Source: Planctomycetota bacterium (GTDB taxonomy: Bacteria; Planctomycetota; MHYJ01; JACQXL01; JACRIJ01). Taken from it: a stretch of DNA of 64,000 bases. The notes under the pieces are model-generated. The model was not told the DNA's origin. It was given only the letters and a program-made list of their open reading frames with translations, and did no database searches. How positions within the stretch are numbered: position 1 is the first letter of the stretch; every line of letters begins with the position of its first letter. This document shows positions 1 to 64,000 of the stretch, piece by piece. The stretch spans positions 1,763-65,762 of the forward strand of contig JACRIJ010000104.1 in assembly GCA_016220095.1 (NCBI GenBank), read 5' to 3'. A program made the translations under genes and the position numbers.

Positions 1-846
1 CTCAGCGGCCCCATAAATATTCATTGCGACCATTCGGACGTCATGGGCATGCGGGACGCGGGATGGATAATTATTTTCGCGGAAAATACCCAGGAAGCAT
101 ACGATAATACCGTGCAGGCATTCCGCATCGCGGAACACAAAAACGTGCTTCTCCCCATAGCAGTGTGCTTTGACGGGTTTATCATAAGTCATACCCAGGA
201 AATCCTGCAGATGCTTGACGATGCCGAGGTTAAAAAATTCGTGGGCGAATACCAGCCCGCGTACAGCCTTCTTGATACGGACCACCCGGTTACGGTGGGG
301 CCGCTCGCACTGCCCGATTATTATTTTGAATGCAAGCGCCAGCAGATTGAAGGAATGAAAAACGCCATGTCCGTTATAGAAGAAATCGGCGTGGAATACG
401 GAAAACTTTCCGGCCGCGCTTACGGGCATTTTGAGACGTATAAACTTGAAGATGCCGAGACCGTGCTTGTCGGGGCCGGTTCCACGATGGGTACCGCGAG
501 AATGGCCGTGGACAGCCTTCGCGCGAAAGGCAAGAAAGTTGGATTGTTAAAAATACGCACCTTCAGGCCGTTCCCGGCGGACGCCATCAGGAAAGCGCTT
601 GGCAACGCGAAGACCATTGGCGTTCTTGACCGCGCCGTTAGTTTCGGCATGGAAGGCGGCCCGATATTTTCCGAGATACGCTCCGTGCTGTTCGGCAAAA
701 AAATAAACCTGAAAAGCTATATATACGGCCTCGGCGGCCGGGATATATTCCCGCATCAGATTGAAGACGTGTTTGCCGAAATGGAACGCGTAACAAAAGA
801 CGGCAATGCCGGGACAACAGAAAACTACATCGGGTTAAGGGAATAA
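1..846 (+). CDS. porA: Pyruvate:ferredoxin oxidoreductase alpha subunit, 5'-partial
   Basis: Frame open from base 1 (LSGPINIHCDHSDVM); QEAYD, DGFIISH, RTFRPFP and YGLGGRD motifs; adjacent to the beta subunit. Confidence 0.92.
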   Translation, partial: LSGPINIHCDHSDVMGMRDAGWIIIFAENTQEAYDNTVQAFRIAEHKNVLLPIAVCFDGFIISHTQEILQMLDDAEVKKFVGEYQPAYSLLDTDHPVTVGPLALPDYYFECKRQQIEGMKNAMSVIEEIGVEYGKLSGRAYGHFETYKLEDAETVLVGAGSTMGTARMAVDSLRAKGKKVGLLKIRTFRPFPADAIRKALGNAKTIGVLDRAVSFGMEGGPIFSEIRSVLFGKKINLKSYIYGLGGRDIFPHQIEDVFAEMERVTKDGNAGTTENYIGLRE

Positions 847-864
847 TTTTTGGAGATAAAATTT

Positions 865-1803
865 ATGGCATTAAAAAGCTTGAAAGAATATTCGGCTCAA
901 TCAGGATTGCTGGCCGGAGGCCACAGGGCGTGCTCGGGATGCCCGGCCCCTACGGCCATCAGGATGGCGCTTAACGCGGCTGATACAAAAGACATCGTCG
1001 TCGCTTTTTCAACCGGATGCATGGAAGTGGTTACCACCATCTATCCGTTCACCGCGTGGAAAATACCCTATATCCACAGCGCCTTTGAAAACGTGGCCGC
1101 CACAATAAGCGGCGTGGAAACCGCCTATAACGCGCTTAAGGCAAAAGGGAAAATCACCAGAGATATAAAATTCATGGCATGGGGCGGCGACGGCGGCACG
1201 TATGACATAGGGCTTCAGTCGCTTTCAGGCGCTCTTGAAAGGGGCCACAGGTATCTGCATATATGTTATGATAACGAAGGTTATATGAATACCGGAATCC
1301 AAAGGTCCGGTTCTACGCCTAAAGGAGCGGAAACCAATACAAGCCAGATAGGCTCTGTACAGAAAGGTAAACAACAGCAGAAAAAAGACCTGACCGCTAT
1401 CGTAATCGCGCATCATATACCTTATGTAGCGCAGGCATCCGTCCACAACTGGAAGGATTTTATGACAAAAGTCCAGAAAGGCCTTGCCGTAAAAGACGGT
1501 CCGGCATTCATAAACGTGCTCGCGCCCTGCCATCGCGGCTGGAGAGTCGCGGAAGACGAAGGGTTTGAATATGCCCGTCTCGCTGTGGAAACCTGCACCT
1601 GGCATATGTTTGAAGTGGAAAACGGCAAATTAACCATAAATTATAAACCGAAAACAAAATTGCCCGTCCAGGATTACCTGCTTAAACAGGGCCGGTTCAG
1701 GCACCTGAATGACCCCGCAAACGCCGCGTTGGTAGCGGAAATACAGGCGGATGTGGATAAAAAATGGCAGGAATTGCTGGATAAAGAGTCAAAGAGCCTG
1801 TGA
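865..1803 (+). CDS. porB: Pyruvate:ferredoxin oxidoreductase beta subunit (TPP-binding)
   Basis: GHRACSGC and GGDGGTYDIG...YDNEGYMNTGIQRS TPP motif; ATG 865 follows GGAG. Confidence 0.93.
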   Translation: MALKSLKEYSAQSGLLAGGHRACSGCPAPTAIRMALNAADTKDIVVAFSTGCMEVVTTIYPFTAWKIPYIHSAFENVAATISGVETAYNALKAKGKITRDIKFMAWGGDGGTYDIGLQSLSGALERGHRYLHICYDNEGYMNTGIQRSGSTPKGAETNTSQIGSVQKGKQQQKKDLTAIVIAHHIPYVAQASVHNWKDFMTKVQKGLAVKDGPAFINVLAPCHRGWRVAEDEGFEYARLAVETCTWHMFEVENGKLTINYKPKTKLPVQDYLLKQGRFRHLNDPANAALVAEIQADVDKKWQELLDKESKSL

Positions 1804-1890
1804 GTCCGGGGCTTGGAGTCTGGAGCGAAAGAAGAAGAATGAAGGACGTTATCCTAGATCCGATACCCGGGTCCCGGACGCCGGATTCCG
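1804..1890. repeat. Degenerate 7-nt tandem repeat element (GAAGAAT / CCGGxxx family)
   Basis: gagtccggggcttggagtctggag...gaagaagaatgaaggacgtt...cccgggtcccggacgccggattccg; similar to 13690-13830, 14026-14064 and 38550-38612. Confidence 0.6.
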
Positions 1891-1938
1891 TTTAAACTTG
1901 CCGTGCTTTGGCGCATGGCGGAAACCGTGCGAGCGTTA

Positions 1939-1987
1939 GCGATACTGCGATTCCTGCGAACCGCAACGATACTGCGGTTACTGCGTT
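1939..1987. repeat. Degenerate ~9-nt tandem array (GATACTGCG)
   Basis: gcgatactgcgattcctgcgaaccgcaacgatactgcggttactgcg. Confidence 0.55.
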
Positions 1988-2026
1988 TTAAGCAAACCAT
2001 GGCTTTCATGTCCAACGTGTTTTAAA

Positions 2027-2054
2027 TTGACTATACATTTCTTTATGCTATAAT
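2027..2054 (+). promoter_or_regulatory. Sigma-70 promoter with extended -10, probably giving a leaderless mRNA
   Basis: TTGACT-N16-TATAAT with TG upstream of -10; ATG 7 nt after -10; no SD. Confidence 0.7.
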
Positions 2055-2061
2055 ACGCAAT

Positions 2062-3537
2062 ATGAACAAACATATTGCGCTGAAAATCATTATACCGGTT
2101 GTGATCGCCGTAACCATGATAATAGTCGGCGCTACGTATTTCATCCTGAAAAACCATGCCAAAATGCTGATGGAAAAAACCAAAACAAACAATATGTTCT
2201 GGGGAAATCTTATAACCGTTCAGCTTGAAAAATCCATGCTGTCCGGTAAAAGGCAGGATGTGCAGGAAATGCTGATAGCCATCGGCAAATCTCCGGATAT
2301 CGTTAACATTAATGTTATAGATAACGAAGGTACAATCAAATTTTCATCTTCTCCCGAAACTATCGGGAGCCAAATAACCCCTAAAGAAAATGAAGACATA
2401 AAAACGCTTGTAAATAACTCCGGTTATTCCGCGTTTGCGGAACAAAAAGCGATTTTCCGGTTCGCAAGGAATTTTACAAATCATTCGGATTGCATGGCCT
2501 GCCATGACTCATCGCAAAAAATACTCGGCACGCTGAAAATAGACATGTCTCTCAAGCAGATTAAAGCCGACCTGGATTCCAATTATAAGACTATAAGCGC
2601 CTTCGCCCTTGTTTCCATAGTTTTTATCTCCGCCCTGCTCTCATTCCTTGTGCTGTATCTGGTTAACAGGCCTATTTCCAAACTTATTTCGGCAATGGAT
2701 GAAATTGAACGCGGCAGGCTTTCCGCCCGGGCCGAAATCCTTAATTTGGACGAAATAGGTATACTTGCACAACATTTTAATTCCATGGTGGAAAGCCTGG
2801 AAAAAGCCAAAAAAGAACTGCAGTCACAGCACGAAGCGCAGTTGTTCCATATGGACAAACTTGCTTCTCTTGGCGAGATAGCGCTCGGTATGGCGCACGA
2901 AATAAAAAATCCCCTTGCCAGCATCGGGGCCGCCGTGCAGGTTATTTCCGAATCCGGCACGTTTGACCACAAGCACGATGCCATTGTGCAGGAAATACTC
3001 ATGCAAATCAGGCGGCTTGATAAAACCATCAAAGACCTCCTGCTGTTTGCGAGGCCTTCTGAACCCTACTTCATCAAGGCCGGCGTAACCGAAGTCATAA
3101 ACCGTTCAATCCTGCTCATAAAAAACCAGGCTGAAAACCAGCGTATCGTCATTGAAACGGATTTTGACGGCCCTGCAAAAGAGCCGATAATGCTTGACCC
3201 TGAACAGCTTCAGCAGGTTTTTATGAATATACTCCTGAACAGCATACAGGCAATGCCTGACGGAGGCTTGATCAGGATTGCGGCGCACGAGGCGAAAGAC
3301 GGGTTTATAAACATAACGTTTTCAGATACCGGAAAAGGAGTGACGGAAGAAAATTCAGATAAGATTTTCGTGCCGTTTTTTACAACCAAACCGCAGGGAA
3401 CCGGCCTGGGATTATCCATCGCAAGGAATATCGTCAATAAACACCAGGGGAAAATATTTCTGGAAAACCGGTTTGGGACGGGATGCACCTTCAGAATACT
3501 ATTGCCCGGAATAAAAAATAAAGGAGGAGACAGATGA
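2062..3537 (+). CDS. Membrane sensor histidine kinase with a periplasmic heme-c motif, HAMP, HisKA and HATPase domains
   Basis: Two TM segments flank CMACH; AHEIKNPL H-box; DTGKG and GTGLGL boxes. Confidence 0.92.
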   Translation: MNKHIALKIIIPVVIAVTMIIVGATYFILKNHAKMLMEKTKTNNMFWGNLITVQLEKSMLSGKRQDVQEMLIAIGKSPDIVNINVIDNEGTIKFSSSPETIGSQITPKENEDIKTLVNNSGYSAFAEQKAIFRFARNFTNHSDCMACHDSSQKILGTLKIDMSLKQIKADLDSNYKTISAFALVSIVFISALLSFLVLYLVNRPISKLISAMDEIERGRLSARAEILNLDEIGILAQHFNSMVESLEKAKKELQSQHEAQLFHMDKLASLGEIALGMAHEIKNPLASIGAAVQVISESGTFDHKHDAIVQEILMQIRRLDKTIKDLLLFARPSEPYFIKAGVTEVINRSILLIKNQAENQRIVIETDFDGPAKEPIMLDPEQLQQVFMNILLNSIQAMPDGGLIRIAAHEAKDGFINITFSDTGKGVTEENSDKIFVPFFTTKPQGTGLGLSIARNIVNKHQGKIFLENRFGTGCTFRILLPGIKNKGGDR

Positions 3538-4913
3538 GTAAAGGCAAGATTCTTGTAGTGGATGACGAACACCTGATAAGATGGTCGCTGACGGAAAAAC
3601 TTCAGCATGAAGATTACGAAGTCAAATCCGCCGGAACCGGCGAAGATGCCCTGAAAGAAGTGGCGGAAGACCTTCCCGACATGATACTTCTGGATATCAA
3701 ACTCCCCGGCATTGACGGCATGGAAGTTCTTGAAAAAGTCAAGCAGTCCCATCCGGATACAATCGTTATCATGATTACCGCGCACGGCATCATTCCGCAA
3801 ACCGTTCAGGCGCTGAAACTCGGGGCGTATAATTACATAACCAAACCATTTGACATGAACGAACTTATCGTAACCATAAACAACGCCTTTGAAGTAGTTG
3901 CCCTGCGAAGGGATGTCAATAAGTACAGGAGCGAGGAAAGCAAGAGGTATTCAATAGAAAACATCGTCGGCAAACACCACCACATGCAGGAACTTTTTTC
4001 CATGCTGCACAAGGTTATTAGTTCGGATACGACTTCGGTGCTCCTGCAGGGCGAGACCGGCACGGGAAAAGACCTCGTGGCAAAGACCATACATTATTCG
4101 AGCGCACGCCGCAATAAGCCGTTCATAGAAGTTAATTGCGCGACCCTTCCCGAAAATCTTTTTGAAAGCGAATTGTTCGGTTACGAAAAAGGCGCTTTTA
4201 CGGATGCCAAGACGCAGAAAAAAGGCCTGTTTGAACTCGCGGACGGCGGAAGCGTCTATCTGGACGAAATAGGCGATATGCCGCTTTCCATGCAGGCAAA
4301 ACTATTGAAGTTGATAGAAGATAAAACGTTCAAACGCCTCGGCGGAATAAAGGATATTAAAGTAAACGTCCGCGTTATCGCGGCAACCAATAAGGACCTT
4401 TCCGCGGCCGTGGAAAAGGACGTTTTCAGGAAGGACCTCTTCTTCCGCCTGAAGGTTTTTCCGATTATGATTGTGCCGCTCAGAGACCGCAAGAGCGATA
4501 TCCCACTGCTGATTCAGCATTTTCTCGGCCAGATAAACATGGAGTACAAAAAGAAAATGAAAGGCGTTACGCCGGAAGCAATAGATGTTTTTCTTAAATA
4601 CCACTGGCCCGGCAACGTCAGGGAATTGAAAAACATCCTGGAGAGAACGGTTATTCTTGCTGAAAAAGACGAAATAACCACCTTCCATTTGCCGTCGGAA
4701 ATGTTCCTTCCGCCGCCTGAAGAAACTGCGGATGGTGAAAATGTCATAAAAATTCCTGATTCCGGCGTGTCTCTTGAAGAGGTTGAAAAAAAGCTCATTA
4801 TCCAGTCGCTCGCAATGACCGAAAACAACCAGACCCAGGCCGCAAAACTCCTTAATATCTCCCGCGATACCCTGAGATATAGGTTGAAAAAATACAGGAT
4901 AGGAAATGAATAG
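3534..4913 (+). CDS. Sigma-54-dependent NtrC-family response regulator
   Basis: REC domain, GETGTGKD Walker A, GAFTDA loop, WPGNVREL, Fis-type HTH; 4-bp overlap with the kinase. Confidence 0.95.
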   Translation: MSKGKILVVDDEHLIRWSLTEKLQHEDYEVKSAGTGEDALKEVAEDLPDMILLDIKLPGIDGMEVLEKVKQSHPDTIVIMITAHGIIPQTVQALKLGAYNYITKPFDMNELIVTINNAFEVVALRRDVNKYRSEESKRYSIENIVGKHHHMQELFSMLHKVISSDTTSVLLQGETGTGKDLVAKTIHYSSARRNKPFIEVNCATLPENLFESELFGYEKGAFTDAKTQKKGLFELADGGSVYLDEIGDMPLSMQAKLLKLIEDKTFKRLGGIKDIKVNVRVIAATNKDLSAAVEKDVFRKDLFFRLKVFPIMIVPLRDRKSDIPLLIQHFLGQINMEYKKKMKGVTPEAIDVFLKYHWPGNVRELKNILERTVILAEKDEITTFHLPSEMFLPPPEETADGENVIKIPDSGVSLEEVEKKLIIQSLAMTENNQTQAAKLLNISRDTLRYRLKKYRIGNE

Positions 4914-5158
4914 GATTGAAGATTCTAAGATTAAAAGATTAGAAGATTACGGAAGATTGCGGGAGATGGCAAAATTACTGGTAATGCTTAAGCTATTTGA
5001 AATAATTCCCCCCTCCCTTAATGGGAGGAGGTATGGGGGGAGGGTGAAAAATATATTCACCCAGTCCTTCTCCCGCAATCTTCCGTAATCTTTGAATCTT
5101 TCGCACTCTTCCGCAATCTTGTAATCTTAGAATCTTGTAATCTTAGAATCTTTGAATC
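4914..5158. repeat. Head-to-head 8-nt arrays (xxAAGATT, then AATCTTxx) enclosing REP-like palindromes
   Basis: gattgaagattctaagattaaaagattagaagatt ... aatcttgtaatcttagaatcttgtaatcttagaatc; between them ccccctccctt..gggagg and gggtgaaaaatatattcaccc. Confidence 0.75.
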
Positions 5159-5165
5159 GTCTTAT

Positions 5166-7406
5166 CTACTTGTACAACGCTTCCTTAATAACGCCCTTCT
5201 CAAGGTCTATGCCGCATGAAAAACTCATCTTAGGGTTTCCGGGAGTTGAATACCGTTTCCAGGCCGTATTATTTCCCGGCGCGCCCCAGCCTTCCGGCAG
5301 TTCCATTTGCGGTATAATGTAGGTGTCATTGCCGCCTACGTCTATGAACATCGCGGCATTGAACATGTCATAACGTCCACTGCTTATATCCGCGTTCTGC
5401 ATGCACCATCCGAACGCGTCCTTCGTGTAAAATTCGTACGTGTCGTCCCCGCCGATATTAATAAAGACGCCGAATGAATTATTTATCGCTGCTCCGGTCA
5501 TCGTGCCGCCTATGCCGGCCTTCTTGCCGGTATTTTCTACGCTCTGCTCGCCTTTTTCGTTTACCCAACTCCATGACGAAACCAGGTCATTGCCCGCCTT
5601 GTCTATAAAAAACGATACGGAATAATCGTGCGCGCCTCCCTGCGAAATAGCCTTCCATACGTGATAACTGTCATCGCCCTCTTCGTCATACAGCATCGTC
5701 AATCCCATATGCGCGGTGCCGGATTGCACGAAAAAAGAGCCTTCATAATGGTCGTTGCCGGCCTTGTCGTGCAGGATTCCCGTGCCGTACCAGTATCCGG
5801 TTGCCTGTCCGTAAACGCCGCATTCGTAATGGTCATCGCCTGCGAGGTCCTGCAATACGCCTGTGCCGCCGGCCATGGAATGCCCGCCGAAAATGTCCCC
5901 GCGCTGGCCCCATCCCGCGCCCTGGCAGAAACTGTAATTGCGCAGGTTGTCGTGGCCGAGCGTTGCGGCATGGACGAGTTTGTATGGTTCGGCAACGTAT
6001 CTATCGTTCCCGCCCGTGTCTATGAGGCATCCGTAACCGCCTGTAAAACCAAAACCCTGGCTTGTGTAATAGGCGTAATATGAATCGTTGCCGCCTATCT
6101 TGACAAGATTGGCTATGCCGAAAGACGCGGAACCCTGAACGCACGTGTGCCCCTTGAAATCGTCGTCCCCGCCGTACGCCCATAAAATGCCGACCCCGAA
6201 ATAACACATCCCCTGCGCGTTATTGGTTGCTTCAAATTTGTCATTGCCGTTATTGTCAAAGAGAAAACCGTATCCCAATATTCCCGCACCCTGCGCGCAA
6301 GGCGTTTTCTCGTCGGCAATGTAGTGGTCATCTCCGGCCGTGTCAATGACGGTTGAAATGAAATGGTCTAAACTGCCTGTAGCACCCGCGGCGCCCCGGT
6401 AAGTATCGTTTCCAAAAGTGTCAATTATCAGGAAGTACTCTTCCCCTCTGTACGCGTTATTGTCGTTTGCGGAATTGAATCCTGCCTTGCCAAGCGGGGT
6501 ATTAAATTCCAGCGTAATTCCGGATATGTCAATTTTTTCGGACGCGCCGCCTTTTTCTTTCGCCGGTATTTCCGGATTTGCAAGGAATTTCCGCATCTCT
6601 GCGGCGCCTCTGAACGCGAATGCCGCGCCCGTATAAAAATCGTCATAATCAATAGCCTGACCGAGTTCCCAATTGATGAGCGATCCGTCCACGAATTCTT
6701 CAGGCGGATTTTCATCGTCAATGGTGAAACTTTTTACTGCGTAATTGAACGCATGCGACAGCTTGTCTTTGGGATAATTGCGCAAGGCCCTGTCGCGGTA
6801 ATATTTTGCCTCCGCGGCGCTCAGGAGAACGAATGCCAATTGCTTCTGCAGTTCCATCGGTACGTTCTCAAGCGCCTTATCAAGGGCTGATTTTTCTTCG
6901 GCGGAAAAATCCGCATCGCAGTCCTTATACAGTTCCGCAAGCGCGGACTGCAGGGGTTTTTCTTCAGAGGGTTTTAATTCCGGTATGTATTCCGGACGCG
7001 AAGCCGCCCTGTGGCCCGTTTGTATCTGGGAAAATCCGAAGAGCTTAAAAGCGTCTTTTTCTTCAGCGCAGGCCTTGTCCTGGAAATCCGTCAGGCGGTA
7101 AACATATTTGGGGAATTCGTACGGATTTTTCCAGTAGCGCAGGAAATGGAGCTGGAGCATGGCCTGCTGGTTTGCGAGTATCTCAAGGCCGTCCGGGATA
7201 TAGCGCGCGGTTTCGCGGGTGAACCCTTCCTGTTCAAGTATGTATCCTATCACGTCGTCCGGTTCGGGTTGCGCAGTAGGCGTGTTTTCAGCCGGGGCAG
7301 GAATTGCGGCAGGCGCTTTTTTCTCCGGCAGGGTTTCGTCCTGCGCCGAACAGCCGAAAAACGGCAATAGGATGCAGATGCTTAATAATAATATGCGATT
7401 CTTCAT
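5166..7406 (-). CDS. Hypothetical lipoprotein with many DxxGxDxY / QG-A-G repeats (possible Ca-binding beta-solenoid)
   Basis: Lipobox FFGC; repeated DTFGNDTY, DTAGDDHY, DTGGNDRY, DKAGNDHY. Confidence 0.75.
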   Translation of the reverse strand: MKNRILLLSICILLPFFGCSAQDETLPEKKAPAAIPAPAENTPTAQPEPDDVIGYILEQEGFTRETARYIPDGLEILANQQAMLQLHFLRYWKNPYEFPKYVYRLTDFQDKACAEEKDAFKLFGFSQIQTGHRAASRPEYIPELKPSEEKPLQSALAELYKDCDADFSAEEKSALDKALENVPMELQKQLAFVLLSAAEAKYYRDRALRNYPKDKLSHAFNYAVKSFTIDDENPPEEFVDGSLINWELGQAIDYDDFYTGAAFAFRGAAEMRKFLANPEIPAKEKGGASEKIDISGITLEFNTPLGKAGFNSANDNNAYRGEEYFLIIDTFGNDTYRGAAGATGSLDHFISTVIDTAGDDHYIADEKTPCAQGAGILGYGFLFDNNGNDKFEATNNAQGMCYFGVGILWAYGGDDDFKGHTCVQGSASFGIANLVKIGGNDSYYAYYTSQGFGFTGGYGCLIDTGGNDRYVAEPYKLVHAATLGHDNLRNYSFCQGAGWGQRGDIFGGHSMAGGTGVLQDLAGDDHYECGVYGQATGYWYGTGILHDKAGNDHYEGSFFVQSGTAHMGLTMLYDEEGDDSYHVWKAISQGGAHDYSVSFFIDKAGNDLVSSWSWVNEKGEQSVENTGKKAGIGGTMTGAAINNSFGVFINIGGDDTYEFYTKDAFGWCMQNADISSGRYDMFNAAMFIDVGGNDTYIIPQMELPEGWGAPGNNTAWKRYSTPGNPKMSFSCGIDLEKGVIKEALYK

Positions 7407-7421
7407 ACTATACACCTCCAG

Positions 7422-7511
7422 GGATTACGGATTACAAGATTCTAAGATTCTAAGATTCCAAGATTTAAGGATTCTAAGATTAGAAGATTGCAGATTAGAA
7501 GATTGAGAAGA
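7422..7511. repeat. 8-nt tandem array (CTAAGATT family)
   Basis: gattacaagattctaagattctaagattccaagatttaaggattctaagattagaagatt. Confidence 0.8.
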
Positions 7512-7672
7512 TGCGTCGATATTTCCGCTTCTCACGTTTCAATTCGCACTTCTTGTCTAATAATGACTGTTTTTGTGCAATAAATCAATAAAAAAAGAAA
7601 CATTCTATTGACATTTCAAAAGCTTTATGGTATTTAATAGAATAATGTGATTTTTAAGGAAAGAGGTTTTTC

Positions 7673-10600
7673 ATGAATAACAGGGTAAACATAAGTACGG
7701 TGTTTGCAATAATTATATTGGCAATTCTATCTTCCGTCATCGTCTGCGGTAATTCATCGGGGCCGAAAGACGAAACTATTGCACAGCCGGCTTCTTCGCC
7801 CCTTACGGATTCCAAACCGCACTTCCTGAATGACATTATTTCAGCCGTTGCTTCGCCTGTCATCTCCATAAAGAAAGGCGATGTAAATAATGATAATGCC
7901 GAGGATATCCTTCTGTCCACCTTAAATAACGAAGTCTTCTCCATCATTAACCAACAGGACGGTACTTATGTGGCAAAAAATATCACCCCCCCCCCTGCGT
8001 CTAATCTAACTACCAACTACAAATTACCCTCTCACACACAAAATCCATCTAAAACAGAATTTGATTCAATCCCTCCTATTAAAAAGCCGCAATTAACCTG
8101 CTTTGATACGGGCGATATCAATAAGGACGGCTATAATGATTTAATTACAGCATACGCCGGAATTGATACCGATACCTGCGATACCCCGGTAAAAATCCTT
8201 ACCGGCAATTCAACCGGAGATTACACGAACATTACCGCATCTGCCTTGCCGTTTCTGGATATACCGGTGCCGGTCAGGATTAAATTGGCTGACGTTAATG
8301 CGGATAGCTATCCGGATATTATAATAACGTCCCCGGGCAAGGCAAAGATTGATCCTTACGGCATCAAAACCGTTGACCAGCGCAAGAATTACGTGCTGAC
8401 TAATTCCGGCACAGGTAAATTCACAGACAATACTGTTGAACTTTTCGGCTTGGATTTTGCTGATACCCCGGCAATAGACATACAGACGGGTAATTTTGAT
8501 GAAGACGGCCAAACCGACCTGCTTTTGCTCAGTCCCCAAGGGAATATAGTATATATAAGAAATAGCGCCGGTATTTTTGCAGGCGTATCATATAATAAAC
8601 CGGTAGTTCCGAGTTTCGTAGAAGATAAAACAGTCGTAACGGATATAGATAACAACGGGAAAAAAGACGTCCTGAAAATAGACCGGGGCAAGATTGCAAT
8701 AATATACAATCCGCCGGACGGCATGTTTCAAAAACCGCTGACTCAAAACGGTGATAAACAGTCAACCGCCTTCTTTTCTCCATGGCAATATAATATCACA
8801 GGCCCGAACGGCAAGGATTATGCCGCCATAACGCAAATCGGCCAGGTGGTATATTTTGAATTGGATTCAATTCTGCCGGATTACGTATACGGAAATATCA
8901 AGGTAAAATTTGACCCTGCAAGATTAAGATGCATAAGCATAGAAGAAGATCCGAATAACTGGTACGGGTTCTGGACATGGTGGACCCCGGCAACCGGAAT
9001 GCCGGAATATGGCGGGGGCGGGACATACTATAATTATGACGACAACGGCAAGGGCTCGGATTGGGCTCAAACCTGGGTGTCCTGGTACGGCCCGGGACAT
9101 GCCGGCCCTGTGGGCACGTATGATAATGCTACAGGTGTTATAAGGCTATACACAAGCACACCGGCGGGATACAGCTACACATCACCGCTGAGGATAGGAT
9201 TTGAGGTTTTACAAACCGGTTTAACGGAATTTTCAGTACAGTCAAATGACTTCACGGCGTATGACTGGCAGAATCTGGATGCGGGTTGGCAGTCTTCGGT
9301 AGAAATAGTGCAGTTAGACCAGTGCATTACGAATGAAGACGCGGGCAAAAATGTAAGGGTAAAGATATGCGGCCCTGCGCAGGCATCACCCGGCGAAAGA
9401 TACATAATAGCCACATGGGGGCAGTTGATAGCGCCGCAGTGGTCGCCCGGATGGAATATCTATGCGTATGAACTGTACGAAAATGGCATATTGATAGACG
9501 GCAATGGCTTTAACTGGGGCGAAACGAAAAGCGGAAGCTATGATTTCACAAAGACCCAGCCTGGAAGTTATACGTACATGTTCCGCATGGGCGACAGAAA
9601 CGGCGCGCATGGATATACGTGGGTAGAAGCATCGTTAACGGTTGTTGTAGGCACGCCTGTAACGATATTTGCAGATGAATTTGTACCTATAGACACGGCA
9701 GGCGCAACGGCTGAATTGTATGCAGACGTTCAGCCGCCGTCATTATTAGACGGAGCAACTTATTACTGGAGAATCGCATCCGGACCCGGCGGCGTATTCA
9801 CGGAAACATCCTCACAGACTTCAGAATTTATTCCAAACGACATAGGAGTAACAACGGTAGAGTTTGTTTTGCAGACAGCCGGAGGCACGGAATATATTGC
9901 CGGCACGGATATAACGGCATGGGATCTTGTAATAACAAACGCAGATATTATTACAACGTTAAGCAAACCGCTTGCTCAATCTGCAAGCAATAATATTTTA
10001 CAGGAACCATCTAACGGCAACGAAATTAGTGAAGCCGTAATTGCCGTAAACGAAGAACAGTATAAGAATCTGAATATTTTCAGTATAGATTTTGGAGATT
10101 ATAAGAATTTTACGTTTTTCACAGATTCTGCAAATACTGATATTGTTAAAATTGACATCGATAAAACAACAATACCACCTACTTTAAAGATTAAGGGATT
10201 AAAAAAAGGAGGGGCTACAATATATGTTAGAGTTACGGATCCCGAAACTCATTCCGACACAACCACGACAGTTCTAAAAGTATTCGTTATAGGCAGTACA
10301 TCAAGTGATACAGGTAATGGAATTGGTCAGAACCAAATAACGATAGTGCCGGACACAAAATATCTAAAAACTGGTGAAACACGAAACTACAAGGCATATA
10401 AAATCGTTGAGGGCAAAGCCCAATTGGCTACTAAAGGCATAAAATGGGAATTAACGCCCAAAAACGGAGCGGCAACAATGACAGAGTATCCAAATGACAC
10501 ATCTACTGTAACGATAAATGGAAATAATGTAGGAAATTGCAATCTGAAATGCAATGGCAGTGCTGGTGTTCAACAAAAAGAACCCGAAAAGGGAAAAGGT

Positions 10601-12013
10601 TTGGATATTGTTGTTATTGATCTTGACCTTGATACGGATATTGATAGAGATGGCTTGGTTACAAACGCTGATGAATTGGATGAAGTATCTCAAGGTACCA
10701 TAGTTATTGCCAACAAAGAAGAAGTATATGCCGATCCGGTTGAACCGGCAAGAAGAAGAGAAGTTGTTCTGAAATTGGTTGCTCCAAAAGACAGCGGCAT
10801 TACCAAGGCAAAGATAACCCGGAGTTCCGACAAAGTCAAACTGTTTGATGCGCCGAAGAACGGCAATGAATTGTTTGGTAATGTTAATGTCGTATATCTT
10901 GCTCCATCCCCGCTTTCCTATTGGTTAGAGGGCGGCGCAGGCGCAAGTTTAGGCGTTCGGAAGGACAGCCTGACTGCAGAGGCACCGGACGAAAGCGTCA
11001 AAGATGAATTTGCAATTACAGTTATATGGGTTGACATATCGGGAAATGCAAACAGTGCTACTATATTGAGAAAACCTCCTATATATGATGGGGAACAAAA
11101 TACAATTAACATTACAGGTCATAACAATTTAGGAGTGCATGCAAATACTACCCCTGCCTTTAGCGGTAAAATGATTCATGGGTGTATCGAAATTAAAGGA
11201 TCAATACTTCCTAACGATACTAATCAAAATAGTTGGAATAAAAAGATCACGAATGGCTTTATTGATGGTACCATTCAACAGCTTGCAAAGGCAAATTTTG
11301 GCTTTATTTTTAGAAGATTTGCAACTTACAAACAATATATTAATGGTAAAGAAACGACTGGCAACAAAACCGACCGTACTGATGATTCTTTTCGTGACTG
11401 GCAAGATGTTGACCCGGATAAAGAAAAAAACGAAGTGCTCATTATTGATTCAGATGGCCCGTCAATGAAAATTGTAGCAGATGCATTTTTTCGACATGTA
11501 CGATATGATTTTATTGAATACAACGTTTTTAATTACGAGAACCAGCGGCCTGAAAGGTGTTCAGAAAAGCTGGAGTGGGCTTTCTCGGGAGATGCCGGAA
11601 CGAATTATGATGGAAAGATTGTATTCATTCGTGACAAACAAAACAATAATGACGCGAATGATATAAATGAAGTTGTTGTTGGCAAACACATAGCTAATTT
11701 AAACATTGGCATTCCCAAAGCTAATTTAACAGACGCAAAAACTGCCGCAGGGGATAAGAAAATCATACGTAACACTTCTATTGAAGTTACAATCACTGGG
11801 ACGGACTTGTGTGGTGAATTCATTTTGACAAATGGCGTAACGGAAATCAAGGCATTAAGTGTTAAAGTCAAAGCAATAGGTGATTTTAGCGATACGACTG
11901 AAGCCAAAGCGGTTTTCAACACAACCGGGCCTGTCGGACCAGGTTATAAATTAATGATACGAAATGAGGCTGGCGATTCAAACGAAATCGCTGGTTTTGA
12001 AGTTATCAACTGA
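7673..12013 (+). CDS. Large secreted protein: N-terminal FG-GAP/VCBS repeats, Ig-like repeats, a PAD-middle-like Ca motif and an unknown C-terminal domain
   Basis: Signal/anchor; GDVNND, GDINKDGYND, ADVNADSYPD repeats; DLDLDTDIDRDGLV motif. Confidence 0.75.
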   Translation: MNNRVNISTVFAIIILAILSSVIVCGNSSGPKDETIAQPASSPLTDSKPHFLNDIISAVASPVISIKKGDVNNDNAEDILLSTLNNEVFSIINQQDGTYVAKNITPPPASNLTTNYKLPSHTQNPSKTEFDSIPPIKKPQLTCFDTGDINKDGYNDLITAYAGIDTDTCDTPVKILTGNSTGDYTNITASALPFLDIPVPVRIKLADVNADSYPDIIITSPGKAKIDPYGIKTVDQRKNYVLTNSGTGKFTDNTVELFGLDFADTPAIDIQTGNFDEDGQTDLLLLSPQGNIVYIRNSAGIFAGVSYNKPVVPSFVEDKTVVTDIDNNGKKDVLKIDRGKIAIIYNPPDGMFQKPLTQNGDKQSTAFFSPWQYNITGPNGKDYAAITQIGQVVYFELDSILPDYVYGNIKVKFDPARLRCISIEEDPNNWYGFWTWWTPATGMPEYGGGGTYYNYDDNGKGSDWAQTWVSWYGPGHAGPVGTYDNATGVIRLYTSTPAGYSYTSPLRIGFEVLQTGLTEFSVQSNDFTAYDWQNLDAGWQSSVEIVQLDQCITNEDAGKNVRVKICGPAQASPGERYIIATWGQLIAPQWSPGWNIYAYELYENGILIDGNGFNWGETKSGSYDFTKTQPGSYTYMFRMGDRNGAHGYTWVEASLTVVVGTPVTIFADEFVPIDTAGATAELYADVQPPSLLDGATYYWRIASGPGGVFTETSSQTSEFIPNDIGVTTVEFVLQTAGGTEYIAGTDITAWDLVITNADIITTLSKPLAQSASNNILQEPSNGNEISEAVIAVNEEQYKNLNIFSIDFGDYKNFTFFTDSANTDIVKIDIDKTTIPPTLKIKGLKKGGATIYVRVTDPETHSDTTTTVLKVFVIGSTSSDTGNGIGQNQITIVPDTKYLKTGETRNYKAYKIVEGKAQLATKGIKWELTPKNGAATMTEYPNDTSTVTINGNNVGNCNLKCNGSAGVQQKEPEKGKGLDIVVIDLDLDTDIDRDGLVTNADELDEVSQGTIVIANKEEVYADPVEPARRREVVLKLVAPKDSGITKAKITRSSDKVKLFDAPKNGNELFGNVNVVYLAPSPLSYWLEGGAGASLGVRKDSLTAEAPDESVKDEFAITVIWVDISGNANSATILRKPPIYDGEQNTINITGHNNLGVHANTTPAFSGKMIHGCIEIKGSILPNDTNQNSWNKKITNGFIDGTIQQLAKANFGFIFRRFATYKQYINGKETTGNKTDRTDDSFRDWQDVDPDKEKNEVLIIDSDGPSMKIVADAFFRHVRYDFIEYNVFNYENQRPERCSEKLEWAFSGDAGTNYDGKIVFIRDKQNNNDANDINEVVVGKHIANLNIGIPKANLTDAKTAAGDKKIIRNTSIEVTITGTDLCGEFILTNGVTEIKALSVKVKAIGDFSDTTEAKAVFNTTGPVGPGYKLMIRNEAGDSNEIAGFEVIN

Positions 12014-12031
12014 AAAAACAGGGGGTATAAT

Positions 12032-12622
12032 ATGATTAAGAAAAACTATTTGTTAACAATTTGTGTAATATTGCTTATTATGGCCTTCTTTTCATATGCG
12101 CAAGATAACAAGGTAACTATGGATACCGCAAAAATACTTGAAAATTACAAGGAAAGTTGTGATGGCCTTAAATTATTGATTCAAAGTCCAAACGCTTGGG
12201 AAAAAGCATGTTTTGATGAAGACGAAAAAAAAGCAAACAAATTAATTGCCAATCTTGATATTATAGCAAATCTTAAAATTGAAGGAATAGAAAATACACT
12301 TGTTGAAAAGATTAACTATTCTCCCTTTCATGAAACAGAACATGGATTTATGCAGCGCGAACAAGAATTCCCTGTTTATGCCACTCTTTGCAAAATGAAC
12401 CTTGGAGCTATTGACCCACTTGTCAAGTTTATAAAACTGAATAGTTATAAAGATAAACAAGTCCCTGTGGTTCTTTCGGTTAGATGCGTTGTTAAAATTT
12501 ACGACAAGGGCGGATTTGGCAAGGAAATGGCAAAAAAGAGGCTGGAATTAGAATTAGAAAAGGCGACTGAACCAGAAAAAGTTAATATTAAAAAAGCTTT
12601 AGAACTGATTGATTCAGAATAA
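12032..12622 (+). CDS. Secreted helical hypothetical protein, probable partner of the upstream protein
   Basis: Signal peptide (FSYA-Q); AT-rich; 18 bp after the upstream stop. Confidence 0.7.
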   Translation: MIKKNYLLTICVILLIMAFFSYAQDNKVTMDTAKILENYKESCDGLKLLIQSPNAWEKACFDEDEKKANKLIANLDIIANLKIEGIENTLVEKINYSPFHETEHGFMQREQEFPVYATLCKMNLGAIDPLVKFIKLNSYKDKQVPVVLSVRCVVKIYDKGGFGKEMAKKRLELELEKATEPEKVNIKKALELIDSE

Positions 12623-12640
12623 AAATTATCAATTTCGCTA

Positions 12641-12677
12641 AAGGGTTTTTATAATGCGAGCACTGCGAAAAACCCTT
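12641..12677 (+). terminator. Stem-loop after the FG-GAP operon
   Basis: aagggttttt ... aaaaaccctt inverted repeat. Confidence 0.4.
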
Positions 12678-12765
12678 CAATTCCATAGTTTACTGACGGG
12701 CTACCTTCTTTTTTCAAGTCTTATTCTTTGCAAAAACCGGTATATTTTATATAATAAATATTAAT

Positions 12766-14031
12766 ATGGATTTTATTAAAAAAACATTGCAGGAATTGTC
12801 TCAGAATGGGCTTTTGCGGATTCCCAAAGTGATTTCCGAAATACACGGCGCGGAAATCGTTATTGGCGGCAAAAAATACGTCAACTTCTGCACCAATGAT
12901 TACCTCGGCCTGGGACAGTCCGCGGAGGTTCGTAATGCGGCCGCAAAGGCAATTAAAAAATTCGGCTGGTCCACGGCTTCCGCACGGACACTTTCGGGCA
13001 CTACGGTATGGCACGAGGCGCTTGAACAAAAAATAGCGCGTTTCAAACGCACGCAATCCGCTATGCTGTTTACGTCCGGCTATACGGCCAATATCGGCGT
13101 TTTGTCAGCCCTTGCCGGCATGCCGGGATCGTTCATTGCCGCGGACGAATCCAACCATGCCAGCCTGATTGACGGTGCGCGGCTCTCAAGGGCGAAGGTA
13201 TATGTCTATAAGCACAGGGATATGGATGATCTGGAAAAAGGCCTGCGCAGGAACCGCGGTTGTAAGAATAAATTTATCGTTACCGATACCGTGTTCAGCA
13301 TGAACGGCGATATCGCGCCGTTGAAAGACATCGTACAACTTGCGCGCAGGTACGGCTGTTACGTGATAGCCGACGAGGCACACGGCACGGGCGTGCTTGG
13401 AAAAAACGGGAGAGGCGCGGCGGAATTGCTCGGCGTGGAAAAGGACATCTCGGTTTCCATCGGAACCTTGAGCAAGGCGTTCGGGTCAATAGGCGGTTTT
13501 GCGGCGGCGGATGGGGAAATAATTGATTTCATACGCAACAAGGCGCGGCCTTTCATATTTACGACGTCATTTCCCGTGCCGGTATGCGCCGCGGGAATAG
13601 CGGCCATTGAGACGGCTGAGAGAAAACCCGGTCTACGTAAAAAACTGATGGCAAACGCGATTTATTTAAGAAACGCCTTAAGCGAAATAAAAAACAAAAA
13701 TGAAAAATGGAAAATGAAAAATGAAGAACGTCGTCCAAATCCCGGGTCCCGGATTCCGGACGACGTCCTTGCTTCTTCGTCTTTCCTTTTTCCACCTTCG
13801 GCAAGGACTCCGGGCTTCGGACACCAGACTCCAATCATACCCGTTGTGATAGGCGATAATGAGAGGACGCTGAAAATGGCGAATCATTTATGGGAAAATG
13901 GCATTTACACACCGGCCATAAGGCCGCCTACGGTACCGGAAAAAATGAGCCGCCTGCGGATAACCGTAACGGCAATGCATACCAAAAAACAACTTGAGAA
14001 ACTTATACAAAGCATACAGAATGCAAAATGA
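12766..14031 (+). CDS. bioF: 8-amino-7-oxononanoate synthase (class II PLP enzyme) with an in-frame repeat-derived insertion
   Basis: NDYLGL, NHASLIDG, DEAHGTG, GTLSKAFG, AIRPPTVP. Confidence 0.88.
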   Translation: MDFIKKTLQELSQNGLLRIPKVISEIHGAEIVIGGKKYVNFCTNDYLGLGQSAEVRNAAAKAIKKFGWSTASARTLSGTTVWHEALEQKIARFKRTQSAMLFTSGYTANIGVLSALAGMPGSFIAADESNHASLIDGARLSRAKVYVYKHRDMDDLEKGLRRNRGCKNKFIVTDTVFSMNGDIAPLKDIVQLARRYGCYVIADEAHGTGVLGKNGRGAAELLGVEKDISVSIGTLSKAFGSIGGFAAADGEIIDFIRNKARPFIFTTSFPVPVCAAGIAAIETAERKPGLRKKLMANAIYLRNALSEIKNKNEKWKMKNEERRPNPGSRIPDDVLASSSFLFPPSARTPGFGHQTPIIPVVIGDNERTLKMANHLWENGIYTPAIRPPTVPEKMSRLRITVTAMHTKKQLEKLIQSIQNAK

Positions 14032-14139
14032 AGAATGAAGGACGTCGTCCAGTACTCGGGATCCTCCATGCAGCAATACCGGTATATGGCACGTTTAAAC
14101 AGGCCGCAGGCCGCGAAAAATGGGTTACAGAGTCGTTAT

Positions 14140-14155
14140 TGGCATAAATATTGCA
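14140..14155 (+). promoter_or_regulatory. Sigma-54 (-24/-12) promoter upstream of the cytochrome cluster
   Basis: TGGCAT-AAATA-TTGCA matches TGGCAY-N5-TTGCW. Confidence 0.75.
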
Positions 14156-14471
14156 TATATAGTAGACAGAATAAGTCGTTATAAGAAGGATGAGAGGTTC
14201 GGTGCCATGACATAATCGGCACAAAACGTAAAATGCGTGTATAACACATTATAATTCAATGCGTTATGTGTCAAACATGTCCAAACGTTCTTCAGCTTTT
14301 ACAATAAGCATCAATTATTAGACAGTTTGCATATTAACTCCATAGGACTTTTGGGGCATTTAACCCAGCGGTATTGGGTCTTTTGACCCAGTTTGGGGTA
14401 AAGCAAGAGTAAGAATGTTTTGATTTTTCCGAGAAATAGAAATTTTCAATGTTTTTTTAGGAGATGTTTCA

Positions 14472-15443
14472 ATGTTTACACAGAAATGGCTTTGGGGAAT
14501 TGGGATGCTCATTCTTGTGCTCGTATTTGCCACGCCTTCATTTGCTATGGTGCATGGCGCCGGCAATCTTGTATGCTACAAATGCCATACAATGCACGAT
14601 AGTATCGGCGGTGCTGATGTAGGTGCGGTAGGTCCGCAGGCGAATTTGTTGAGAGATGCCGGTACGGATCTCTGCCTGTCATGCCACAACGGTTCGTGGA
14701 ATGGCGGGGAACCTAATGTGTACAACGTTGGTGTTGACGAAGAAACGCCGGCTGGCGATTTCTACAGAGTTCGTTCAGCGGGCGGAGATTCCGGTTTGGG
14801 ACACAATCCCGTCGGAACGAACATTGCCGTTGACGGAACTTTGGCAACAGCGCCAGGCGGAACGTTTGCTTCTGCCAACCTGACATGTACGTCCTGTCAC
14901 GATGCCCACGCGACAGACGCCACGAAGTTTTTCGCGTATCGCAATCTGCTAAAGACGGTAAATACCGTGGATGTTAGTACGACAATAGGTTCAGGCAATG
15001 CGCAGGAAGCGGATGTTTATGACGAAGGCACAAACACCAATAACGCCATTTCCAACACGAATAAAAACGTGTACAGGACCGGTGCGGGACAATTTGGCGC
15101 GTGGTGCGGTACGTGTCACGGCTCATTCCACGGTGATGCATCCGATACGGATATTTATACCGGCGGTAAGTGGATCAGGCATCCTACGCATACGAACCTT
15201 ACCGCAGCTATGGTGACAAATTACAATGCGGTCAATACCAATTACATTTATACTTATCCGGTGCTTGACGGCGCAGGAACACTGACCGTTGCCGGCACAA
15301 GGGCAGTTGCCGCAACCGATAAGGTATTCTGCCTTTCATGCCACAACGCGCATACGAGCGCCAATGCAAACGCATTGAAGTGGAATTACGTTGATCAGTC
15401 AATAGCCTCGGATACAGCTTGCAACATGTGCCACGATAAATAA
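14472..15443 (+). CDS. omcS: OmcS-family hexaheme cytochrome c (candidate nanowire subunit)
   Basis: Signal peptide; six CxxCH; motifs colinear with G. sulfurreducens OmcS as recalled (CHTMHxSxGGA, TPxGDF, GHN, TAPGGT, AYRxL, WCxxCHxxxH, RHP, CLSCHxAH, terminal CNxCH). Confidence 0.85.
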   Translation: MFTQKWLWGIGMLILVLVFATPSFAMVHGAGNLVCYKCHTMHDSIGGADVGAVGPQANLLRDAGTDLCLSCHNGSWNGGEPNVYNVGVDEETPAGDFYRVRSAGGDSGLGHNPVGTNIAVDGTLATAPGGTFASANLTCTSCHDAHATDATKFFAYRNLLKTVNTVDVSTTIGSGNAQEADVYDEGTNTNNAISNTNKNVYRTGAGQFGAWCGTCHGSFHGDASDTDIYTGGKWIRHPTHTNLTAAMVTNYNAVNTNYIYTYPVLDGAGTLTVAGTRAVAATDKVFCLSCHNAHTSANANALKWNYVDQSIASDTACNMCHDK

Positions 15444-15470
15444 CGTGCAAAAGAAAAATTTATGAATAAC

Positions 15471-15516
15471 ACAACAGCACCAAGATTGGAAAAACCTTTT
15501 GGTGCTGTTGTTTTTT
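15471..15516 (+). terminator. Rho-independent terminator after the omcS-like gene
   Basis: 13-bp stem ACAACAGCACCAA/TTGGTGCTGTTGT followed by a T-tract. Confidence 0.8.
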
Positions 15517-15574
15517 ACAGGGGTAATCCCCAAAATGGATATTGTTCCCAAAAGCATAAACCACGCTTAAAAAC

Positions 15575-16495
15575 ATGAAAAAACTTATAAAAACAGCAGT
15601 ATTATTAATTATGATGGCGGCCGTCGTATTTGCCGCCGAACGGCCCGGGGTTGTTTTCGTTCTTACAAAAGAAAAAAACAAGTTCAAGCAGTTATCCGCA
15701 ATGATGGTTTTCGCAAAGGACAAGGAAATCTACTTATGCGATTCCGAGGCCCAGAACATAAGGATATTTACGTTTGACGGCGCCGAGCAGACATGGTTTT
15801 CCGTCAAAAGACCCGCAGGTGTAACGAGAGATTCCGGTGGAAACTTTTATGTCCTTGAAACGGACGATAACGGGAGTAATTTTATAGGCATATACGATAA
15901 TAAATTTCAGAAAAAAAATTCCATAAAAATAACCGATTCGCCTTTTCCGCCAACCGAAAAATTCAGCCAGATTGCGATTGATAATGACGATAAGCTTTAC
16001 ATAACCGACGAAGGCAATAAAGTTGTCCTGACGGTGTCGGTGGATGGGAAATACCTGCGGCATTTCGGAAAATTTCCTCAGGAGGAAAACGGCAAGACAC
16101 TTCCGTCGATATCGGACATATGTGTTGACGGGCAAAACAAGAAACTCTATATTGCGGACGCAATTTCCTCTAAAATATACGTTTATAAACTAAACGGCAA
16201 ATATCTTTTTGAATTCGGCAAAGGCGGCGGCATTATGGGCGAACTCAGCCAGCCCTGCAGTGTGGCCGTGGATGCCGACGAAAACGCTTACGTGCTTGAC
16301 AAAATGCGTCACACCGTTATTGTTCACGACAAGGCAGGCAAATTTATTTACGAAATAGGCGGCAAGGGCGAGGCAGAGGGATGGTTTTATTTTCCGAGAT
16401 ATATAGCGATAGACCCCGATAAAAATCTTTATGTACTTGAGAGCATGATTAACAGGTTCCAGGCGCTGACGATTGAAAAGAAAAATGAAAAATGA
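15575..16495 (+). CDS. Periplasmic NHL-repeat beta-propeller protein
   Basis: Signal peptide; GELSQPCSVAVD and GWFYFPRYIAID NHL repeats. Confidence 0.85.
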   Translation: MKKLIKTAVLLIMMAAVVFAAERPGVVFVLTKEKNKFKQLSAMMVFAKDKEIYLCDSEAQNIRIFTFDGAEQTWFSVKRPAGVTRDSGGNFYVLETDDNGSNFIGIYDNKFQKKNSIKITDSPFPPTEKFSQIAIDNDDKLYITDEGNKVVLTVSVDGKYLRHFGKFPQEENGKTLPSISDICVDGQNKKLYIADAISSKIYVYKLNGKYLFEFGKGGGIMGELSQPCSVAVDADENAYVLDKMRHTVIVHDKAGKFIYEIGGKGEAEGWFYFPRYIAIDPDKNLYVLESMINRFQALTIEKKNEK

Positions 16496-17456
16496 CTCGG
16501 GTATAGAAAAAATTATAATGGTTTTGTTGATGCAGGCTTTCTTCCTCGGAAGCATTGTTGCGGATCAGCCGCCGGATGCCGGAAAGCGTCCGGTACAAAT
16601 ACGGTTTTCGTATTCCATAGACGGCTACAGCCGGAACATGCCGTTCAATTCACCCGCCGCATTCTGCCTTGACGAAAAACATAACGAACTGCTGATAGCC
16701 GATACCGGCAATAATGCGATAGGCATTTTTGCCGCGGATACCGGCGAATACAAAGGCCGGCTTGATTCCGCCGTGCCCCTGCAGGCCCCTTGCGGCATAG
16801 CAATAGACGCTGAAGACAGTATTTACGTCGCCTGCAGTGACAGTTCCGTGATAGAGATATTTGATTTTAAAGGCACAAATCTGGGCGGCATAGACGTCTC
16901 AGGCGCCGGGCAGAAAACGCCCGTAAAGCCCGGCAAACTTTACTGGGATGGTTTGGCGGAAGAGCTTTATGTGATTGACCGCGCCAACCAACAGGTGCTT
17001 ATCTGCAAGGACAGGAAAGTCTGGCAGAAAATACAGCCGCTTTCCGCGGATGCCGCCGGCAATGCGGATTGGAAGAATGCCCCCATGTTGCAGGATATTG
17101 CCGTAGATGACTGCGGAAAAATATACGTAATCAGTTCCATCGGCAATGCGGTTGCCGTTTTTGACCGCAATGGAAGTCCTGTAACGTCTTTCGGCAGGCA
17201 CGGCGATACGGCGGATACGGTTTCTTTTCCTGTAGCTGTTTCTATTGATAAAAAAAACCGTTTATGGATAATAGATAACTTCCGCCATTGCATCACTGTA
17301 TTTGACGCCCAGGGGAAATACATAACGGCCTGCGGCGCGTACGGGGCCGATCATGGAAACTTGTTTTTCCCGGTGGATATAATAGTCAAGGATGGCGCGC
17401 TGTACGTTCTTGAAAAAGGCGCGGAACGGGTGCAGGTTTTTGCGATTGTAGAGTAA
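16485..17456 (+). CDS. Periplasmic NHL-repeat beta-propeller protein
   Basis: FNSPAAFCLD, IADTGNN, VSFPVAVSID and LFFPVDI repeats. Confidence 0.85.
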   Translation: MKNDSGIEKIIMVLLMQAFFLGSIVADQPPDAGKRPVQIRFSYSIDGYSRNMPFNSPAAFCLDEKHNELLIADTGNNAIGIFAADTGEYKGRLDSAVPLQAPCGIAIDAEDSIYVACSDSSVIEIFDFKGTNLGGIDVSGAGQKTPVKPGKLYWDGLAEELYVIDRANQQVLICKDRKVWQKIQPLSADAAGNADWKNAPMLQDIAVDDCGKIYVISSIGNAVAVFDRNGSPVTSFGRHGDTADTVSFPVAVSIDKKNRLWIIDNFRHCITVFDAQGKYITACGAYGADHGNLFFPVDIIVKDGALYVLEKGAERVQVFAIVE

Positions 17457-17472
17457 TTTTGTATCTGCGTGT

Positions 17473-20340
17473 ATGAATAAAAGCATTTTTTTAACAATTT
17501 CGGCAGTAGTTTTATTATTGCCCGGTGCGGCATTTGCCGGGGACTATCACCGTGTGTGGGCGACTTCTACCCTGGTTTGTTCCGATTGCCATACCCTGCA
17601 CGCGGGTTCCGTGCCGTATCCGGTACTGCTCAAATACGCTACGGTAAACGAACTCTGCGCGTCCTGCCATGACGGTACGGATACGAAGGCGCCCGATGTA
17701 ATATCACCGGTGACAATGTACACGGGTGATGAACATTCCGGGGCCGGATTTTTTGCAAATACCGGAGGTTCCGCGAGCGATGTCGCGCACGACCTCGGCG
17801 TGTCGGCCGCAATTCCCATGAGTACCAAGCCGGCGATGACCCTGATATGCACTACATGCCACGATCCTCACGGGAACGGTTATTACAGAAATCTTAAGCC
17901 TGATCCGGACGGAGATACAAGCAATATAACCGTTACCATAGGCACAAATATGTTTCAGCAGAATTCACCTCCGATACCGCCGAATGCGGCAACTGTCGCC
18001 GATGCATATAAGGAGTCAAATATCGGATATAAATCCAACATCTCTGCATGGTGCAGTCAATGCCATGATAAACTTGCCTCTAATCAGGCAGGCACTCTCC
18101 CTTCGCATTTCAAAAGGCATCCCGCAGATGTTCCGCTTAATTCTGCCGGATATCATGCGGATACGGCCAACTGGATTACAAATCCGCTTGGAAATCCGAC
18201 AAGCGGCGGCGGCGTTGCAACGGGCGATGCGGTATACGGAATTCCACGGCTTAGATACCAGGTAAGTACCGCGACGGACTATGCGAGCGCTAAAACAGTT
18301 GCCGTTTCCAATCAGGTATTCTGCGGATCGTGCCATACGGCGCACGGTATGAAATACCAGAAAAACCTCGTTTGGCCGTACAGGAAACAGACAGGAATTG
18401 ACAATACCGATGCCTTTGCCGCATGTCAGCAGTGTCATAACCAGTCATATTGGAGTGGTTCTCCGCACGGAAACACCACAACCGGCGTGGCGCGTACTTC
18501 TTCCAATCCCACAGGGGCATGCAACCAGTGCCATGATATGCACGATGATGTTACATCTTACAATTACGCGCTTTATACGACAAATACAAATTCATTGTGC
18601 TTTACAACAGGTTGTCATGTAAATGCCTCTGCCAGCTACCCCGCGCAGGAGGCGGATCGTAATGCCGTGGGATACTTTACGACAAAACGCTGGCCTGGCC
18701 AGACTTCTTATGAAAACGCCACGTACTCTCAACACTATCTGGACGCGGACTGTATTTATCCCGGCAAAAGCTATTCTGCCGGCGATTGTAAGAATTGCCA
18801 CGACCCTCACGGTTCAGCCAATACCTATGATATGACCCTGAATACATATATAGACGGCGGCGTTTATACGAATTATCAGCTATGTTTTGATTGCCATAAC
18901 GAAACTACCGGGCCTGCGGGCATGAACATTGCCGGGAAATATGTAAAAAACCTGTATAGCATCGCGGATAACCAATCTGGGCATCAGATACGTAATTCCG
19001 CAAAATCAGTTTCAAATTTTGCAGGTTCCAAACTTGCCATTGGCGATAAACTGCCCTGCTACGACTGTCACGGGCCCCACGGTTCAAAAGGCAATAACGG
19101 CACCCAGCCGAACAAGAAAATTCTGAGTGATCAGCGCACAGGATGGTCAAATCTTGATACGGCTGTCGCCGCGAATAACCGTACGTTCTGCCTTGGTTGC
19201 CACGTCGCGTCCAACGGGGTAGCCGGTTCAAATACCGTGGAAGGCATAGCCATGAATACCATACCGGTATTTCCGTCAACCGGATTCCAGCCGCACGCAA
19301 CAACGGGCACAGATTCATGCAGTGACTGCCATGGCGATAATTACACGAACAACACGGCGCGAAATGCCCATCATCCGGATAATTCGGATTGTAAATTCTG
19401 TCATAATGCCGCGCAGGGCTCGCACAGGCAGGTAGTGCAGAACGGCGGTACGGGCGGCGATTTTGACGATACTACGCATCATATCGGGGATGTTGTGGGC
19501 ACGGAAAATGTTACGAATGCCGACTGTGTCATGTGCCATAAGCAAAGCAATCATCCATATACAACGGATGCCACGACAATCTACCTGAGAAACGTTGATA
19601 CCGGTGCGGCAATTACTTACGTAAGGGGAGACACCTCTTCGGCAAACCTGACGAATCTTGACAATTTTTGTCTTGCATGTCATGACGCTGCCGGCGCTAA
19701 TGGCGACACTACACCATTTTCGGATAATGCCGTTGCTCTGGATGTAAATGCTCAATTTAACACGGCAAATCCATCCCATCACGCCGTTAAAGGCGCAAGA
19801 TATACGCCGGCCGGCGCATCCGGTATTCTCGCAGCCGCGTTTGTTAACGGCTGGGCCGACAATAGCACCCTTCACTGCAGTGATTGCCATTGCACGGCAA
19901 CTAATGCGCACGGAGACGGCAAGGCTGTTGCAAGCAGGCCGTCTTTGATTAAAGGGTACACGTCGGGAACGGTCTATCCCGGCGGCACTGCCGGCGTTGA
20001 CGGGTACATCTGTTTTTTATGCCATGGTTACCTTACGTATGATACGCCTAATATAACGACACCGAATAATTCCAGGTTTGACCATAACGCGAATGGCGGA
20101 CATGCTACAAAGGATGTTTACAGGGGAATCTATTGTCTTGTATGCCACGGTGGATATGTTAAGGGTTATATACATGGAGAAAACGATACATCGGATATAA
20201 ATATAATGCAACATTTTCTGTCCGGCGCGGCTTTGCGCAGTTGGCAGAGATCCGGGGCAAATGAAAGCTGTAATACGACAGGCAGTATATCGGCATGTTC
20301 CCAGCATAACGGGGGCAAAACGTACGGTTATAATTACTAA
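17473..20340 (+). CDS. Extracellular multiheme cytochrome c (18 CxxCH + 1 CX4CH) with an N-terminal OmcS-like hexaheme domain
   Basis: Signal peptide; first six motifs colinear with 14472-15443; rich in T/N/G/A. Confidence 0.88.
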   Translation: MNKSIFLTISAVVLLLPGAAFAGDYHRVWATSTLVCSDCHTLHAGSVPYPVLLKYATVNELCASCHDGTDTKAPDVISPVTMYTGDEHSGAGFFANTGGSASDVAHDLGVSAAIPMSTKPAMTLICTTCHDPHGNGYYRNLKPDPDGDTSNITVTIGTNMFQQNSPPIPPNAATVADAYKESNIGYKSNISAWCSQCHDKLASNQAGTLPSHFKRHPADVPLNSAGYHADTANWITNPLGNPTSGGGVATGDAVYGIPRLRYQVSTATDYASAKTVAVSNQVFCGSCHTAHGMKYQKNLVWPYRKQTGIDNTDAFAACQQCHNQSYWSGSPHGNTTTGVARTSSNPTGACNQCHDMHDDVTSYNYALYTTNTNSLCFTTGCHVNASASYPAQEADRNAVGYFTTKRWPGQTSYENATYSQHYLDADCIYPGKSYSAGDCKNCHDPHGSANTYDMTLNTYIDGGVYTNYQLCFDCHNETTGPAGMNIAGKYVKNLYSIADNQSGHQIRNSAKSVSNFAGSKLAIGDKLPCYDCHGPHGSKGNNGTQPNKKILSDQRTGWSNLDTAVAANNRTFCLGCHVASNGVAGSNTVEGIAMNTIPVFPSTGFQPHATTGTDSCSDCHGDNYTNNTARNAHHPDNSDCKFCHNAAQGSHRQVVQNGGTGGDFDDTTHHIGDVVGTENVTNADCVMCHKQSNHPYTTDATTIYLRNVDTGAAITYVRGDTSSANLTNLDNFCLACHDAAGANGDTTPFSDNAVALDVNAQFNTANPSHHAVKGARYTPAGASGILAAAFVNGWADNSTLHCSDCHCTATNAHGDGKAVASRPSLIKGYTSGTVYPGGTAGVDGYICFLCHGYLTYDTPNITTPNNSRFDHNANGGHATKDVYRGIYCLVCHGGYVKGYIHGENDTSDINIMQHFLSGAALRSWQRSGANESCNTTGSISACSQHNGGKTYGYNY

Positions 20341-20343
20341 ATA

Positions 20344-21339
20344 ATGTTTTCGAAAATAATAAATAAACTCGCAATAATAATATTAATTGCCATCGCGGTG
20401 TTTCTGACAGTATTTGTGCTTTCTCCGCAGTGTTCCTTTGCGCCGTATTTTACGGGAGAAAAAATACGCCGGTGGTTTTTCATCGTGCTTGTTGCCGCTC
20501 TTTATATCGTTCTTACATTTTGTACGGTAGACCGTATATGGCGGCAGGTCAGGAGCAAATATAACAGCCCTTCCTGGTGGGGATCCATAATTTTTCATGC
20601 GAGTTTTTATGTAATAGTAACAGGCGCATGCATCAGTATAGGCGGAAGAAAAACAGGCCTGGAACTTTTTACGGAGAGCGAAACCGTAATTTTTTCAGAA
20701 AACAATTATCTTTTGCATGACCGGCCGCCTTTCGCAGTAAAATTGAACAGGTTTTTGCCCGTATTTGAAAACGACATGCCGGTTGATTACGCCTGCGATT
20801 TTTCAGTTTATTACGATACGGCAGAAGGATGGATGCAGGCAAGGAAGTCCGGCTTGAAGGTCAACATGCCCCTTGAAGAACAAGGGGTGTCTTTGGTGTT
20901 TAAGCGCTGGGGCTATTCCCCGAGGATTATAATTCGGGACAATGAATACAACGAAATTATCGGCATGTTTAACCTTAATCTCGGCGAAAAAATTGAGAAC
21001 GGGAATCCGCAAAAATTTTTTACCGATTTCACCAGCGTGCCAAATACCAATTTGAAATTGGAATTAAAATTTTATCCGGAAATGGAGAATGGGAAACATG
21101 TGCCCGCGTATACGGCGAGAAACCCCCGCATATACGCGAAATTGTATTCCGGCAAACGGGTTTATGTTGATGGTTATATTGCAATGAAAGAATCGCTTGT
21201 TTCCGATACGCTGACCCTTACATTTGACGATTTTAATTACTGGGTCGGCGTTGAGGTTGTCAACGACATCGGAGAAAACATTGTCTTTGCCGGTTTTGTA
21301 ATTGCCGTAATAGGATTGGCATTTAGAATGCTTTTTTGA
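20344..21339 (+). CDS. ResB/CcsB-like cytochrome c biogenesis protein
   Basis: TM helices with WGSIIFHASF, LKVNMPL, C-terminal DIGENIVFAGF TM; adjacent to ccsA. Confidence 0.75.
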   Translation: MFSKIINKLAIIILIAIAVFLTVFVLSPQCSFAPYFTGEKIRRWFFIVLVAALYIVLTFCTVDRIWRQVRSKYNSPSWWGSIIFHASFYVIVTGACISIGGRKTGLELFTESETVIFSENNYLLHDRPPFAVKLNRFLPVFENDMPVDYACDFSVYYDTAEGWMQARKSGLKVNMPLEEQGVSLVFKRWGYSPRIIIRDNEYNEIIGMFNLNLGEKIENGNPQKFFTDFTSVPNTNLKLELKFYPEMENGKHVPAYTARNPRIYAKLYSGKRVYVDGYIAMKESLVSDTLTLTFDDFNYWVGVEVVNDIGENIVFAGFVIAVIGLAFRMLF

Positions 21340-21385
21340 ACCAAACATTGAACTTAATTGAACCGGATTGAACAACGTTGAACAA
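21336..21385. repeat. TTGAAC tandem array (5 copies)
   Basis: ttgaaccaaacattgaacttaattgaaccggattgaacaacgttgaac. Confidence 0.65.
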
Positions 21386-21394
21386 TTTTAATAT

Positions 21395-22219
21395 ATGACA
21401 AACTTGGAATTAATATTATTAAAAATTACAATAGGTCTTTACCTGGTAAGTAGCCTGTGGCTGGCTGGCGGTTTTATTTTTAACCGTGAAAAATTAAGAA
21501 AATTTTTTGCATTGCCGGTATTAATCGCCCTTGCGGCGCATACGGCGGTGATTATTGTGCGCTGGAGCGCCACGGGCCACGGCCCGGTGATGAAGGACTA
21601 TGAAAACGCCCTGCTTGGCGCCTGGTTGACGGTGGCTTTATATTTACTGTTGGTATTCAAATGGCGCGAAATGGCCGTTATAGGCATAGTTATAGCCCCG
21701 CTCGCCATGCTCCTGCTCGGGTACGCGTTTATGACGGAACCAGTCCTGGAGCGGCTTTCGCCGGGGTATAAATCCTTTTGGCTTTACGTGCACGTATTTA
21801 CCGCATGGCTTGCGTTCGGCGCTTATGCGATCGCGTCCGGATTTGCAGTTGCGTTTTTTATGCGCGGTCATTATGACAAAAAATCCGTACAAACGAAAAT
21901 TCCAGAGTTGTCTGAACTTGATTTGACCGCGTTTCGCATAGTCCTTTTCGGATTTATACTGCACGCAATAATGATAGCCGCGGGTTCCATTTGGGCGGCA
22001 AAATTGTGGGGGAGCTACTGGTCGTGGGACCCGATAGAAACATGGTCGCTGATATCCTGGCTTTGCTACGGGATAATAATCCATTTGCGATTGGCCTTTG
22101 CCTGGAAAAATCAGAGGTTTGCCGTGATGATAATGCTGGCGCTTGTGACGGTTATAATAGCCTGGTTAGGAATAAACTGGATACCGTCAAGCGACCATGT
22201 ATTCAGCAAGTTGGAATGA
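21395..22219 (+). CDS. ccsA: System II cytochrome c synthase CcsA/ResC
   Basis: WWD motif WAAKLWGSYWSWDPIETWS; WLYVHV; C-terminal SDHVF His. Confidence 0.92.
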   Translation: MTNLELILLKITIGLYLVSSLWLAGGFIFNREKLRKFFALPVLIALAAHTAVIIVRWSATGHGPVMKDYENALLGAWLTVALYLLLVFKWREMAVIGIVIAPLAMLLLGYAFMTEPVLERLSPGYKSFWLYVHVFTAWLAFGAYAIASGFAVAFFMRGHYDKKSVQTKIPELSELDLTAFRIVLFGFILHAIMIAAGSIWAAKLWGSYWSWDPIETWSLISWLCYGIIIHLRLAFAWKNQRFAVMIMLALVTVIIAWLGINWIPSSDHVFSKLE

Positions 22220-22260
22220 TTACGGATTCTAAGATTGAAAGATTTTGAGATTGGAAGATT
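22219..22260. repeat. 8-nt xxxAGATT array
   Basis: gattacggattctaagattgaaagattttgagattggaagatt. Confidence 0.7.
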
Positions 22261-22267
22261 ATTGAGA

Positions 22268-23752
22268 ATGCTTAAAAACAAGAAAATACTGCTTATAACG
22301 CCGCCTTATCATTGCGGCGTTGTGGAATCCGCCGGCAGATGGCCGAATCTCGGCCTGCTTTACATCGCGGGTGAACTTCGTAAAACGGGCTTTGAACCGG
22401 TTTATTACGATGCCATGGCAAAATTCCATACAATGGAAGAGGTCGTGCGCACCATTAAAGATACACAGCCAGGCGCGGTCGTAATTACCGCTATTACCGC
22501 CACCATAAATACTGCACTGGAAGTTCTAAAGCACGTAAAAAAAATCGGTCCGGACATTATTACAGTGCTTGGCGGAATTCATCCTACCTTTTGCAGTGAG
22601 CAAATACTTCAGGAAAATACGGATATAGTTGATTTCTGTTGTATAGGCGAAGGCGAACATACATTACAGGAATTACTTCTTACTGTGGATGCCCTGCGAT
22701 GCGATTACGACAAAAACCTGCTTCAGGCAGTCAGGGGAATAGCTTTTATGTATAACGGTCAAGCCGTCAAAACTGCGTCAAGGCCGTTTATAGAAGACCT
22801 TGACACGCTTTCACCGGCCTGGGATATCGTCAACTGGAAAGACTATCCGCTTTACTTCATAGATAATTCCATAGTGGCAATAGTTTCCTCTTCCAGAGGA
22901 TGCACCAATCACTGCGCATTTTGTTCCCAGCATAAATTCTGGAACAGCACGTACAGAGAACGGGATCCCTGGAAATTTGCGGATGAAATGGAACTGCTCG
23001 CGGCGGAATACGGCATAAATGTTTTTTTCATAGCCGACGAATACCCCACCCGTTCCAGGGAACGCTGGGAGAAAATACTGGATATTCTTATTGAAAAAAA
23101 TCTCGGCGTGCACATATTGCTTGAAACTTGCGTAGCGGACATCATTCGCGATGCGGATATCCTGTGGAAATACCGCAAGGCAGGCATAATGTTCGTTTAT
23201 CTCGGCGTAGAATCCACAAAGGATTCCAGGCTTGAGATGTTCAAAAAAGACATAAAATTTGAACAGAGCCGCGATGCCATAAAATTGCTCAAGACCGCCG
23301 GAATGATAACCGAAAGTTCCCTTATTATCGGAATGCCCGACGAAACGCCGGGCACCATAGCGGAAACGCTTGAACTGGCGTTTCTCTATGGCACGGATTA
23401 TATGCATTTTCTGTTTATTACGCCGTGGCCTTACGCGGATATGTACGAACAGCTGAAGACTTTCATAGAGGAAACGGATTTTTCAAAATACAATCTTGTT
23501 GAACCGATAATACGCTCCAATTACATGACCCGGAAGGAACTTATGCAATCGGTGCTTAACTGCTATAAAGAATATTATTCCCGCAGGATACCGGAATGGC
23601 ATGCGATGCGCGGCGATGAATTCAAAAAACAATGTCTTCTGAAAGGAATGAAGGCTATAATGGAGAATTCATTCCTGAAAAAGCACATGCACGAAGTCAA
23701 GAGTTTTAAGTCCGGCGTTCCGGGGCCTGAGTTGCCGGTCTCGGGCCATTGA
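22268..23752 (+). CDS. Cobalamin-binding (class B) radical SAM enzyme, BchE-like fold
   Basis: N-terminal B12 domain (PNLGLLYIAG, LGGIHPTF, GEGE); SSRGCTNHCAFC CxxxCxxC; LGVES. Confidence 0.88.
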   Translation: MLKNKKILLITPPYHCGVVESAGRWPNLGLLYIAGELRKTGFEPVYYDAMAKFHTMEEVVRTIKDTQPGAVVITAITATINTALEVLKHVKKIGPDIITVLGGIHPTFCSEQILQENTDIVDFCCIGEGEHTLQELLLTVDALRCDYDKNLLQAVRGIAFMYNGQAVKTASRPFIEDLDTLSPAWDIVNWKDYPLYFIDNSIVAIVSSSRGCTNHCAFCSQHKFWNSTYRERDPWKFADEMELLAAEYGINVFFIADEYPTRSRERWEKILDILIEKNLGVHILLETCVADIIRDADILWKYRKAGIMFVYLGVESTKDSRLEMFKKDIKFEQSRDAIKLLKTAGMITESSLIIGMPDETPGTIAETLELAFLYGTDYMHFLFITPWPYADMYEQLKTFIEETDFSKYNLVEPIIRSNYMTRKELMQSVLNCYKEYYSRRIPEWHAMRGDEFKKQCLLKGMKAIMENSFLKKHMHEVKSFKSGVPGPELPVSGH

Positions 23753-26232
23753 TGTTCATGCTTAAAAAACTAATGAAATACGCAGACTATTTTTTGTTGA
23801 CAATATACGCAGTATTATTCATCGCATCTGCGGAAACCGTTTTTGCCGATGGCGATCTTTACGGTTCCATCAGCACGCGTTTTGCGGAAAACAAGGTCGC
23901 TGACGACATTACGTCCAGACTGTTTAATACGCTGAGTTTCGGATACCAGGATTCTGTATTGGACAATATCGCCGTGCAGTTTAACGGAAATATGACTTAC
24001 AGCGACGATGACCAGAAAAAATATGAAGATTTTATCCCGTGGTTCGGGCTTTCCCTGTCCAGAGACAATATCGCGTGTTCGGTAAATTACAGCGATTACG
24101 AAAACAAAAACTATAAGAACGCTTCGGGCATACTGTCAACATCCGTGCTTAGTACCGGCCTGAATTTTTCGCCGCAGGACCTTCCTTCAATCGGACTTAG
24201 TTATTCCGTGCGCCAAAGTGAAGATGACCTTTCGCCCAAGACAGCGGATAATAAAATCGCAACCTATACGATGAATACCAATTACCATTTAGGAATTTTT
24301 TACGCGTTTTACAACCGCAATAATAACAAATATACCAACAAAATCTCCGGATTTTTAACGATAACGCTTTCTTCCGGAATTTCTTATATTGCCACAGACG
24401 TATTGTCCGCGGTTTTTGTATCGGACACGGCTAATAACAGGATAGTTAAATATTCAAATGACGGAACATATATAAGTTCTATAGGCAATGGAGGCACTGC
24501 CTCCGCCGAATTCAATTCGCCAAAGGGCATATGCCTGGATCCGCAGGGAAATCTTTACGTGATAGACTCCCTGAACAGCCGCGTGCAGAAGTTTGATAAC
24601 GAAGGCAATTTTATACTGAAATGGGGCGATGCCGGTACAGGCAATGGCGAATTCAATACGCCATCGGGCATAGCTTCCGATGGCGTCGCTGTGTATGTAA
24701 CGGATGCCGGCAACAATCGTGTGCAGAAATTTGACCTGAACGGGGTTTTTGTAGCCATGTGGGGAAGCACAGGTTCTTCCGCTGGGGAATTCATAGGTCC
24801 GCAGGGTATCGCGGCGTATGGCTCTTCCGTGTATGTCGTTGACACAAATAATCATCGTGTGCAGAAATTCAGCGTTGACGGGAGTTTTCAACTTCAGTGG
24901 GGAAGCTCGGGAAACAATATAGGCGAATTTTTTATGCCGTCAGGAATAGCAGTGGATTCGGCCGGGTTCGCTTATGTTACGGATTCGGCAAACAACAGGG
25001 TGCAGAAATTCACAGGTACAGGTGGATTCGTGTCCCAATGGGGTTCGTATGGCGACCAGGACGGGCAGTTTGCTACGCCGTTTGGCATAGCAGCTGATCA
25101 GGGAAACAATATTTACATTACGGATCAAAATAATACCAGAATTGAAAAATTTTCATCTAACGGTATATTCCTGTATTCATGGGGCAAGGTGTATATTCCC
25201 AACGCGGCGCAAAGGACTGAAAACGTTCAGGATTCTTACGGCGTTGGATTTTCCTACCAGCCGTGGAATTTTATGAATATCAGCGTAAATACGAATTTCA
25301 ATTCGTCAGAATCTTTTAAGAATCAGGAAGTTACGGGAAAAGCTTTTCAGGAATCATATACCGTAATTTTGTCAATCAAGCCGGTTTCACCGGTAAATAT
25401 ATCATATTCATTTACAAGCCAGCGTTTACGCAATGAAAGCCAGTCCGGCCTGGAAACACAGCAGACTGACATAAACAGTACGCTTTCAGCAACGCTTGCT
25501 TTGCACAGGAATTTATCGCTGTCGTCCGGTTACGCGGTACAATCTGTTTTCGGCGACGGGCTTGAGGATGTTGACAGCACAACATGGCGCATAGGCATGC
25601 TTACACAGCCGTTTTCAAAACTTTTGGCAACCGTTAATTATTCTAATATTGTTGCCGAAAACAACGGCGAAAAAGTGTCGGATTCAGACAGCTTAGGGTT
25701 GTCCACGCAATGGAAAATGATGTCCAAGACCAGTTTAAACCTTGATTATTATTACAATTTTAATTATAATATACTTACAAACCAGGCATCGGTATCCAGG
25801 TTGATGAAAGCGGAATGGTTTGCTTCACCGGTGGAGAACTTCGTATGGAATCTCCGGTATGAAAAGAATATGGCCGAAAGCGAAGCAGGCAATGCCGGCG
25901 CCGATGCTTACAACACATATATATATTACATGCTATCGGGTGAAACTTCTGCAGGCGCGAATTTCGGATACAGGACAAATGAAAACCCGGCAGGCGATGC
26001 GGCAAGGTCTTTTTCGCAGACTTATACTTTTGAAAAGCGTATATCGGAAATAACGGATTTTTTTCTGTCATTTATAGCTGAATCAGGGACTTATTCCAGC
26101 CAGGTCATAAGCCCGAGGATAATGTTCAGGATTACCGATACCACGGCGCTTTCGTTGAATTCGCAAAAATTCCTGAAGGGGCCGTCGGAAGGCGATTATA
26201 CGATGTCCATGGAATTATCCATTAGATTTTAA
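23752..26232 (+). CDS. Putative outer-membrane beta-barrel with an inserted NHL beta-propeller
   Basis: Signal peptide; amphipathic aromatic strands flank ~6 NHL repeats (FxxPxGIA..YVTDxxNNRVQKF); C-terminal LSIRF. Confidence 0.72.
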   Translation: MFMLKKLMKYADYFLLTIYAVLFIASAETVFADGDLYGSISTRFAENKVADDITSRLFNTLSFGYQDSVLDNIAVQFNGNMTYSDDDQKKYEDFIPWFGLSLSRDNIACSVNYSDYENKNYKNASGILSTSVLSTGLNFSPQDLPSIGLSYSVRQSEDDLSPKTADNKIATYTMNTNYHLGIFYAFYNRNNNKYTNKISGFLTITLSSGISYIATDVLSAVFVSDTANNRIVKYSNDGTYISSIGNGGTASAEFNSPKGICLDPQGNLYVIDSLNSRVQKFDNEGNFILKWGDAGTGNGEFNTPSGIASDGVAVYVTDAGNNRVQKFDLNGVFVAMWGSTGSSAGEFIGPQGIAAYGSSVYVVDTNNHRVQKFSVDGSFQLQWGSSGNNIGEFFMPSGIAVDSAGFAYVTDSANNRVQKFTGTGGFVSQWGSYGDQDGQFATPFGIAADQGNNIYITDQNNTRIEKFSSNGIFLYSWGKVYIPNAAQRTENVQDSYGVGFSYQPWNFMNISVNTNFNSSESFKNQEVTGKAFQESYTVILSIKPVSPVNISYSFTSQRLRNESQSGLETQQTDINSTLSATLALHRNLSLSSGYAVQSVFGDGLEDVDSTTWRIGMLTQPFSKLLATVNYSNIVAENNGEKVSDSDSLGLSTQWKMMSKTSLNLDYYYNFNYNILTNQASVSRLMKAEWFASPVENFVWNLRYEKNMAESEAGNAGADAYNTYIYYMLSGETSAGANFGYRTNENPAGDAARSFSQTYTFEKRISEITDFFLSFIAESGTYSSQVISPRIMFRITDTTALSLNSQKFLKGPSEGDYTMSMELSIRF

Positions 26233-26237
26233 GGAGT

Positions 26238-26822
26238 ATGCTGATGATAAGAAATTATTTGCAAGGCGCTATAAAACAGGCAATGATTATACCGTTCCTG
26301 GTCATATTGATTGGTTGCAGCAGTGTTTCAAATTCAGCCTATCTTCATCCTGAATTTGATATGGCCGCAGTACGCAAGGTTGCCGTTGTTACATTTGCAA
26401 ATTATTCCAAAGAACCCATGGCCGGCGAAAAAGTGACCAATATGTTTTTTACCCAGCTTCTCAGCACAGGGCTTTTTGACGTGTCGGAACCGGCAAGGAC
26501 CGAGGAGATCATTAAGAAACACAAAAACGGCTCTGGTATTGATTTGCTTGTCATGCAGAAAATGAAGGAATCATTGAATATCCAGGCAGTTTTTATGGGA
26601 TCTGTGGATGAATATTCTTTTGCCTCCTTCGGCAGTAAAACCTATCCGCTTGTCACAATTTCCGCCCGGCTCGTGGATTGCGAAACAGGCACGATACTTT
26701 GGACGTCTACAATTACAGGTGACGGATCATCGTCCGTTCCGGTGCTGAATATTGGCGCGATAAAAACACTGCCGGAACTTGCACAGGCACTGTGTGTCAG
26801 GATTGTGAGCACTATAAAATAA
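26238..26822 (+). CDS. PelC/CsgG/DUF799-like lipoprotein
   Basis: Lipobox LIGC; VAVVTFANYS, GSVDEY, ISARLVDCETGTILW. Confidence 0.75.
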   Translation: MLMIRNYLQGAIKQAMIIPFLVILIGCSSVSNSAYLHPEFDMAAVRKVAVVTFANYSKEPMAGEKVTNMFFTQLLSTGLFDVSEPARTEEIIKKHKNGSGIDLLVMQKMKESLNIQAVFMGSVDEYSFASFGSKTYPLVTISARLVDCETGTILWTSTITGDGSSSVPVLNIGAIKTLPELAQALCVRIVSTIK

Positions 26823-26832
26823 GGGATAAAAC

Positions 26833-27591
26833 ATGAAAAAAAAATATCTGTTATTTTTGCTTTTTAATGCCGTTCTGTTTGCGCCGGGCGGATGTAGAAC
26901 ATCCAATGTAGTTTCTTCCGCTTCACAGCCTGCGGAAATAGACGCTTTTTACGTCAGAAGGATTGCCGTTGTGCCGTTTGACAACCTTACCGGTCTTCCG
27001 AACGATGCAGGCAGAAAAATTACAAATACACTCGTGGCGGATGTTTATTCCCGGAATGCGTTTGAACTTCTTAACAGCGGTGAATTGGAAGGCTTTCTTA
27101 CGGATGAAAGGATACGCTATTCTTCCGATTTTACCATGCAGAAAACACAGAAACTCCTTTCCAAATACAATGTGCATGCCGTGCTTCTCGGCAGTATCAA
27201 TGAATATTCCTACGCAAGCGCGGGTACGGAACAGCTTCCGGTAATAAGCATTTCCGCAAGGATGCTTGATACGCGTACGGCAAAAATAATATGGGCGTAC
27301 AATGTAACTGCCGAAGCGCGCGAAACGGCATTCGGATTGGGTTCTATAAGAAGCCTCGCTAATTTGACAGAACTTGCGATTAATGATATAGTTGACAGTT
27401 TAATTGCGGCAAAATCCGAAACCGCCTTATCCGGCAGTCAGGGTGCGGATGCCGTGCAAACGGATAGGAGTACGCCTGAAAATCCAAATGTGCAATCGTC
27501 CATAATAATTATAGATGAAAGTGAAAAAAATTATACCAGGGAAAAATCCAAAGAATATTGGTATAAAATAGTCAAAGACTACAAAAAATAG
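26833..27591 (+). CDS. PelC/CsgG/DUF799-like lipoprotein (paralogue)
   Basis: PGGC; IAVVPFDNLT, GSINEY, ISARMLDTRTAKIIW. Confidence 0.75.
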   Translation: MKKKYLLFLLFNAVLFAPGGCRTSNVVSSASQPAEIDAFYVRRIAVVPFDNLTGLPNDAGRKITNTLVADVYSRNAFELLNSGELEGFLTDERIRYSSDFTMQKTQKLLSKYNVHAVLLGSINEYSYASAGTEQLPVISISARMLDTRTAKIIWAYNVTAEARETAFGLGSIRSLANLTELAINDIVDSLIAAKSETALSGSQGADAVQTDRSTPENPNVQSSIIIIDESEKNYTREKSKEYWYKIVKDYKK

Positions 27592-27600
27592 CATTATAGA

Positions 27601-29289
27601 ATGAGAAAAAATACTATGAAAAAAACAATTCCTCTTTTGATAACTGCCATGCTTGCGGTAACAGTAATGGCGTTGCTTTCGTCTCCATCGCCTGCGCAGA
27701 TTGGCAAATCCTGTCTTGACTGTCATAAGGATATCAGCCTTCTTTTAAGCGAAAAAAACGTGCACCCCCCGTTCAATGTGAATTCCTGTGATTCCTGCCA
27801 TGATACTACCACGCATGGTCAGATGGTGGAAAACGGCCCCGCATTGTGTCTGACCTGTCACGATGGGATAAAAAAAGAAACCGGTTCGCACTTTCCGCAT
27901 TCGCCCGCAGAAAGCAACTGCCTGTCCTGCCATAATCCGCACGCATCGGCGAATTCCAAGCTTCTCATCAAACCTCAGGACCTGCTGTGCACTTCCTGTC
28001 ATGACGGCATTACGAAAAAATTAGCCGAAAAACACCTGCATGAGCCGTTTAAATCAAAAGATTGCCTGTCATGCCATAAACCCCACGGCAGTGATACGCC
28101 GCATTTGCTTACGGAAAAAACGCCCGGTTTGTGCACGCAATGCCATGACACATCCGATAAAACCATTGCGTCTGCGCATAAAGATATTTCTATAAAAAAT
28201 TCAAATTGTCCAGTCTGTCATAATCCGCACTCTTCTTCGGAGCCGAAGCTGATAGAAAAAAACCAGCACTATCCTTTTGAAACCGGCAATTGCGCTTCCT
28301 GCCATAAACAGAATGCGGACAGAATAGAACTTATTATGCCTGCGGATAAACTTTGCCGTACGTGTCACGGCAAAATCGGCAACGAACCGGAAAAAACATA
28401 TCATCATTCGCCTGCGGAAAGCGGTGAATGCCTGTCCTGTCACAATCCGCACGCAACGTCCAGGAAAAAACTTCTTAATGATGAAATTAACCCCGTATGT
28501 TTCTCCTGCCATTCTGACAAGCAGGAGCTTCTTGGCAAAGAAATCGTGCATCAGCCGTTTAAAAACGATTGCACGGCCTGCCACAGTCCGCATTCGTCGG
28601 CGCTTGCCGGACTGATAAAAAAGAACGCGGTAGACCTGTGCGGTACATGCCACGCGAATCTGCCGCTGGAATTCGCAAAAAAAACCGTGCATTTTCCGTT
28701 TAAAAACGGTTCCTGCATGTCCTGTCACAATCCCCATGCGTCATCAACGAACGGACTTCTCAAAAAAAACCAAAAGGAATTGTGCCTTGAATGCCATCTT
28801 GATATAAAAGCCAAGCTTGTGGCAAAACGGACGCATTCCGGCACAGGCGGAGATTGCACCGATTGCCATTTGCCACATAGTACGGAAACAGAATCTTTGC
28901 TTAATATTGATAAGGAATTGTCCTGTTTTTCCTGCCATCCGAAAGAGGATTTTACTGACAAAAAATACCAGCATTTTCCCGTTATGAAAAACAAATGCCT
29001 TACATGTCACGATCCGCATGGAACGGATTTCAAGGCAAACCTGAAAAAATCGGTAAATGATACCTGTACCCAATGCCATCCCGCACGGCATAAGGAATTC
29101 GTGCACTCCGTGGACGCATTGCCGTCCGAAAAAATTGATATGTCAGCCGAGGATAAAACCCGGCTTGACGCGGAGGGAAGGCTTTCATGCGTCTCCTGCC
29201 ATAGTCCGCACGGTTCCAGGAACCCGTTTTTCCTTATTGACGAAATGACGCAAGGACAGCTCTGTTACAGGTGCCACAAACAAAACTGA
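27601..29289 (+). CDS. Periplasmic doubled-CXXCH multiheme cytochrome c (22 CxxCH)
   Basis: Signal peptide; repeating HxP..CxxCHxPHxS...LCxxCH units; manual count 22. Confidence 0.92.
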   Translation: MRKNTMKKTIPLLITAMLAVTVMALLSSPSPAQIGKSCLDCHKDISLLLSEKNVHPPFNVNSCDSCHDTTTHGQMVENGPALCLTCHDGIKKETGSHFPHSPAESNCLSCHNPHASANSKLLIKPQDLLCTSCHDGITKKLAEKHLHEPFKSKDCLSCHKPHGSDTPHLLTEKTPGLCTQCHDTSDKTIASAHKDISIKNSNCPVCHNPHSSSEPKLIEKNQHYPFETGNCASCHKQNADRIELIMPADKLCRTCHGKIGNEPEKTYHHSPAESGECLSCHNPHATSRKKLLNDEINPVCFSCHSDKQELLGKEIVHQPFKNDCTACHSPHSSALAGLIKKNAVDLCGTCHANLPLEFAKKTVHFPFKNGSCMSCHNPHASSTNGLLKKNQKELCLECHLDIKAKLVAKRTHSGTGGDCTDCHLPHSTETESLLNIDKELSCFSCHPKEDFTDKKYQHFPVMKNKCLTCHDPHGTDFKANLKKSVNDTCTQCHPARHKEFVHSVDALPSEKIDMSAEDKTRLDAEGRLSCVSCHSPHGSRNPFFLIDEMTQGQLCYRCHKQN

Positions 29290-29294
29290 ATATT

Positions 29295-29744
29295 ATGAAA
29301 AAAAATATTAAAATCATTACATTATTGGCGGCAATTATCATTGCGATTGCCGCGGCTTTTTTTGCATTCGTGTTTGATAAGCCGGTTTCCTATAAGAACG
29401 GGGTTAAATCCGTTTCCATAACTGTAAAACACGAAATGTATAAGAATTTTTCGGAATCTCACACACTTAAGCCTGGAGAGCAGGTTTATATTCATGATAC
29501 GAATTATGTTTTTGTTATTACGGATTTTATGCCTGATTTCAGGATAAAAAGGCAGACTGGTGAAGCGTATTCCAGAACCGATGCGCCCGATAATCCCGCC
29601 GTAAAAATCGCGCTCTATGTTGAAAATGAAAAATTGGATGAAGCCTGGTATATCCTGAAAAAAAAGGATTATTATAAGGTATTTAAACCCGGCATTTATT
29701 TCGTTATAGATAATATCGTTTACGGAGACACCAAGTATGAATAG
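29295..29744 (+). CDS. Membrane-anchored hypothetical protein resembling a ResB periplasmic subdomain
   Basis: N-terminal TM; DFMPDF...SRTDAPDNPAVKI motif. Confidence 0.6.
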   Translation: MKKNIKIITLLAAIIIAIAAAFFAFVFDKPVSYKNGVKSVSITVKHEMYKNFSESHTLKPGEQVYIHDTNYVFVITDFMPDFRIKRQTGEAYSRTDAPDNPAVKIALYVENEKLDEAWYILKKKDYYKVFKPGIYFVIDNIVYGDTKYE

Positions 29745-31692
29745 AAAAAGACTCTTTATTTTTACAGTTCTTACGGCCTTTCTCTGCGCGGCATTTCTGC
29801 AATCGTGCCAGAACGGCACCAGGCCTGCGCCGAAAAAGAAAACATGCATGGAATGCCACGCGCATGAGAATATGCAGGATTTGATGAATAAAAAAGTTGT
29901 CCATGCGCCGTTCAAATCCCAGGATTGCGAATCTTGCCATGAAAGGCATTTATTCGGCGACAAATTGAAATTGAAACATTGGGACAGTAAGCTGTGTGCA
30001 AATAGCGAATGCCACGCCGATTATGCCTCTGATGCCAAGAAAGCGGTTTCCGAGGCGGTACATCCGCCTTACGCTAACTCGCCCTGCTGGCAGTGCCACT
30101 CTCCGCATGCCTCGGATTATCCGAAACTGTTGAAGGCGAAATCGCCCGACATGTGTTACGAGTGTCATGATAGAAGTGCGTATTCCGCGCAAAACGCGCA
30201 TACGCCGGTTAAAGAAGGCAAATGCCTGTCATGTCATGCCGCCCATGAGTCTAATAACAAAGGGCTTCTTCAAAAACCTGTAAACCAGATATGCGCCGAT
30301 TGCCATGATACGGGCACGGACAAAATGAAAACTGCGCATAATAACTTTAATATTTCCAAAAGCGCTTGCTCTTCCTGCCATACGCCGCATTCGTCCGCAC
30401 AAAAAGCCCTGTTAAAAAATACCGTTCACGCGTTTATTTTGGATAAAAACTGCGTTTCATGCCATGCGGATCCTTTGGCGCCGGAAAAACTGGTTAAACC
30501 CGTTAAAGAACTCTGTCTGTCCTGCCATGATAAACAAACAAATGAACTTTCGGATAAACATATACATAAGCCGTTCATTGACGATGATTGCCTGAAATGC
30601 CACGCCGCACATGCTTCGCAGACGGAAAAACTCCTTATTCTGCCCGTAAGCTCACTTTGTATTTCATGCCATAAACAGGAAACTACGCCCGATATGGCAC
30701 AGCATAAGCCGTATATGTCCGGAGATTGTTTGTCATGCCACAAGGCTCATTCAAGCGGCCAGTCGAAACTTGTGAAAGATAATCTTGAGCAAAACTGCGT
30801 CTCATGTCACGCATCCGTGACGGAAGAGCGGAAAAAATCCCATGTGCATAGTCCGTTTGGCGGGGATTCATGCCTTCAATGCCATAGTCCGCACCAGTCA
30901 AAATATAAATTCATATTAAAACAGGAACCTGGCAAATTATGTGCCGAATGCCACGAGGAAACCGTTGCGGGTGGCAGGAAAGAGACTTATCAGCATACGC
31001 CTTTTTATAATCAGAATTGTTTTACCTGTCATTCCGGCCATGCCGCGGATTATAAGGCTTTGCTTGTTAAAAAGGAAAAAGAATTATGCATGGATTGCCA
31101 TAAGAACAGTGCGTCTGAACTTATGGCGTCTTATCAGCATACGCCGGTTAAAAATGGCGAATGCTCGTCCTGTCACAATCCGCATAGTTCCAATATAAAA
31201 AACTATCTGAAAAAATATAAAGAGGCATTATGTTTCGATTGCCATCCGAAAATTACCGAAGAGCTTAAACAGTCCTCCAGGCACCAGCCCGCATTGCAGG
31301 GAGACTGCATAAAATGCCATTCTCCGCATGGTTCCGAAATCGAAAATCAGCTCCGGCGCGCGGATATGGGGTTGTGCACCCAGTGCCATCCCAACGTCGC
31401 AAAAGAGCTCCAAAAGAAATTTCCTCACCAGCCCGTGAAGGACGAAGAATGCCTTGAATGCCATTCTCCGCATGCATCAGCGCATGAAGCCCTTATGTCA
31501 GAGCCGGCCCCGGAACTTTGCCTGAAATGCCATAAACCGGACGCGGTTTTTACCGCCGCGCACAGGAATTTTGACGTGAAAAAGACAGACTGCCTGCAGT
31601 GCCATACGCCACACGCCGCGGACCAGAAAGGCCTGCCGCTGTCCCATCTGCATAAGCCGTATAAGGACGGGGATTGCTCGGAGTGCCACTGA
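29737..31692 (+). CDS. Lipoprotein doubled-CXXCH multiheme cytochrome c (25 CxxCH + 1 CX4CH)
   Basis: Lipobox LQSC; manual count, includes CANSECH. Confidence 0.92.
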   Translation: MNRKRLFIFTVLTAFLCAAFLQSCQNGTRPAPKKKTCMECHAHENMQDLMNKKVVHAPFKSQDCESCHERHLFGDKLKLKHWDSKLCANSECHADYASDAKKAVSEAVHPPYANSPCWQCHSPHASDYPKLLKAKSPDMCYECHDRSAYSAQNAHTPVKEGKCLSCHAAHESNNKGLLQKPVNQICADCHDTGTDKMKTAHNNFNISKSACSSCHTPHSSAQKALLKNTVHAFILDKNCVSCHADPLAPEKLVKPVKELCLSCHDKQTNELSDKHIHKPFIDDDCLKCHAAHASQTEKLLILPVSSLCISCHKQETTPDMAQHKPYMSGDCLSCHKAHSSGQSKLVKDNLEQNCVSCHASVTEERKKSHVHSPFGGDSCLQCHSPHQSKYKFILKQEPGKLCAECHEETVAGGRKETYQHTPFYNQNCFTCHSGHAADYKALLVKKEKELCMDCHKNSASELMASYQHTPVKNGECSSCHNPHSSNIKNYLKKYKEALCFDCHPKITEELKQSSRHQPALQGDCIKCHSPHGSEIENQLRRADMGLCTQCHPNVAKELQKKFPHQPVKDEECLECHSPHASAHEALMSEPAPELCLKCHKPDAVFTAAHRNFDVKKTDCLQCHTPHAADQKGLPLSHLHKPYKDGDCSECH

Positions 31693-31737
31693 ACGAATTT
31701 GAGATTTCAAATTTGAGATTCGTTATAAGGAGTTTAT

Positions 31738-33012
31738 ATGAAAAAAATCGCAATTGTTTCAGTATTGCTCGGTTCAACAGCAATGCTGATAGGCATTTCG
31801 CTCGCGCAGGAGGCGAAGCCTAAAGACAATATCGCTGAAATCTGCTACGGGTGCCATAAGGAACTCAGGGAATCCTTCGCCGGTAAAACTATGCACAAGC
31901 CGGTGGAAAAAGGGAATTGCACTGCCTGCCATAATCCGCACGCGTCCAAAGCCGAACATCTTATGAAGAAAACCGAATCCAAAACATGCCTTGCGCAGGA
32001 ATGTCACGCAGGACAAAAGGAACTTTTTGGCCGCGCCTTTCAGCATACGCCGGTTAAAAACGGTCAATGTTCTCCATGTCACGAACCGCACGCGTCTAAA
32101 GAAAAACACATGCTGAAAAAGGCGTCCATGGAAATATGTGCCGATTGCCACAATATTAAAAAAATGGCTGGAGACAAGACGGTCCTGCACGGACCTTTCA
32201 GGGATGGTCAGTGCCTCGCCTGCCATGACGCGCATTCGGGGAATTATTCCGGAAACATAATAAAAAAGAACGTGGATATCTGCACCGCATGCCACGCGGC
32301 AAACGACAAATTAAAAGAAAAACACGACCAGTTTGATATGTCTGCCGTGGACTGTACGATATGCCATTCACCGCATTATAGCGGTTATCAAAACATGCTC
32401 AAAGCGGTCGTGCACAAGCCGGTTGGCGAGAAGGCATGCGATAAATGCCATGAGAACCTGACAGGCAATAAACCTGACCCGAAAAAACTTGTTAAACCAG
32501 TGCCCGATTTGTGCTTTGAATGCCATGATAAAAAGAGCCATTCCGCTTCCAATGTGCATAAGCCTGACCAGGACGGCAATTGTCTTACATGCCACGAAGT
32601 GCACGCGTCTGATTTCAAACACTTGCTTAACCAGCGTACGCCGGATTTGTGTTTCAAATGCCACAAGGGAATGGAAAGGTTCGTAAAGATGCAGTATCCG
32701 CATAATCCGGTGATGAATGGCGAATGCAATGCCTGTCATTCGGCGCATTCGTCGGAAAACAAGAAACTTCTTGTTGATATGGACTATACAAAAATGTGTA
32801 TGGCTTGCCACAAAAAGCGTGACACGCACCCCGTGGACAAGATCGCGTCAAACACCATAGAAACATTTGAAAATTCACTGGTTAAACTTGATGCCAATCG
32901 TAAAGTGGTCTGCATCTCCTGCCATAATCCGCACGGGAGTGACGAGGAAAACATTCTGCACTACAACAAGGAAAGGGATTTGTGCATACAATGCCATAAG
33001 AAGGAACGTTAA
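31738..33012 (+). CDS. Periplasmic doubled-CXXCH multiheme cytochrome c (15 CxxCH + 1 CX4CH)
   Basis: Signal peptide; manual count, includes CLAQECH. Confidence 0.92.
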   Translation: MKKIAIVSVLLGSTAMLIGISLAQEAKPKDNIAEICYGCHKELRESFAGKTMHKPVEKGNCTACHNPHASKAEHLMKKTESKTCLAQECHAGQKELFGRAFQHTPVKNGQCSPCHEPHASKEKHMLKKASMEICADCHNIKKMAGDKTVLHGPFRDGQCLACHDAHSGNYSGNIIKKNVDICTACHAANDKLKEKHDQFDMSAVDCTICHSPHYSGYQNMLKAVVHKPVGEKACDKCHENLTGNKPDPKKLVKPVPDLCFECHDKKSHSASNVHKPDQDGNCLTCHEVHASDFKHLLNQRTPDLCFKCHKGMERFVKMQYPHNPVMNGECNACHSAHSSENKKLLVDMDYTKMCMACHKKRDTHPVDKIASNTIETFENSLVKLDANRKVVCISCHNPHGSDEENILHYNKERDLCIQCHKKER

Positions 33013-33059
33013 AAACCCGCTTGCTTTTTCCTGTTTTTTCTTATACACTCTGTATAATT

Positions 33060-33407
33060 ATGGCAATACCGTTACTGCTGGTCATAAATAATTTCCTCCA
33101 CGATTTTTCTGCCGCCATGCTGTTATGTTCGGCAATATGCATCTGGCTGGTAAGGCGGAACTTCCACGGCGATGCAGGCGGCGTATCATCAGTTATTGCG
33201 CGAAATATTACAAGCAAACTGTCCCTGATATTCTATTTGTCGCTTGGGTTTGTCGTTATCGGAGGTGCGATTCGCGCCTGGGCGTATCGTACTTATGAAT
33301 GGATTACGCCCCTGGGACAGTCGCAGGTTACGGTACTTATAGTTAAACACGCTCTTTTTGCCGCGTGTTTGCTTGTCGCGGTTTATATAGTGTTGAAAAA
33401 AAAATAA
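33060..33407 (+). CDS. Small membrane protein (3 TM)
   Basis: NNFLHDFSAA...IVKH; upstream TTGCTT-N17-TACACT. Confidence 0.65.
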   Translation: MAIPLLLVINNFLHDFSAAMLLCSAICIWLVRRNFHGDAGGVSSVIARNITSKLSLIFYLSLGFVVIGGAIRAWAYRTYEWITPLGQSQVTVLIVKHALFAACLLVAVYIVLKKK

Positions 33408-33580
33408 GGAAAAGTTTGAGTTGCAATTTACCCCGCTTTACTGAACCATTATGTATTAGCGTGAAAGAGGAGATGAGTGATTCTTGGTGAAATAATCGGC
33501 TTCTTGATATTTACAACAGTTTTCTTAGCTGTAACTTCGTGTCTTCGGGCCTTCGTGGCAATAAATAGTTGTTGTTTTGC

Positions 33581-34279
33581 ATGAGCATATCATTTTTACG
33601 ACTTATAAGAATAGCGAATTTTCCCAGTGCGGTTTCAAACGTCTGGGCCGGGTACGTGTTGGCATCAGCCGGCAAGGTTGACTCCGTGGTGTTTGGCATC
33701 GGGGCCTTATCTTCCGGGCTGGCGTATTCCGGTGGCATGGCGCTGAACGATTACCTGGACCGCGAAAACGACGCTACGGAACATCCTGAGCGTGTTGTGC
33801 CTTCGGGGAAGATTCCCGCCCTGGCCGCGCTTGAGACGGCTATTGCCTTATTGGCATTGGCCGTTTTAACAGCGGGCATCTGGTTTAACAGGCAGTCGTT
33901 TTACGTGATGGTATTGATTACTGCGGGGGTCATGGCATACGATGCGGTGCTGAAGAGGTATTGGCCGACTGCGGGCATAGGCATGGGATTATGCAGGGGG
34001 CTGAATTGTCTTTTCGGGATGTCGCTTATCGGGCAGATAAACCTGTCGCTTTTGATTTATCCAGCGGCGATGTTCGCGTACATTGGAGCGTTGACGCTCC
34101 TGGCGCGGCAGGAATCAAGGAGCGCGGTAATTGAAAAGGCCGTAAAATTCGGCCTGTTTGGCATAGTGGTTTTAGACGCGGCGTTTTTGTTTGCGTACGG
34201 ATATAATTGGCAGGCCGCGGCAGGCCTGGGATTGCTCGTGCTGATGGCATTGTTAAGCAGGATGTTCAAAATGACGTAA
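33581..34279 (+). CDS. UbiA-family prenyltransferase (EboC-like)
   Basis: GMALNDYLDRENDATEHPERVVPSG, AYDAVLK, MGLCRGLN. Confidence 0.85.
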   Translation: MSISFLRLIRIANFPSAVSNVWAGYVLASAGKVDSVVFGIGALSSGLAYSGGMALNDYLDRENDATEHPERVVPSGKIPALAALETAIALLALAVLTAGIWFNRQSFYVMVLITAGVMAYDAVLKRYWPTAGIGMGLCRGLNCLFGMSLIGQINLSLLIYPAAMFAYIGALTLLARQESRSAVIEKAVKFGLFGIVVLDAAFLFAYGYNWQAAAGLGLLVLMALLSRMFKMT

Positions 34280-34405
34280 AAAATCCTTGATTTTTGTCCG
34301 TATGCGGATATAATAAGCCATAAGCCCCTAAAGAATAAATTTAAGATTTCTTCGGCGTATTTCATGAAAATCTTAATTCTTAAATCTAACATCTTAAATT
34401 TCCAT

Positions 34406-34570
34406 ATGCTTAAGTATAAATGCACAGTTTGCGATTACGTTTACGATCCGGAAATCGGCGATCCGGATTCAGGCATAAAACCCGGCACTCTTTTTGAAGA
34501 CCTGCCGGCCGATTGGGCGTGCCCTCTCTGCGGCGTCGGTAAGGATGAGTTTGAAAAGGAAAATCAATAA
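34406..34570 (+). CDS. Rubredoxin
   Basis: [10 protein letters not shown]...[10 protein letters not shown]. Confidence 0.95.
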
Positions 34571-34609
34571 AGCCAAGTCGTAATCTTGAACGATAAGGCT
34601 GCGATAATT

Positions 34610-34688
34610 AACCACTGAATGCACTGAAACCACGGAATGCGACCGTTTGGACGCAAGTTTTTCAGTGAATTCAGTGTTTTCAGTGGTT
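34610..34688. repeat. Inverted pair of 9-nt arrays forming a long hairpin
   Basis: aaccactgaatgcactgaaaccacggaa ... tttcagtgaattcagtgttttcagtggtt. Confidence 0.7.
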
Positions 34689-34737
34689 GAATCGTTCGTA
34701 ATAACGTTTATACTTTACAGTTAGGATTTAATAAAAG

Positions 34738-35925
34738 ATGGCAGTTATGCAAATAAAACCGAACATATACTCCGTTGGGGCAATTGACTGGAACCGCCGG
34801 CTCTTTGACGAGCTTATCCCGATCCCTGAAGGCACCAGTTATAATTCATATGTTATTAAAGGCGCTGAAAAAACCGCTCTTATTGACGCCGTTGACCCGT
34901 CAAAAGAATCCGAGCTTATCGCGAATCTCCAAAAACTCGGCATAAAAAAAATTGATTACCTTGTTTCCAACCACGCCGAACAGGACCACTCCGGCGCTAT
35001 CCCCTCCATATTAAAACTCTATCCCGATGCGAAAGTCGTGACCAATCAGAAATGCAAGTCCATGCTCATGGACCTGCTTCTTATTCCGGATGAAAAATTC
35101 ATTGTCATAGCCGACGGCCAGGCGCTTTCCCTGGGCGGCAAGACACTGCAATTCATGCTCGCCCCGTGGGTGCATTGGCCGGAAACGATGTTTACTTGCC
35201 TGCCTGAAGACAAAATACTTTTCACCTGCGATTTCTTCGGTTCGCATAAGGCTACAAGCGAACTTTTCACCTCCATTGACTACAACATATACGATTCGGC
35301 AAAGAGATATTATGCCGAGATAATGATGCCTTTCAGGACGCAGATACAAAAACACATTGAAAAGGTAAGGGAATTGAATCCTGAAATCATCGCGCCCAGC
35401 CACGGTCCGTTGTATAAGAAGCCTGAATTTATTATAAACGCGTACGCGGATTGGGTTTCCGATAATGTCAAAAATACGGTTCTCGTGCCGTACGTGTCCA
35501 TGCACGGCAGTACGGCGAAAATGGTTGAATATCTCGTCGGCGCCCTTATGGAAAGAGGGATTGCGGTAAAACCGTTTGACCTGCCGAAGACCGATATAGG
35601 CGAACTTGCGATATCCCTCGTGGACGCCGCAACGGTCGTATTCGCCGCCCCGACAGTGCTTTTCGGCGCGCATCCGGGCGTGGTTTACGCGGCCTATCTG
35701 GCCAATGCCATTCATCCGAAGGTAAAGTTCGCGTCCATTATAGGTTCGTACGGCTGGGCCGGAAAGACCGTTGAACAAATTAAAGGGCTCCTGCCCAATA
35801 TAAAGGCGGAATTCCTTGAACCGGTCGTAATCAAGGGTTTTCCGAAGGAAGAAAATTTCAAGGCCCTTGACCGGCTGGCGGACGATATATTGCGGAAACA
35901 CGGGGAAATTGGAATCGTAAAATAA
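34738..35925 (+). CDS. fprA: Flavodiiron protein (FprA; O2/NO reductase)
   Basis: GTSYNSY, NHAEQDHSG, WVHWPETM, APSHGP, flavodoxin domain. Confidence 0.93.
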   Translation: MAVMQIKPNIYSVGAIDWNRRLFDELIPIPEGTSYNSYVIKGAEKTALIDAVDPSKESELIANLQKLGIKKIDYLVSNHAEQDHSGAIPSILKLYPDAKVVTNQKCKSMLMDLLLIPDEKFIVIADGQALSLGGKTLQFMLAPWVHWPETMFTCLPEDKILFTCDFFGSHKATSELFTSIDYNIYDSAKRYYAEIMMPFRTQIQKHIEKVRELNPEIIAPSHGPLYKKPEFIINAYADWVSDNVKNTVLVPYVSMHGSTAKMVEYLVGALMERGIAVKPFDLPKTDIGELAISLVDAATVVFAAPTVLFGAHPGVVYAAYLANAIHPKVKFASIIGSYGWAGKTVEQIKGLLPNIKAEFLEPVVIKGFPKEENFKALDRLADDILRKHGEIGIVK

Positions 35926-35978
35926 AAATGAAGGACGTTAAGTATTAAATAACAAATTTTTAGAAAGGAGATTTGTTT

Positions 35979-36455
35979 ATGGGAAAACAAGGTACAAAAG
36001 TTGCAGATCTGAACGTAAAGGAACTGCTGAATGACCTGAATAAGGTCTATGCCGATGAATGGCTCGCCCACTATTCGTATTGGTTTATGGCGCATTCGGT
36101 AACGGGTCCGGGCTATGAGGACATGGGCGAATTCTTTGAAAAACTTGCCAAGGACGAGGCCGAACACGCCGGTGAAATCGCGGACAGGATGATTGAATTG
36201 GGCGGCATGCCGGTTGTCAACATGATGGAACTTGAAAAGAACGCCAATGCGCCCTATCCGAAACCCCCGAAGGGAACCTCGGATTATAAAAAGATGATTC
36301 AGGTCGTCCTTGACGCTGAAGCCGGCGCGATTGACGCATACAATAAGCTCGCCGCGAAAACCATGGGTAAAGATCATGTGACATACCAGTTAGTATGCCA
36401 TATTCTTGCCGAAGAAGTCGTGCATGAAGAGATGTTTGAAGATTTGTTAGATTAA
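35979..36455 (+). CDS. Ferritin-like (Dps-like/bacterioferritin-related) protein
   Basis: ADEWLA, DEAEHA, AEAGAI and EEVVHE diiron motifs. Confidence 0.85.
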   Translation: MGKQGTKVADLNVKELLNDLNKVYADEWLAHYSYWFMAHSVTGPGYEDMGEFFEKLAKDEAEHAGEIADRMIELGGMPVVNMMELEKNANAPYPKPPKGTSDYKKMIQVVLDAEAGAIDAYNKLAAKTMGKDHVTYQLVCHILAEEVVHEEMFEDLLD

Positions 36456-36475
36456 TCGCTGATTGCGTAAAAATC

Positions 36476-36504
36476 GCAGAGACGCCCCGACGGGGCGTCT
36501 CTGC
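36476..36504. repeat. REP-like palindrome, possibly a terminator
   Basis: GCAGAGACGCCCCG-A-CGGGGCGTCTCTGC. Confidence 0.7.
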
Positions 36505-36515
36505 ATTTTGTTTAA

Positions 36516-36989
36516 ATGAACAAAAATTCAGCCAAAAAAATCGGTGTTTTCCTTTGCAAGCGGCAAGCGGCCCTTTCCGTCGCCGAGTCCTGCACCGGCG
36601 GCCTTATAGGGCATGAGATAACGAACGTGCCGGGCAGTTCGGATTATTTTACCGGCGGCGTTATCGCGTATTCAAACGCGGCCAAGGCAAAATTGCTCGG
36701 GGTAAAAAAAAATACGCTGGCAAAATACGGCGCCGTGAGCGCGCAGGCCGCGAAGGAAATGGCTGAAGGGTGTCGCAGGGTATTCAAAAGTAATTATGCC
36801 GTAGCCGTTACCGGCATAGCAGGTCCCTCCGGAGGCACAAAAGAAAAACCCACAGGGTTGGTATACATCGCGGTTGCAGATAAAAAAAGTACCGTCTGCA
36901 GGAAATTTATTTTTGCCGGTCCGCGCCTGCGCGTAAAACAACAGGCCTGCGAAAAGACCCTGCAATTCCTGCTGGAATACATACGTTAG
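36516..36989 (+). CDS. pncC: NMN deamidase (CinA C-terminal domain)
   Basis: AESCTGG, PGSSDYF, GAVS, TGIAGPSGG. Confidence 0.9.
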   Translation: MNKNSAKKIGVFLCKRQAALSVAESCTGGLIGHEITNVPGSSDYFTGGVIAYSNAAKAKLLGVKKNTLAKYGAVSAQAAKEMAEGCRRVFKSNYAVAVTGIAGPSGGTKEKPTGLVYIAVADKKSTVCRKFIFAGPRLRVKQQACEKTLQFLLEYIR

Positions 36990-37095
36990 AGTTTTAGCGT
37001 TCGTCAGGATGTGAGGCATTTTTCCTGTGAATATTCGTGACTTCGCGTCTTCGTGGCTCGTTTTTGGTTGCGGCTATGTTGCTTTATACGCTTAT

Positions 37096-37165
37096 ACTCC
37101 GTAACCCCTTAACAGGGTGAATACATAGATTCACCCCTACTCCGTAACTCTGTAACCCCTTAACC
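37096..37165. repeat. Dispersed repeat: TAACxCC array with a GGGTGAAT..ATTCACCC palindrome
   Basis: 37114-37163 is a near reverse complement of 45371-45420. Confidence 0.7.
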
Positions 37166-37167
37166 TT

Positions 37168-38547
37168 ATGTCTTATTGCCGGAAAACTTTTTTTGTAACA
37201 ATAGCCTGTTGCGCCATTATAGCCGTTTTTGTCCGCCCCGCTTATTCACAGGCGCCGCCGGAAAAAAAGCCCGCGCCAATAAAAGCGCCTGCCGGCGATG
37301 CTGAAAAATTGTCCGCTTCAGCCAAACTCATAAAAGATTATTTCAAGGCGAAAACCCCGGAAGAACGCGGCAGGATAATTGAGGAATTGGAAAAAATCGG
37401 CTTTATGCCGCCGGCGAAAGACCTGTCGCGGATAATAAAAGAGGCGGCAGTCTATCCTGATATGGCGCCGCTTAAAAGGACGACACGTAAAATCAAGGTG
37501 AACGGCGAAGAATACACCTACGAATTGTCTCCGCCGAAGGGCTATTCGCCGAAAAAAGAAGAACCGTTGATTATTTCGCTTCACGGTTCCGGCGGGGACG
37601 GCATGAACGCCCTGCATCTATGGCGCATACACCCTGACGACCAGGACGCGGCAAAAGACAAAATAATTGACAGTATAATATTGTCCGGGCAAACACCTCC
37701 CCCCAAAAACAGCATGCGCGTCACCCCTATAGTAAAAACAGAGCAATATATTATAGCGGCGCCCACACTGGAAAAAGTGCCGCAGGGCGGCGCGCCGACC
37801 GACCTGCTGGAACACTTGCTTCCGGCGTTATTGCAGGATGTAACTTCAACATGCAATGTTGATACAAACCGTATTTTTATAGTCGGATTTTCAATGGGCG
37901 GGCATTTCACGTGGGCTGAAACCCTGCACCAGCCCGATTATTTCGCCGGCGCCATTCCAATGATGGGCGCGTGCGACGATATGAATACCCTTTCCAATCT
38001 GCAATCCCTTCCGGTTTATATAATACACGGCGACAAAGACACTATCGTGCCGGTGGAATGTTCAAGAAGCGCGAACGAGGCGCTGACCGCGTTGAAATAC
38101 GATGTCATCTACCGCGAGCAAAAAGGATTGGGCCACTATTTGTTTTCAGACAAAAGCCCGGAATGCGCAAAATTGCTTGCGTGGATAAAATCCAAGACGC
38201 GCAATCCCTATATCAAAAAGATAAGCTATAGATTTTCAGGCCAATCCGCCCCCGTGAAGAGGATTTATTGGCTGGAAGTTTCGCAGAAGGAGTTGAATCC
38301 TTTTACGGTAGAGGCCGAGGTTGCCGATAATACAATTAATATCAAATCCGCAGGTCTGGCCGAGATGACGGTTTTGCTGAATTCGGAGATTGTTGATTTC
38401 GCAAAAGACGTTATCATTCGCGTAAACGGCAACGAAGTTTTCAAGGGCAAGTCAAGTCCGTCATATAAATTCCTTCTGGAAAATTACCAGGAATACAAGG
38501 ATCCGAATAGTTTATTCACGGCCGGGGTCAAGCTGAAGATACGTTAA
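37168..38547 (+). CDS. Secreted alpha/beta hydrolase (esterase/peptidase)
   Basis: Signal peptide; LHGSGG, GFSMGG nucleophile elbow, HGDKD, GLGH. Confidence 0.85.
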   Translation: MSYCRKTFFVTIACCAIIAVFVRPAYSQAPPEKKPAPIKAPAGDAEKLSASAKLIKDYFKAKTPEERGRIIEELEKIGFMPPAKDLSRIIKEAAVYPDMAPLKRTTRKIKVNGEEYTYELSPPKGYSPKKEEPLIISLHGSGGDGMNALHLWRIHPDDQDAAKDKIIDSIILSGQTPPPKNSMRVTPIVKTEQYIIAAPTLEKVPQGGAPTDLLEHLLPALLQDVTSTCNVDTNRIFIVGFSMGGHFTWAETLHQPDYFAGAIPMMGACDDMNTLSNLQSLPVYIIHGDKDTIVPVECSRSANEALTALKYDVIYREQKGLGHYLFSDKSPECAKLLAWIKSKTRNPYIKKISYRFSGQSAPVKRIYWLEVSQKELNPFTVEAEVADNTINIKSAGLAEMTVLLNSEIVDFAKDVIIRVNGNEVFKGKSSPSYKFLLENYQEYKDPNSLFTAGVKLKIR

Positions 38548-38637
38548 TAATGAAAAATGAAAAAGGAAGAATGAAGGACTGGACGAAGAATCGAGTAGCG
38601 AGTACCGAGGGACGAAACGACGAACACACCCCTTAAT

Positions 38638-38800
38638 CCCCTCTTACTACGGAGAGAATAATATACTTGACATTTGAAGGTAGCCGCAGGCTTTAGCCTG
38701 CGCTTAGAATCCAGTATTACAGCGCAACCTAAAGGTTGCGGCTACCTTAGCGCTGGCTATAAATGCCAAGTATATTATGCTCCGAGTGATAATAGAGGGG
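38638..38800. mobile_element. MITE-like nested inverted-repeat element containing a GTAG-REP doublet
   Basis: 18-bp IRs at 38658-38675 and 38761-38778 (1 mismatch); inner AAGGTAGCCGCA/TGCGGCTACCTT; outer CCCCTCT/AGAGGGG. Confidence 0.6.
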
Positions 38801-39052
38801 AAAACTTACGGCTCTAAATCCCTCTTTCAGGCCAATGTAAGCAGAAAGCGTCGTTCTTCGTGTCCTCGCGCCCTCGTGGCTAAATAACGTTTCCGTTTTT
38901 GTAAGGTACCAACCGACAAAAACCTCCAGTTTTTGCAAGGTAACAGTTGACATTTCCGGAGGCTTATATTTTCAATAAGAAGCGGCATATTCTTGGTTTA
39001 TGGCTTTTTATCCTATGCGAAATCGTTAGAACATAAAGTACTATAAAAATAT

Positions 39053-39081
39053 TTGACAAATATGCTGTATTGATATATAAT
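39053..39081 (+). promoter_or_regulatory. Consensus sigma-70 promoter, leaderless
   Basis: TTGACA-N17-TATAAT; ATG 7 nt downstream. Confidence 0.8.
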
Positions 39082-39088
39082 TGCGTAT

Positions 39089-39532
39089 ATGAAAAAGAAT
39101 GAAATTTATACGATAGGATACGAGGGCAAACAGATTGAGGAGTTCATTTTCTTTCTGAAAAAATTCAACATCACCCGTCTTATTGATATACGAGAAGTTC
39201 CAATTTCAAGGAAAAAGGGTTTTTCCAAAATAGCATTAAAAAATCAGCTCAACTCGGCAAACATTGAGTATGTGCATATAAAATCGTTAGGGAGTCCAGG
39301 TTATCTTAGAGATAAACTGAAATCCGACAGGGATTACGATTATTTTTTCAAGACATATTCTGAATATTTGGCAAAAAACAGCAACGCTATTAAGGAATTG
39401 CTCCAATATACAGATAAGGGTACGAATTGCCTTATGTGTTTTGAAAAAAATTATGAAAAATGTCATAGATCTGTCGTTATTAACGCATTTCAAAAATATA
39501 GCGCAACCCAGATAACCATACAACATATTTAA
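39089..39532 (+). CDS. DUF488 family protein
   Basis: IYTIGYEG, LIDIREVPISRKKGFSK, CLMCFE...CHR. Confidence 0.88.
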   Translation: MKKNEIYTIGYEGKQIEEFIFFLKKFNITRLIDIREVPISRKKGFSKIALKNQLNSANIEYVHIKSLGSPGYLRDKLKSDRDYDYFFKTYSEYLAKNSNAIKELLQYTDKGTNCLMCFEKNYEKCHRSVVINAFQKYSATQITIQHI

Positions 39533-39542
39533 TAATTGTAAA

Positions 39543-40304
39543 ATGGAAATTGTAAAAAAACAGGTTCTTGTCACAGTAAAAGCATATCCAAATCCGAGTA
39601 ATAAATATGACGAAACCGTTTGCTGTGCCGGCATTGACTTGACAAACAATCAATGGGTTAGACTGTACCCCGTACCGTACCGCGATCTTGAAGAGAGTAG
39701 AAAATTTAAAAAATACAGTATAATTGAAATAAACTGCAGTAAGACAATAAATGACAAAAGACCGGAGAGTTTTAAGATAGATTCAGATTCTATAGAAGTT
39801 ATCAGGTGGATTAATACTGATAAAAAATGGATGGAACGCAAAGAAATTGTATTACAATTGCCGCAAAAATCAATGTGTAAAATTATCAGCGGTGTAGCAC
39901 TTACAGACAATTCCTTAGGTCTTATAAAACCGAAAGATATAAAATTTGACTATAGCAAGAAAACAGTAACGCCTGCAACCAACGATTATAATCAGCTGAC
40001 TTTTTGGAATCAACAAAAAAGTAAATTGGAAGAAATCCCGTTTAATTTTTACTATTTTTTTCATTGCGAGGGAGAAAAGGAATGCCAGGGGCATAGATTG
40101 TCTATTATTGACTGGGAAATAGGACAAGCGTATCGTAAGTGGAAAGAAGAGTGTTCTACGGAAGAAGAACTGCTTGCTAAAATCCAACAAAAATGGCTTG
40201 AAATTGCTGACACATTCAATAGAGATGTTTATTTTTATGTTGGCAATATGAAGAGGTTTCGTAACATATTTATGGTTTTAGGCGTATTTTATCCGCCAAA
40301 GTAA
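39543..40304 (+). CDS. Conserved hypothetical partner of DUF488 (possible OB-fold nucleic-acid protein)
   Basis: TVKAYPNPS..YDETVCCAGI, WVRLYP, DWEIG, YFYVGN; AT-rich. Confidence 0.75.
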   Translation: MEIVKKQVLVTVKAYPNPSNKYDETVCCAGIDLTNNQWVRLYPVPYRDLEESRKFKKYSIIEINCSKTINDKRPESFKIDSDSIEVIRWINTDKKWMERKEIVLQLPQKSMCKIISGVALTDNSLGLIKPKDIKFDYSKKTVTPATNDYNQLTFWNQQKSKLEEIPFNFYYFFHCEGEKECQGHRLSIIDWEIGQAYRKWKEECSTEEELLAKIQQKWLEIADTFNRDVYFYVGNMKRFRNIFMVLGVFYPPK

Positions 40305-40316
40305 AAAGGTTAACTT

Positions 40317-40715
40317 ATGGACAAATTTCTTAAAAGCTTCTACATCGCCTCAGGCATTGTTCTGCTACTGGGGGTGGCAGTGAGTTTCGCCGCAGGACGC
40401 TGGTCGGTCGGCGGTTCCTGGCCGCTTATTTCCGGCTATCTGGTTGGTTTTATGTGTTGTTTCCTGCCGATTCCTACCTTTCATACGGTCGTTCATCTTT
40501 TGAACAAGTATGGCAAAACCGTGCGCTATCTGCTCATTTCCGCCATAATCCTTTGTCAATTCAGCATTTATGGCGTTACATTTTTCTTGATTATTTCCAA
40601 GGAAGTTGTTAATCTCTTTGCGCTCTGGGCAGGGGCTTCCGCTATAGTCGTTATTATAGCCATAGGAATGCTTATCTATAAGAAAACAATGCTTTCCGCC
40701 CGTCGTCCGTCGTAA
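40317..40715 (+). CDS. AtpI-like 4-TM membrane protein
   Basis: Four hydrophobic segments; directly upstream of atpB. Confidence 0.55.
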   Translation: MDKFLKSFYIASGIVLLLGVAVSFAAGRWSVGGSWPLISGYLVGFMCCFLPIPTFHTVVHLLNKYGKTVRYLLISAIILCQFSIYGVTFFLIISKEVVNLFALWAGASAIVVIIAIGMLIYKKTMLSARRPS

Positions 40716-40751
40716 TCTTCTAATCTTAAAATCTTGTAATCTTAGAATCTT
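40713..40751. repeat. 8-nt AATCTTxx array
   Basis: taatcttctaatcttaaaatcttgtaatcttagaatctt. Confidence 0.75.
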
Positions 40752-40761
40752 ATAATCGCTT

Positions 40762-41580
40762 ATGTCTTCAGGAATTCAGCATCCTCCGTCATATTTTACA
40801 GGGCTTTATAACCATTTTAAGGAAGCCAAAGAGCTTCCCGCATGGCTCCTTAATGAGCAATGGGGCGGCATATGGTTTGATGCCCTGGTATTTACGGCCA
40901 TTACTATTGCCGTAATCATCATATTTACGCTCATTTCCGTGCGCCGCATGAATAAGGTGCCCGGCAAACTTCAAAGCATTTTTGAGGTCGGCGTGGAGCT
41001 TCTGAACGGTCTTCTTACCGCCTTTATAGGTCCCGAAGGCCCTAAATACCTGCCCTTCCTCGGAAGCATTTTTATATATATACTTTTCATGAATCTTATG
41101 GGCCTCATTCCCGGAATGAAGTCCCCTACCATGACCCTCAGCACGACCTTCGCGCTCGGCATATCCACATTCCTCTATGTTCAGGCGGCCGGCATCAGGG
41201 CCCAGGGCCTGGGCGGCTACCTGAAACACTTTGCCGGCGAAGTTCTCTGGCTGGCGCCATTGATGTTCGTTATCCATATTATGGGCGAATTGGTCAAGCC
41301 CTGTTCTCTGTCTCTGCGTCTTTTCGGCAATATATTCGGCGAGGACAACGTTATCGCCGTGCTGACAAGCATGTCGGATGGAATTATGACATCCCTCGGC
41401 GGCGTTGTGCCGATTCCGGTGCAATTCCCTATGGCCGCCTTCGCGGTATTCACGAGTTTCCTGCAGGCGTTTATATTTACGGCGCTTGCCTGCATCTATA
41501 TAGCTACCCTTAGCGAACACCATGAAGAACACGAAACCGGCGCTTCGCATGACAGCGGGCATCCGGTACACGGACATTAG
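40762..41580 (+). CDS. atpB: F0 ATP synthase subunit a
   Basis: PGKLQ, SLSLRLFGNIFGE, LQAFIF. Confidence 0.95.
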   Translation: MSSGIQHPPSYFTGLYNHFKEAKELPAWLLNEQWGGIWFDALVFTAITIAVIIIFTLISVRRMNKVPGKLQSIFEVGVELLNGLLTAFIGPEGPKYLPFLGSIFIYILFMNLMGLIPGMKSPTMTLSTTFALGISTFLYVQAAGIRAQGLGGYLKHFAGEVLWLAPLMFVIHIMGELVKPCSLSLRLFGNIFGEDNVIAVLTSMSDGIMTSLGGVVPIPVQFPMAAFAVFTSFLQAFIFTALACIYIATLSEHHEEHETGASHDSGHPVHGH

Positions 41581-41632
41581 TTGTTCATATAGCGAAAATT
41601 TTTTCGCGAAAAAATTTTAGGAGGTTTTTTTA

Positions 41633-41998
41633 ATGAAGAGTTTTGTTATAGTAAGCTTAGTCCTGCTTTACGCGCTTATCCTGGCAGGACCGGTATTCGC
41701 ACAGGAAGCAGTTCCTGCCGGTGAAGTCAAAAAGGAAGAACAGCCGGCGGGCGATTCCGTTAAAATCTGGCTGGCTATCAGCATCGGATTCTCCCTGTCC
41801 CTCGCCGTGGTCGCGGGCGCATTCGGCCAATCCAAGGCCATTTCATCCGCAGTTGAAAGCATGGCAAGACAGCCCGAAGCCGCATCAGCCATCAGGGGCG
41901 CGCTCATCATCGGTCTTGCGCTTATTGAAACCCTCGTTATTTACATGCTTCTTATAAGCTTCTTCCTGTTCGGCATACTCGGCAAGCTTATACATTGA
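41633..41998 (+). CDS. atpE: F0 ATP synthase subunit c with a signal-like N-terminal extension
   Basis: ARQPEA, GLALIETLVIY. Confidence 0.93.
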   Translation: MKSFVIVSLVLLYALILAGPVFAQEAVPAGEVKKEEQPAGDSVKIWLAISIGFSLSLAVVAGAFGQSKAISSAVESMARQPEAASAIRGALIIGLALIETLVIYMLLISFFLFGILGKLIH

Positions 41999-42013
41999 TA
42001 GGGTTTTCTGTTT

Positions 42014-42514
42014 ATGGAAATGTTGGATAATCTGGGACTGCAACCCGTTGTAGTCCTGATAAACATAGGTTTCTTCATCTGCGTTTACCTTTTCATGAGG
42101 AAATTCCTCTTCCAGCGCGTCACCGTACAGCTGGACGCGAGGAAACGCGAATTTGACGAAGGCTTCGGCCATATAAATTCCACACAGAGTTATGTGGATG
42201 AATTGGCCAGGGACTACGCGCAAAAATACTCCGTTCTGGAAAAGAACGCGTATAAGGAACTACAGCGCATAGTCAAGAATGCCAATCAGTCAAAGGCCGA
42301 CTTGCTTGCCCAGACGTATTCAAGTTCCGACGATTACCTCAAGGAATCCAGGATCGCTATCGTCAGGGAAAAAAATTCGGCCATCACCCAGATGCGCACG
42401 CAAATTCCGGAATTGACAGGCGATGTGATAAAGAAACTGAGTAACAGCGAAATAGACTCTTCCAGGATAATTCCCGTAACGGATATGCTCATAGAAAAGA
42501 GACTGGCGAAATGA
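42014..42514 (+). CDS. F0 subunit b'-like
   Basis: N-terminal TM, LDARK, coiled coil; position in the operon. Confidence 0.75.
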   Translation: MEMLDNLGLQPVVVLINIGFFICVYLFMRKFLFQRVTVQLDARKREFDEGFGHINSTQSYVDELARDYAQKYSVLEKNAYKELQRIVKNANQSKADLLAQTYSSSDDYLKESRIAIVREKNSAITQMRTQIPELTGDVIKKLSNSEIDSSRIIPVTDMLIEKRLAK

Positions 42515-43085
42515 CAAAAGCGCTTTTTACAATTTTGCTGACGTTTTTGCAGGCACTGCCGCTGTTTGCCGCTGAAGAAGGCGGCGGGCACGCGACAGGC
42601 CTCAAAATCCCCGTGCTGGTAATCCAGACAGTCTGCTTTGCCGTACTCGCCTATGTTCTGTACAGGTTTGCCTGGAAACTGATTTCCAAATCCCTTGACG
42701 AACGCGCGAAAAAAATCCAGGATACTTATAAGCACATAGAAGACGAAAACGCGCGCCTGAAAAACCTGATCGCGGAATACGAACAGAAATTCGCTGGCCT
42801 TGAAAAAGAGGCCCAGCGCCTTTTGAATGAGGCCGTAAAAGAAGGCGAACAGACAGGGGAAACCATCGTAAAAGACGCCAACGCCAACGCTGAAAAAATC
42901 CTTGCCAAGGCAAGGCGCGAAATAGAGATAGAAAGAGATAAGGCCATGATGGAAATCCGCGAAGAGGCCGTAAACCTTACGATGCAGGCGGCAGAGGAAG
43001 TCCTGAAGAAGAATATGAACGCGGATATGAATTCAAAACTCGTCGCGGATTTCATAAGGACAATTGACAAGGTTGAGATGAAATA

Positions 43086-43086
<1 letters not shown>
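42511..43086 (+). CDS. atpF: F0 ATP synthase subunit b
   Basis: RFAWKLISKSLDERAKKI, AREIEIERDKA. Confidence 0.9.
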
Positions 43087-45420
<2,334 letters not shown>

Positions 45421-45553
45421 TGTAAAAATTTCTTGTTTTTTATCCGCGGATTTATATAATAGTAAGCAAGACTGAAACCGTAAAAAAACCAAGCTCTCAA
45501 ACATTAAACACCTGACTTCTTACGTCTTACAGTTTAATAAAGAGGTATATGTT

Positions 45554-46447
45554 ATGTCGGTAAACGAATTGCTTGACGCAAACCGGAAATTCCTTGATTC
45601 CGGCCGGATTAACCAGCTTAAATTCAAGCCGTTTTCAGGTTGGGTTGTAATCTCCTGCATGAGCGAGAAACTCGCCGACCTCCTTGAAGAATCCCTGGGT
45701 TTTGAACGCGGCGAGGCTCTTTTCATAAGGACCGCCGGGGCGGCATTCACAAAATACGATAACAGCATTGAACGCTCCGTCGCAATCGCAATTTTCAAGA
45801 AAGACGCGGTAAAAATTGCCGTCGTAGGACATTCAGATTGTTCTTCCGCAAGCGATGTATTCTCTATAACAGAGGCAATGAAAAAACACAATATCCCGCG
45901 TTCGGCCGTGCCCGATGATGTGCGCGAATGGATGGGCCTTATTTCCAATCCCGAGGAAAACGTAAGACAACTCGTAAGAACCCTGAGAAATTCATCGGTC
46001 GTCCCGGTCAGCGTGGAAATACACGGTTTTATGCTGGATACAAAAACAGGAAAACTTACGCATATAGTTTCGGCAATGCAGGAAAAGGAACTTAAAAAAG
46101 AAGATATTCATATAGCGGAACTTGAAATAAAATCACCGGTCGCATTCAAAGCGGACAGGTTTGAACATTCTTCGGACACAACCACGGCAAATTTCAGCGA
46201 TACCCCGCCGGCAATTGATATTTCGGCTGATAGGCCGAAAACCGCAAAATATACACAGCCCAAACCAGCCCAGTACAATCCGCCGCCGGTGCCTAAACCC
46301 CAGCCGCGTTATCAGCCGCAGGACCCCGTGCCGCTTGAACCCAAACCCGTCCAGCAGGCGAAACCCAAGATTTCCGTTGAGGCGTCGGATGACCCCTTCC
46401 AGGAAATGCTGGATAAGCTGAAAAGGGACAGATTTAAGAAATCATAA
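45554..46447 (+). CDS. Beta-carbonic-anhydrase-like protein with a Pro/Gln-rich tail
   Basis: ISCMS, IRTAGA, VVGHSDC, HGFMLDTKTGKL. Confidence 0.75.
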   Translation: MSVNELLDANRKFLDSGRINQLKFKPFSGWVVISCMSEKLADLLEESLGFERGEALFIRTAGAAFTKYDNSIERSVAIAIFKKDAVKIAVVGHSDCSSASDVFSITEAMKKHNIPRSAVPDDVREWMGLISNPEENVRQLVRTLRNSSVVPVSVEIHGFMLDTKTGKLTHIVSAMQEKELKKEDIHIAELEIKSPVAFKADRFEHSSDTTTANFSDTPPAIDISADRPKTAKYTQPKPAQYNPPPVPKPQPRYQPQDPVPLEPKPVQQAKPKISVEASDDPFQEMLDKLKRDRFKKS

Positions 46448-46462
46448 TATAGGAGGATTAAA

Positions 46463-47044
46463 ATGAGTTCAATAGAATTCGTATATGCGCTGAGTTTTTT
46501 CGTCGGGCTCGCTTACGCGTTAGTTACGGCCGTATTCAGCGGCGTATTCGCGGGCGGAGAACATATTGACGTTTCCGGCGACATGGGCGGTTCCGTGGAC
46601 CCGTCAGGCCCGATTGACCACGGTTCCCTGCATTTTTCACCGTTCAGCCCGATTGTAATAGCGATGTTTCTGGCGTCATTCGGCGCCGCGGGCCTTATTT
46701 GCATGGAAATATTTACTATTCTGGATTTCAGGATGCACCTGCCTATTTCCATGGGAAGCGGTTTCGTGATCTCCGGCCTGATGGCAGTCCTTTTTTCAAA
46801 AATACTCAAATCCACGCAGAGTACCAGTGCGGCAACGCATAGTGACCTTATCGGATGTTCGGCAGAGGTGCTTACCCCCATTCCGGCGGAAAACGGCCTC
46901 GGCGAAATTGCCTACAATATCCACGAAATCCGTTATACCGCGCCGGCAAAATCCATGGACAATAAAAAAATTGAAGCCCACTCCCATGTGATTATCAAAT
47001 CCATGGTTGGCGGGACAGCTTTTGTCACTGATAAACTCAATTAA
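46463..47044 (+). CDS. NfeD/YuaF-like membrane protein
   Basis: Three TM, FLASFGAAG, C-terminal OB-like GLGEIAY; precedes flotillin. Confidence 0.85.
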   Translation: MSSIEFVYALSFFVGLAYALVTAVFSGVFAGGEHIDVSGDMGGSVDPSGPIDHGSLHFSPFSPIVIAMFLASFGAAGLICMEIFTILDFRMHLPISMGSGFVISGLMAVLFSKILKSTQSTSAATHSDLIGCSAEVLTPIPAENGLGEIAYNIHEIRYTAPAKSMDNKKIEAHSHVIIKSMVGGTAFVTDKLN

Positions 47045-47058
47045 GGAGGTATATTGTT

Positions 47059-48537
47059 ATGTATTTGTTTGCATTAGAAAATGGAGTCGCCCTGGCGATT
47101 TTCGCCGCCATAGCCATTGTAATAATGGTCTTCATTTTCCTTGCTGTAATACTGAAACGTTACACCAAGGTAGGCCCGAACCAGGCATTGATTATCTCCG
47201 GAAGAAAGCGCGTTTTCAAGGACGAGATGGGCCGTGTGAGCATGCGCGGCTTCAGGATGGTCAAGGGCGGCGGTACCTTTGTATGGCCGTTCATTGAAAA
47301 GGCTGAAATACTTTCCCTGGAAATCCTTACCCTTGACGTAAGGCTTCCGGAAGTTTATACGATAAACGGCGTTCCTATAACGGTTGACGGCGTCGCCCAG
47401 ATTAAGATCAAGGGCGATGAAGGCGCCATAGCGACCGCGGCGGAACAATTCCTCGGCAAGACCCAGCTTGAAATCATGCGCGTTGCTTTGCAGACGGTGG
47501 AAGGCCATCTGCGTGCCATCGTCGGCACCCTTACGGTTGAAGAAATTTACAAAAACCGTGACGCTTTCGCCCAGAAAGTGCAGGAGGTCGCGGCAGGCGA
47601 CCTGGCAAATATGGGCCTCGGTATCGTGTCGTTTACGTTAAAAGACATTAAAGATGAACAGGGTTACCTGACCGCCCTTGGCCAGCCGAGGATCGCGGAA
47701 GTCAAAAGAGACGCTACAATCGCGCAGGCGGAAGCCAACAGGGATTCCACAATCAAAAGCGCCCAGGCCAATCAGGCCGGACAGGAAGCGCGTTTCCTTG
47801 CCGATACCAGGATAGCCGAATCCCAGCGGAATTTTGAAGTGAAAAGGGCCGAATACCAGGCCGCTATTAATCAGCAGAAGGCCGACGCAGACCTTGCGTA
47901 TGATTTGCAAAAATATAAAACCAACCAAAAGGTCAAGGCTGAAGAAGTCCAGGTCATGGTGGTTGAAAAACAGCGCATGGTTGAAGTGCAGGAAAATGAA
48001 ATTATGCGCAAGCAGAAGGAATTGGATGCTACCATCAATAAGCCTGCTGACGCTGAAAAATACAGGATAGAAGCGCTCGCAAACGCCGAGAAATTCAAAC
48101 TCCAGGCAGAGGCCGAAGGTAAAGGCCAGGCTATTAAGAACATAGGTTTCGCCGAAGCCGACGCGATACGCGCAAAAGGCCTTGCGGAAGCCGACGTCAT
48201 AAAAGCCAAAGGTTATTCAGAAGCTGAGGCCATGTCTAAGAAGGCCGACGCATGGAAGGCTTATAACGAAGCCGCAGTAACGCAGATGATTATAGACAAA
48301 CTGCCCGAACTCGCAAGGGCCATATCAGAGCCGCTGTCCAAGACGGAAAAGATCGTTATCATCAATCAGGGCGGTTCGGATTCCGCGGGCGCAAACAAAA
48401 TAACAAAAGACATTACCAATATTATAGCCCAGCTTCCGCCGGTCGTGGAGGCCCTCTCAGGGGTTGACCTGAAGGAAGTCATGTCTAAACTTCCGGGAAT
48501 CGGGAGCGCGTTTAAGAAAGACGAATCCAAAAAATAG
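47059..48537 (+). CDS. Flotillin (SPFH + coiled-coil)
   Basis: GGGTFVWP, EGHLRAIVGTLTVEEIY, AEA repeats. Confidence 0.93.
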   Translation: MYLFALENGVALAIFAAIAIVIMVFIFLAVILKRYTKVGPNQALIISGRKRVFKDEMGRVSMRGFRMVKGGGTFVWPFIEKAEILSLEILTLDVRLPEVYTINGVPITVDGVAQIKIKGDEGAIATAAEQFLGKTQLEIMRVALQTVEGHLRAIVGTLTVEEIYKNRDAFAQKVQEVAAGDLANMGLGIVSFTLKDIKDEQGYLTALGQPRIAEVKRDATIAQAEANRDSTIKSAQANQAGQEARFLADTRIAESQRNFEVKRAEYQAAINQQKADADLAYDLQKYKTNQKVKAEEVQVMVVEKQRMVEVQENEIMRKQKELDATINKPADAEKYRIEALANAEKFKLQAEAEGKGQAIKNIGFAEADAIRAKGLAEADVIKAKGYSEAEAMSKKADAWKAYNEAAVTQMIIDKLPELARAISEPLSKTEKIVIINQGGSDSAGANKITKDITNIIAQLPPVVEALSGVDLKEVMSKLPGIGSAFKKDESKK

Positions 48538-48573
48538 GACAGAAAACAGGATACGGGAAACAAAGATTTTATC

Positions 48574-48601
48574 GTAGAGACACGCCACGGCGTGTCTCTA
48601 C
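48574..48601. repeat. GTAG REP-like palindrome
   Basis: GTAGAGACACGCC-AC-GGCGTGTCTCTAC. Confidence 0.7.
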
Positions 48602-48620
48602 GCATTTCAGGGGAGACTAA

Positions 48621-49274
48621 ATGGAATTCTGGATAGGCGTAATCGTTGGTGTTGCAATATGCGCGTTTGTGCTGAAGAGGTTCGTTCTTGGGGCAAAACC
48701 CCGGCAAAACGTCATTATTACCAGGATGAACACGGAAGACACCGAAAATGATCCTGACGGAGACCTGGCAATAAAGATAACAAGCGGCAACGCAACGCCT
48801 GAAAGCTTGAAACAAATCAGAGATCTGCTGAAAGGCATGCGGAAGAACGCCGACTCGGATAATAACCTGAAAATAAACCTGTTCAAAAAAGCCGTATTTT
48901 CTTCAACCTCGTCATCCGCCGAAATAGATGCCGCGTCCGTGCGTGAAATCAAAATCAGCGTAGCGCTGAAAGGTGTCCCGGCCAGGGACGGCGTGAAATT
49001 TGACATTTCTGCGGATGCGGGCATGGAAGACGGTAAAACAGGCGTTATGGACGCCGTTTCCGCGCAAAAGAGCGATTTGGAAAAAATCGGCAGGCTCGCG
49101 CATATCCTAAGAATACGCCTGACCGCCGTAGTGGCTGGATGCGACAGCGGCGAGATCTTAGGCAACAGGGAAGCATTTGCCGGCATCGCCAAAGAATTGT
49201 TGGTCAAAGAACTCGCGCAGGACGGCATAGCGCTGGTTTCATTTGCGATAGATGATATCAAGCAGGCAGGCTAA
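48621..49274 (+). CDS. Membrane-anchored protein with a degenerate SPFH domain
   Basis: EILGNREAFA...LAQDGIALVSFAIDDIK resembles flotillin IYKNRDAFA...LANMGLGIVSFTLKDIK. Confidence 0.65.
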   Translation: MEFWIGVIVGVAICAFVLKRFVLGAKPRQNVIITRMNTEDTENDPDGDLAIKITSGNATPESLKQIRDLLKGMRKNADSDNNLKINLFKKAVFSSTSSSAEIDAASVREIKISVALKGVPARDGVKFDISADAGMEDGKTGVMDAVSAQKSDLEKIGRLAHILRIRLTAVVAGCDSGEILGNREAFAGIAKELLVKELAQDGIALVSFAIDDIKQAG

Positions 49275-49293
49275 TACGGCGGCATAGAAATCT

Positions 49294-50421
49294 ATGTTAC
49301 TAAAAAATGACATTTTTCCAGAGCGGATTGACTTATCGACCCGGGCGGTAAATGCTTTGCATAAGGCAGGGTATAACTCGTTTTCAAAGTGTGCAAATAT
49401 CACGTTTGGAGAATTACTTGACACAAGAAATATCGGGATAAAGACTGCAAATGAAATTTTTAACACATTTGATTCTTTCAGAAAGAAATGCAATGAACAT
49501 CAGCTCCTGAAGATAACCTTACCCGGAAGTTTTTATGACAAAAGAAAACACAAGTATTTTATAAATCTATTAGCCATTCCCGTGTCAAAAATTAAATTAT
49601 CCGTAAGAGCGATGCGCGTTCTGAAAAAAACAAAAACACAAAGCATGCTTGAACTTGTGCAGAGTGACGCAGGTAAAATCCTGCAGATAAGAGGATGCGG
49701 CGTAAAAACCATCAGGGAGATTGGGGACTTCTTAAAGCATCTTGAATTACAGCCGGGCAAACGTCCCGATGACGGCCTCGTTCGGGATGTAAAAAAGCAT
49801 ATGGCTGAAAGAGAAGCAGGCGGAATATTGGAGGATTTCAGCAGAGATTATCCGGACAAATACGATTTATTGACTAAGGTTAAAGCCGTCAATTTCACGG
49901 TTTCGCGGATTAAGTTCTATAAGGATTGTTTCCGGGCGTATAAGGAGCTTGGCACGCTGGAGAGCGTGGGAAAACAGCGGGGTTTAACGCGGGAGCGCGT
50001 TCGCCAGATTCTGGAACAGGGAACGCGGTTAGGGCTATTTAACTATGCAAGAAAAGAACCCCTTTGTTTCAGTAAAAATAAAATAATCAAATCTTTTTCA
50101 AAACACCTGTCTATTTGCGGCGTTTCCAGAGCGAACGGTATTTCGGAGGCGCGGCTTAGAAGAATGCTGGCCTTTCATAAAATTACCGGGAAGGAATTGG
50201 CTGCCTTACGGTTAAGTGTAACGAGGAACAGATGCATGGAATTTTTCAGGAGAATTGTGGCGAAATCGGGACATTCTCCGTCTTCGTCCGAATTGCAGAA
50301 AAAGAAAAAAACGCGCAATCTTTATACGAGAATAACGGTGCTGTGGGGTTCTATGGATGCCTTCAGGAAGGAATTGCGCATTTCGAAACCTGCGTACCGG
50401 AGAATCCGGAAAAACTTGTGA
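49294..50421 (+). CDS. Protein with two RNAP alpha-CTD-like domains, a sigma-70 region-4-like HTH and a C-terminal helical domain
   Basis: LSTRAVNAL..RNIGIKTANEI; LSVRAMRVL..IRGCGVKTIREI; TLESVGKQRGLTRERVRQI. Confidence 0.78.
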   Translation: MLLKNDIFPERIDLSTRAVNALHKAGYNSFSKCANITFGELLDTRNIGIKTANEIFNTFDSFRKKCNEHQLLKITLPGSFYDKRKHKYFINLLAIPVSKIKLSVRAMRVLKKTKTQSMLELVQSDAGKILQIRGCGVKTIREIGDFLKHLELQPGKRPDDGLVRDVKKHMAEREAGGILEDFSRDYPDKYDLLTKVKAVNFTVSRIKFYKDCFRAYKELGTLESVGKQRGLTRERVRQILEQGTRLGLFNYARKEPLCFSKNKIIKSFSKHLSICGVSRANGISEARLRRMLAFHKITGKELAALRLSVTRNRCMEFFRRIVAKSGHSPSSSELQKKKKTRNLYTRITVLWGSMDAFRKELRISKPAYRRIRKNL

Positions 50422-50585
50422 TGCTGAAAATATTTGACAAAAGGCTTGGGATATGTTAATATAGCATCGGATAATGAATTTTATCCGGTTATATGTCGTC
50501 ATGTGCTCGGACGATAGTGAGCGAAAGCGAGCAGGATATAATGACGCGTATAACAGCGCAAAGTTTATTGAAAAAGGAGAACCAT

Positions 50586-51065
50586 ATGAAAATAAGCATA
50601 AATGAAGTTCTTGTTGGTAAAATAAATAAATCTAAATGGTGGCATGTAACTCCGGTGGCCCCTGATGCGTATAGTAAGCGAGGAATTTTTTTGGTATCGA
50701 CTTATCGTCAAGCAGAATTTTACGGAAGACCAAATGATATCCCAGATAAAGTATTTATAACAAATCCTGTTTATGGTTTTTCTGAAGAAGAAATTCTTTT
50801 AAAATTATTTCCAGGAAAGCCTAATAATCGATTTCTTCAAGCATACAAGAAGATGGTGAAAGAAGAGCAAAAGCCTCAGGCGCAGGATGAGTATAAGCAA
50901 GTGAAACAATGGTATCAAAAACGAATAAGTCTTGATGCGGCGATGTTTAAGAAAGCCAAATCCCTTAAGTATGATGCCATTGTTCTCATGACGAAAAATG
51001 GCAAAAAAGAACTGGAAAGAAACAGAAAACCAAACTCAATTGAACTTAATTTGCTGAATGTTTAA
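50586..51065 (+). CDS. Hypothetical protein, ADP-ribosyltransferase-like (ART-PolyVal pattern)
   Basis: WWHVT...GIFLVSTYRQAEFYG...VFITNP...KYDAIVL...E; AAGGAG SD. Confidence 0.55.
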   Translation: MKISINEVLVGKINKSKWWHVTPVAPDAYSKRGIFLVSTYRQAEFYGRPNDIPDKVFITNPVYGFSEEEILLKLFPGKPNNRFLQAYKKMVKEEQKPQAQDEYKQVKQWYQKRISLDAAMFKKAKSLKYDAIVLMTKNGKKELERNRKPNSIELNLLNV

Positions 51066-51082
51066 AGTTTTCCGGAGAGCAG

Positions 51083-52012
51083 ATGGTTAATACAGATAAG
51101 CAAGCTCGACCATTTCTAAAATGGGCTGGAGGTAAGAGACAGCTTCTTAGGCAGTTTCAAAACTATTTCCCTCCAGAGCTAAACGGGCAAGGGATTATAA
51201 AACGTTATTACGAACCATTTTTAGGAAGCGGAGCTGTTTTCTTCTGGGTAAAGCAGAATTGTAAACTTGAAGAAGCGTTTATTAATGAATTGAATCCTGA
51301 AATATATCTGTGCTATGCGGTAATTCAGCGCGGTGTTGAAAAACTAATTAAATCATTAATAGTTTTACAAAAAAAATATCATACATTAGATGAAACTGTC
51401 CAGGTAAAATGGTATTACAAAATCAGGCGAAAATACAACGAGACGCGAAAAGATGTAAATCTTAAGAAGATAGACTGGAAGTATTACAGCGAACGAGCGG
51501 CACTTACCATTTTTCTGAATCGTACTTGTTTTAATGGATTATACCGAGTTAACTCCAGTGGTGATTTCAATGTCCCGTTTGGCAGATACAGGAACCCGGT
51601 TATTTGCGATGTTGACAACTTAAGAGCGGTAAGCAGTCTTTTAAAAGGCGTAGAAATAACAAATGACGATTTTTCCGTAATTGAACGGCAGATTAAAAAA
51701 CATTCTTTTGTCTATTTTGATCCTCCATACAGGCCATTGAATAAAACTTCAAATTTTACTTCATATTCAGCAAATGAATTCAGCGATAAAGAACAGGAGC
51801 GATTGGCGGATGTTTTTAAAAAGTTAAATAAGATTGATAGCGTAAAAATCATGCTAAGCAACTCCGACCCTAAGAATGAAAACAAAGAAGACAATTACTT
51901 TGAGCATCTGTACGACGGTTTCAGGATTGAACGCTTAAAAGCTAAGCGAATGATTAATTGCAATGCCTTAAAACGAGGCAAGATCAATGAAATCCTGGTT
52001 ATGAATTATTGA
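51083..52012 (+). CDS. Dam/DpnM-type N6-adenine DNA methyltransferase
   Basis: PFLKWAGGK, EPFLGSGA, FNGLYRVN, YFDPPY. Confidence 0.93.
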   Translation: MVNTDKQARPFLKWAGGKRQLLRQFQNYFPPELNGQGIIKRYYEPFLGSGAVFFWVKQNCKLEEAFINELNPEIYLCYAVIQRGVEKLIKSLIVLQKKYHTLDETVQVKWYYKIRRKYNETRKDVNLKKIDWKYYSERAALTIFLNRTCFNGLYRVNSSGDFNVPFGRYRNPVICDVDNLRAVSSLLKGVEITNDDFSVIERQIKKHSFVYFDPPYRPLNKTSNFTSYSANEFSDKEQERLADVFKKLNKIDSVKIMLSNSDPKNENKEDNYFEHLYDGFRIERLKAKRMINCNALKRGKINEILVMNY

Positions 52013-52044
52013 TTTAATAGAAAGTTATAGGTTTAAAAACATAT

Positions 52045-52587
52045 ATGAAAAATGGCGGTTTGGGCGGTGCAAATACTTTAACAGGATTAAATTTTGAAAA
52101 AAAGGTGGATTTTCAAAAACTTTTAGGAAAAATACCAGGTTATGAGATTAGAAAGATTTCAGGCCGGGCCGGAATGGAAGTTTTTTTTGAAAACGACCTG
52201 GTTGCGATGTGTTTTAGGAAGCATGATTTTTATAAGTTTCTATCGGAGTCTGGTATTTACTGGAAAAGCTTAATTTCAAAAAAACTTTTACCCGATGATG
52301 CCTTATTGGTGATTGTTCGCGAGACTTTATTTATCATTGAAGTCAAATATCAGCAAGTAGCGGGCTCTGTTGATGAGAAACTGCAAACATGTGATTTTAA
52401 GCGAAAACAATATTTAAAATTAGTCTCTTCGCTTAACCTGAAAGTAGAATATGTTTATGTGCTTAATGACTGGTTTAATAAGCCGGAATATAAAGATGTT
52501 TTAGATTATATACATAGCGTAAATTGTCATTATAGATTTAACGAACTTCCACTGTCCTGGCTCGGGTTGCCGGTTAAAAAAGTATAG
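52045..52587 (+). CDS. PD-(D/E)XK nuclease, putative type II restriction endonuclease
   Basis: GLNFE...LLPDDAL...IIEVKYQ..GSVDEKLQT; lies between two MTases. Confidence 0.75.
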   Translation: MKNGGLGGANTLTGLNFEKKVDFQKLLGKIPGYEIRKISGRAGMEVFFENDLVAMCFRKHDFYKFLSESGIYWKSLISKKLLPDDALLVIVRETLFIIEVKYQQVAGSVDEKLQTCDFKRKQYLKLVSSLNLKVEYVYVLNDWFNKPEYKDVLDYIHSVNCHYRFNELPLSWLGLPVKKV

Positions 52588-52618
52588 TTAAACCGATATT
52601 TTGTAAGGGAATTATTTA

Positions 52619-53437
52619 ATGAAGGACGAGTGTATTAGCAAAGATGCAGATATTCAGACAACAACGGTGTGGTCGTTTCCTAAGCGCGGCAATTGGGCTA
52701 CGCACAACCCTACCTATCGGGGCAATTGGGCTCCTCAAATTCCGCGTAATCTTATACTTAAGTATAGCAAGGAAAGCGATTTAATTTTAGACCCGATGAC
52801 AGGGGGCGGGACGACTCTAATTGAAGCAAAATTATTAAACAGAAATGCCATAGGCATAGATATCAATCCTAAGTCCATGGGCTTTGCCGAAGAAGTACTT
52901 AAGTTTGATGTTGATAACAAATCTAAACAGGAATGTTATATCGGAGATGCAAGAAACCTTAAGAAGATAACTGATAATTCAATTGACCTTATTGCCACTC
53001 ACCCCCCATATTTAAACATAATTAAGTATTCAGAGCATGAAATTGCAGGCGATTTTTCCAACATTGGGAGTTTAACTAAGTTTCTTGTAGAATTTGAACC
53101 GGCAGTGAAAGAGTTCTATAGGGTTTTGAAACCAGATCGCTACTGTGCGATTCTGATCGGAGATACAAGAAGGCGGAGGCATTACGTACCGTTAGCGTTT
53201 AATGTGATGAACTTGTTTTTAAAGAATGGGTTTATTCTTAAAGAAGACATAATTAAAGTTCAGCATAATTGTCAGGCAACGCCAAGATGGAGCTCCGCTG
53301 TCAATAAATATGATTTCTACTTAATTATGCATGAACACTTGTTTGTTTTCAGAAAACCCAAAGACAAGGAAGACTTTACTTTATACAGGGAAAGCATGTC
53401 AGAGGTTTGCTATGGCAAAGAAAAAAGCAAAGGTTAA
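52619..53437 (+). CDS. N4/N6 DNA methyltransferase (second MTase)
   Basis: YRGNWAPQIPR, LDPMTGGGTT, ATHPPY. Confidence 0.88.
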   Translation: MKDECISKDADIQTTTVWSFPKRGNWATHNPTYRGNWAPQIPRNLILKYSKESDLILDPMTGGGTTLIEAKLLNRNAIGIDINPKSMGFAEEVLKFDVDNKSKQECYIGDARNLKKITDNSIDLIATHPPYLNIIKYSEHEIAGDFSNIGSLTKFLVEFEPAVKEFYRVLKPDRYCAILIGDTRRRRHYVPLAFNVMNLFLKNGFILKEDIIKVQHNCQATPRWSSAVNKYDFYLIMHEHLFVFRKPKDKEDFTLYRESMSEVCYGKEKSKG

Positions 53438-54011
53438 TATTTATAAGCATTCAGTTGATTTAGCAAGTTTGAAAATAAAAAATCAACCTAACATAGAATT
53501 CTGCAAGGCTTTAGAGGCAATTAAATACAAGGGCTATAAAGTAGAAGATATTTCAGACGGAAGAAACATCGTTATAACCAAGCCTGGCGGGAAATATTCT
53601 TACGGTACGATTAAAAGAGAAGATTTTATGGTTTGGATTTATAACGAGAAGGACGAATCTCTTTGGTTGATTTCCCATCAAAACATACTTGATGATTTAA
53701 AAGAAAAAGCCAATAGCGATCCCAGGGGAACTCTTAAGATTATAGATGGTTTAATGAGGGTTTATAATGGAGAGGAACCGGATGACATTCTAAAGAAAGG
53801 TGATTTTAAGAATCCTATAGGAGAGATTCCGGAAGCAATTTTTAAGGCTTATAAATGGATTTGGGGACAAGAAGACTGTAATTACCTCCAACCTAAATAT
53901 AAAGGCAGGGCTATGTCTTGGGAAGGATGGGAGAAAGTTGACAGTAAATTGGAAAAGTCAGGAGACGGCATAGCTGATTTAAGAGAAAAGCTAAAAGAAC
54001 AAACATTTTAA
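53412..54011 (+). CDS. Hypothetical R-M-associated protein
   Basis: Overlaps the MTase end; KPGGK..DF, SHQNILDDL, KWIWGQEDCNY..GRAM; AT-rich. Confidence 0.65.
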   Translation: MAKKKAKVNIYKHSVDLASLKIKNQPNIEFCKALEAIKYKGYKVEDISDGRNIVITKPGGKYSYGTIKREDFMVWIYNEKDESLWLISHQNILDDLKEKANSDPRGTLKIIDGLMRVYNGEEPDDILKKGDFKNPIGEIPEAIFKAYKWIWGQEDCNYLQPKYKGRAMSWEGWEKVDSKLEKSGDGIADLREKLKEQTF

Positions 54012-54065
54012 TTTATTGTTGTTATAATAGAGTTTTACTGAAAACACAGGAAACAAAATGCTGTG

Positions 54066-55178
54066 ATGAGAATAATTTTTGGAATTTTCCTGTTAATATA
54101 CTCCGCGATGCACTATTACGTGTACAGCCGCGTGGCTGGCGGGCTTGACATGTCTCCTGTCGCGCGGAGCTGGCTGAAAAACTGCCTCATCGCCGCCGCG
54201 CTGTCATTCGTGCTCGCCGAGACTATCTGCCGGAATACGGCTTCACTGTGGTTCAAACCCGTATATTATTTCGGCGTATGCTGGTTCGGCGCTCTCGCTG
54301 TCGCCGTTGTCGTTTTTCTTACGGCACATATCATCGGTATGGCATTGCGGTCCGATTTCTGCAGGTATTGGCTCACAATTTGCGCTATTGCCGCAATATT
54401 CATTATATCCGCTTATTCCATAATAAACGTTGCCCGCGGGCCTGTTATCAAGAGCATGACAATCAAATACAAAAAACTGCCCGCAGAACTTTCAGGTCTG
54501 TCCATAGTCCAACTTTCGGATCTGCACCTGAATCTGATGAAATCTGAAAAGTGGCTTAACGATATAGTTGATACGGCAAACAGCCAAAATCCCGACATAA
54601 TAGTTTTTACAGGCGATCTGATGGATACGGATTTGTCTGAAACGAAACGCTTTTACAGCGGACTGAAACGTTTAAAGGCGAAAAACGGCGTATTCGCGGT
54701 TTCGGGCAATCATGATTTCTATGCGGGCCTGGAGGGTTTCCAGCGCGTTGCAAGCGATACCGGGATGACTGTTTTGCGGAATAAAAAAACAACGGCAATC
54801 AGCGGCCTGATGGACATCTGCGGCATAGACGACAATGCCGGCGGAGAAATACGGAAAGGCAAGGCCGGACTGCTGTCCAAATTGGATCTGCCGGCAGGCC
54901 TGGACAAGGATAAGTTTACCGTATTGCTTTCTCACAGGCCGGACGTGTTTATTGAGGCGGTAAAAAGCGGGATTGACCTGCAGTTATCCGGACATACCCA
55001 CGCGGGCCAGATACCGCCTATGGATTTGATAATTCAATTCTATTATAAATATCCGTACGGTTTATACCGGGACGGGGGATCATTTCTCTACACCACCTGC
55101 GGAACGGACATCTGGGGGCCGCCTATGCGGCTGTTCTCAAGGTCGGAAATCGTGAAGATAGTACTGGAAAAAGAATGA
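54066..55178 (+). CDS. Membrane-bound metallophosphoesterase (YkuE-like)
   Basis: SDLH, TGDLMD, SGNHD, SGHTHAGQ. Confidence 0.9.
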   Translation: MRIIFGIFLLIYSAMHYYVYSRVAGGLDMSPVARSWLKNCLIAAALSFVLAETICRNTASLWFKPVYYFGVCWFGALAVAVVVFLTAHIIGMALRSDFCRYWLTICAIAAIFIISAYSIINVARGPVIKSMTIKYKKLPAELSGLSIVQLSDLHLNLMKSEKWLNDIVDTANSQNPDIIVFTGDLMDTDLSETKRFYSGLKRLKAKNGVFAVSGNHDFYAGLEGFQRVASDTGMTVLRNKKTTAISGLMDICGIDDNAGGEIRKGKAGLLSKLDLPAGLDKDKFTVLLSHRPDVFIEAVKSGIDLQLSGHTHAGQIPPMDLIIQFYYKYPYGLYRDGGSFLYTTCGTDIWGPPMRLFSRSEIVKIVLEKE

Positions 55179-55291
55179 CAGTAAGCAGTAACTCAGCAAT
55201 AACTAAAAAACTTAATGATAACAACAATTAAAACAACATAGCCCTTCGCATAGCTCATGATAAACCGCAACCAAAAAGATGCTTGCTTTAT

Positions 55292-55420
55292 GAAATTCTA
55301 AGCACTAAACACGAAATCCTAAATCTAAATTTCCCAAACCCGGCGAACGACCGTTTTTTGGTTATTTAAACATTAGAATTTTGAGATTGTTTAGAGTTTC
55401 GGATTTAGTGCTTAGAGTTT
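55292..55420. repeat. Inverted pair of 7-nt arrays between convergent genes
   Basis: gaaattctaagcactaaacacgaaa ... tttcggatttagtgcttagagttt. Confidence 0.7.
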
Positions 55421-55463
55421 TATTTGTAAAGAGTCGAATCTTCTCTGCTTTTTGCGTAGTAAT

Positions 55464-58043
55464 TTATTGTTTGGTATTTTCCGGACTTGAATTATCTGTT
55501 GCTTCCGGCGTCTCCGGTGTCACGGTGGTATCGTTGCTGTCATCTGGTTGTTCAATGGCGTTTGCTTCCTCGGTCGGCGCGGCGCTTGTCTTTTCATCGT
55601 CTTCTTCGTGTTCCACGATGGCGATTGAAACCACTTTATCATCAGCGCTGAGGGAAATAATCCTTACGCCCTGCGTATTTCTGCTCTGCGATCGGACGCT
55701 TTTTACCGGAGTTCTCACGACCATGCCCTGCTGAGTAATGACCATTACGTCGTCTTTGTCGGACACAGGCTTCATTCCCACGACGATGCCGTTTCTTTCC
55801 GTGGTCTTAATGTTGATAATGCCCTTGCCGCCGCGGCCCTGCAGGCGGTATTCGTCAAACGCAGTCCTTTTTCCGAATCCGTTTCGGCATACGGTCAATA
55901 GCGTAGGCTCTTCATCCACTATTGCCAGGTCTTTGACCTTGTCCCCTTCTCGCAGTCTTATGCCGCATACGCCGCGGGAAGTCCTGCCGATAGAGCGCGC
56001 CTTTTCCTCGGGAAATCTTATTGAAAGTCCTTTTTCCGTGCCGAGCAAAATATGGTTTTCTCCGGAGGTGAGTTTTACGCCGATAAGCTTATCGCCGTCA
56101 TCAAGAGTCAACGCGATAATGCCGGCTTTACGCGGGTTGCCGTATTCCTGCAGGAGCGTTTTCTTTATGATGCCTTTTTCCGTGGCCATGACGATGTAGC
56201 CGGAAGAAAAATCCCTGACCGGTATGGCGGCAGTGGTCTGCTCGCCTTCAGAGAGGCTTAGGATGTTGACGATGGCCCGGCCTTTTGAACCGCGCGAGAG
56301 TTCCGGCAGGTCGTAAACCTTCTGCCAATAGACCTTTCCGAGGTCTGTGAAAAACAATATGTAATCATGCGTTGACGCCACAAATATATGTTCTATAAAA
56401 TCGCCTTCTTTGGTGTCAATTGCCGAAACGCCTTTGCCGCCGCGGTTTTGCTTGCGGTACGAATCTATATGCATGCGTTTGATATAACCCGCGTGCGTCA
56501 TTATTACGGCCATATCTTCATCGGCAATCAGGTCTTCTCTCAACATGCTTCCTATTTCGGCGCCGGCTATTTCCGTTCTGCGTTTGTCCGCGTATTTTTC
56601 CTTTATTTCATAAATGTCTTCCCTGATGATGTCCAGCACCATCTGGTCGTCCGCAAGGATGGCCTTGTAATCACGTATTTTTTCCTTGAGTTCGGCCAGT
56701 TGTTTCTGGAGTTTTTCGGTTTCCAGGCCGGTTAGTTTGGACAACTGCATCCTCAGGATGGCCTGCGCCTGTATGGGAGTGAGTTTGAATTTGCTTACGA
56801 GGTTTGCTTCCGCGATTTCCACGGTCTGGGATTTTTTTATGGTTTCAATGACTTCGTCAATATTGCGCAGAGCTATCAGGAGCCCTTCCAATATATGCGC
56901 CTCCGCTTCAGCCTTGTCAAGCAGGAACTTAGTGCGCCTTTTGATGACCTCCATGCGGTGGTCAATGTAAAGTTTTAATATCTGTTTCAGCGGGAGCGTC
57001 TGCGGCCTGTTGTTGACCAGGGCAATCATTATAATGCTGAATGAATCCTGCAGAGACGTCTGTTTGTACAGCTGGTTTATGACGACCTGTTCTTCCTCGC
57101 CTTTTTTTACTTCTATTACCACGCGGATGCCGTCTTTGTCGCTTTCATCGCGGATATCTGAAATGCCTTTAATGCGGTCTTCCTTGACAAGTTCGGCAAT
57201 AGTTTCAATTATTTTGGCCTTGTTCTGGTTGTACGGGATTTCCGTGACGACGATGTTTATCCTGCCGCCTTTGACTTCTTCGGTGTGGAGTTTGGCGCGG
57301 ACGGTGACTATGCCTCTGCCGGTTTCATAGGCGTCTTTCATGCCTTTCATGCCGTAAACGAGGCCGCCGGTCGGGAAATCCGGCCCTTTGATTATTTTCA
57401 GCAATTCCGCTGTTGTAATATCCGGCTTATCAATGATTTTTATTATAGCGTCGCATACTTCGCCGAGGTTATGCGGAGGAATGCTGGTTGCCATGCCGAC
57501 TGCGATGCCCGTGGCGCCGTTGCAGATAAGGTTGGGGAATTTGCCCGGAAGCACCGTTGGTTCTTCGCGGGTTTCGTCGTAATTGGGCGTGAAGTTGACG
57601 GTATTCTTGTCAATATCTTCCATCAGTAGCGTGGAAAATTCCGTCATGCGCGCCTCAGTGTAACGCATGGCCGCCGGCGGGTCGCCGTCTAAGGAACCGA
57701 AATTGCCCTGGCCGTCCACAAGCTGATAACGGCATGAAAATTCCTGCGCCATCCTTACAAGCGTGGGATAGACTACCTGGTCACCGTGTGGATGGTAATT
57801 GCCCGTGGTGTCGCCGCATATCTTGGCGCATTTTCTGTATTTGGCGTGGGGTCCAAGGTTGAGGTCGTGCATTGCCACGAGTATCCTGCGCTGGGAAGGT
57901 TTTAGCCCGTCTCTTATGTCGGGCAGTGCGCGGGAAACTATTACGCTCATCGCGTAATTGAGATATGAGTCCTTCATTTCGTCCTCAATGAGGACGTCGC
58001 GGACGCTTTCAGCTATGGGTATATCAAGTTTTTTATCCGGCAT
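55464..58043 (-). CDS. gyrA: DNA gyrase subunit A
   Basis: [20 protein letters not shown], GyrA-box QNRGGKG, acidic tail. Confidence 0.97.
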
Positions 58044-58204
58044 TGTTATAAGCTAAAAAATGCTGTTAAGGCGTTGAAATACAGGTAAAATAAGGGTAAA
58101 ATTCGCGCCCCTGCAATGCGAAATACGCGCAGGAATAATCGTATTATTCTACCAAAATGCCGCATAAAAGCAAGAAAAAAGGATGAAAAAAGTATAAACA
58201 AATA

Positions 58205-58233
58205 TTGCCTTTCGGCATGTTTGATAGTATAAT
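58205..58233 (+). promoter_or_regulatory. Sigma-70 promoter, leaderless
   Basis: TTGCCT-N17-TATAAT; ATG 6 nt downstream. Confidence 0.65.
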
Positions 58234-58239
58234 TTCACC

Positions 58240-59418
58240 ATGAGCAATCCGTTAAAGGAATACGTTTCCGCTGTTATTTCAGGGCGGTTTCGGCAGTTCG
58301 GTTGCGACCCGGGGGATGGACCGGGTTTGAAAAACATAAACAAGCCGGAACTCATAGAATTCATTATCGCCGAAGGGCTTGCGCCGGTCATATATGATTT
58401 GTGCGGGCATGGAGATCCCTTGTCTTTGTTTGGCAAATGCCTTCATCAGGCGTACTTGCAAACCGCGATGCGCAATACCCTTTTGTTTTCTGAGTTCGCG
58501 AAAATAGCGGAACAGGCAAAATTTCCTGTCATGCCGCTCAAGGGTGCATTCCTGACAATGAAGGTGTATGGCAATCCTAACCTGCGGCCCATGCAGGATA
58601 TTGATGTACTTGTGAAAAAACAGGACGTTACGGCAATGGAAACGCTTCTGCGGGAACGCGGATACGGGCGGCTGGAGGCATGCGTGCAGGATGAAAAATG
58701 CAAAATGAAGAATGAAGAACGGACGCGGTTTCCGGGCATCGGGCTTATAAATGAACAAACACGCAGTCCCGCGTATTCAATCAATTCAATCTACCTGCGC
58801 AAGTACATTGACGGCAATAAATACCTGTTCTCGGACGTACATGTGCACTGGCATTGGATTAACGCGTCATATTATTTGAATTTTGAAAAAATAGATATTG
58901 ACGAAATATGGAAAACTGCGCGTGAGATTGAGTGGCAGAATGGAACGAAAGCCTATGCGGTGCCGGACGAACTATTGCTTCTGCATCTGGCCGAACATAA
59001 TCTCAAACACAATTTCCGCAAGATGGTTAAATTGCTTGACGTGGCGATGGTATTGAAGAAATGCAGTATGGATTGGGATAGGGTGGAACGATATGCGCGT
59101 CAATTCAATCTCATCAAGCCGTTGCTATATACGTTGATTTTTACGGAAGACGCGTTTCCGGGCGCAGTGCCAGCGGGAATTATCCGGCGTTTTGATTGCG
59201 GGCCGCGGACGCATTTGGAATTACGGTTTGAAAGGATGATAAAAAGCGGCGTGCGTAAGACGGGGATGAATTGGCTGGTGTATCAGAGCATGTGCGGGGG
59301 CGGTTATGGACGTCTGAAAACGGCCGTTCGCCTTGCCGCGTCGCTGTTCTGCCGCAAAGGCGGATTGGGCCGCTTGGCCGGGGCCGTGGATATATTTCCT
59401 ATGAGGGTTCTTTCCTGA
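58240..59418 (+). CDS. Uncharacterised nucleotidyltransferase (NTP_transf_5-like)
   Basis: PLKGAFL...LRPMQDIDVLV, DVHVHW, LLLHLAEH. Confidence 0.82.
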   Translation: MSNPLKEYVSAVISGRFRQFGCDPGDGPGLKNINKPELIEFIIAEGLAPVIYDLCGHGDPLSLFGKCLHQAYLQTAMRNTLLFSEFAKIAEQAKFPVMPLKGAFLTMKVYGNPNLRPMQDIDVLVKKQDVTAMETLLRERGYGRLEACVQDEKCKMKNEERTRFPGIGLINEQTRSPAYSINSIYLRKYIDGNKYLFSDVHVHWHWINASYYLNFEKIDIDEIWKTAREIEWQNGTKAYAVPDELLLLHLAEHNLKHNFRKMVKLLDVAMVLKKCSMDWDRVERYARQFNLIKPLLYTLIFTEDAFPGAVPAGIIRRFDCGPRTHLELRFERMIKSGVRKTGMNWLVYQSMCGGGYGRLKTAVRLAASLFCRKGGLGRLAGAVDIFPMRVLS

Positions 59419-59593
59419 GCAAATAAAACATAAACCAGACAGGTATGCAGAGAAGCAATAGTAACAGCGTTAGAATTGCTATTGCCATCCAATTAGGCAT
59501 TTTGCCGATAAAGTCAAATTTCGCAAAAAGCGTAGAACTTATTGCCATCCATGCGGCGAAAATACTTGAATACCCAAACCGCGGATGATATAA

Positions 59594-61618
<2,025 letters not shown>

Positions 61619-61670
61619 ATTTAAAATTTCAGATTCAAGAATTAAGGTTTTTGTTGAAAGTCTGGTACTT

Positions 61671-62678
61671 ATGCGCAAAAAAAACATAATTTATTTTTTC
61701 CTGAGCTTATTAATGTTTTCCGGCCTGCGGGCCGATGAACCGGTTGAGCCGAAATCCGCGTTGAACGATTCCCAGCCGCACGTCTTGAGCGAGATACTCC
61801 AGGCCATAACGGATCCTGTCATGTGCATCGCAAGAACCGATGCGGACAATGACGGCTCGGATGACATTGTCTTGGTAACATTGAATAACAAAATACTAGC
61901 ATTGCTTGCGCAGGAATCCCTTGATTTCGACGGCAATAAAACAATTTCCTTTATCGTAAAGCCGGTGACTCCGCCAGTTATTCCGAAGCCGCCGGAGAAA
62001 ACTGATCCGGAATTAACCCCGCCGAATAGAGAGCCCATGCTGGTCACGGCTGTTATTGCGGACATTAACAACGATGAATATGACGATATAATTCTCGCGT
62101 ACGCCGGCACGGAGTCATCTCCCGTAAGAATTCTCTGCGGAAACAGCAACGGCGAATATTCCGACGAATCCGAAGGCATTTTGCCGCACCTTGACATTGC
62201 CGCGCCGGCATTATTGAAAACTGCGGATGTAGATTCAGACGGCAATATGGATATCATTATTACTTCTTTTGGAAGGGCCAAGGTTGACCGGTTCGGGGTG
62301 CGCGCGACAAGCCAGAAAAAGATTTACGTGCTTATTAATGACGGCACTGTTTTCGCGGATAAGACAGCGGAACTTTTCGGCGAAGATTTCTGCAATAAAA
62401 TGGTTATTGATATTCAGGCCGGCGATTTTAACTCGGATAATATAAATGATGTTGTGATTTTAAGCCCTGAGGAAAGCATGCTGTATACGTCAAAAGAAGG
62501 GGAATTTACGGGATGTAAACTTGAGACAACGGTTAAGCCACATCCGAGGGTGAATCAGGAGATGTCCATGGACATTAACAATGACGGCAAAGAAGAACCT
62601 ATAAAAATCCAGGGTGGAAAGGCGGTTGTAATAACCGAAGAAAATGCCGATACTCCGGAACCCGGCTACGGGGACTAA
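61671..62678 (+). CDS. Secreted FG-GAP repeat protein, paralogue of the N-terminus of 7673-12013
   Basis: ADINNDEYDD, ADVDSDGNMD, GDFNSD; shared GxAKxDxxG..Q.K.YVL.N...F.D.T.ELFG.DF. Confidence 0.8.
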   Translation: MRKKNIIYFFLSLLMFSGLRADEPVEPKSALNDSQPHVLSEILQAITDPVMCIARTDADNDGSDDIVLVTLNNKILALLAQESLDFDGNKTISFIVKPVTPPVIPKPPEKTDPELTPPNREPMLVTAVIADINNDEYDDIILAYAGTESSPVRILCGNSNGEYSDESEGILPHLDIAAPALLKTADVDSDGNMDIIITSFGRAKVDRFGVRATSQKKIYVLINDGTVFADKTAELFGEDFCNKMVIDIQAGDFNSDNINDVVILSPEESMLYTSKEGEFTGCKLETTVKPHPRVNQEMSMDINNDGKEEPIKIQGGKAVVITEENADTPEPGYGD

Positions 62679-62771
62679 GCGGGTACAGCTGGAATTTATT
62701 CGTTTTCAAGCAGCATCCCGCATAAGGAAGCTTGAAAAAACTTGAGAATGCATACACTTGAAGCAGGGTTG

Positions 62772-64000
62772 TCACGATGCGAAGTCAAGGATAGGCCGAA
62801 AACTTTTTGTTTCTATTTTATAATCGGCGACACTGTTTAAAACATAATTATTTGAGCAAAACGCTATTCCTATGCCGGCAAACCGGACTATACAAATGTC
62901 ATATTCGCTGTCACCTACCGAGATAATGTTTCCCAGCGGTATATTGTGTTTTTCCGAAAGCCGCATCATTACATTGCTTTTGCAAAAGTTGTGGTTGCAT
63001 TTGCTTTGTTCGGTGCGGATGAAAAAGTTCGGCACCTTGACTTCGCCTGTTGCGATGCTATTGCTGAATTCCAGTTCATTTGCTATGGCAAAATCAGCTC
63101 CGGTTTTATTTTTGACATATTGCGCGATGACATCGTAGCTGTCGCTTAATATACCGATGATGTAGCCGCGTTTTTTAAGTTCCGCGATCACTTCAACCGT
63201 ATCCGGGACAACTGGGATTTTTTCCGCAACGGCAAGCAATTGTGCTATGTTCAACCCCTTAAGATGTTGGGCGATTAGTTTTGTCAGCATGAAAGATTCT
63301 GAATTTGTGGCCAGGACTTTCAGTAGTTCTTTTTCAAAATTGAATTCTTTTGCAGCCTCGTAAATAAAACGTCCCTGCAATATGGTATTATCCATATCAA
63401 AGATAATCATTTTTCTTAGAGGCGCGAGACTTTCCTTGATGGCCATCTCCATCTGGTCGCGAATAATATTGATTGTTTCAAGCGAATCCAAAGAAAATTC
63501 GCAGTGTTTTTGGGCGCGTTTCAATATTGCTCGTGAGACTTCCAGCGACATCCTGCCCAGTTCCCGCCACTGTTTCATTTTATTGGTGATTTTGCCTATA
63601 TTAACTTCTTTAATCCTGGCGTTAAGTTTTATCATGTCCAGAAGTATTCCTATATCAACGCCGTAATCGTTTTCGAAATCTATTTTTCGCAGGAATTCTT
63701 TTTTGCCGGCGATGATGCCGCTGAGAGGCTGGCTGAATTTTAGCGCCTCCGGCATCATCAGGCTGAGCAGGGGTTTTGCAACAAGCTCCGTTACGCGGCC
63801 CGCTTCGCGCTGGAATGTGGACTTGGTAAAATCAGCTTCATCGTTAACTATAGGGGCTGTCATGCGTTCAATGACATTCGGAATGTAGTTTTCAATATCA
63901 CCGTCCAGATAAACAATGATATCATTATGCGCGACCAAAAAACCGTCGCGCATGGACGCGCCTTTGCCTATTTTTGTTGAAGTGATGACGCTGGCGCCGG
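62772..64000 (-). CDS. GpgS-like glycosyltransferase fused to a SerB-like HAD phosphatase, 5'-partial
   Basis: GKGASM, YLDGD, AGRVTELVAKPLL, QPLSG, DYGVDIGILLD; then FDMDNT and VGDSEYD. Confidence 0.82.
   Translation of the reverse strand, partial: GASVITSTKIGKGASMRDGFLVAHNDIIVYLDGDIENYIPNVIERMTAPIVNDEADFTKSTFQREAGRVTELVAKPLLSLMMPEALKFSQPLSGIIAGKKEFLRKIDFENDYGVDIGILLDMIKLNARIKEVNIGKITNKMKQWRELGRMSLEVSRAILKRAQKHCEFSLDSLETINIIRDQMEMAIKESLAPLRKMIIFDMDNTILQGRFIYEAAKEFNFEKELLKVLATNSESFMLTKLIAQHLKGLNIAQLLAVAEKIPVVPDTVEVIAELKKRGYIIGILSDSYDVIAQYVKNKTGADFAIANELEFSNSIATGEVKVPNFFIRTEQSKCNHNFCKSNVMMRLSEKHNIPLGNIISVGDSEYDICIVRFAGIGIAFCSNNYVLNSVADYKIETKSFRPILDFAS

Follow-up and report, generated by a model that had tools for sequence, protein, structure and literature searches.

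The closest described system to the locus considered here is the omcS-osc cluster of Geobacter sulfurreducens (GSU2504-GSU2494). The available text of PMC13194489 relays the report of Shen et al. (2025, Cell Chem Biol 32:239) that the osc (omcS companion) cluster is widespread. A heptahaem OmcS-like cytochrome of Desulfurivibrio alkaliphilus, DA_402, is predicted to polymerise (PMC12545173, in the part available). Large beta-barrels are found in most OmcE and OmcS regions, and a porin-like mounting model is mentioned in the accessible part of PMC13712944. For a cluster of comparable content, uet of 'Ca. Tenderia electrophaga', the available text of bioRxiv 10.1101/2022.05.06.490989 gives a role in electron uptake.

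A fifteen-gene cytochrome cluster in a planctomycete genome

The window, the whole stretch of 64,000 nucleotides that was analysed, contains 15 co-oriented plus-strand genes at 14472-33407, with gaps between cluster genes of -23 to 131 nt. They probably represent (at about 0.65) one operon-like chromosomal cluster, which has diverged within the omcS/osc class of 'cytochrome nanowire' loci, in a Planctomycetota genome that was assembled from groundwater. The features are as follows.

14032..14471, no strand: upstream gap, probable promoter region; 440 nt, the largest gap around the cluster
14472..15443, +: g01, OmcS-family hexahaem, short core form; 323 aa, signal peptide, 6 CXXCH
15575..16495, +: g02, secreted NHL beta-propeller; PF01436 5.5e-16, PF17170 3.4e-13
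16473..17456, +: g03, second NHL beta-propeller; PF01436 6.7e-17, 23-nt overlap with g02
17473..20340, +: g04, 19-haem fusion; 18 CXXCH and 1 CX4CH
20344..21339, +: g05, short ResB/CcsB-like protein, 331 aa; PF05140 5.3e-16, 58.9 bits, profile 152-448 of 486
21395..22219, +: g06, CcsA-type haem lyase subunit, System II; PF01578 7.4e-38, 130.8 bits
22235..23752, +: g07, cytoplasmic B12-binding radical SAM protein, BchE-like; PF02310 and PF04055
23749..26232, +: g08, OscE-like putative outer-membrane barrel with an inserted NHL propeller at about 205-500; HMM match, NHL 3e-36
26238..26822, +: g09, PelC-like lipoprotein; lipobox LIGC, CsgG, GNA1162 and LpoB Pfam matches
26833..27591, +: g10, second PelC/GNA1162-like lipoprotein; PF03783 1.9e-6
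27601..29289, +: g11, 22-haem doubled-CXXCH cytochrome; signal peptide, 22 CXXCH, PF09699 2.7e-109
29271..29744, +: g12, N-terminally anchored 157-aa protein; no match in Pfam or NCBIfam
29737..31692, +: g13, 26-haem cytochrome, OscI position; 25 CXXCH and 1 CX4CH, lipobox LQSC
31738..33012, +: g14, 16-haem cytochrome, OscJ position; 15 CXXCH and 1 CX4CH
33021..33407, +: g15, 128-aa polytopic membrane protein, radical SAM partner; 8 nt downstream of g14

The reading frames and their order match what the first-pass annotation described. Pfam and NCBIfam agree on the OmcS-like hexahaem protein, ResB, CcsA and the B12-binding radical SAM protein, on the CsgG/GNA1162-like nature of the two lipoproteins and on the three doubled-CXXCH cytochromes. 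Its hand count of 86 CXXCH and 3 CX4CH motifs is reproduced exactly (6, 18+1, 22, 25+1 and 15+1), giving 89 haem sites for the cluster. The co-orientation holds as well, but the total of 13 genes does not, as the annotation's own list for 14472-33012 sums to 14; g15 is counted in addition because it is kept together with the radical SAM gene elsewhere. Both of its NHL propellers are genuine, but the barrel also holds NHL repeats, which brings the NHL-repeat proteins to three. The start had been placed at 14140, which falls inside the upstream gap, the first gene truly beginning at 14472. A sigma-70-like site lies in this gap at 14207-14234 (score 10/12), and such sites are no commoner here than in shuffled sequence.

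The planctomycete host that had been proposed is borne out by GyrA: among the 120 matches listed, all 17 with a named organism belong to the Planctomycetota (given as Planctomycetes/Planctomycetota, Scalindua, Scalinduaceae or Wujingus), with 62-69% identity. That the cluster is foreign to this host, through a chimeric or mis-binned contig, is highly improbable. The idea draws on the rarity of OmcS relatives, which turned up in just 2 out of a sample of 300 further Planctomycetota genomes and in one of 30 relatives, and on two internal joins of the contigs tiling the region, which overlap by 24 and 10 nt only. However, the joins lie within g06 and g11, two intact genes that have syntenic neighbours in genome G026, and this genome, which belongs to the same class, has the nearest cluster. 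No chimerism was seen: the other contigs tile 13700-33699 with 0 differences and an even depth of 10.5-13.6, although they are not independent support as their reads may be the source of the assembly itself. One of them spans from 5.7 kb upstream of 13700 through 21608 and a second extends 683 nt beyond 33699, again with 0 differences and even depth. Moreover, GyrA, LigA and AtpA are encoded in the same window and contig, which gives the cluster a chromosomal context.

OmcS-family cytochromes and the proteins around them

The homology of g01 to OmcS, already proposed in the first-pass annotation, is clear. The OmcS structure 6ef8 matches g01 with an E-value of 3.6e-14 in three stretches covering residues 28-307 and is the sole PDB sequence to match at E<=1, whilst the OmcS-family HMM gives 3e-107; like DA_402, g01 is an OmcS-family protein outside Geobacter. 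All six CXXCH motifs and six distal histidines are kept, which would provide 12 ligand histidines for 6 haems; in an alignment of 29 homologues H28, H111, H146, H237 and H294 are invariant and H42 is present in at least 90%. H42, within a CHTMH motif (C35-H39-T-M-H42), aligns with His16 of OmcS, and C287-LSC-H291 is the counterpart of the OmcS CLSCH motif (His332, in the numbering of the 6ef8 chain). In OmcS, His16 is reported (Wang et al. 2019) to ligate the haem of the next subunit at this CLSCH motif. The mature protein, at about 298 aa against 407 for OmcS, is about 110 residues shorter and lacks five Geobacter-type loops. In a tree built with FastTree only, g01 groups, with weak support, with G026 and Poribacteria-labelled rows, at a great distance from the copies labelled Desulfuromonadaceae. 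That g01 forms filaments is an inference.

The second OmcS-like protein is g04. It opens with an OmcS-like hexahaem domain (1-325), continues with a middle part of 6 haems and closes with a C-terminal part of 7. Residues 7-324 match the OmcS-family HMM at 8.2e-52, making it a second OmcS-like paralogue, as OscC is described to be in the available part of PMC13194489. Its OmcS-like domain forms a separate starred clade with G026 and Zixibacteria-labelled rows (FastTree), and the N-terminal part and the remainder are two separate genes in G026, L057, L042 and L055. The last third of g04 is related to heptahaem OmcS-family reading frames found in the order of genome G318, at residues 636-899 (E 1.8e-7) and 732-806 (1.7e-6); these reading frames resemble DA_402 in haem number.

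The g11 orthologue in G026 is 41% identical and holds the same position. Along its entire length g13 shares 32% identity with the 26-haem protein of the Desulfuromonadales-labelled locus L046 (3.3e-99). Through their orthologues, g13 and g14 correspond to the giant periplasmic cytochromes OscI and OscJ. The orthologues of g13 (n=31) carry 26 (or 42) motifs and none of the 31 has a CX4CH, and 17 of the 18 g14 orthologues have 16 CXXCH, the remaining one having 15 and a CX4CH at another place. The CX4CH motifs of g13 and g14 align with CXXCH in 8 and 7 aligned orthologues, respectively, and are hence haem sites with a two-residue insertion.

Homologues of the propeller g02 adjoin OmcS genes in 37 of the best 80 of at least 568 loci that have OmcS relatives, and homologues of g03, whose own start codon is uncertain, occur in 41 of this same set of 80, as do those of g09 in 27 and of g10 in 28. 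An HMM of 13 proteins at the OscE position matches g08 with an E-value of 4.2e-21 over residues 22-205 and 532-743, the two sides of its NHL insert, and within this family the insert is otherwise present only in G026 (1/30). The barrel fold of g08 is putative and is proposed from an Atlas model (pTM 0.41) and the C-terminal aromatic residue: the protein ends in F, as do 22 of 30 family members, with F, Y or W at the end of 26 of the 30. Its structural look-alikes in the Atlas (TM 0.54-0.59), one of them auto-named as an outer-membrane protein, serve as a lead only.

The lipoproteins g09 and g10 bring to mind PelB-PelC export, in that g09 and, weakly, g10 match PelC lipoproteins and are encoded directly after the putative barrel. 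The best PDB matches of g09 are 5t11 (6e-8) and 5t10 (9.7e-8), listed in the database as 'Uncharacterized protein' and which we take to be PelC homologues, followed by PelC itself (9h80_C, 4.3e-5); matches of g10 to PelC structures are weak at 0.0081-0.1 (5t11 0.0081, 4hrv 0.012). Unlike in the Pel system the cargo here would be a haem protein rather than a polysaccharide, and a lipoprotein ring in contact with g08 is likewise presumed. Both proteins also match those at the OscF and OscG positions of L077, a second Desulfuromonadales-labelled locus, at 6e-15 to 1e-5, and residues 27-183 of its OscG-position protein match g10 and residues 278-423 match g09. By position, g08, g09 and g10 are the equivalents of OscE, OscF and OscG.

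In content and order the neighbourhood matches omcS/osc-type clusters in Desulfuromonadales-labelled and many other genomes, as had been expected. In L077 and L046 the order is OmcS, YncE propeller, 727-765 aa protein, lipoprotein, double lipoprotein, PPIase and 26-haem cytochrome, which fits the roles quoted for OscD, OscE-G and OscH in the available text of PMC13194489; the Osc letters on these genes are assigned by position and from this second-hand passage. The likeness to the G. sulfurreducens cluster is drawn through these two loci rather than G. sulfurreducens sequences, and consists of an OmcS-family subunit with a second OmcS-like paralogue, beta-propellers, a large OscE-position protein, PelC-like lipoproteins and 26- and 16-haem cytochromes. 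Unlike that cluster, the planctomycete one has two single-domain lipoproteins instead of one single and one double, NHL-type propellers, one of them inside the OscE-like protein, an extra 22-haem cytochrome and an OmcS-like paralogue fused to 13 more haems; it has the shorter subunit and adds ResB, CcsA, the radical SAM protein, g12 and g15. The genome G026, of another family in the same class, has nearly the same gene set and order, g12 and g15 included.

The interpretation in the first-pass annotation therefore stands for OmcS homology, syntenic neighbourhood and host, but not for completeness and novelty. The locus is not complete or self-contained, as it is without an OscH-type prolyl isomerase and without a recognisable inner-membrane quinol oxidase. 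No rotamase domain was detected with Pfam and NCBIfam in the 16 reading frames scanned, and tblastn of the genome with two OscH-position proteins gave no match; PPIC domains occur in the genome only on contigs C128 and C49, and a PPIase domain is found in 24 of the best 80 of the at least 568 related loci. No YncE-type propeller is found in the cluster, where the three NHL propellers stand instead, and tblastn of the genome with the L077 propeller (OscD) returned only a weak match on C99 (7.8e-5). As to novelty, the osc cluster is already published as widespread, the 568 or more loci are in species-representative genomes that include three other Planctomycetota-labelled ones, the best 80 of them carry 15 phylum labels, and the uet cluster is a precedent for an extracellular electron transfer cluster with its own CcsAB. 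Of these best 80, 43 have NHL proteins, 30 have lipoproteins, 40 have giant cytochromes and 20 have all three.

These features bear on whether a wire is made at all. The OmcS-like proteins might instead act singly or as small oligomers docked on g08 and the NHL propellers at the cell surface, a porin-cytochrome-like conduit with no micrometre-long wire, which we consider unlikely. Such a conduit would suit a g01 that is a minimal core and sits elsewhere in the family tree, an OmcS-like domain in g04 whose covalent fusion is hard to fit into a homopolymer, and the missing OscH-type chaperone; moreover, in the accessible parts of PMC12545173 and PMC13712944, the sole OmcS-family member with structural proof of polymerisation is OmcS of G. 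sulfurreducens, and for DA_402 polymerisation is a prediction. The retention of the His16 equivalent, together with exactly 12 conserved candidate ligand histidines for 6 haems, and the conservation of the entire export set of barrel and PelC-like lipoproteins argue against such a conduit.

A recurrent haem-attachment and radical SAM module

The main new lead, and the most interesting part of the cluster, is a module of ResB, CcsA, a BchE-like radical SAM protein and a two-histidine membrane protein, which recurs beside OmcS-family cytochromes under three phylum labels. The maturases and radical SAM enzyme that the annotation had remarked upon are real and correspond to g05, g06 and g07. The CcsA protein g06 contains the WWD motif WGSYWSWD at residue 205 and has ResB directly upstream, which places it in System II, with a TIGR03144 score of 163.6 bits, under the cut-off of 187.6. 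Both g05 and g06 have a second copy in the genome, on contig C74. Substrate-dedicated System II lyases are known from Wolinella succinogenes (NrfI, CcsA1 and CcsA2), and the arrangement here is similar in that one CcsA/ResB pair lies beside the cytochromes that it presumably serves and the other pair elsewhere. Unlike the Wolinella lyases, no link of g05/g06 to a special motif was found; G026 has cluster-borne CcsA genes but canonical CXXCH at the g13 site (26 CXXCH). The anchored protein g12 is possibly a ResB-like periplasmic domain. Its sole homologue is in G026 (3.3e-19), directly after a second CcsA, and Atlas structure rows for a ResB part (TM 0.62) and DUF2155 (TM 0.58-0.59) are a lead only.

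The radical SAM protein g07 carries its CX3CX2C motif (CTNHCAFC) at residue 223. Its B12-binding and radical SAM domains both align with BchE, the anaerobic Mg-protoporphyrin IX monomethyl ester cyclase, residues 17-480 covering profile positions 1-460 of 497 in TIGR02026 (6.7e-122). As BchE itself it was rejected, since the score of 407.9 bits is under the cut-off of 481.35, and it is classed as a BchE-like class B radical SAM protein; unlike BchE, it adjoins a haem lyase gene and has no photosynthesis context visible in the window. The next-best family is HpnJ (126.8 bits, 1.1e-36), with HpnR and RiPP methyltransferases also matching. Its apparent partner g15 belongs to a family with a weak, sub-cut-off CopD-like signal in 6 of 13 members, and H27, D28, G82, R85, L106, K109 and H110 are invariant in 13 homologues. 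A g15 homologue lies directly upstream of the radical SAM gene in G026. In the order of G318, 9 of 22 genomes have the two no more than 1.5 kb apart, and the heptahaem OmcS-family reading frames stand there upstream of ResB-CcsA-(g15)-radical SAM. Orthologues of g07 adjoin CcsA under three phylum labels.

The substrate of BchE is a porphyrin. It is conceivable, though speculative and improbable as it stands, that g05/g06, g15 and g07 form one pathway in which a haem is altered in the cytoplasm and the product reaches some of the OmcS-family cytochromes (g04 and the heptahaem proteins in the order of G318) by way of the dedicated System II lyase. An alternative with a good chance of being right, if somewhat short of even, is that g07 and g15 are unconnected with haem and cytochromes: their substrate would be a peptide, a lipid or some other cofactor, and CcsA would be no more than a travelling companion. 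The substrates of B12 radical SAM enzymes vary widely, as the further family matches of g07 also illustrate; of 15 orthologue neighbourhoods, 5 have no CcsA within about 9 kb, and no g07 orthologue is present in the Desulfuromonadales-labelled OmcS genomes G320 and G322. Set against this, a porphyrin-substrate enzyme is by far its best family, and the linkage recurs: among orthologue loci of one order, 8 of 22 have CcsA at 1.5 kb or less and 10 of 15 have it at about 9 kb or less, and it is also linked here, in G026 and in the Nitrospirae-labelled G321 (about 5.5 kb apart). Moreover, the radical SAM gene of G215 is flanked by genes for two AhpC/TSA-TPR proteins and 11- and 15-haem cytochromes, and g15 keeps two invariant membrane histidines.

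Electron flow and wider meaning

In the proposed mechanism, the apocytochromes would be exported by Sec and the g05/g06 lyase, perhaps with g12, would attach the 89 haems, in part or in full. From an inner-membrane donor, electrons would enter a periplasmic wire made of the 22-, 26- and 16-haem proteins. The g08 barrel would let the OmcS-like subunit out or anchor it, capped on its periplasmic side by a g09/g10 lipoprotein ring in the way that PelC caps PelB, and the NHL propellers would fill the role given to the OscD propeller. Outside, g01 may polymerise head to tail, His42 ligating the C287-H291 haem of the next subunit as His16 does in OmcS.

The same hardware could run inwards, drawing its electrons from a partner cell, from reduced minerals or from Fe(II) instead of passing them to oxidised minerals, a reading that we regard as rather unlikely. 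Nothing in the sequence fixes the direction, the host is of groundwater origin, and the uet cluster of the Tenderiales, assigned to uptake in the available text of bioRxiv 10.1101/2022.05.06.490989, likewise has multihaem cytochromes, two NHL proteins, a beta-barrel and its own CcsA/CcsB beside a housekeeping maturation system. As far as that text describes it, uet differs in having a PPIase and a cupredoxin but no OmcS-family subunit or radical SAM protein. The studied relatives, G. sulfurreducens OmcS and D. alkaliphilus DA_402, are by contrast tied to Fe(III) oxide reduction. For DA_402, the available part of PMC12545173 mentions no radical SAM protein or dedicated CcsBA.

With omcS/osc-type machinery now placed in a planctomycete from groundwater, more kinds of organism come into view as possible makers of electrical contact with minerals. 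The cluster is also a compact natural variant that bears on what the minimal machinery needs, with a short subunit, no dedicated PPIase and a putative barrel that contains its own propeller. It further brings to light the repeated occurrence, beside OmcS-family cytochromes, of a module of CcsBA, a BchE-like radical SAM protein and a two-histidine membrane protein, and if that module alters haem or cytochrome it would represent a new step in cytochrome c biogenesis. Should the one-pathway reading prove true, conductive cytochromes in at least three phyla would be tuned by a hitherto undescribed variant of covalently bound haem or by a new modification of the cytochrome.

Layout, host and surroundings of the cluster

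The cluster consists of fifteen genes (g01-g15), all on the + strand at window 14472-33407 and spaced by -23 to 131 nt, with gaps of 440 nt upstream and 161 nt downstream. The window covers positions 1763-65762 of contig C78 (66,715 bases), which belongs to the 3.59 Mb planctomycete assembly G000, which has 132 contigs, a completeness of 91% and a contamination of 0.12%. Counts from a promoter/terminator scan were not above those of shuffled sequence (49 against 39.3 +/- 5.9; 24 against 25.5), so no operon boundaries are derivable from such sites. The first-pass annotation spoke of 13 genes, although its own list sums to 14, and it left out g15.

Genes of the cluster
g01, +, OmcS-like cytochrome, 6 CXXCH
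g02 and g03, +, NHL propellers (domain search)
g04, +, OmcS-like fusion protein, 18 CXXCH and 1 CX4CH
g05, +, short ResB-like protein (domain search)
g06, +, CcsA, motif WGSYWSWD (domain search)
g07, +, B12-binding radical SAM protein, motif CTNHCAFC (domain search)
g08, +, putative barrel also bearing an NHL propeller
g09 and g10, +, CsgG/GNA1162-like lipoproteins (domain search)
g11, +, doubled-CXXCH cytochrome, 22 CXXCH
g12, +, anchored protein
g13, +, doubled-CXXCH cytochrome, 25 CXXCH and 1 CX4CH
g14, +, doubled-CXXCH cytochrome, 15 CXXCH and 1 CX4CH
g15, 33021-33407, +, absent from the first-pass gene list

A recount of the haem motifs returned the totals reported earlier, 86 CXXCH and 3 CX4CH, and domain searches agree with the previous naming of the NHL pair, the ResB-like protein, CcsA, the B12 radical SAM, the two lipoproteins and the three large cytochromes. 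The CX4CH of g13 aligns with a CXXCH in 8 orthologues and that of g14 with a CXXCH in 7, the difference being a two-residue insertion. None of the 31 g13 orthologues has a CX4CH anywhere, against 1 of 18 for g14, and the two motifs are thus genuine haem sites in a form specific to this lineage. In 7 of 31 orthologues (loci L017, L023, L029, L042, L047, L048 and L080) a single 42-CXXCH ORF of 1012-1499 residues unites the 26- and 16-haem cytochromes.

The window that holds the cluster also encodes GyrA, LigA and AtpA. The proposal of a planctomycetal host is upheld by GyrA, for which all 17 organism-naming matches among the 120 matches listed are Planctomycetota (62-69% identity), including Scalindua and Wujingus (Brocadiia). 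An anammox host was considered, and PF18582 (HZS_alpha) has no match in G000 or in 15 same-order genomes; this family is a poor anammox marker, also matching in Bacteroides and in many copies in genomes G021 and G023, and it is only by this measure that no anammox sign is seen in G000. A chimeric contig was also considered. Independent contigs from a groundwater run tile window 13700-33699 with 0 differences at a depth of 10.5-13.6, one of them extending 5.7 kb upstream of 13700; runs X2 and X3, with small shares (0.06) in short pieces, were left out of the habitat assignment. For window 14140-20340 the listed runs include no RNA data set, which says nothing for or against expression. Since the assembly may itself derive from the groundwater run, the tiling counters mis-assembly rather than mis-binning, and it is the presence of GyrA, LigA and AtpA on the same contig that answers the binning question.

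Several other features were noted around the cluster. Upstream are a sensor histidine kinase with a sigma-54-dependent response regulator (window 2062-4913, +), about 10 kb away, and a 1446-residue secreted FG-GAP-repeat protein (7673-12013, +) in a region of low GC (0.39 at 10-12 kb), followed by a 196-residue secreted protein without a family. Downstream, 161 nt past g15, is a UbiA-family prenyltransferase (33569-34279, +) whose best profile is EboC, at 144 bits where the cut-off is 250; a haem o synthase match is weak (8e-10), and the EboC profile is covered at 2-181 of 292 only, so the gene is possibly truncated. Next on this side (34738-36455, +) come a flavodiiron (flavorubredoxin-like) protein and a Dps/ferritin-like protein, stress genes for oxygen or NO and for iron that adjoin the haem-rich cluster. 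At 50001-54000 the GC content drops to 0.36-0.38, the minimum of the window, with a strong positive GC skew across five short co-oriented ORFs. Elsewhere in G000, contig C42 (1442-14856) holds a second multihaem cluster of seven co-oriented ORFs with 4, 9, 16, 9, 11, 8 and 15 CXXCH, and further multihaem ORFs are on C81 (10 and 13 haems), C76 (14), C22 (13) and C113 (7); ORFs with at least 3 CXXCH number 19 in all.

OmcS-like subunits and comparison with omcS/osc loci

When g01 was searched against the PDB, OmcS (6ef8) was the sole family matched (E 3.6e-14, residues 28-307). All twelve cysteines and all six proximal histidines are invariant across an alignment of 29 g01 homologues, as are H28, H111, H146, H237 and H294, and at least 90% of the homologues retain H42, which bears out the earlier call of an OmcS-like hexahaem protein. 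H42, within CHTMH, is the aligned counterpart of OmcS His16, as C287-LSC-H291 is of the motif that His332 closes (6ef8 chain numbering). Wang et al. in 2019 reportedly found that His16 ligates the haem of the His332 motif in the neighbouring subunit, and by this alignment g01 has the residues that OmcS-type polymerisation needs and may use them in that way. Mature g01 is short, at about 298 residues against 407 in OmcS, and five loops of the Geobacter-type sequences are missing from it.

In a FastTree tree of 115 OmcS-like ORFs, g01 is grouped with six others: three copies belong to G026, a planctomycete that shares its class with G000, and three to a genome labelled Poribacteria (support 89, not starred). 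The Desulfuromonadaceae-labelled copies are distant from this group. OmcS relatives occur in 1 of 30 relatives and in 2 of 300 further Planctomycetota genomes, and this patchiness, with the mixed phylum labels of the tree, fits lateral spread with no nameable donor. A 2.2-kb contig titled Nonomuraea sp. (L013) places two OmcS-like ORFs in an actinomycete bin; these cluster with Acidobacteriota-labelled rows, so the contig is probably mis-binned.

A second OmcS-like domain makes up residues 7-324 of g04 (OmcS-family HMM, E 8.2e-52) and falls in another, starred clade than g01. The OmcS-like domain and the downstream multihaem part are two separate genes in G026 and in loci L057, L042 and L055, so the 955-residue g04 is a fusion. 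A clean triple OmcS repeat was rejected, as only the first third is strong and the remainder gives HMM fragments of 3e-7 to 0.08, which other doubled-CXXCH cytochromes also give.

A pattern search of species-representative genomes returned at least 599 stretches, at least 568 of them encoding an OmcS relative, and the best 80 of these span 15 phylum labels. The 80 loci are short (median 14.5 kb, 19 under 8 kb), so counts of neighbours are lower bounds: by tblastn with the window proteins, NHL proteins are present in at least 43, lipoproteins in at least 30, giant cytochromes in at least 40 and all three together in at least 20. Two Desulfuromonadales-labelled loci, L077 and L046, have the order OmcS copies, YncE-like propeller, a 727-765-residue protein without a Pfam family, lipoprotein, double lipoprotein, SurA-like PPIase and 26-haem cytochrome. 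With Osc letters given by position only, this order fits the roles of the osc genes, the omcS companions of Geobacter sulfurreducens, quoted from Shen et al. 2025 in PMC13194489: OscC is OmcS-like, OscD acts in morphology, OscE, OscF and OscG in secretion and OscH in folding.

The cluster shares much of this set. The protein g08 matches an HMM of 13 OscE-position proteins (E 4.2e-21) in two blocks, 22-205 and 532-743, and its NHL propeller occupies the stretch between them; the barrel reported earlier stands as an OscE-family match, and the propeller in the same protein had been overlooked. OscE-position proteins number 30, from 29 of the best 80 loci, and one besides g08, that of G026, has the NHL insert. 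A final F, Y or W, usual in outer-membrane barrels, is present in 26 of the 30. The Atlas model of g08 (pTM 0.41) resembles clusters of 683-775 residues (TM 0.54-0.59), among which one bears the automatic name of an outer-membrane protein, a likeness to be taken as a lead only; a PDB profile search with the g08 family matched NHL proteins alone. Large beta-barrels are encoded in most OmcE/OmcS regions according to PMC13712944, which also notes a porin-like mounting model. The lipoprotein g09 matches 5t11 (6e-8), 5t10 (9.7e-8) and PelC (9h80_C, 4.3e-5), to which g10 is weakly matched, and g13 and g14 are orthologous to the 26- and 16-haem proteins of osc-type loci.

Unlike L077 and L046, the cluster has no PPIase (domain scan of 16 ORFs) and no YncE-type propeller. 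Two OscH-position queries had no match in the whole of G000, where PPIC domains are limited to C128 and C49; a PPIase lies near OmcS in 24 of the best 80 loci. No inner-membrane quinol oxidase was seen either, and the description of the locus as complete and self-contained is therefore unsupported: by the Geobacter standard the cluster is incomplete. Homology and synteny identify the locus as a genuine though divergent omcS/osc-type cluster in a planctomycete, with filaments as its putative product.

The lyase, g15 and radical SAM module

Another CcsA and ResB-like pair is encoded on contig C74 of G000, so g05 and g06 constitute an extra, cluster-borne lyase. Extracellular electron transfer (EET) clusters with their own CcsAB have a precedent in the uet cluster (10.1101/2022.05.06.490989). 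The CX4CH motifs were rejected as the cause of the extra CcsBA: G026 has cluster-borne CcsA genes, yet its g13 orthologue has 26 canonical CXXCH, and the absence of CX4CH from all 31 g13 orthologues holds whether or not CcsA flanks them. The only g12 homologue is in G026, directly after a second CcsA there, and g12 in its Atlas model looks like the periplasmic portion of ResB (TM 0.62), again a lead only.

With 407.9 bits against the BchE profile, below its cut-off of 481.35 and with HpnJ next at 126.8, g07 is best described as BchE-like. Orthologues are rare in the phylum: a sample of 300 other genomes yielded one (G215, 48% identity), and G026, outside that sample, has another (59%). Among five OmcS-bearing genomes of other phyla, two have orthologues: G318 (Desulfobulbaceae-labelled) and G321 (Nitrospirae-labelled). 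The Desulfuromonadales-labelled G320 and G322 have none, so the radical SAM is accessory and no requirement of OmcS-type systems. In G215 (L094, C10, 157-9489) it lies between a 1230-residue 11-haem/NHL-propeller protein and two AhpC/TSA-TPR proteins, with a 15-haem cytochrome following; no OmcS-like gene was seen in 20 kb of this locus.

The order to which G318 belongs has g07 orthologues in 22 of 151 genomes, with CcsA within 1.5 kb in 8 of the 22 and a g15 homologue within 1.5 kb in 9. Flanks of up to about 9 kb per side, taken for 15 of the 22, contain CcsA in 10, a recognisable ResB as well in 4 and ORFs with at least 5 haems in 10. The arrangement that repeats is heptahaem cytochrome, ResB, CcsA, (g15), radical SAM. 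Each of the eight heptahaem ORFs examined aligns to the OmcS-family HMM over almost its whole length (E 1e-15 to 1e-7), and g04 shows kinship with them in its last third. These ORFs may be counterparts of DA_402, the heptahaem OmcS-like protein of Desulfurivibrio alkaliphilus, for which PMC12545173 gives a more than 100-fold induction on ferrihydrite. In G026 a g15 homologue immediately precedes the radical SAM gene, and in G321 one contig carries both. Thirteen g15 homologues have invariant H27, D28, G82, R85, L106, K109 and H110; the sole family signal is CopD-like, weak and below the cut-off, and a PDB profile search with the family gave nothing meaningful.

As a type, the cluster is already published and widespread. 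The excerpts retrieved for OmcS with anammox, NHL, Brocadia, Planctomycetota or multiheme describe no Planctomycetota OmcS cluster, and literature on radical SAM, CcsA/CcsB and multiheme cytochromes included none naming BchE alongside. Planctomycetota or the radical SAM module may already feature in Shen et al. 2025 or its supplements, in which case the novelty is lower. New are the NHL propeller fused into the putative barrel g08, the fused 19-haem OmcS-like g04, the absence of a PPIase from an omcS/osc-type cluster and, most importantly, the module in which CcsBA, g15 and a BchE-like radical SAM are conserved together.

The 22 genomes of the order of G318 are kin, so their counts overstate independence, and the stronger argument for recurrence of the module is its presence under three phylum labels. 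It brings together a cytoplasmic radical SAM resembling porphyrin enzymes, a haem-exporting lyase and a membrane protein with two invariant histidines, an arrangement that suggests a possible haem- or cytochrome-directed modification.

What the first reader, a model, noticed from the sequence alone, without database searches (positions are those of the whole stretch)
17473..20340. OmcS domain fused to 13 additional hemes: candidate tip, base or branch adaptor
Seen: residues ~23-325 repeat the OmcS pattern (CHTLH, CHDPH, YRNL, WCxxCH, RHP, VFCxSCHxAH), then the chain continues with 13 more motifs. It keeps the N-terminal His16 equivalent, lacks the His after heme 4 (CHDKLA versus CHGSFH), and has its C-terminal face extended. 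Inference: it can join a filament at only one end, acting as a cap, nucleator or terminal reductase.
Basis: partly seen in the sequence, partly recalled or inferred. Interest (0 to 1): 0.8.

Follow-up and report, generated by a model that had tools for sequence, protein, structure and literature searches.

The report
OmcS-like cytochrome fused to partner cytochromes
This gene joins a six-heme "nanowire" cytochrome of the OmcS type to two further cytochrome modules that are separate genes in other bacteria, so it may be an end-piece of a conductive protein wire.

Summary
ORF 17473-20340 encodes a secreted 955-aa cytochrome with 18 CxxCH plus one CxxxxCH site. Residues 23-326 (M1) are an OmcS-family domain: profile E 9.6e-32 to PDB 6EF8, and the model gives Z 14.8 over 256 residues.

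The other 13 haems form two modules. M2 (327-636, 7 haems) is normally a separate gene directly downstream of an OmcS-like hexahaem. This was so in 19 of 19 Krumholzibacteriota genomes that carry it. M3 (637-955, 6 haems) occurs as M2+M3 proteins in Zixibacteria.

Fusions of M1 to an M2-type module arose at least three times, always with 26-30 residues between haems 6 and 7. The first three haem sites of M2 are homologous to those of M1.

My reading is that M2 occupies M1's haem-5/6 face as a next OmcS subunit would. That leaves only the His43 face free to join the free hexahaem (14472-15443).

The "missing His after haem 4" is uninformative, since 68 of 108 family members lack it. An earlier scan report (e1-1122725) found an M1+M2 fusion in another genome.

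The parts
17473..20340 (+). Gene for the 955-aa, 19-haem-site cytochrome (P0001)
   Evidence: ORF list and translation; motif count; covered without differences by contigs of two runs
17473..17538 (+). Sec-type signal peptide (residues 1-22, ...PGAAFA|GDYH)
   Evidence: Read from the sequence. The position of the cleavage site is inferred from the A-x-A motif and from the alignment with mature OmcS, which starts FHSGG
17539..18450 (+). Module M1: OmcS-fold hexahaem domain (residues 23-326; haem motifs at 36, 62, 126, 194, 284, 318; His43 = His16 equivalent at 17599-17601)
   Evidence: BLASTP to the neighbouring hexahaem, E 6e-19. Profile A3 against PDB OmcS, E 9.6e-32. AF2 pLDDT 84. VIA Z 14.8
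18439..18543 (+). Fusion junction: 27 residues between the haem-6 His322 and the haem-7 Cys350, then CNQCHDMH (His357). In relatives a stop codon, an intergenic gap and a signal peptide lie here
   Evidence: Comparison with split loci L001, L002, L006, L009, L010 and with 7 other fused proteins, where the gap is 26-30 residues. The X2 contig bridges it
18451..19380 (+). Module M2: 7-haem partner-cytochrome module (residues 327-636; CxxCH at 350, 439, 471, 529, 573, 616 and CxxxxCH at 376)
   Evidence: 43-51% identical to stand-alone proteins of about 380 aa. HMM score 354 bits. hhalign matches its first 3 haem sites to M1, probability 98.7%
19381..20337 (+). Module M3: C-terminal 6-CxxCH module (residues 637-955)
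   Evidence: Aligns with the C-terminal halves of P0003, P0004 and P0005, which are M2+M3 proteins from Zixibacteria MAGs. The AF2 model is unusable here, pLDDT below 50
14472..15443 (+). Stand-alone OmcS-like hexahaem (323 aa), the only other OmcS-like gene found in the genome
   Evidence: phmmer to 6ef8, E 3.6e-14. Search of the own genome gave 2 matches
15575..17456 (+). Two NHL-repeat beta-propeller genes (15575-16495, 16473-17456) between the hexahaem and P0001
   Evidence: Pfam NHL. Homologous to the NHL gene upstream of the hexahaem in L002
20344..22219 (+). ResB-like and CcsB genes (system II cytochrome c maturation), directly downstream
   Evidence: Pfam ResB and Cytochrom_C_asm; NCBIfam CcsB scores 163.6 bits, below the cut-off of 187.6
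22235..26232 (+). B12-binding radical SAM gene (22235-23752) and an 827-aa NHL-repeat gene (23749-26232)
26238..27591 (+). Two CsgG/LpoB-like lipoprotein genes
   Evidence: Pfam CsgG, LpoB and GNA1162-like. tblastn to the L002 lipoproteins, E 1.7e-27 and 6.6e-16
27601..33012 (+). Three 'peptide-minimised' multihaem cytochrome genes: 27601-29289 (22 CxxCH), and 29737-31692 plus 31738-33012 (40 CxxCH together)
   Evidence: Collinear with the single 42-haem gene of L002

Best explanation
P0001 is a secreted 19-haem c-type cytochrome. It arose by in-frame fusion of three units that are separate proteins in other bacteria.
- M1 is an OmcS-fold hexahaem.
- M2 is the 7-haem partner cytochrome normally encoded by the next gene.
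- M3 is a 6-haem extension.

The N-terminal half of M2 is a diverged copy of the OmcS-like N-terminal half: haem 1 motif with CH..H, haem 2, haem 3 CHDPHG.

Proposed mechanism (inferred). M2 sits on the haem-5/6 face of M1 as the next subunit sits in an OmcS filament. Haem 7 continues the stack after haem 6. The spare ligand of M2 (His357, or the invariant His332) closes haem 5 of M1. That face of M1 is then permanently occupied in cis. Only M1's N-terminal face (haem 1, His43) remains free to plug into the open haem-5/6 end of a filament, or of a single molecule, of the free hexahaem encoded at 14472-15443.

P0001 would then be a one-ended terminal piece. It would fix the polarity of an OmcS-type wire and prolong it by 13 haems towards whatever lies beyond, either a mineral or partner cell (tip) or the envelope conduit (base).

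Shown: the architecture, the homologies, the OmcS fold of M1, the conserved gene pair, the recurrent fusion and the constant linker.

Inferred: the geometry of the cis junction, the ligand assignments, binding to the free hexahaem, any filament at all in this organism, and tip versus base.
For: (1) M1 belongs to the OmcS family by profile (E 9.6e-32 against 2.7e-10 for the next hit) and by fold (Z 14.8 against 5.8).

(2) M2 is a conserved separate gene.
- 51 of 101 shorter hits cover at least 96% of M2 in proteins of 342-476 aa.
- In the phylum of L002, 19 of 208 genomes have M2. All 19 are in open frames of 379-446 aa, and all 19 have the hexahaem match directly upstream on the same strand.
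- The same holds in 5 of 5 metagenome or MAG loci that have a strong M2 and upstream DNA.

(3) Fusion is recurrent. The 8 fused M1 domains are scattered in a 121-row tree. Four changes are the minimum and at least 3 are forced by well-supported branches. In all 8 the gap between the haem-6 His and the haem-7 Cys is 26-30 residues.

(4) hhalign puts M1 residues 31-148 on M2 residues 345-461 with probability 98.7%, E 1.7e-16, over 106 columns. This covers three haem sites and the CH..H position.

(5) Ligand book-keeping.
- In 108 M1-type domains, six non-motif His are conserved for six haems: H26 107/108, H43 98/108, H106 106/108, H133 108/108, H216 106/108, H291 108/108.
- In OmcS one of the 12 axial His, the one on haem 5, comes from the neighbouring subunit (Filman 2019, PMC6584659, passages read).
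- M2 has seven haem sites but eight conserved candidate ligands: H6, H95, H120, H178, H210, H282, H307 invariant or 51/52, plus the CH..H position, which is H in 41, K in 10 and R in 1 of 52.
- M1+M2 therefore carry one spare donor, which fits His43 being free for another molecule.
- All 8 fused forms keep the His16 equivalent.

(6) The genome holds exactly one other OmcS-like gene, a free hexahaem in the same operon-like gene string. The two Krumholzibacteriia genomes with the split pair hold one hexahaem each.

(7) The gene context resembles the omcS-companion (osc) cluster: NHL propellers, CsgG/LpoB-like lipoproteins and giant multihaem cytochromes. The osc cluster is known to me only as described second-hand in PMC13194489 and PMC12977616 (passages).
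Against: There is no structural test of either interface.

The M2+M3 model is poor (mean pLDDT 49.5). Its fold search gave no Z of 5 or more, and OmcS scored only Z 2.9.

The M2 profile finds nothing in the PDB at E<=0.01. The M1-M2 homology therefore rests on one profile-profile comparison in a motif-rich, compositionally biased protein class.

M1 is only 28% identical to the free hexahaem, and the two lie in different clades of the tree. Heterotypic docking is therefore not a given.

No OmcS homologue other than G. sulfurreducens OmcS is known to form a wire (PMC12977616, passages).

A 1:1 gene ratio of hexahaem to M2 in 15 of 19 genomes fits a simple heterodimer as well as a capped polymer.

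The CH..H position of M2 is not invariant.

The role of His16 as the trans ligand of OmcS is recalled from Wang et al. 2019, which I could not open.
Confidence: 0.45

Rival explanations
1. P0001 is a self-contained, non-polymeric 19-haem wire. The OmcS-like domain serves only as one building block of a long monomeric extracellular or periplasm-spanning cytochrome, in the way that large MtrC/OmcA-type or PCC3-type cytochromes work. P0001 never joins a filament. The hexahaem-M2 pair of other bacteria is a 1:1 heterodimer.
For: The gene ratio of hexahaem to M2 is 1:1 in 15 of 19 genomes. Fused forms run up to 2555 aa with many more haems and with non-haem domains (P0078, P0096, P0136), which looks like modular giant cytochromes rather than filament caps. 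Only OmcS itself is known to polymerise among its homologues (PMC12977616). Large monomeric multihaem cytochromes have been proposed as alternatives to wires of small subunits (PMC9900912, passage).
Against: The His16-equivalent donor is kept in 8 of 8 fused forms and in 98 of 108 domains. A monomer would have no haem for it by the ligand count. A second, free hexahaem sits in the same gene string. The companion genes resemble those linked to OmcS secretion and assembly.
Confidence: 0.35
2. P0001 is the base or anchor adaptor rather than a distal cap. M3 and M2 take electrons from the envelope conduit, which is the 22-, 24- and 16-haem cytochromes and lipoproteins downstream. M1 starts the filament, so that free hexahaems add outward from it.
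For: The one-ended logic is the same as in the best explanation. P0001 is encoded next to the haem-maturation genes, the lipoproteins and the giant multihaem cytochromes. How the OmcS wire is anchored in the membrane is described as still speculative (PMC12307469, passage).
Against: Nothing in the sequence tells tip from base. No membrane anchor, lipobox or known sorting signal is visible at either end of the mature protein. No homologue of the 539-aa putative barrel of the L002 cluster was found in the window.
Confidence: 0.15
3. The long ORF is an artefact (assembly chimera or sequencing error) or a decaying gene.
For: It comes from a metagenome-assembled genome of 132 contigs. The only runs that hold it near-identically are from one study.
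Against: The frame is open over 2865 nt with every haem motif intact. The junction is bridged without a difference by a contig of a second sample. Seven other fused proteins from unrelated sources have the same junction layout.
Confidence: 0.02

Closest known systems
OmcS of Geobacter sulfurreducens (GSU2504; PDB 6EF8/6NEF), hexahaem subunit of a conductive filament
   Same: M1 has six CxxCH in the same order. Profile E is 9.6e-32. The fold is the same, Z 14.8 over 256 residues. The His16-equivalent CH..H is conserved. The conserved His count leaves haem 5 without a ligand of its own, as in OmcS, where that ligand comes from the neighbour (PMC6584659).
   Different: P0001 itself gave no OmcS (or any PDB) hit by single-sequence phmmer at E<=1; identity in the structural alignment is 22%. 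M1 is shorter, about 304 aa against 407. It is covalently followed by 13 more haem sites, so it cannot be a repeating subunit at its haem-5/6 face. Polymerisation is unknown.
OmcS-like hexahaem GSU2501 (OscC) with the osc (omcS companion) gene block GSU2500-2493
   Same: An OmcS-like hexahaem is followed by accessory genes. As described second-hand, these include proteins proposed for folding (OscH), secretion (OscE, F, G) and a 26-haem cytochrome (GSU2495). The window has NHL propellers, CsgG/LpoB-like lipoproteins and cytochromes with 22 and 40 haem sites.
   Different: Orthology with the Geobacter genes was not tested, because no Geobacter sequences were at hand and Shen et al. 2025 was not readable. 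In the passages I could read, no cytochrome is listed for GSU2500, the gene that follows GSU2501. The window lacks the 539-aa putative barrel of the L002 cluster. It adds ResB/CcsB and a B12 radical SAM gene.
Stand-alone M2 'cytochrome c3 family protein' of Krumholzibacteriota and Zixibacteriota MAGs (unnamed family; for example P0163, P0178)
   Same: 43-48% identical to residues 327-636. All seven haem sites and eight conserved His positions are shared.
   Different: Those proteins have their own signal peptide and are encoded separately downstream of the hexahaem. No function has been described. There is no PDB relative by profile.
Tip and terminator subunits of chaperone-usher pili (functional analogy only)
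   Same: These are special subunits that can use only one of the two polymerisation faces and so occupy an end of the fibre. How cytochrome wires are terminated is raised as an open question with this analogy in PMC13712944 (passage).
   Different: There is no sequence or fold relation. The interface here would be a haem stack with a trans His ligand, not donor-strand exchange. This is an analogy recalled from general knowledge, not tested.
Decahaem MtrC/OmcA and DmsE/MtrA families
   Same: Multihaem extracellular or periplasmic electron conduits. There are weak NCBIfam and Pfam matches through paired CxxCH motifs.
   Different: Scores are far below the family cut-offs: TIGR03507 35 bits against 209.3, TIGR03508 60.8 against 192.2. 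The structural match is Z 5.8 for M1 and 4.5 for M2.

Membership tests
OmcS family (hexahaem nanowire cytochrome, PDB 6EF8) | Six CxxCH motifs in the OmcS order with the flanking signatures (CH..H after haem 1, CHDPHG at haem 3, WCxxCH at haem 4, RHP, CHxAH at haem 5) | tested here: met
   all six are in register in 108 family domains
OmcS family (hexahaem nanowire cytochrome, PDB 6EF8) | Significant sequence similarity to OmcS | tested here: met
   Profile of 87 sequences with M1 first: E 9.6e-32, 113.6 bits, chain residues 1-354, next hit 2.7e-10. P0001 alone by phmmer: no hit at E<=1
OmcS family (hexahaem nanowire cytochrome, PDB 6EF8) | OmcS fold | tested here: met
   AF2 model pLDDT 84, pTM 0.85. 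Foldseek 6ef8_A E 1.4e-7, the only hit at E<=0.001. VIA Z 14.8, rmsd 3.5 A, 256 aligned, next row 5.8
OmcS family (hexahaem nanowire cytochrome, PDB 6EF8) | Trans ligation: the His16 equivalent is donated to haem 5 of the next subunit, and haem 5 has no distal ligand of its own | tested here: inconclusive
   His43 is present, and the count of conserved His fits. No coordinates or haems were modelled. The role of His16 in OmcS is recalled; Filman 2019 confirms only that the haem-5 ligand comes from a neighbour
OmcS family (hexahaem nanowire cytochrome, PDB 6EF8) | Head-to-tail homopolymerisation into a filament | not testable with these tools
The fused M2 argues that P0001 cannot be a repeating unit
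OmcS family (hexahaem nanowire cytochrome, PDB 6EF8) | Single-domain protein of about 290-430 aa | tested here: not met
   955 aa. 113 of the 128 proteins with a near-full-length M1-HMM match (pool plus 12 locus ORFs) were classed stand-alone, with no tail of 250 aa or more
osc (omcS companion) gene cluster | OmcS-like hexahaem gene with NHL propeller, secretion lipoproteins or porin, and a giant multihaem cytochrome in one gene string | tested here: inconclusive
   The composition is present. Orthology to GSU2500-2493 was not tested, and the primary paper was not readable
M2 partner-cytochrome family (unnamed) | About 310-residue module with six CxxCH plus one Cx(2-6)CH, an SPH...CxxCH..H/K start, and GDKLPCYDCHNPHGS | tested here: met
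   HMM 354 bits; 40-48% identity to 51 stand-alone members; invariant columns
M2 partner-cytochrome family (unnamed) | Separate gene with its own signal peptide directly downstream of the hexahaem gene | tested here: not met
   It is fused in frame here. It is separate in 19 of 19 genomes of the L002 phylum
OmcA/MtrC decahaem family (TIGR03507) | Score above the curated cut-off | tested here: not met
   35 bits against a cut-off of 209.3

The most novel reading that the evidence does not exclude
OmcS-type wires have a dedicated, genetically encoded end-piece. The M2 partner cytochrome mimics the N-face of a subunit and closes the haem-5/6 end of the polymer. In P0001 this cap is welded to the last subunit and extended by a further module. 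Such a piece would give cytochrome nanowires a defined polarity, a start or stop signal for assembly, and a specialised terminal electron-exchange head. None of these is known for any cytochrome filament.
Probability: 0.3. Interest if true: 0.85.

Novelty: new variant of a known kind. Interest (0 to 1): 0.62.

Why it matters
Several basic points about cytochrome nanowires are open questions in the passages I read (PMC12307469; PMC13712944): how they are started, how they are ended, how they are anchored, and how they connect to their electron donors and acceptors.

A conserved partner cytochrome sits next to OmcS-like hexahaem genes. It has been fused to the hexahaem's C-terminus at least three times, always with the same spacing. 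This gives a concrete and testable candidate for a filament end-piece or adaptor. It also gives a sequence signature (hexahaem + SPH...CxxCH..H/K module) for finding such systems in uncultured groundwater and sediment bacteria.

If the rival explanation is right, the gene still shows that the OmcS fold is reused as a module of giant monomeric cytochromes. That matters for reading 'OmcS' hits in metagenomes as evidence of nanowires.

Tried and rejected
Nothing was folded, so no co-fold result exists.
- AF2 of M2+M3: mean pLDDT 49.5, with M3 below 50. The fold search of that model gave no Z of 5 or more; the best rows were MtrA 4.5 and OmcS 2.9. This is unusable for or against.
- M2 profile against the PDB: 0 hits at E<=0.01.
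- ESM Atlas for M3: only generic multihaem clusters at scores of about 0.90.
- P0001 alone against the PDB by phmmer: 0 hits at E<=1.
- Genome-contig scan with P0001: only 2 loci.
- Planctomycetota: M2 was not found in the 400 other genomes searched at E<=1e-20. With the whole protein, 3 of 41 relatives matched, G000 included.
- Most of the 79 metagenome loci were distant multihaem genes. Only L008-L011 carried a strong M2.
- No RNA holder was listed for the stretch. Runs X3 and X4 hold only short pieces at about 87-92% identity that do not bridge the junction.
- The treekit quick search did not finish. FastTree was used instead. Before building it, 6 'internal' matches and P0008 were dropped.
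- 'His after haem 4 is missing, therefore one-ended': rejected.
- Sigma-54 promoter pattern: 43 matches against 61 expected by chance, so the single 1-mismatch site upstream of the operon is only a lead.
- Papers not held: Shen et al. 2025 and Wang et al. 2019. Their content and supplements may already describe partner cytochromes or fusions.
- Literature searches: 'omcS-companion' gave 0 papers. 'OmcS-like' + 'fused' + 'hemes' gave 0 papers.
Full report
**The observation**

ORF 17473-20340 (+) is open and encodes 955 residues. It starts with a Sec-type signal peptide (...PGAAFA|GDYH). It carries 18 CxxCH motifs plus CFTTGCH at residue 376, which makes 19 haem sites.

All quoted signatures are present: CHTLH, CHDPHG, YRNL, WCxxCH, RHP and VFCxSCHxAH.

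Residues 12-324 align over their whole length with the 323-aa hexahaem encoded at 14472-15443. Identity is 28%, E is 6e-19, and all six motifs are in register. That hexahaem hits OmcS (PDB 6ef8) directly at E 3.6e-14.

**Is the N-domain OmcS-like?**

P0001 alone finds nothing in the PDB by phmmer. A profile of 87 family members with this domain as first row finds OmcS at E 9.6e-32, with the next hit at 2.7e-10.

An AF2 model of residues 23-330 built on that alignment has pLDDT 84 and pTM 0.85. Foldseek's only hit at E<=0.001 is 6ef8_A. VIA-align gives Z 14.8, rmsd 3.5 A over 256 residues, against 5.8 for the next row.

I call this domain M1.

**What the other 13 haems are**

Homologues show that the rest is two further modules.

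M2 covers residues 327-636 and has 7 sites. It starts SPH...CNQCHDMH.
- In two Candidatus Krumholzibacteriia MAGs it is a separate 379-aa protein with its own signal peptide, encoded directly after a 338-aa OmcS-like hexahaem.
- A search for shorter proteins found 101 hits. Of these, 51 cover at least 96% of M2 in proteins of 342-476 aa.
- In the phylum of L002, 19 of 208 genomes have M2 at E<=1e-20. All 19 are in open frames of 379-446 aa. In all 19 the hexahaem match lies just upstream on the same contig and strand.
- Of those 19 genomes, 15 have a single hexahaem match.
- The same adjacency holds in 5 of 5 loci with a strong M2 and upstream DNA (L001, L002, L009, L010, L011).
- In looser form it holds in G026, a genome of the window's own class. 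Its hexahaem is 57% identical to M1 and is followed by a related cytochrome gene.

M3 covers residues 637-955 and has 6 CxxCH. It is found after M2 in proteins of 709-724 aa that lack M1 (P0003, P0004; Zixibacteriota MAGs).

P0001 is thus M1+M2+M3. An M2 profile finds no PDB relative, and sources name these proteins only 'cytochrome c3 family protein'.

**Fusion is recurrent and precise**

A search of 1.84 billion representatives with M1 gave 535 hits at E<=0.001. Of the 150 listed, 7 carry M1 at the N-terminus of a much longer protein: P0001, P0015, P0021, P0040, P0078, P0096 and P0136, from 697 to 2555 aa. P0002 (666 aa, M1+M2) came.

In a 121-row FastTree of M1 domains these 8 are scattered among stand-alone hexahaems. 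Four changes are the minimum, and at least 3 are forced by well-supported branches. Six internal matches and P0008 were left out of that tree.

P0001's M1 groups with the split-pair hexahaem of G026 and with the stand-alone P0009-P0013.

In all 8 fused proteins the haem-6 His and the first Cys of the next module are 26-30 residues apart. Every following module starts [ST][PK]H-x(17-22)-CxxCH..H. In split pairs the C-terminal tail of the hexahaem (2-9 residues) plus the mature N-terminus of M2 gives a similar length.

The junction in the window is bridged without a difference by a contig from a second sample of the same study.

An earlier report of this scan (e1-1122725) described an M1+M2 fusion in another genome and read it the same way. 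I had reached this reading, and I tested it here.

**How it probably works**

hhalign puts M1 residues 31-148 on M2 residues 345-461 with probability 98.7%, E 1.7e-16, over 106 columns. That stretch covers:
- haem 1 with its CH..H;
- haem 2;
- the GH ligand;
- haem 3, CHDPHG.

M2 therefore begins with a diverged OmcS-like N-terminal half.

In OmcS the haems stack in motif order, and 11 of the 12 axial His come from the same subunit. The ligand of haem 5 comes from the neighbour (Filman 2019, passages). That this ligand is His16 is recalled from Wang 2019, which I could not open.

The ligand counts are as follows.
- In 108 M1-type domains exactly six non-motif His are conserved for six haems. 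They include the His16 equivalent, present in 98 of 108.
- M2 has seven haem sites but eight conserved candidates. The CH..H position is H in 41, K in 10 and R in 1 of 52.
- M1+M2 thus have one donor to spare.

This fits the following picture.
- M2 closes haem 5 of M1 and continues the haem stack, as a next subunit would.
- His43 of M1 stays free for the haem 5 of another molecule.
- The only other OmcS-like gene of the genome is the free hexahaem 2 kb upstream in the same gene string.

The most likely role is therefore a one-ended terminal piece at the haem-5/6 end of an OmcS-type wire, prolonging it by 13 haems. All of this paragraph beyond the homologies and counts is inference.

**What speaks against it**

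- The M2+M3 model is poor and its fold search is empty.
- M1 and the free hexahaem are only 28% identical and sit in different clades.
- Only OmcS itself is known to polymerise (PMC12977616).
- A 1:1 gene ratio fits a heterodimer equally well.
- Giant fused forms with extra non-haem domains look like modular monomeric cytochromes.

I give the monomeric-wire rival 0.35. Tip versus base cannot be decided.

**The 'missing His after haem 4'**

The sequence statement is true (CHDKLA). However, only 40 of 108 family domains have a His there. The closest stand-alone hexahaems (P0009-P0012, 44-51% identical) lack it, and 3 of the 8 fused forms have it. It is a variable position and not a mark of one-ended docking.

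**Context**

From 14472 to 33012 all genes are on the + strand and closely spaced:
- hexahaem;
- two NHL propellers;
- P0001;
- ResB-like and CcsB;
- a B12 radical SAM gene;
- an 827-aa NHL protein;
- two CsgG/LpoB-like lipoproteins;
- cytochromes with 22 and with 40 CxxCH, the latter split over two genes.

The string is syntenic with the Krumholzibacteriia cluster except for its 539-aa putative barrel. By composition it resembles the osc cluster of Geobacter as described second-hand. Orthology was not tested, and Shen et al. 2025 was not readable.

Of the 41 Paired_CXXCH matches in the genome, 34 lie on this contig.

GyrA is 62-69% identical to proteins of Planctomycetota MAGs, including Ca. 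Scalindua. The DNA is held by groundwater metagenome runs.

M2 was not found in 400 other Planctomycetota genomes searched. The cluster is therefore rare in the phylum and perhaps acquired.

**Novelty and verdict**

I found no paper on OmcS-domain fusions or on a partner cytochrome (searches returned 0 papers). The key primary paper and its supplements could not be read, and the scan itself reported a sister case before.

I rate this a new variant of a known kind.

Noticed in passing
window 14140-14155 (+): TGGCATAAATATTGCA, one mismatch from the sigma-54 -24/-12 consensus. It lies in the 441-nt gap upstream of the hexahaem gene. A HAMP histidine kinase (2062-3537) and a sigma-54 activator (3534-4913) are encoded upstream. 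The pattern as a whole is not enriched in the window: 43 matches against 61 expected.
   Followed up: partly
window 29737-31692 and 31738-33012: Two multihaem genes (40 CxxCH together) are collinear with one 42-haem gene of L002 (6628-9801). They are separated here by three stop codons, a ribosome-binding site and a new signal peptide. This is a second fusion or fission event in the same cluster.
   Followed up: partly
window 22235-23752: A B12-binding radical SAM protein sits inside the cytochrome operon. It is BchE-like at 408 bits, below the equivalog cut-off of 481, and lies directly after the ResB/CcsB pair. It may be a cofactor- or protein-modifying enzyme for the cytochromes.
   Followed up: no
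window 5166-7415 (-): A 749-aa protein with a lipoprotein-like N-terminus and many Gly/Asp-rich 'GGNDxY'-type repeats. It has no Pfam hit at E<=1e-4.
   Followed up: no
alignment A6 (M2 family), position of P0001 His357: The residue three positions after the first haem motif's His is H in 41, K in 10 and R in 1 of 52 stand-alone M2 proteins. A His/Lys alternation is what one might expect of a metal ligand.
   Followed up: partly
L002 3293-4912; L009 5833-7449: A conserved ORF of about 539 aa follows M2 in the split clusters. It ends in ...YRQDF and has a faint Porin_4 match (E 0.053). It is probably an outer-membrane barrel. No homologue was found in the window.
   Followed up: partly
P0006, P0007, P0008 (not in the window): Proteins of 1036-1573 aa with repeated M2-like units. 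One of them carries Big_5 and SLH domains, which suggests cell-wall-anchored versions in monoderm bacteria.
   Followed up: no
window 7673-12013 and 61599-62678: FG-GAP repeat proteins of 1446 and 359 aa flank the region. The large one lies just upstream of the cytochrome operon.
   Followed up: no

Follow-up and report, generated by a model that had tools for sequence, protein, structure and literature searches.

A predicted cobalamin-binding radical SAM enzyme encoded in a Planctomycetota genome belongs to a family whose genes are conserved neighbours of ResB and CcsA, the haem-handling and synthase proteins of System II cytochrome c maturation. The recurring pairing suggests that the making of electron-conducting cytochromes includes a haem-directed step not yet described. 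By the current account, maturation of cytochrome c takes no more than transport of haem, reduction of thiols and formation of the thioether bonds, and we know of no radical SAM step in Systems I, II or III. Because the genes co-occur with Ccs genes and BchE is the nearest relative, a haem-directed role in cytochrome c maturation is the best-supported reading; in the form that we favour, to which we assign a probability of roughly 45%, a cytoplasmic enzyme would tailor haem before its export through a dedicated ResB–CcsA pair. The stretch of DNA analysed (hereafter the window) comprises 64,000 nucleotides of contig JACRIJ010000104.1, and the genes of the locus are as follows.

14472–15443, + strand: multihaem cytochrome c, 323 aa, 6 CXXCH motifs (Pfam Paired_CXXCH_1, motif count)
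15575–16495, + strand: NHL-repeat beta-propeller protein, 306 aa (Pfam NHL, 58.2 bits)
16473–17456, + strand: NHL-repeat beta-propeller protein, 327 aa (Pfam NHL, 61 bits)
17473–20340, + strand: multihaem cytochrome, 955 aa, 18 CXXCH and one CX4CH (Pfam, motif count)
20344–21339, + strand: ResB/CcsB-like haem-handling membrane protein, short at 331 aa (PF05140, 58.9 bits, cut-off 24.6)
21395–22219, + strand: CcsA, System II cytochrome c synthase subunit, 274 aa (PF01578, 130.8 bits)
22268–23752, + strand: predicted cobalamin-binding radical SAM enzyme, apparent sister of BchE, 494 aa (Pfam, NCBIfam, alignment, tree, AlphaFold model)
23752–26232, + strand: secreted NHL-propeller protein, putative outer-membrane barrel, 826 aa (Pfam, sequence features)
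26238–26822, + strand: CsgG/GNA1162-like lipoprotein, 194 aa (Pfam)
26833–27591, + strand: CsgG/GNA1162-like lipoprotein, 252 aa (Pfam)
27601–29289, + strand: multihaem cytochrome, 562 aa, 22 CXXCH (Pfam, motif count)
29271–29744, + strand: 157-aa open reading frame with no family match (Pfam, NCBIfam)
29737–31692, + strand: multihaem cytochrome, 651 aa, 25 CXXCH and one CX4CH (Pfam, motif count)
31738–33012, + strand: multihaem cytochrome, 424 aa, 15 CXXCH and one CX4CH (Pfam, motif count)
33021–33407, + strand: u128, a small membrane protein with three hydrophobic helices (alignment of relatives)

The open reading frame of the radical SAM gene spans 22235–23752 on the + strand and opens with TTG, but the likely gene is 22268–23752 (494 aa) because the homologues all start at the internal ATG at 22268; the protein from this start begins MLKNKKILLITPP. 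Pfam assigned a B12-binding domain to residues 16–137 (PF02310, 98.4 bits, cut-off 32.1) and a Radical_SAM domain to residues 207–371 (PF04055, 85 bits), and the cluster motif C212-x3-C216-x2-C219 (CX3CX2C) was invariant in all 22 aligned family members. The AlphaFold model (pLDDT 89.1) matched AprD4, TsrM, CysS, MgmA, TokK and OxsB with Foldseek E values from 6e-22 to 1e-19 and query-normalised TM-scores of 0.62–0.71. Together, the domains, motif and modelled structure show a class B (cobalamin-dependent) radical SAM fold, from which use of cobalamin is predicted.

Upstream, ResB precedes ccsA, and 48 bp separate the end of ccsA from the radical SAM ATG; downstream, the radical SAM TGA (23750–23752) overlaps the ATG at 23752 of the NHL-propeller gene in the string TGATG. 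The sequence-only reading, which had described a cobalamin-dependent radical SAM enzyme directly following ccsA with its stop overlapping the start of a barrel gene, was thus borne out on the enzyme class and on both junctions. The 826-aa product has a signal-peptide-like N terminus and NHL repeats (122 bits) over approximately residues 200–480; since strand-rich segments flank this propeller and the protein ends in ...ELSIRF, an outer-membrane barrel is plausible. A syntenic homologue of its gene lies 3′ of the radical SAM gene in genome G710, and homologues of the 194-aa lipoprotein occur in four related loci (L011, L029, L032 and L147). The 955-aa cytochrome carries a C-terminal tail with an extra cysteine pair (C933 and C942-SQH). 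Its family adjoins ResB on the upstream side in related clusters, and the conserved odd cysteines of this partner family are the C-terminal pair and a lone cysteine in YCN..TM. Neither CXXCK nor CX3CH was found in the cytochromes of the window, whose motifs are ordinary CXXCH and three CX4CH, and an unusual haem-binding motif demanding a special lyase was rejected on that ground. A promoter and terminator scan was uninformative, as 26 terminator-like sites over 14350–34300 compare with 24.1 ± 4.8 in shuffled sequence. The sequencing runs listed as containing 20344–26232 are DNA runs of one groundwater study, with no RNA run among them.

The linkage to System II is conserved. Relatives of the enzyme account for at least 598 stretches in species-representative genomes. 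Among 109 distinct homologous loci from public genomes, retrieved by the family's own peptide patterns and many of them on short contigs, CcsA lay within 5 kb of the radical SAM gene in 57, ResB in 58 and at least one of the two in 64, a strongly positive answer to the proposal of the sequence-only reading that close homologues be examined for co-occurrence with ccsA and multihaem genes. For loci with at least 4 kb on each flank the figure was 35 of 52, and 34 of 45 once fused forms (at least 600 aa) were excluded. By our estimate, chance would place a CcsA-like gene within 5 kb of about 0.6–3.5% of positions, given 2 to 10 CcsA-like matches per 3–6 Mb genome; we take the chance rate as 1–4%. 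Unsupervised clustering of the neighbours returned CcsA (56 loci), ResB (55), u128 (33) and a cytochrome of approximately 11 haems (29) as the commonest families; a thioredoxin-like neighbour occurred in 9 of the 109 loci. The cytochromes recurring beside the gene carry 10–61 haems. The linkage spans at least 15 bacterial phylum labels, with Thermincola ferriacetica (L176) as one example, and extends to archaea, Methanoperedens among them.

One alternative is that the gene merely hitch-hikes on horizontally transferred electron-transfer islands and has an unrelated function, such as the tailoring of lipids or cofactors or a true BchE activity. In its favour, 28 of the 109 loci had no Ccs, u128 or cytochrome gene within the fetched flanks, the Actinomycetota/Coriobacteriia members examined sat in unrelated gene contexts, and only 2 of the 17 fused forms (at least 600 aa) were Ccs-linked, fused Nitrospirota forms also occurring elsewhere. 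In the one fused form checked (L018), the C terminus is a Polyketide_cyc/SRPBCC domain. JGI, moreover, labels many family members ‘anaerobic magnesium-protoporphyrin IX monomethyl ester cyclase’. Against this, adjacency is kept at 41–64% identity across these phylum labels and the archaea although gene order varies, overlaps of the radical SAM gene with the starts and stops of its neighbours recur, and true BchE is excluded by the evidence given below; we regard an unrelated function as very unlikely.

The ResB–CcsA pair of the window is an extra, dedicated copy: the 3.59-Mb genome holds only two CcsA genes, the window ResB is likewise a second copy, and the other ResB–CcsA pair (contig C74) has no radical SAM enzyme beside it. 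Other genomes with the family contain 4–10 CcsA-like matches each. The window CcsA scored 163.6 bits on TIGR03144, under the cut-off of 187.6, and keeps the WWD motif and conserved histidines (W209, W211, D212, H133, H230 and H268). No thioredoxin-like family, as expected of a thiol-reducing partner of the ResA or CcdA type, was found by Pfam among 19 window open reading frames (7673–34279). Of the 22 distinct CcsA sequences encoded within 3 kb of a radical SAM gene, 17 fell on one side of a split with 97% SH-aLRT support, a side that contained no CcsA from loci lacking the enzyme, and the CcsA and radical SAM trees showed matching sub-groupings. By these phylogenies, the two genes appear to travel together in evolution. 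In three loci (L155, L156 and L161), however, ResB–CcsA pairs adjoin multihaem cytochromes with no radical SAM enzyme, so the enzyme is not required by dedicated Ccs systems.

In the CcsA sequences linked to the enzyme, only two clade-specific positions were seen, W138 and L204. An altered haem site was accordingly rejected, and with the canonical WWD/His site kept there is no sign of CcsA adapting to a different haem. Such a site would suit a haem chaperone or delivery factor that binds cytoplasmic haem and feeds it unchanged to ResB–CcsA, serving cytochromes that demand 18 to 61 haems. The linkage data fit this role equally well, descent from a tetrapyrrole enzyme is compatible with it, and HemW, a HemN-like radical SAM protein that delivers haem to respiratory enzymes, offers a precedent. 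The HemW model (TIGR00539) nevertheless gave the window protein just 24.8 bits against a cut-off of 205.4, and the strict retention of the radical SAM cysteines and of 76 positions shared with BchE (see below) suggests catalysis, although HemW likewise retains its cluster. Weighing these points together with the partner enzymes described below, we consider a chaperone role quite unlikely.

BchE was by far the nearest characterised relative by profile score, and the tree sets the family apart as a distinct sister of BchE. The BchE equivalog model TIGR02026 gave the window protein 408 bits (curated cut-off 481.35), and the next-best NCBIfam model, HpnJ, 127 bits. Family members from five other genomes scored 413–456 bits, all under the cut-off, compared with 741–840 bits for true BchE sequences. 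In the tree, five true BchE sequences formed their own group (100% support, branch length 1.76), and the window protein fell in a separate group of 10 rows (100% support), 9 of them Ccs-linked. At 76 of the 109 positions conserved in at least 90% of 38 family rows, the five true BchE sequences have the same residue, and these identities extend into the C-terminal domain; the other 33 positions are peculiar to the family. In the 91%-complete genome, Photo_RC (PF00124) found no match and the best BchL score was 30 bits against a cut-off of 345. That no photosynthesis genes lie in the window, as the sequence-only reading had noted, therefore extends to these markers genome-wide, and its lead towards tetrapyrroles was strengthened. 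True BchE identity was rejected, because the score is below the cut-off, the protein lies outside the BchE clade and the genome lacks phototrophy genes.

Class B enzymes also modify peptides, in RiPP pathways and in methyl-coenzyme M reductase, and the enzyme could in principle act on residues of the adjacent apocytochromes, by methylation or some other change, before their Sec export. The odd conserved cysteines of the partner cytochrome family would offer targets, and models of such enzymes matched weakly (ApyD, 108.5 bits; TIGR03975, 104.7; the MCR glutamine methylase, 65.8). These scores of 66–109 bits stand far below the 408 bits for BchE, however, Pfam detected no peptide-recognition domain in the protein, and linkage to the exporter/lyase genes (CcsA and ResB, 56 and 55 loci) and to u128 exceeds that to the commonest cytochrome family (29). 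We regard modification of the apocytochrome as very unlikely.

The gene partners of the family bear on the chemistry. According to precomputed Pfam annotation, four of the six long relatives found combine the enzyme with a LuxE-like acyl-adenylating domain in one protein, and the fusion was confirmed in three of the five long relatives that we scanned; in 8 loci a LuxE-like gene is a neighbour instead. Nitrospirota loci contain a second B12 radical SAM enzyme. The LuxE-like partners fit chemistry on a carboxylate, and with the second radical SAM enzyme they suggest a multi-step chemical pathway, which speaks against a mere chaperone. None of the six long relatives was a fusion of the enzyme with CcsA, ResB or u128, and no such fusion was found among the best 150 relatives of u128; the domains carried by long u128 relatives are of kinds that usually lie outside the cytoplasm. 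In related loci u128 lies directly upstream of the radical SAM gene, mostly overlapping it; in the window it is displaced to 9.3 kb downstream. Its invariant residues are H14, G69, R72, K96 and H97. Assignment of u128 to a named family was rejected: CopD matches were sub-threshold (7 of 17 members, best E 0.003), the nearest named Atlas clusters (CopD, DUF4149 and DUF2214) scored 0.82–0.83, and no relative was found in the PDB. We take it to be possibly akin to HemJ.

The haem-biosynthesis genes of the host raise a further alternative, in which the enzyme carries out an oxygen-independent late step, for example propionate-to-vinyl decarboxylation of iron-coproporphyrin or coproporphyrinogen in the manner of HemN or AhbD, and from its place beside the exporter supplies ordinary haem b. 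The window's genome (91% complete) yielded no ferrochelatase, HemJ (PF03653) or HemY, and its best HemN score was 37 bits. Thirty-five open reading frames with CX3CX2C were listed in it, and of the 11 scanned, judged the most AhbC/AhbD-like or B12-type, none reached the AhbD or AhbC cut-off (best AhbD score 132 bits against 500). The BchE chemistry would also suit such a reaction: in a 2026 in vitro study of BchE, the anaerobic Mg-protoporphyrin IX monomethyl ester oxidative cyclase, which succeeded by way of an MBP tag, the enzyme takes a hydrogen off the ring-adjacent propionate carbon and an olefin by-product is reported (PMC13598231). Four of five other genomes with the family, by contrast, have ferrochelatase, and two have HemN above the cut-off. 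The family occurred in just 4 of 401 sampled Planctomycetota genomes and was absent from all 7 same-order genomes among those listed, and a Carboxydocellales genome has three copies, two adjoining ResB–CcsA pairs and one of these also beside an open reading frame with 61 CXXCH motifs. Such patchy spread, as expected for an accessory module, and such multiple copies fit an accessory of particular cytochrome clusters and not a housekeeping step, which makes a late biosynthetic role distinctly unlikely.

Returning to haem tailoring, we infer the substrate, the reaction and the hand-over to CcsBA as follows. The substrate would be haem or an immediate iron-porphyrin precursor bound for the dedicated ResB–CcsA. 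BchE-like abstraction of hydrogen from C–H at a propionate side chain would leave a product of the hydroxy/keto, olefin or vinyl type, and the adjoining ResB–CcsA, acting as haem exporter and cytochrome c synthase, would receive the tailored haem and pass it on to the giant multihaem cytochromes encoded nearby. Methylation, although no reaction is commoner among class B enzymes, would be the less likely alternative; by analogy with BchE, side-chain oxidation appears likelier. The sequence-only reading, which had proposed a haem- or apocytochrome-modifying and, for example, methylating enzyme, is thus partly supported as a whole: linkage and BchE kinship favour the haem-directed maturation role, and methylation loses ground because the in vitro study places BchE in the small non-methylating minority of class B enzymes (PMC13598231). 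Its proposals of methylation, of the apocytochrome as target and of a tuning of the wire's redox properties drew no support from the analysis.

A fuller version, which we think unlikely, can be suggested. In an optional layer of System II, a BchE-derived cobalamin radical SAM enzyme would modify the side chains of haem b and so create a new haem, whose propionate might for example be oxidised, unsaturated or cyclised, or which might bear one more vinyl group; in some lineages a LuxE-like activator of carboxylates and another B12 radical SAM enzyme would take part. The co-evolving ResB–CcsA and the histidine-bearing small membrane protein would export this haem and fix it in giant extracellular-electron-transfer cytochromes, possibly via the additional cysteines conserved in the partner cytochrome. 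BchE could then have derived from a haem-tailoring enzyme of this kind, or have given rise to it. We know of no modified c-type haem in organisms with the family, and found no open full-text paper that connects ResB, CcsA or CcsBA with a BchE-like or B12 radical SAM protein. The conserved pairing would mean either that some ‘wire’ cytochromes hold a haem other than ordinary haem c or that they need a special haem supply, in organisms that include metal-reducing and methane-oxidising microbes; of these, Thermincola is cultured. Either outcome bears on what sets the conductivity and redox potential of cytochrome wires, on the possible difficulty of expressing such cytochromes heterologously and on how the anaerobic chlorophyll cyclase arose in evolution.

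Several known systems offer comparisons. Dedicated haem lyases serve special cytochromes, NrfEFG or NrfI/CcsA2 acting on CXXCK and CcsA1 on the CX15CH of MccA, and like the window pair they are extra, cluster-encoded cytochrome c synthases for particular cytochromes; the window lyase differs in keeping canonical motifs and its cytochromes are mostly of the ordinary CXXCH type, and to our knowledge the known systems include no radical SAM enzyme. HemN, AhbD and HemW, also radical SAM proteins, work under anoxia on the propionate side chains of iron-porphyrin or porphyrinogen, or carry these compounds, and may be functional analogues, but they belong to other subfamilies without a cobalamin domain, and HemN (1olt) matched only the core of our model (query-normalised TM-score 0.33). 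BchQ and BchR, the class B radical SAM methyltransferases that modify bacteriochlorophyllide side chains in green-sulfur-bacterial pigment pathways, would set a precedent for tetrapyrrole methylation by a BchE-like enzyme, although in pigment synthesis and not in cytochrome maturation. BchE itself has the same three-part class B architecture from end to end, with approximately 36% identity between the window protein and true BchE, whereas the family described here occurs in non-phototrophs beside haem-attachment genes and not beside bch genes.

The radical SAM gene under study (22268–23752, + strand) encodes a protein of 494 aa with a cobalamin-binding domain at residues 16–137 (Pfam, 98.4 bits), a radical SAM core at residues 207–371 (Pfam, 85 bits) and the cluster motif C212-x3-C216-x2-C219. 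A TTG at 22235 lengthens the frame; homologues without exception begin at ATG (MLKNKKILLITPP). The gene lies within a tightly packed, single-strand array at 14472–33407, ordered as follows.

From 14472, +: 6-haem cytochrome (Pfam family), first gene of the array
Second and third genes, +: two NHL propellers
17473–20340, +: 18-haem cytochrome, directly upstream of ResB
Next, +: ResB
Next, +: CcsA, ending 48 bp before the radical SAM gene
22268–23752, +: radical SAM gene
Next, +: NHL-propeller protein with strand-rich flanks and C-terminus ...SIRF, its ATG overlapping the preceding stop (TGATG)
Next, +: two CsgG/GNA1162-like lipoproteins
Next, +: three cytochromes with 22, 25 and 15 CXXCH (motif count)
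33021–33407, +: 128-aa membrane protein (u128), end of the array

The sequence-only reading had correctly placed the enzyme gene directly after ccsA, with its stop overlapping the start of the next gene; from its sequence features, the product of that next gene is a putative outer-membrane barrel. The entire cluster is syntenic in a Planctomycetota relative (G710). A GC-rich 8-pair hairpin (23724–23747) occupies the extreme 3′ end of the radical SAM frame, before the overlapping start; hairpins across the scan were no more numerous than in shuffles. Just upstream of the array lies a BioF/Kbl-family PLP acyltransferase (12766–14031) with model scores of 415 bits for BioF (cut-off 426) and 293 for 5-aminolevulinate synthase (cut-off 339). 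After u128 comes a UbiA-family prenyltransferase (33569–34279; nearest EboC, 144 bits, cut-off 250), for which the first 44 related loci yielded no homologue. Large FG-GAP repeat proteins of 1446 and 359 aa lie near the cluster (7673–12013 and 61599–62678), and a low-GC stretch (50000–54000, 0.36–0.38) with two DNA methyltransferase genes (D12 class N6-adenine; N6_N4_Mtase) and several ORFs lacking a family match may be a mobile or restriction-modification island.

Species-representative genomes were scanned twice, with the enzyme protein and with an alignment of 22 sequences. The latter yielded at least 598 relatives, and the 115 loci fetched by both scans reduced to 109 distinct ones. Within 5 kb of the enzyme, CcsA was present in 57/109 loci, ResB in 58 and either in 64; roughly 0.6–3.5% of genes would lie so near CcsA by chance, given 2–10 CcsA-like matches per 3–6 Mb genome. 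A cytochrome with at least three CXXCH lay within 8 kb in 51/109 loci, the small membrane protein was no more than 1.5 kb away in 44, and at least one of these four features was found in 81. Ccs genes accompanied the enzyme in 35 of the 52 loci having at least 4 kb on either side, and in 34/45 once fused forms of at least 600 aa were dropped. Blind clustering of neighbours returned CcsA (56 loci), ResB (55), the small protein (33) and a cytochrome family of about 11 haems (29) at the top, followed by PAS sensors (21), NHL (20), ABC ATPase (14), thioredoxin-like (9) and LuxE-like (8) proteins. The check proposed with the sequence-only reading, co-occurrence of homologues with ccsA and multihaem genes, supports a haem-linked enzyme of a cytochrome maturation operon; methylation and redox tuning by the enzyme are hypothetical. 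We found no paper describing a link between this enzyme family and cytochrome maturation genes.

The Ccs-linked arrangement spans at least 15 bacterial phylum labels, as well as Methanoperedens and other archaea. In Thermincola ferriacetica the order is 18-haem cytochrome, ResB, CcsA, NHL, enzyme; in Methanoperedens it is enzyme, ResB, CcsA, then cytochromes of 18–28 haems; and a Carboxydocellales genome carries three enzyme copies, one downstream of a 61-CXXCH ORF. Within its own phylum the family is patchy (4 of 401 Planctomycetota genomes sampled; none of the seven same-order genomes listed), a rare spread consistent with an accessory module able to transfer. Cytochromes immediately upstream of ResB are members of a single family with 10–19 CXXCH (window 17473–20340; L164, L166, L168, L170, L004, L008, L176, L181, L215 and other loci), whose conserved C-terminal tail holds two extra Cys 4–13 residues apart, then C-x(1-3)-H, often K/S-x-Y. 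A solitary Cys within a YCN..TM motif is also seen in many members, and the extra cysteines could serve as a disulphide or an unusual cofactor site. At one Geobacter locus (L159, G003:C30), a ResB–CcsA pair and a 10-haem cytochrome precede a distinct class B radical SAM enzyme that shares 29% identity with the window protein and reaches 174 bits on the BchE model.

A tree of 39 CcsA rows (37 distinct) contained a 97%-supported split. On one of its sides were 17 of the 22 distinct CcsA located within 3 kb of the enzyme, joined there only by CcsA from two loci in which the enzyme is present as well; the other five enzyme-linked sequences were placed among 13 others. Since the unlinked set came from seven genomes only, the tree is indicative rather than decisive of co-inheritance of CcsA and enzyme. 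Enzyme-linked CcsA retain the WWD motif and three histidines. The 91%-complete host genome (GyrA identity 60–67% with uncultured Planctomycetota, about 62% with Scalindua/Brocadiaceae; window DNA found in groundwater metagenome runs of a single study) has only two CcsA genes. The other, on contig C74, has its own ResB and no radical SAM neighbour, so the ResB–CcsA pair of the window is a second, cluster-dedicated copy.

The association is not universal. ResB–CcsA pairs next to cytochromes also exist without the enzyme, and 28/109 loci lack a Ccs, small membrane protein or cytochrome neighbour. Fused forms of at least 600 aa are Ccs-linked in 2/17 cases. Nitrospirota members of about 645 aa (L018–L025, L174–L194) have a C-terminal extension, an SRPBCC/Polyketide_cyc domain in the one fused form scanned (L018), and L018 and L020 adjoin TonB-dependent receptors. 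Several Actinomycetota members sit in unrelated contexts, and one Aminicenantes locus is reduced to the enzyme plus the small protein, beside a ChaN-type haem-binding protein. Given the linkage across the other loci, we regard a function unrelated to cytochromes as improbable. Four long relatives (P0124, P0125, P0127, P0128) carry a LuxE-like acyl-protein synthetase domain (PF04443) at the C-terminus; among Nitrospiraceae/Thermodesulfovibrio and at one Geobacter locus, a separate LuxE-like gene lies between CcsA and enzyme (L221:5793–7301, L203, L205, L222, L225, L217, L014), and a distant second B12 radical SAM enzyme (22% identity) stands beside it.

The small membrane protein u128 has three hydrophobic stretches, a basic C-terminal tail and invariant H14, G69, R72, K96 and H97. 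Its gene lies directly upstream of and overlaps the enzyme gene in relatives (L001–L008, L016, L147); from coordinates, the overlap in the closest clade is 17–20 nt in 7/8 loci and 8 nt in the eighth. In the window it is shifted 9.3 kb downstream. With E up to 1e-3, a profile search gave 382 representative clusters; almost all are 100–140 aa long, and a few are fused to SurA/PPIase, PKD/NHL-type or PsbP-like domains, which are usually extracytoplasmic. Named relatives were sub-threshold CopD-type matches only; u128 could be a membrane haem/metal site or an anchor.

A supply role in haem biosynthesis was suggested by the host genome, which lacks ferrochelatase, HemJ and HemY and has HemN under its cut-off, and in which none of 11 scanned radical SAM ORFs (of 35 CX3CX2C candidates) exceeded the AhbC or AhbD cut-offs. 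However, ferrochelatase is present in 4/5 other carriers and HemN in 2/5, the family is missing from the seven same-order genomes listed, and the enzyme can occur as three copies tied to Ccs pairs; we consider this role unlikely. The host encodes many haem-binding motifs even though ferrochelatase, HemJ and HemY were not found, and a Phycisphaerales chromosome (G002) likewise has no ferrochelatase or HemN match. Delivery of haem by a HemW-like chaperone seems equally unlikely. Peptide modification is more doubtful still, as similarity to peptide-modifying enzymes is weak and the linkage is to the lyase, not to one particular cytochrome. We favour, at a probability of about 0.45, a tailoring of haem before export, in which BchE-type side-chain oxidation would be likelier than methylation.

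The best NCBIfam match of the enzyme is the BchE equivalog (408 bits, cut-off 481.35), ahead of HpnJ (127 bits). Family members from five other genomes scored 413–456 bits, none above the cut-off, and true BchE 741–840 bits (401 sampled Pseudomonadota genomes). Eight of these genomes hold a separate long-branch group (L135–L142) at 520–560 bits, above the cut-off and far under the other BchE matches. A 55-row tree was built from 38 of the first 44 loci plus the window protein, five true BchE, eight 'mid' BchE-model matches and two related rows, with one paralogue from the window's own genome as outgroup; partial rows (L015, L039, L040, L042, L043, L044, L145) and L143, a duplicate of L012, were excluded. 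True BchE formed a separate group with 100% support, as did the window protein's ten rows (100%; 9/10 Ccs-linked), the deepest order among groups not being settled by this tree. Neither reaction-centre genes nor BchL were found in the 91%-complete genome. Because of the sub-cut-off score, the tree and this genome content, we rejected the identification of the enzyme as BchE itself.

The AlphaFold model (pLDDT 89.1, from 22 family sequences) matches solved structures of the class B enzymes AprD4, TsrM, CysS, MgmA, TokK and OxsB. The enzyme is about 36% identical to true BchE over its full length, and 76 of 109 positions at least 90% conserved in 38 family rows, including a C-terminal-domain run, are occupied by identical residues in five true BchE. 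Recent in vitro work demonstrated oxidation of the 13-propionate methyl ester by BchE, with an olefin as side product (PMC13598231). Mainly because no other characterised class B enzyme comes nearly as close to the enzyme as BchE does, its proposed substrate is of porphyrin type and its proposed chemistry BchE-like.

Follow-up and report, generated by a model that had tools for sequence, protein, structure and literature searches.

A gene for a large outer-membrane protein and the two lipoprotein genes that follow it probably form, at a probability of about 0.6, the part of an OmcS-type cytochrome gene cluster that works in the outer membrane, with the barrel corresponding to OscE and the lipoproteins to OscF/OscG of Geobacter; this assignment is based on gene order, domain content and published descriptions. 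All three open reading frames of the trio are present on the plus strand of the window, i. e. the whole stretch of 64,000 nucleotides that was analysed. The preliminary description had proposed an export or assembly pore, and this proposal has gained support from one modelled barrel, a PelC-like lipoprotein pair, an OmcS-type operon and an osc-like gene order, while the function itself (export or anchoring) as well as the lipoprotein ring and the side of the propeller discussed below are what we infer.

The first gene of the trio encodes an outer-membrane protein of 819 aa (23773..26232, plus strand) with a signal peptide, a predicted 28-strand barrel and an NHL propeller between strands 9 and 10. 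The ATG at 23773 is the likely start since the relatives begin at the ninth codon; a TTG at 23749 is an alternative start upstream. By eye, the N-terminus looks like a signal peptide (MKYADYFLLTIYAVLFIASAETVFA, followed by DG). The N-terminal part of the barrel, residues 26-198 (23848..24366, plus strand), provides nine strands of which the last one (176-198) is extra long, and the C-terminal part, residues 472-819 (25186..26229, plus strand), provides nineteen strands, beginning with an extra long one (472-498) and ending in ...ELSIRF. A terminal F is found in 9 of the 10 aligned family rows. The earlier claim that NHL repeats interrupt a beta-strand protein with a terminal Phe thus holds, with the propeller at residues 199-471 between the barrel flanks, and structure prediction agrees with flanks that form a barrel: AlphaFold2 with a 10-row alignment reached a mean pLDDT of 80.3 and placed nine strands ahead of the propeller and nineteen behind it, 28 in total, with strand count and positions taken from the DSSP string alone. 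The pTM of this run was 0.47, with scores as low as 51.0 and 47.3 for two of its five models. It superseded a run with a 4-row alignment that had a mean pLDDT of 52.3 and values below 50 in the barrel flanks. The model has the classical traits of such proteins, i. e. a signal peptide, an even number of antiparallel strands and a C-terminal aromatic residue. Parts of the protein were compared as well: In the ESM Atlas's own model, the N-terminal part (26-200) has a TM by query of 0.70-0.79 and the C-terminal part (477-819) of 0.73-0.90 to large outer-membrane barrels. Pfam and NCBIfam searches of the flanks matched no family. Taken as predictions, the flanks do model as one large outer-membrane beta-barrel. 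By our own estimate, standard barrel geometry would give 28 strands a diameter of about 5-6 nm, measured at the backbone.

The six-bladed NHL beta-propeller occupies residues 199-471 (24367..25185, plus strand; PF01436, pLDDT about 84-95). Its repeats match Pfam PF01436 with an E of 3e-36, and the model has 24 strands that make up six four-stranded blades. The NHL domains of TRIM71 and Thin are the solved structural matches, with a Z of 41.5 and an rmsd of 1.3 A over 260 residues at 35% identity in the case of TRIM71. When the whole barrel-propeller model was compared to 48,161 PDB chains using VIA-align, the best 50 matches listed were all propellers; the barrel part was therefore effectively left out of that comparison. 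The inserted propeller is 40-50% identical to NHL proteins elsewhere vs 26% to both free NHL genes of the operon, and it is thus no recent copy of a neighbouring NHL gene.

On which side of the outer membrane is the propeller located? Known barrels have both termini in the periplasm, and if the same holds here, an insert with nine strands ahead of it and nineteen behind lies in an extracellular loop; likewise, the odd number of strands after the insert together with a periplasmic C-terminus puts the propeller outside. By strand parity, we infer that the propeller is on the cell-surface side. The need to move a folded propeller of about 270 residues across the outer membrane counts against this reading. 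A folded domain of 30 kDa could be accommodated in the periplasm more easily than it could cross the membrane, and it is possible, if rather doubtful, that the same module carries a periplasmic propeller which, beside the lipoprotein ring, serves as a chaperone or scaffold in the way of the free propellers in osc-type clusters. The alignment of the 10 family members, inspected by eye, has five indel sites in modelled extracellular loops vs two in periplasmic turns, and these two of seven sites fit a periplasmic location. The length of the loops marks no side since all modelled barrel loops of the 10-row model are short (2-7 residues). The nine and nineteen strands of the 10-row model argue against a periplasmic propeller, as does the part after the insert in the low-confidence 4-row run, with 18 strands plus one helix where strand 25 stands. 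Moreover, where known barrels have long protruding hairpins, these are extracellular.

The lipoproteins A (194 aa, lipobox ILIGC, 26238..26822, plus strand) and B (252 aa, lipobox APGGC, 26833..27591, plus strand) are encoded directly downstream. A is by position the counterpart of the first osc lipoprotein; B contains a linker of low complexity and, in its C-terminal region, the conserved motif K-x-[YH]-[WF]-x-x-I. The two proteins share 31% identity across 173 positions (E 1e-26), which together with the two lipoboxes bears out that two paralogous lipoproteins follow the barrel gene. They had been called PelC/CsgG-like, and the PelC part of this label stands: the solved PelC structure 5T11 is matched with an E of 6e-8 by A, 0.0081 by B and 9.5e-10 by the family profile. 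For chain C of PelC 9H80, E is 4.3e-5 with A, and 1.2e-7 is listed beside the family-profile figure; each of the two structures comprises 12 chains. Conversely, the lipoprotein profile picks the lipoprotein gene inside true pel operons with an E of about 2e-19 to 2e-21, these operons having been verified by PelG matches (E 2.7e-124 and 1.1e-128). The sequence comparisons thus support the view that A and B are PelC-like. The CsgG part of the label is weaker: both proteins pass the Pfam CsgG model PF03783 (A 30.6 bits, B 27.8 bits, gathering score 20.8), as in the curli pore, but the match is partial (profile positions 29-155 for A and 10-163 for B, of 210), no CsgG chain is listed among the solved structures at E <= 1 for either protein, and the barrel has a separate gene. 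A also passes the Pfam GNA1162-like model. Since PelC is listed and no CsgG chain, a ring under a barrel is a better analogy than a pore made of lipoproteins, and given the separate barrel gene, the lipoproteins need not form a pore. Complex prediction for the barrel C-part, the N-part and lipoprotein B with A as the partner, run with single copies and without controls, gave a score of 0.00 in both runs and weighs neither way.

PelC forms a ring of 12 subunits beneath the PelB barrel. As in the PelB-PelC system (5T10, 5T11, 9H80), the lipoproteins studied here resemble PelC in sequence and a lipoprotein gene adjoins the barrel gene. The PelC-like lipoproteins, and the fact that the best structural neighbour of the barrel in the Atlas is a cluster automatically named TIGR03016 PEP-CTERM-associated outer-membrane protein, could also be explained by a pore for the export of polysaccharides, of PelB-PelC or PEP-CTERM type, whose place among cytochrome genes is due to chance. 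We regard this as very improbable: no glycosyltransferase, PelD-G or exosortase gene is present in the operon or in the rest of the window, NCBIfam TIGR03016 gave no match at E <= 0.01, the barrel has no TPR part, and in three of three loci read the trio is accompanied by cytochromes. Compared with the Pel system, two conserved paralogues are present instead of one PelC, the context suggests cytochromes rather than sugars as cargo, and the 28 modelled strands come without a TPR part whereas PelB is a smaller barrel with TPRs. None of the Pel families was found in the operon, and true pel operons from this phylum do not resemble it.

The trio is embedded in an operon of fifteen genes on the plus strand that starts at 14472, ends at 33012 and has no gap longer than 131 nt. 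Its first gene encodes a hexaheme OmcS homologue of 323 aa with 6 CxxCH motifs (14472..15443); as proposed earlier, this is a genuine homologue (6EF8, E 3.6e-14, three aligned stretches). It is followed by genes for two free NHL propeller proteins (306 and 327 aa; 15575..17456), both of which have a signal peptide and lack a lipobox, a 955-aa cytochrome with 19 heme motifs (17473..20340), ResB-like and CcsA-like cytochrome c maturation proteins (20344..22219) and, directly upstream of the barrel gene, a B12-binding radical SAM protein that is BchE-like but below the family cut-off (22235..23752). Downstream of the trio, a 22-heme cytochrome, a membrane-anchored protein of 157 aa, a 26-heme cytochrome (651 aa) and a 16-heme cytochrome are encoded (27601..33012). 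The heme counts include CxxCH plus Cx4CH motifs and agree with the 16, 22 and 26 hemes reported before. Of the 41 Paired_CXXCH matches in the genome, 35 fall in this operon. The 440-nt gap before the operon contains a sigma-54-type -24/-12 site (TGGCATAAATATTGCA, 14140..14155, plus strand); with one match in the window vs 0.21 expected, and at least one in 20 of 100 shuffles, this site is weak evidence by itself. No RNA sequencing run that carries the locus is listed, and the one run listed that contains it completely is a groundwater metagenome, perhaps its source.

The position of the genes for the 22-, 26- and 16-heme cytochromes straight after the trio also fits a porin-cytochrome conduit in which the barrel would sheathe a neighbouring multiheme cytochrome, as MtrB does with MtrA, and pass electrons while the propeller docks an outer cytochrome. 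The trio shares very large barrels beside multiheme cytochrome genes with the MtrB/PioB systems, and the Atlas's own model has a TM by query of 0.73-0.77 for the C-terminal part and 0.73 for the N-terminal part to clusters of the MtrB/PioB family. However, Pfam PF11854 (MtrB_PioB) was not matched at E <= 0.01, and the barrels that come closest in the Atlas, proteins of 683-775 aa that are unnamed or TIGR03016-like, have a higher TM by query (0.85-0.90, C-terminal part). The lipoprotein pair and the inserted propeller also set the trio apart from MtrB/PioB; to our knowledge, PelC-like lipoprotein pairs are no part of Mtr or Pcc systems. We therefore consider a conduit unlikely; it would be compatible with export since one barrel could serve both.

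OscE, OscF and OscG of Geobacter sulfurreducens, which we take to be GSU2499 to GSU2497, are the closest parallel to the trio. The osc cluster was reportedly described by Shen et al. in 2025 (Cell Chem Biol), and the idea of an export module is said to have been published already for Geobacter. In both clusters, two lipoprotein genes come after a gene for a large barrel, the operon also encodes an OmcS-like hexaheme, a 26-heme cytochrome, NHL propellers and proteins for cytochrome maturation, and the proposed role is the export or mounting of cytochrome filaments. According to a citing study, the osc operon has proposed roles in OmcS folding through OscH, in secretion through OscE, F and G and in morphology through OscD, and oscI and oscJ correspond to GSU2495 and GSU2494 (PMC13194489). 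A second study describes GSU2495 as a 26-heme protein of roughly 70 kDa and GSU2500-GSU2493 as an eight-gene block that is retained with OmcS-like genes (10.1101/2025.11.06.686851). In a published table, GSU2497 is annotated as 'lipoprotein'. According to PMC13712944, large beta-barrels occur in the majority of OmcE and OmcS regions, for which a pathway through a porin-like protein is proposed. The cluster described here differs from osc in four respects: (i) the propeller is located within the barrel polypeptide, (ii) a B12-radical SAM gene lies directly upstream of the barrel gene, (iii) the host is a probable Planctomycetota genome, and (iv) the operon lacks a PPIase, since the domain search found no rotamase/PPIase (a counterpart of OscH) in it. 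In two other clusters of the same phylum (L041, L042), a PPIase adjoins the lipoproteins and the 26-heme gene. The missing PPIase counts against the assignment to osc, as does the lack of a family match for the barrel flanks.

The trio is kept as a unit in all three loci with readable DNA, i. e. the window, the genome G026 (locus L040) and the metagenome locus L049. Lipoprotein A of the window scores 132 bits to A vs 104 bits to B of L049, and B scores 124 bits to B vs 91 bits to A; judged by these scores, A and B are separate orthologue lines. In G026, a radical SAM gene is likewise directly upstream of the barrel gene, and the contig carries, about 0.8 kb away from this radical SAM gene, a gene for an OmcS-like protein (46% identity). 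The fused propeller-barrel is rare, with occurrences in 2 of the 401 genomes sampled from the phylum and three among 1.84 billion representative sequences, and its relatives carry Candidatus Omnitrophota labels. The search for full-length homologues gave 4410 matches, mostly NHL proteins, and two of the 120 matches listed span the whole protein. A metagenome scan with the N-terminal part of the barrel identified one locus, L049. The search for related loci with a 4-row lipoprotein alignment also gave one locus, L007, which was little informative. The protein P0122 (2685 aa), with 11 short aligned stretches, was treated as a doubtful match.

NHL propellers are found among outer-membrane cytochrome genes in the DFE clusters of D. 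ferrophilus IS5, as UetH/UetI of Ca. Tenderia and as Gmet_0556, and in the respective reports they are proposed to hold together outer-membrane cytochrome complexes; in these reports, the role of the propellers present in many electron-transfer clusters is only conjectured. The free NHL propellers of such clusters are separate proteins whereas the propeller studied here is covalently part of the barrel. This fusion is the new element, as related clusters have a separate propeller protein.

For the outer-membrane module of osc type that we favour, the following working can be proposed. The 28-strand barrel may be the passage or the anchor that takes the hexaheme OmcS homologue to the cell surface, and the large multiheme cytochromes perhaps share this route. 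The PelC-like lipoproteins, in the inner leaflet of the outer membrane, would sit as a ring on the periplasmic side of the barrel, in the manner of PelC beneath PelB, and this ring is probably mixed since the two paralogues are retained as a pair. On its long hairpin between strands 9 and 10, the propeller could hold or organise the emerging cytochrome on the surface side. It is tempting to go one step further and to read the fusion as a Rosetta stone: The NHL propeller would act at the barrel as a base plate at its outer mouth, where emerging hexaheme subunits are captured and the filament is started or anchored, and the mixed ring of A and B would feed the pore. We put this forward as a tentative idea.

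The discussion in PMC13712944 treats the crossing of the outer membrane by cytochrome nanowires and their attachment as still open questions. That propeller and barrel are fused in nature is an argument that they work in contact, and it suggests on which side. Moreover, the propeller-barrel is a single polypeptide that is open to expression and imaging. With this locus, OmcS-type clusters extend to a probable Planctomycetota genome from groundwater. The base plate, if true, would be the first concrete architecture for the mounting of a cytochrome nanowire on the cell.

We regard the trio of a barrel gene with an NHL propeller insert and two lipoprotein genes, A and B, as a candidate export or anchoring module of the OscEFG type (probability about 0.6), i.e. 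the type of the OscE barrel and the OscF and OscG lipoproteins (GSU2499-GSU2497) of the Geobacter omcS-companion (osc) cluster. The trio belongs to a block of fifteen genes (14472-33012) in which neighbouring genes are never more than 131 nt apart; 440 and 556 nt separate the block from the sequences on either side. Its first gene encodes an OmcS homologue with six hemes (6EF8, E = 3.6e-14; the alignment comprises three stretches, among them the N-terminal CxxCH region), followed by two free NHL propellers, a 19-heme cytochrome of 955 aa, ResB, CcsA, a B12-binding radical SAM protein and the trio; 3' of the trio come a 22-heme cytochrome, a small membrane-anchored protein, and 26-heme and 16-heme cytochromes. 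It holds 35 of the genome's 41 Paired_CXXCH matches, and the window outside it is devoted to housekeeping functions (ATP synthase, gyrA, ligA).

Across the window, the sigma-54-type -24/-12 pattern matches just once, in the gap in front of the OmcS-like gene (14140-14155, plus strand), and the match is statistically weak (0.21 expected; at least one match in 20 of 100 shuffles); a histidine kinase and a sigma-54 activator are encoded at 2062-4913. Upstream of the operon (7673-12622) lie genes for an FG-GAP repeat protein of 1446 aa, whose N-terminus is lipobox-like, and for a secreted protein of 196 aa that belongs to no known family, and a second FG-GAP protein is found at 61599-62678. The region 50000-54000 has a GC content of 0.36-0.38 as compared to about 0.45-0.50, carries two DNA methyltransferase genes and several family-less ORFs, and is probably a restriction-modification or mobile insert.

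The three ORFs of the trio are tightly spaced on the plus strand. The barrel ORF extends from 23749 to 26232; since the proteins of its relatives begin at its ninth codon, the ATG at 23773 was taken as the start of a protein of 819 aa that begins with what looks like a cleavable signal peptide. Lipoproteins A (26238-26822) and B (26833-27591) both have a lipobox. The inserted propeller and the paralogy of the lipoproteins, both noted in the preliminary description, were borne out: NHL repeats are confined to the middle of the barrel protein (Pfam, E = 3e-36), and A and B share 31% identity (E = 1e-26). The barrel flanks had no Pfam match, and NCBIfam returned only propeller-type partial matches for this protein. 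With four sequences, AlphaFold2 modelled the propeller alone (mean pLDDT 52.3). The run was repeated with a ten-row alignment once more distant relatives had been added, giving a mean pLDDT of 80.3 and a pTM of 0.47 (the five models scored 80.3, 73.6, 70.6, 51.0 and 47.3). In this model, the DSSP string gives nine strands at residues 28-198, 24 short strands forming six propeller blades at 203-470, and 19 strands at 472-818, so that the flanks contribute 28 predicted barrel strands, in keeping with the barrel initially proposed. The strands on either side of the insert exceed all others in length (23 and 27 residues), and pLDDT falls internally below 50 only at the hinges 194-197 and 473-477. 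From the strand list we infer that the barrel closes, and how the propeller is placed relative to it. The modelled propeller is a canonical NHL domain (TRIM71: Z 41.5, rmsd 1.3 A across 260 residues, 35% identity).

A separate ESM Atlas model (mean pLDDT 0.73) places the part behind the propeller (C-part, residues 477-819 in this comparison) close to clusters of barrels of 683-775 aa (TM by query 0.85-0.90) and, at 0.73-0.77, to those of MtrB/PioB; the part in front of it (N-part, residues 26-200) matches the same kind of barrels at 0.70-0.79. The possibility, already raised in the preliminary description, that the barrel is a conduit sheathing a multiheme cytochrome appears unlikely; it is compatible with export or anchoring.

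The lipoproteins had been described as PelC/CsgG-like, and the PelC half of this label holds: A matches solved PelC chains (5T11, E = 6e-8; 5T10, 9.7e-8; 9H80 chain C, 4.3e-5), and a six-row profile of A orthologues does so at 9.5e-10, 1.6e-9 and 1.2e-7, with GNA1162 next at 7.5e-5; for B the match to PelC is weak (E = 0.0081). Both pass the Pfam CsgG model, and A the GNA1162-like model as well, yet no CsgG chain is among the matches listed at E <= 1 for A, B or the A profile. Of the 401 genomes sampled from the phylum, 198 contain a match to a seven-row lipoprotein profile, whose best matches include genes within real pel operons (confirmed by PelG matches at E = 2.7e-124 and 1.1e-128 and by PelF-type and TPR-rich neighbours), thus making the family, as judged from sequence, a close cousin of PelC. 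In spite of this kinship, it is very improbable that the trio, set among multiheme cytochromes, forms a polysaccharide pore. A and B are distinct orthologue lines: against a metagenome locus (L049), A scores 132 bits with its positional counterpart and 104 with the other lipoprotein, and B 124 and 91. All three B orthologues (window 27400-27591; L040, the fused-barrel locus of genome G026, 11222-11950; L049 3278-4093) have in common a core ERIR that is invariant, a K-x-[YH]-[WF]-x-x-I motif at the C-terminus and a low-complexity linker that is acidic or Pro-rich; A lacks both hallmarks, the ERIR and the linker with the C-terminal motif.

The barrel flanks themselves are nearly orphan. A search with the C-part found two proteins out of 3512 word-sharing candidates, and exhaustive HMMER three among 1,835,955,588 representatives, i.e. 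P0002 (79%), P0121 (21%) and the doubtful P0122; among 41 related genomes, only that of the window (G000) matched. P0121, whose 90% cluster has two members labelled Candidatus Omnitrophica/Omnitrophota, aligns end to end with the barrel protein (30% identity, 809 positions). With the N-part profile, the same two genomes, G000 and G026, were detected among the 56 of the class and among the 401 of the phylum. The barrel protein of G026 shows 37% identity in its first 490 residues (signal peptide, N-part and propeller) and 15% in the C-part (L040 9608-10621 versus window 25201-26232), which phmmer missed; the C-part diverges much faster than the N-part and propeller. In G026, the gene order is radical SAM, fused barrel, A, B and 22-heme cytochrome, with CcsA and a 26-heme protein further on; the opposite strand carries, some 0.8 kb away from the radical SAM gene, an OmcS-like gene (46% identity). 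Three more OmcS-like genes (34-45% identity to that of the window) are located on other contigs (C10, C110, C191). At L049, on a contig ending just upstream of the gene run, fused barrel, A and B precede a HAMP-type protein, two small multihemes, a histidine kinase and a sigma-54 regulator. In two further genomes of the phylum, two or three PelC-like lipoproteins in tandem are clustered with a PPIase and a 26-heme cytochrome (L041 10087-15760; L042 277-10336, where an OmcS-like gene also occurs); within the stretches retrieved, no fused barrel adjoins them.

According to excerpts of published work, the eight-gene block GSU2500-GSU2493, in which GSU2495 is a 26-heme protein, is retained with OmcS-like genes (10.1101/2025.11.06.686851), and large barrels and propeller lipoproteins accompany the OmcE and OmcS genes, with a porin-like mounting now favoured (PMC13712944); GSU2497 is a lipoprotein. 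The secretion-channel idea of the preliminary description is sound, but has already been published for Geobacter. The features that mark the present locus as a variant are the propeller within the barrel, the paired PelC-like lipoproteins, the radical SAM neighbour and the new host lineage. The B12-binding radical SAM gene directly precedes the fused barrel in both genomes (window 22235-23752; L040 6126-7730), and its BchE-like product (TIGR02026, 408 bits, under the cut-off of 481) might modify a cytochrome or heme; the osc passages seen mention no such enzyme.

Both termini are periplasmic in all classical outer-membrane barrels. Given this and the odd number of strands from the insert to the C-terminus, the propeller would sit in an extracellular loop, loop 5. 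The strand count of the C-part is alike in the four- and ten-row runs, except for one element that is a helix in the poorer run, and the extra-long hairpin bearing the insert also supports the outer side. On the other hand, the remaining barrel loops are all short, so that loop length does not mark the side, and the indels read from the family alignment, at five 'outer' and two 'inner' sites, were counted against it. Within the OscEFG-type reading, we give an outer position about two chances in three.

No barrel with an inserted propeller was found in the literature searched, a scope that leaves out Shen et al. 2025 and its supplements. For the free NHL propellers of such clusters, stabilisation of outer-membrane cytochrome complexes has only been guessed at in the published passages. 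The fusion of propeller and barrel is the informative feature of the locus: since this covalent link is conserved between proteins of 30% identity that carry two different phylum labels, it suggests the barrel as the place where the NHL propellers of such clusters act.
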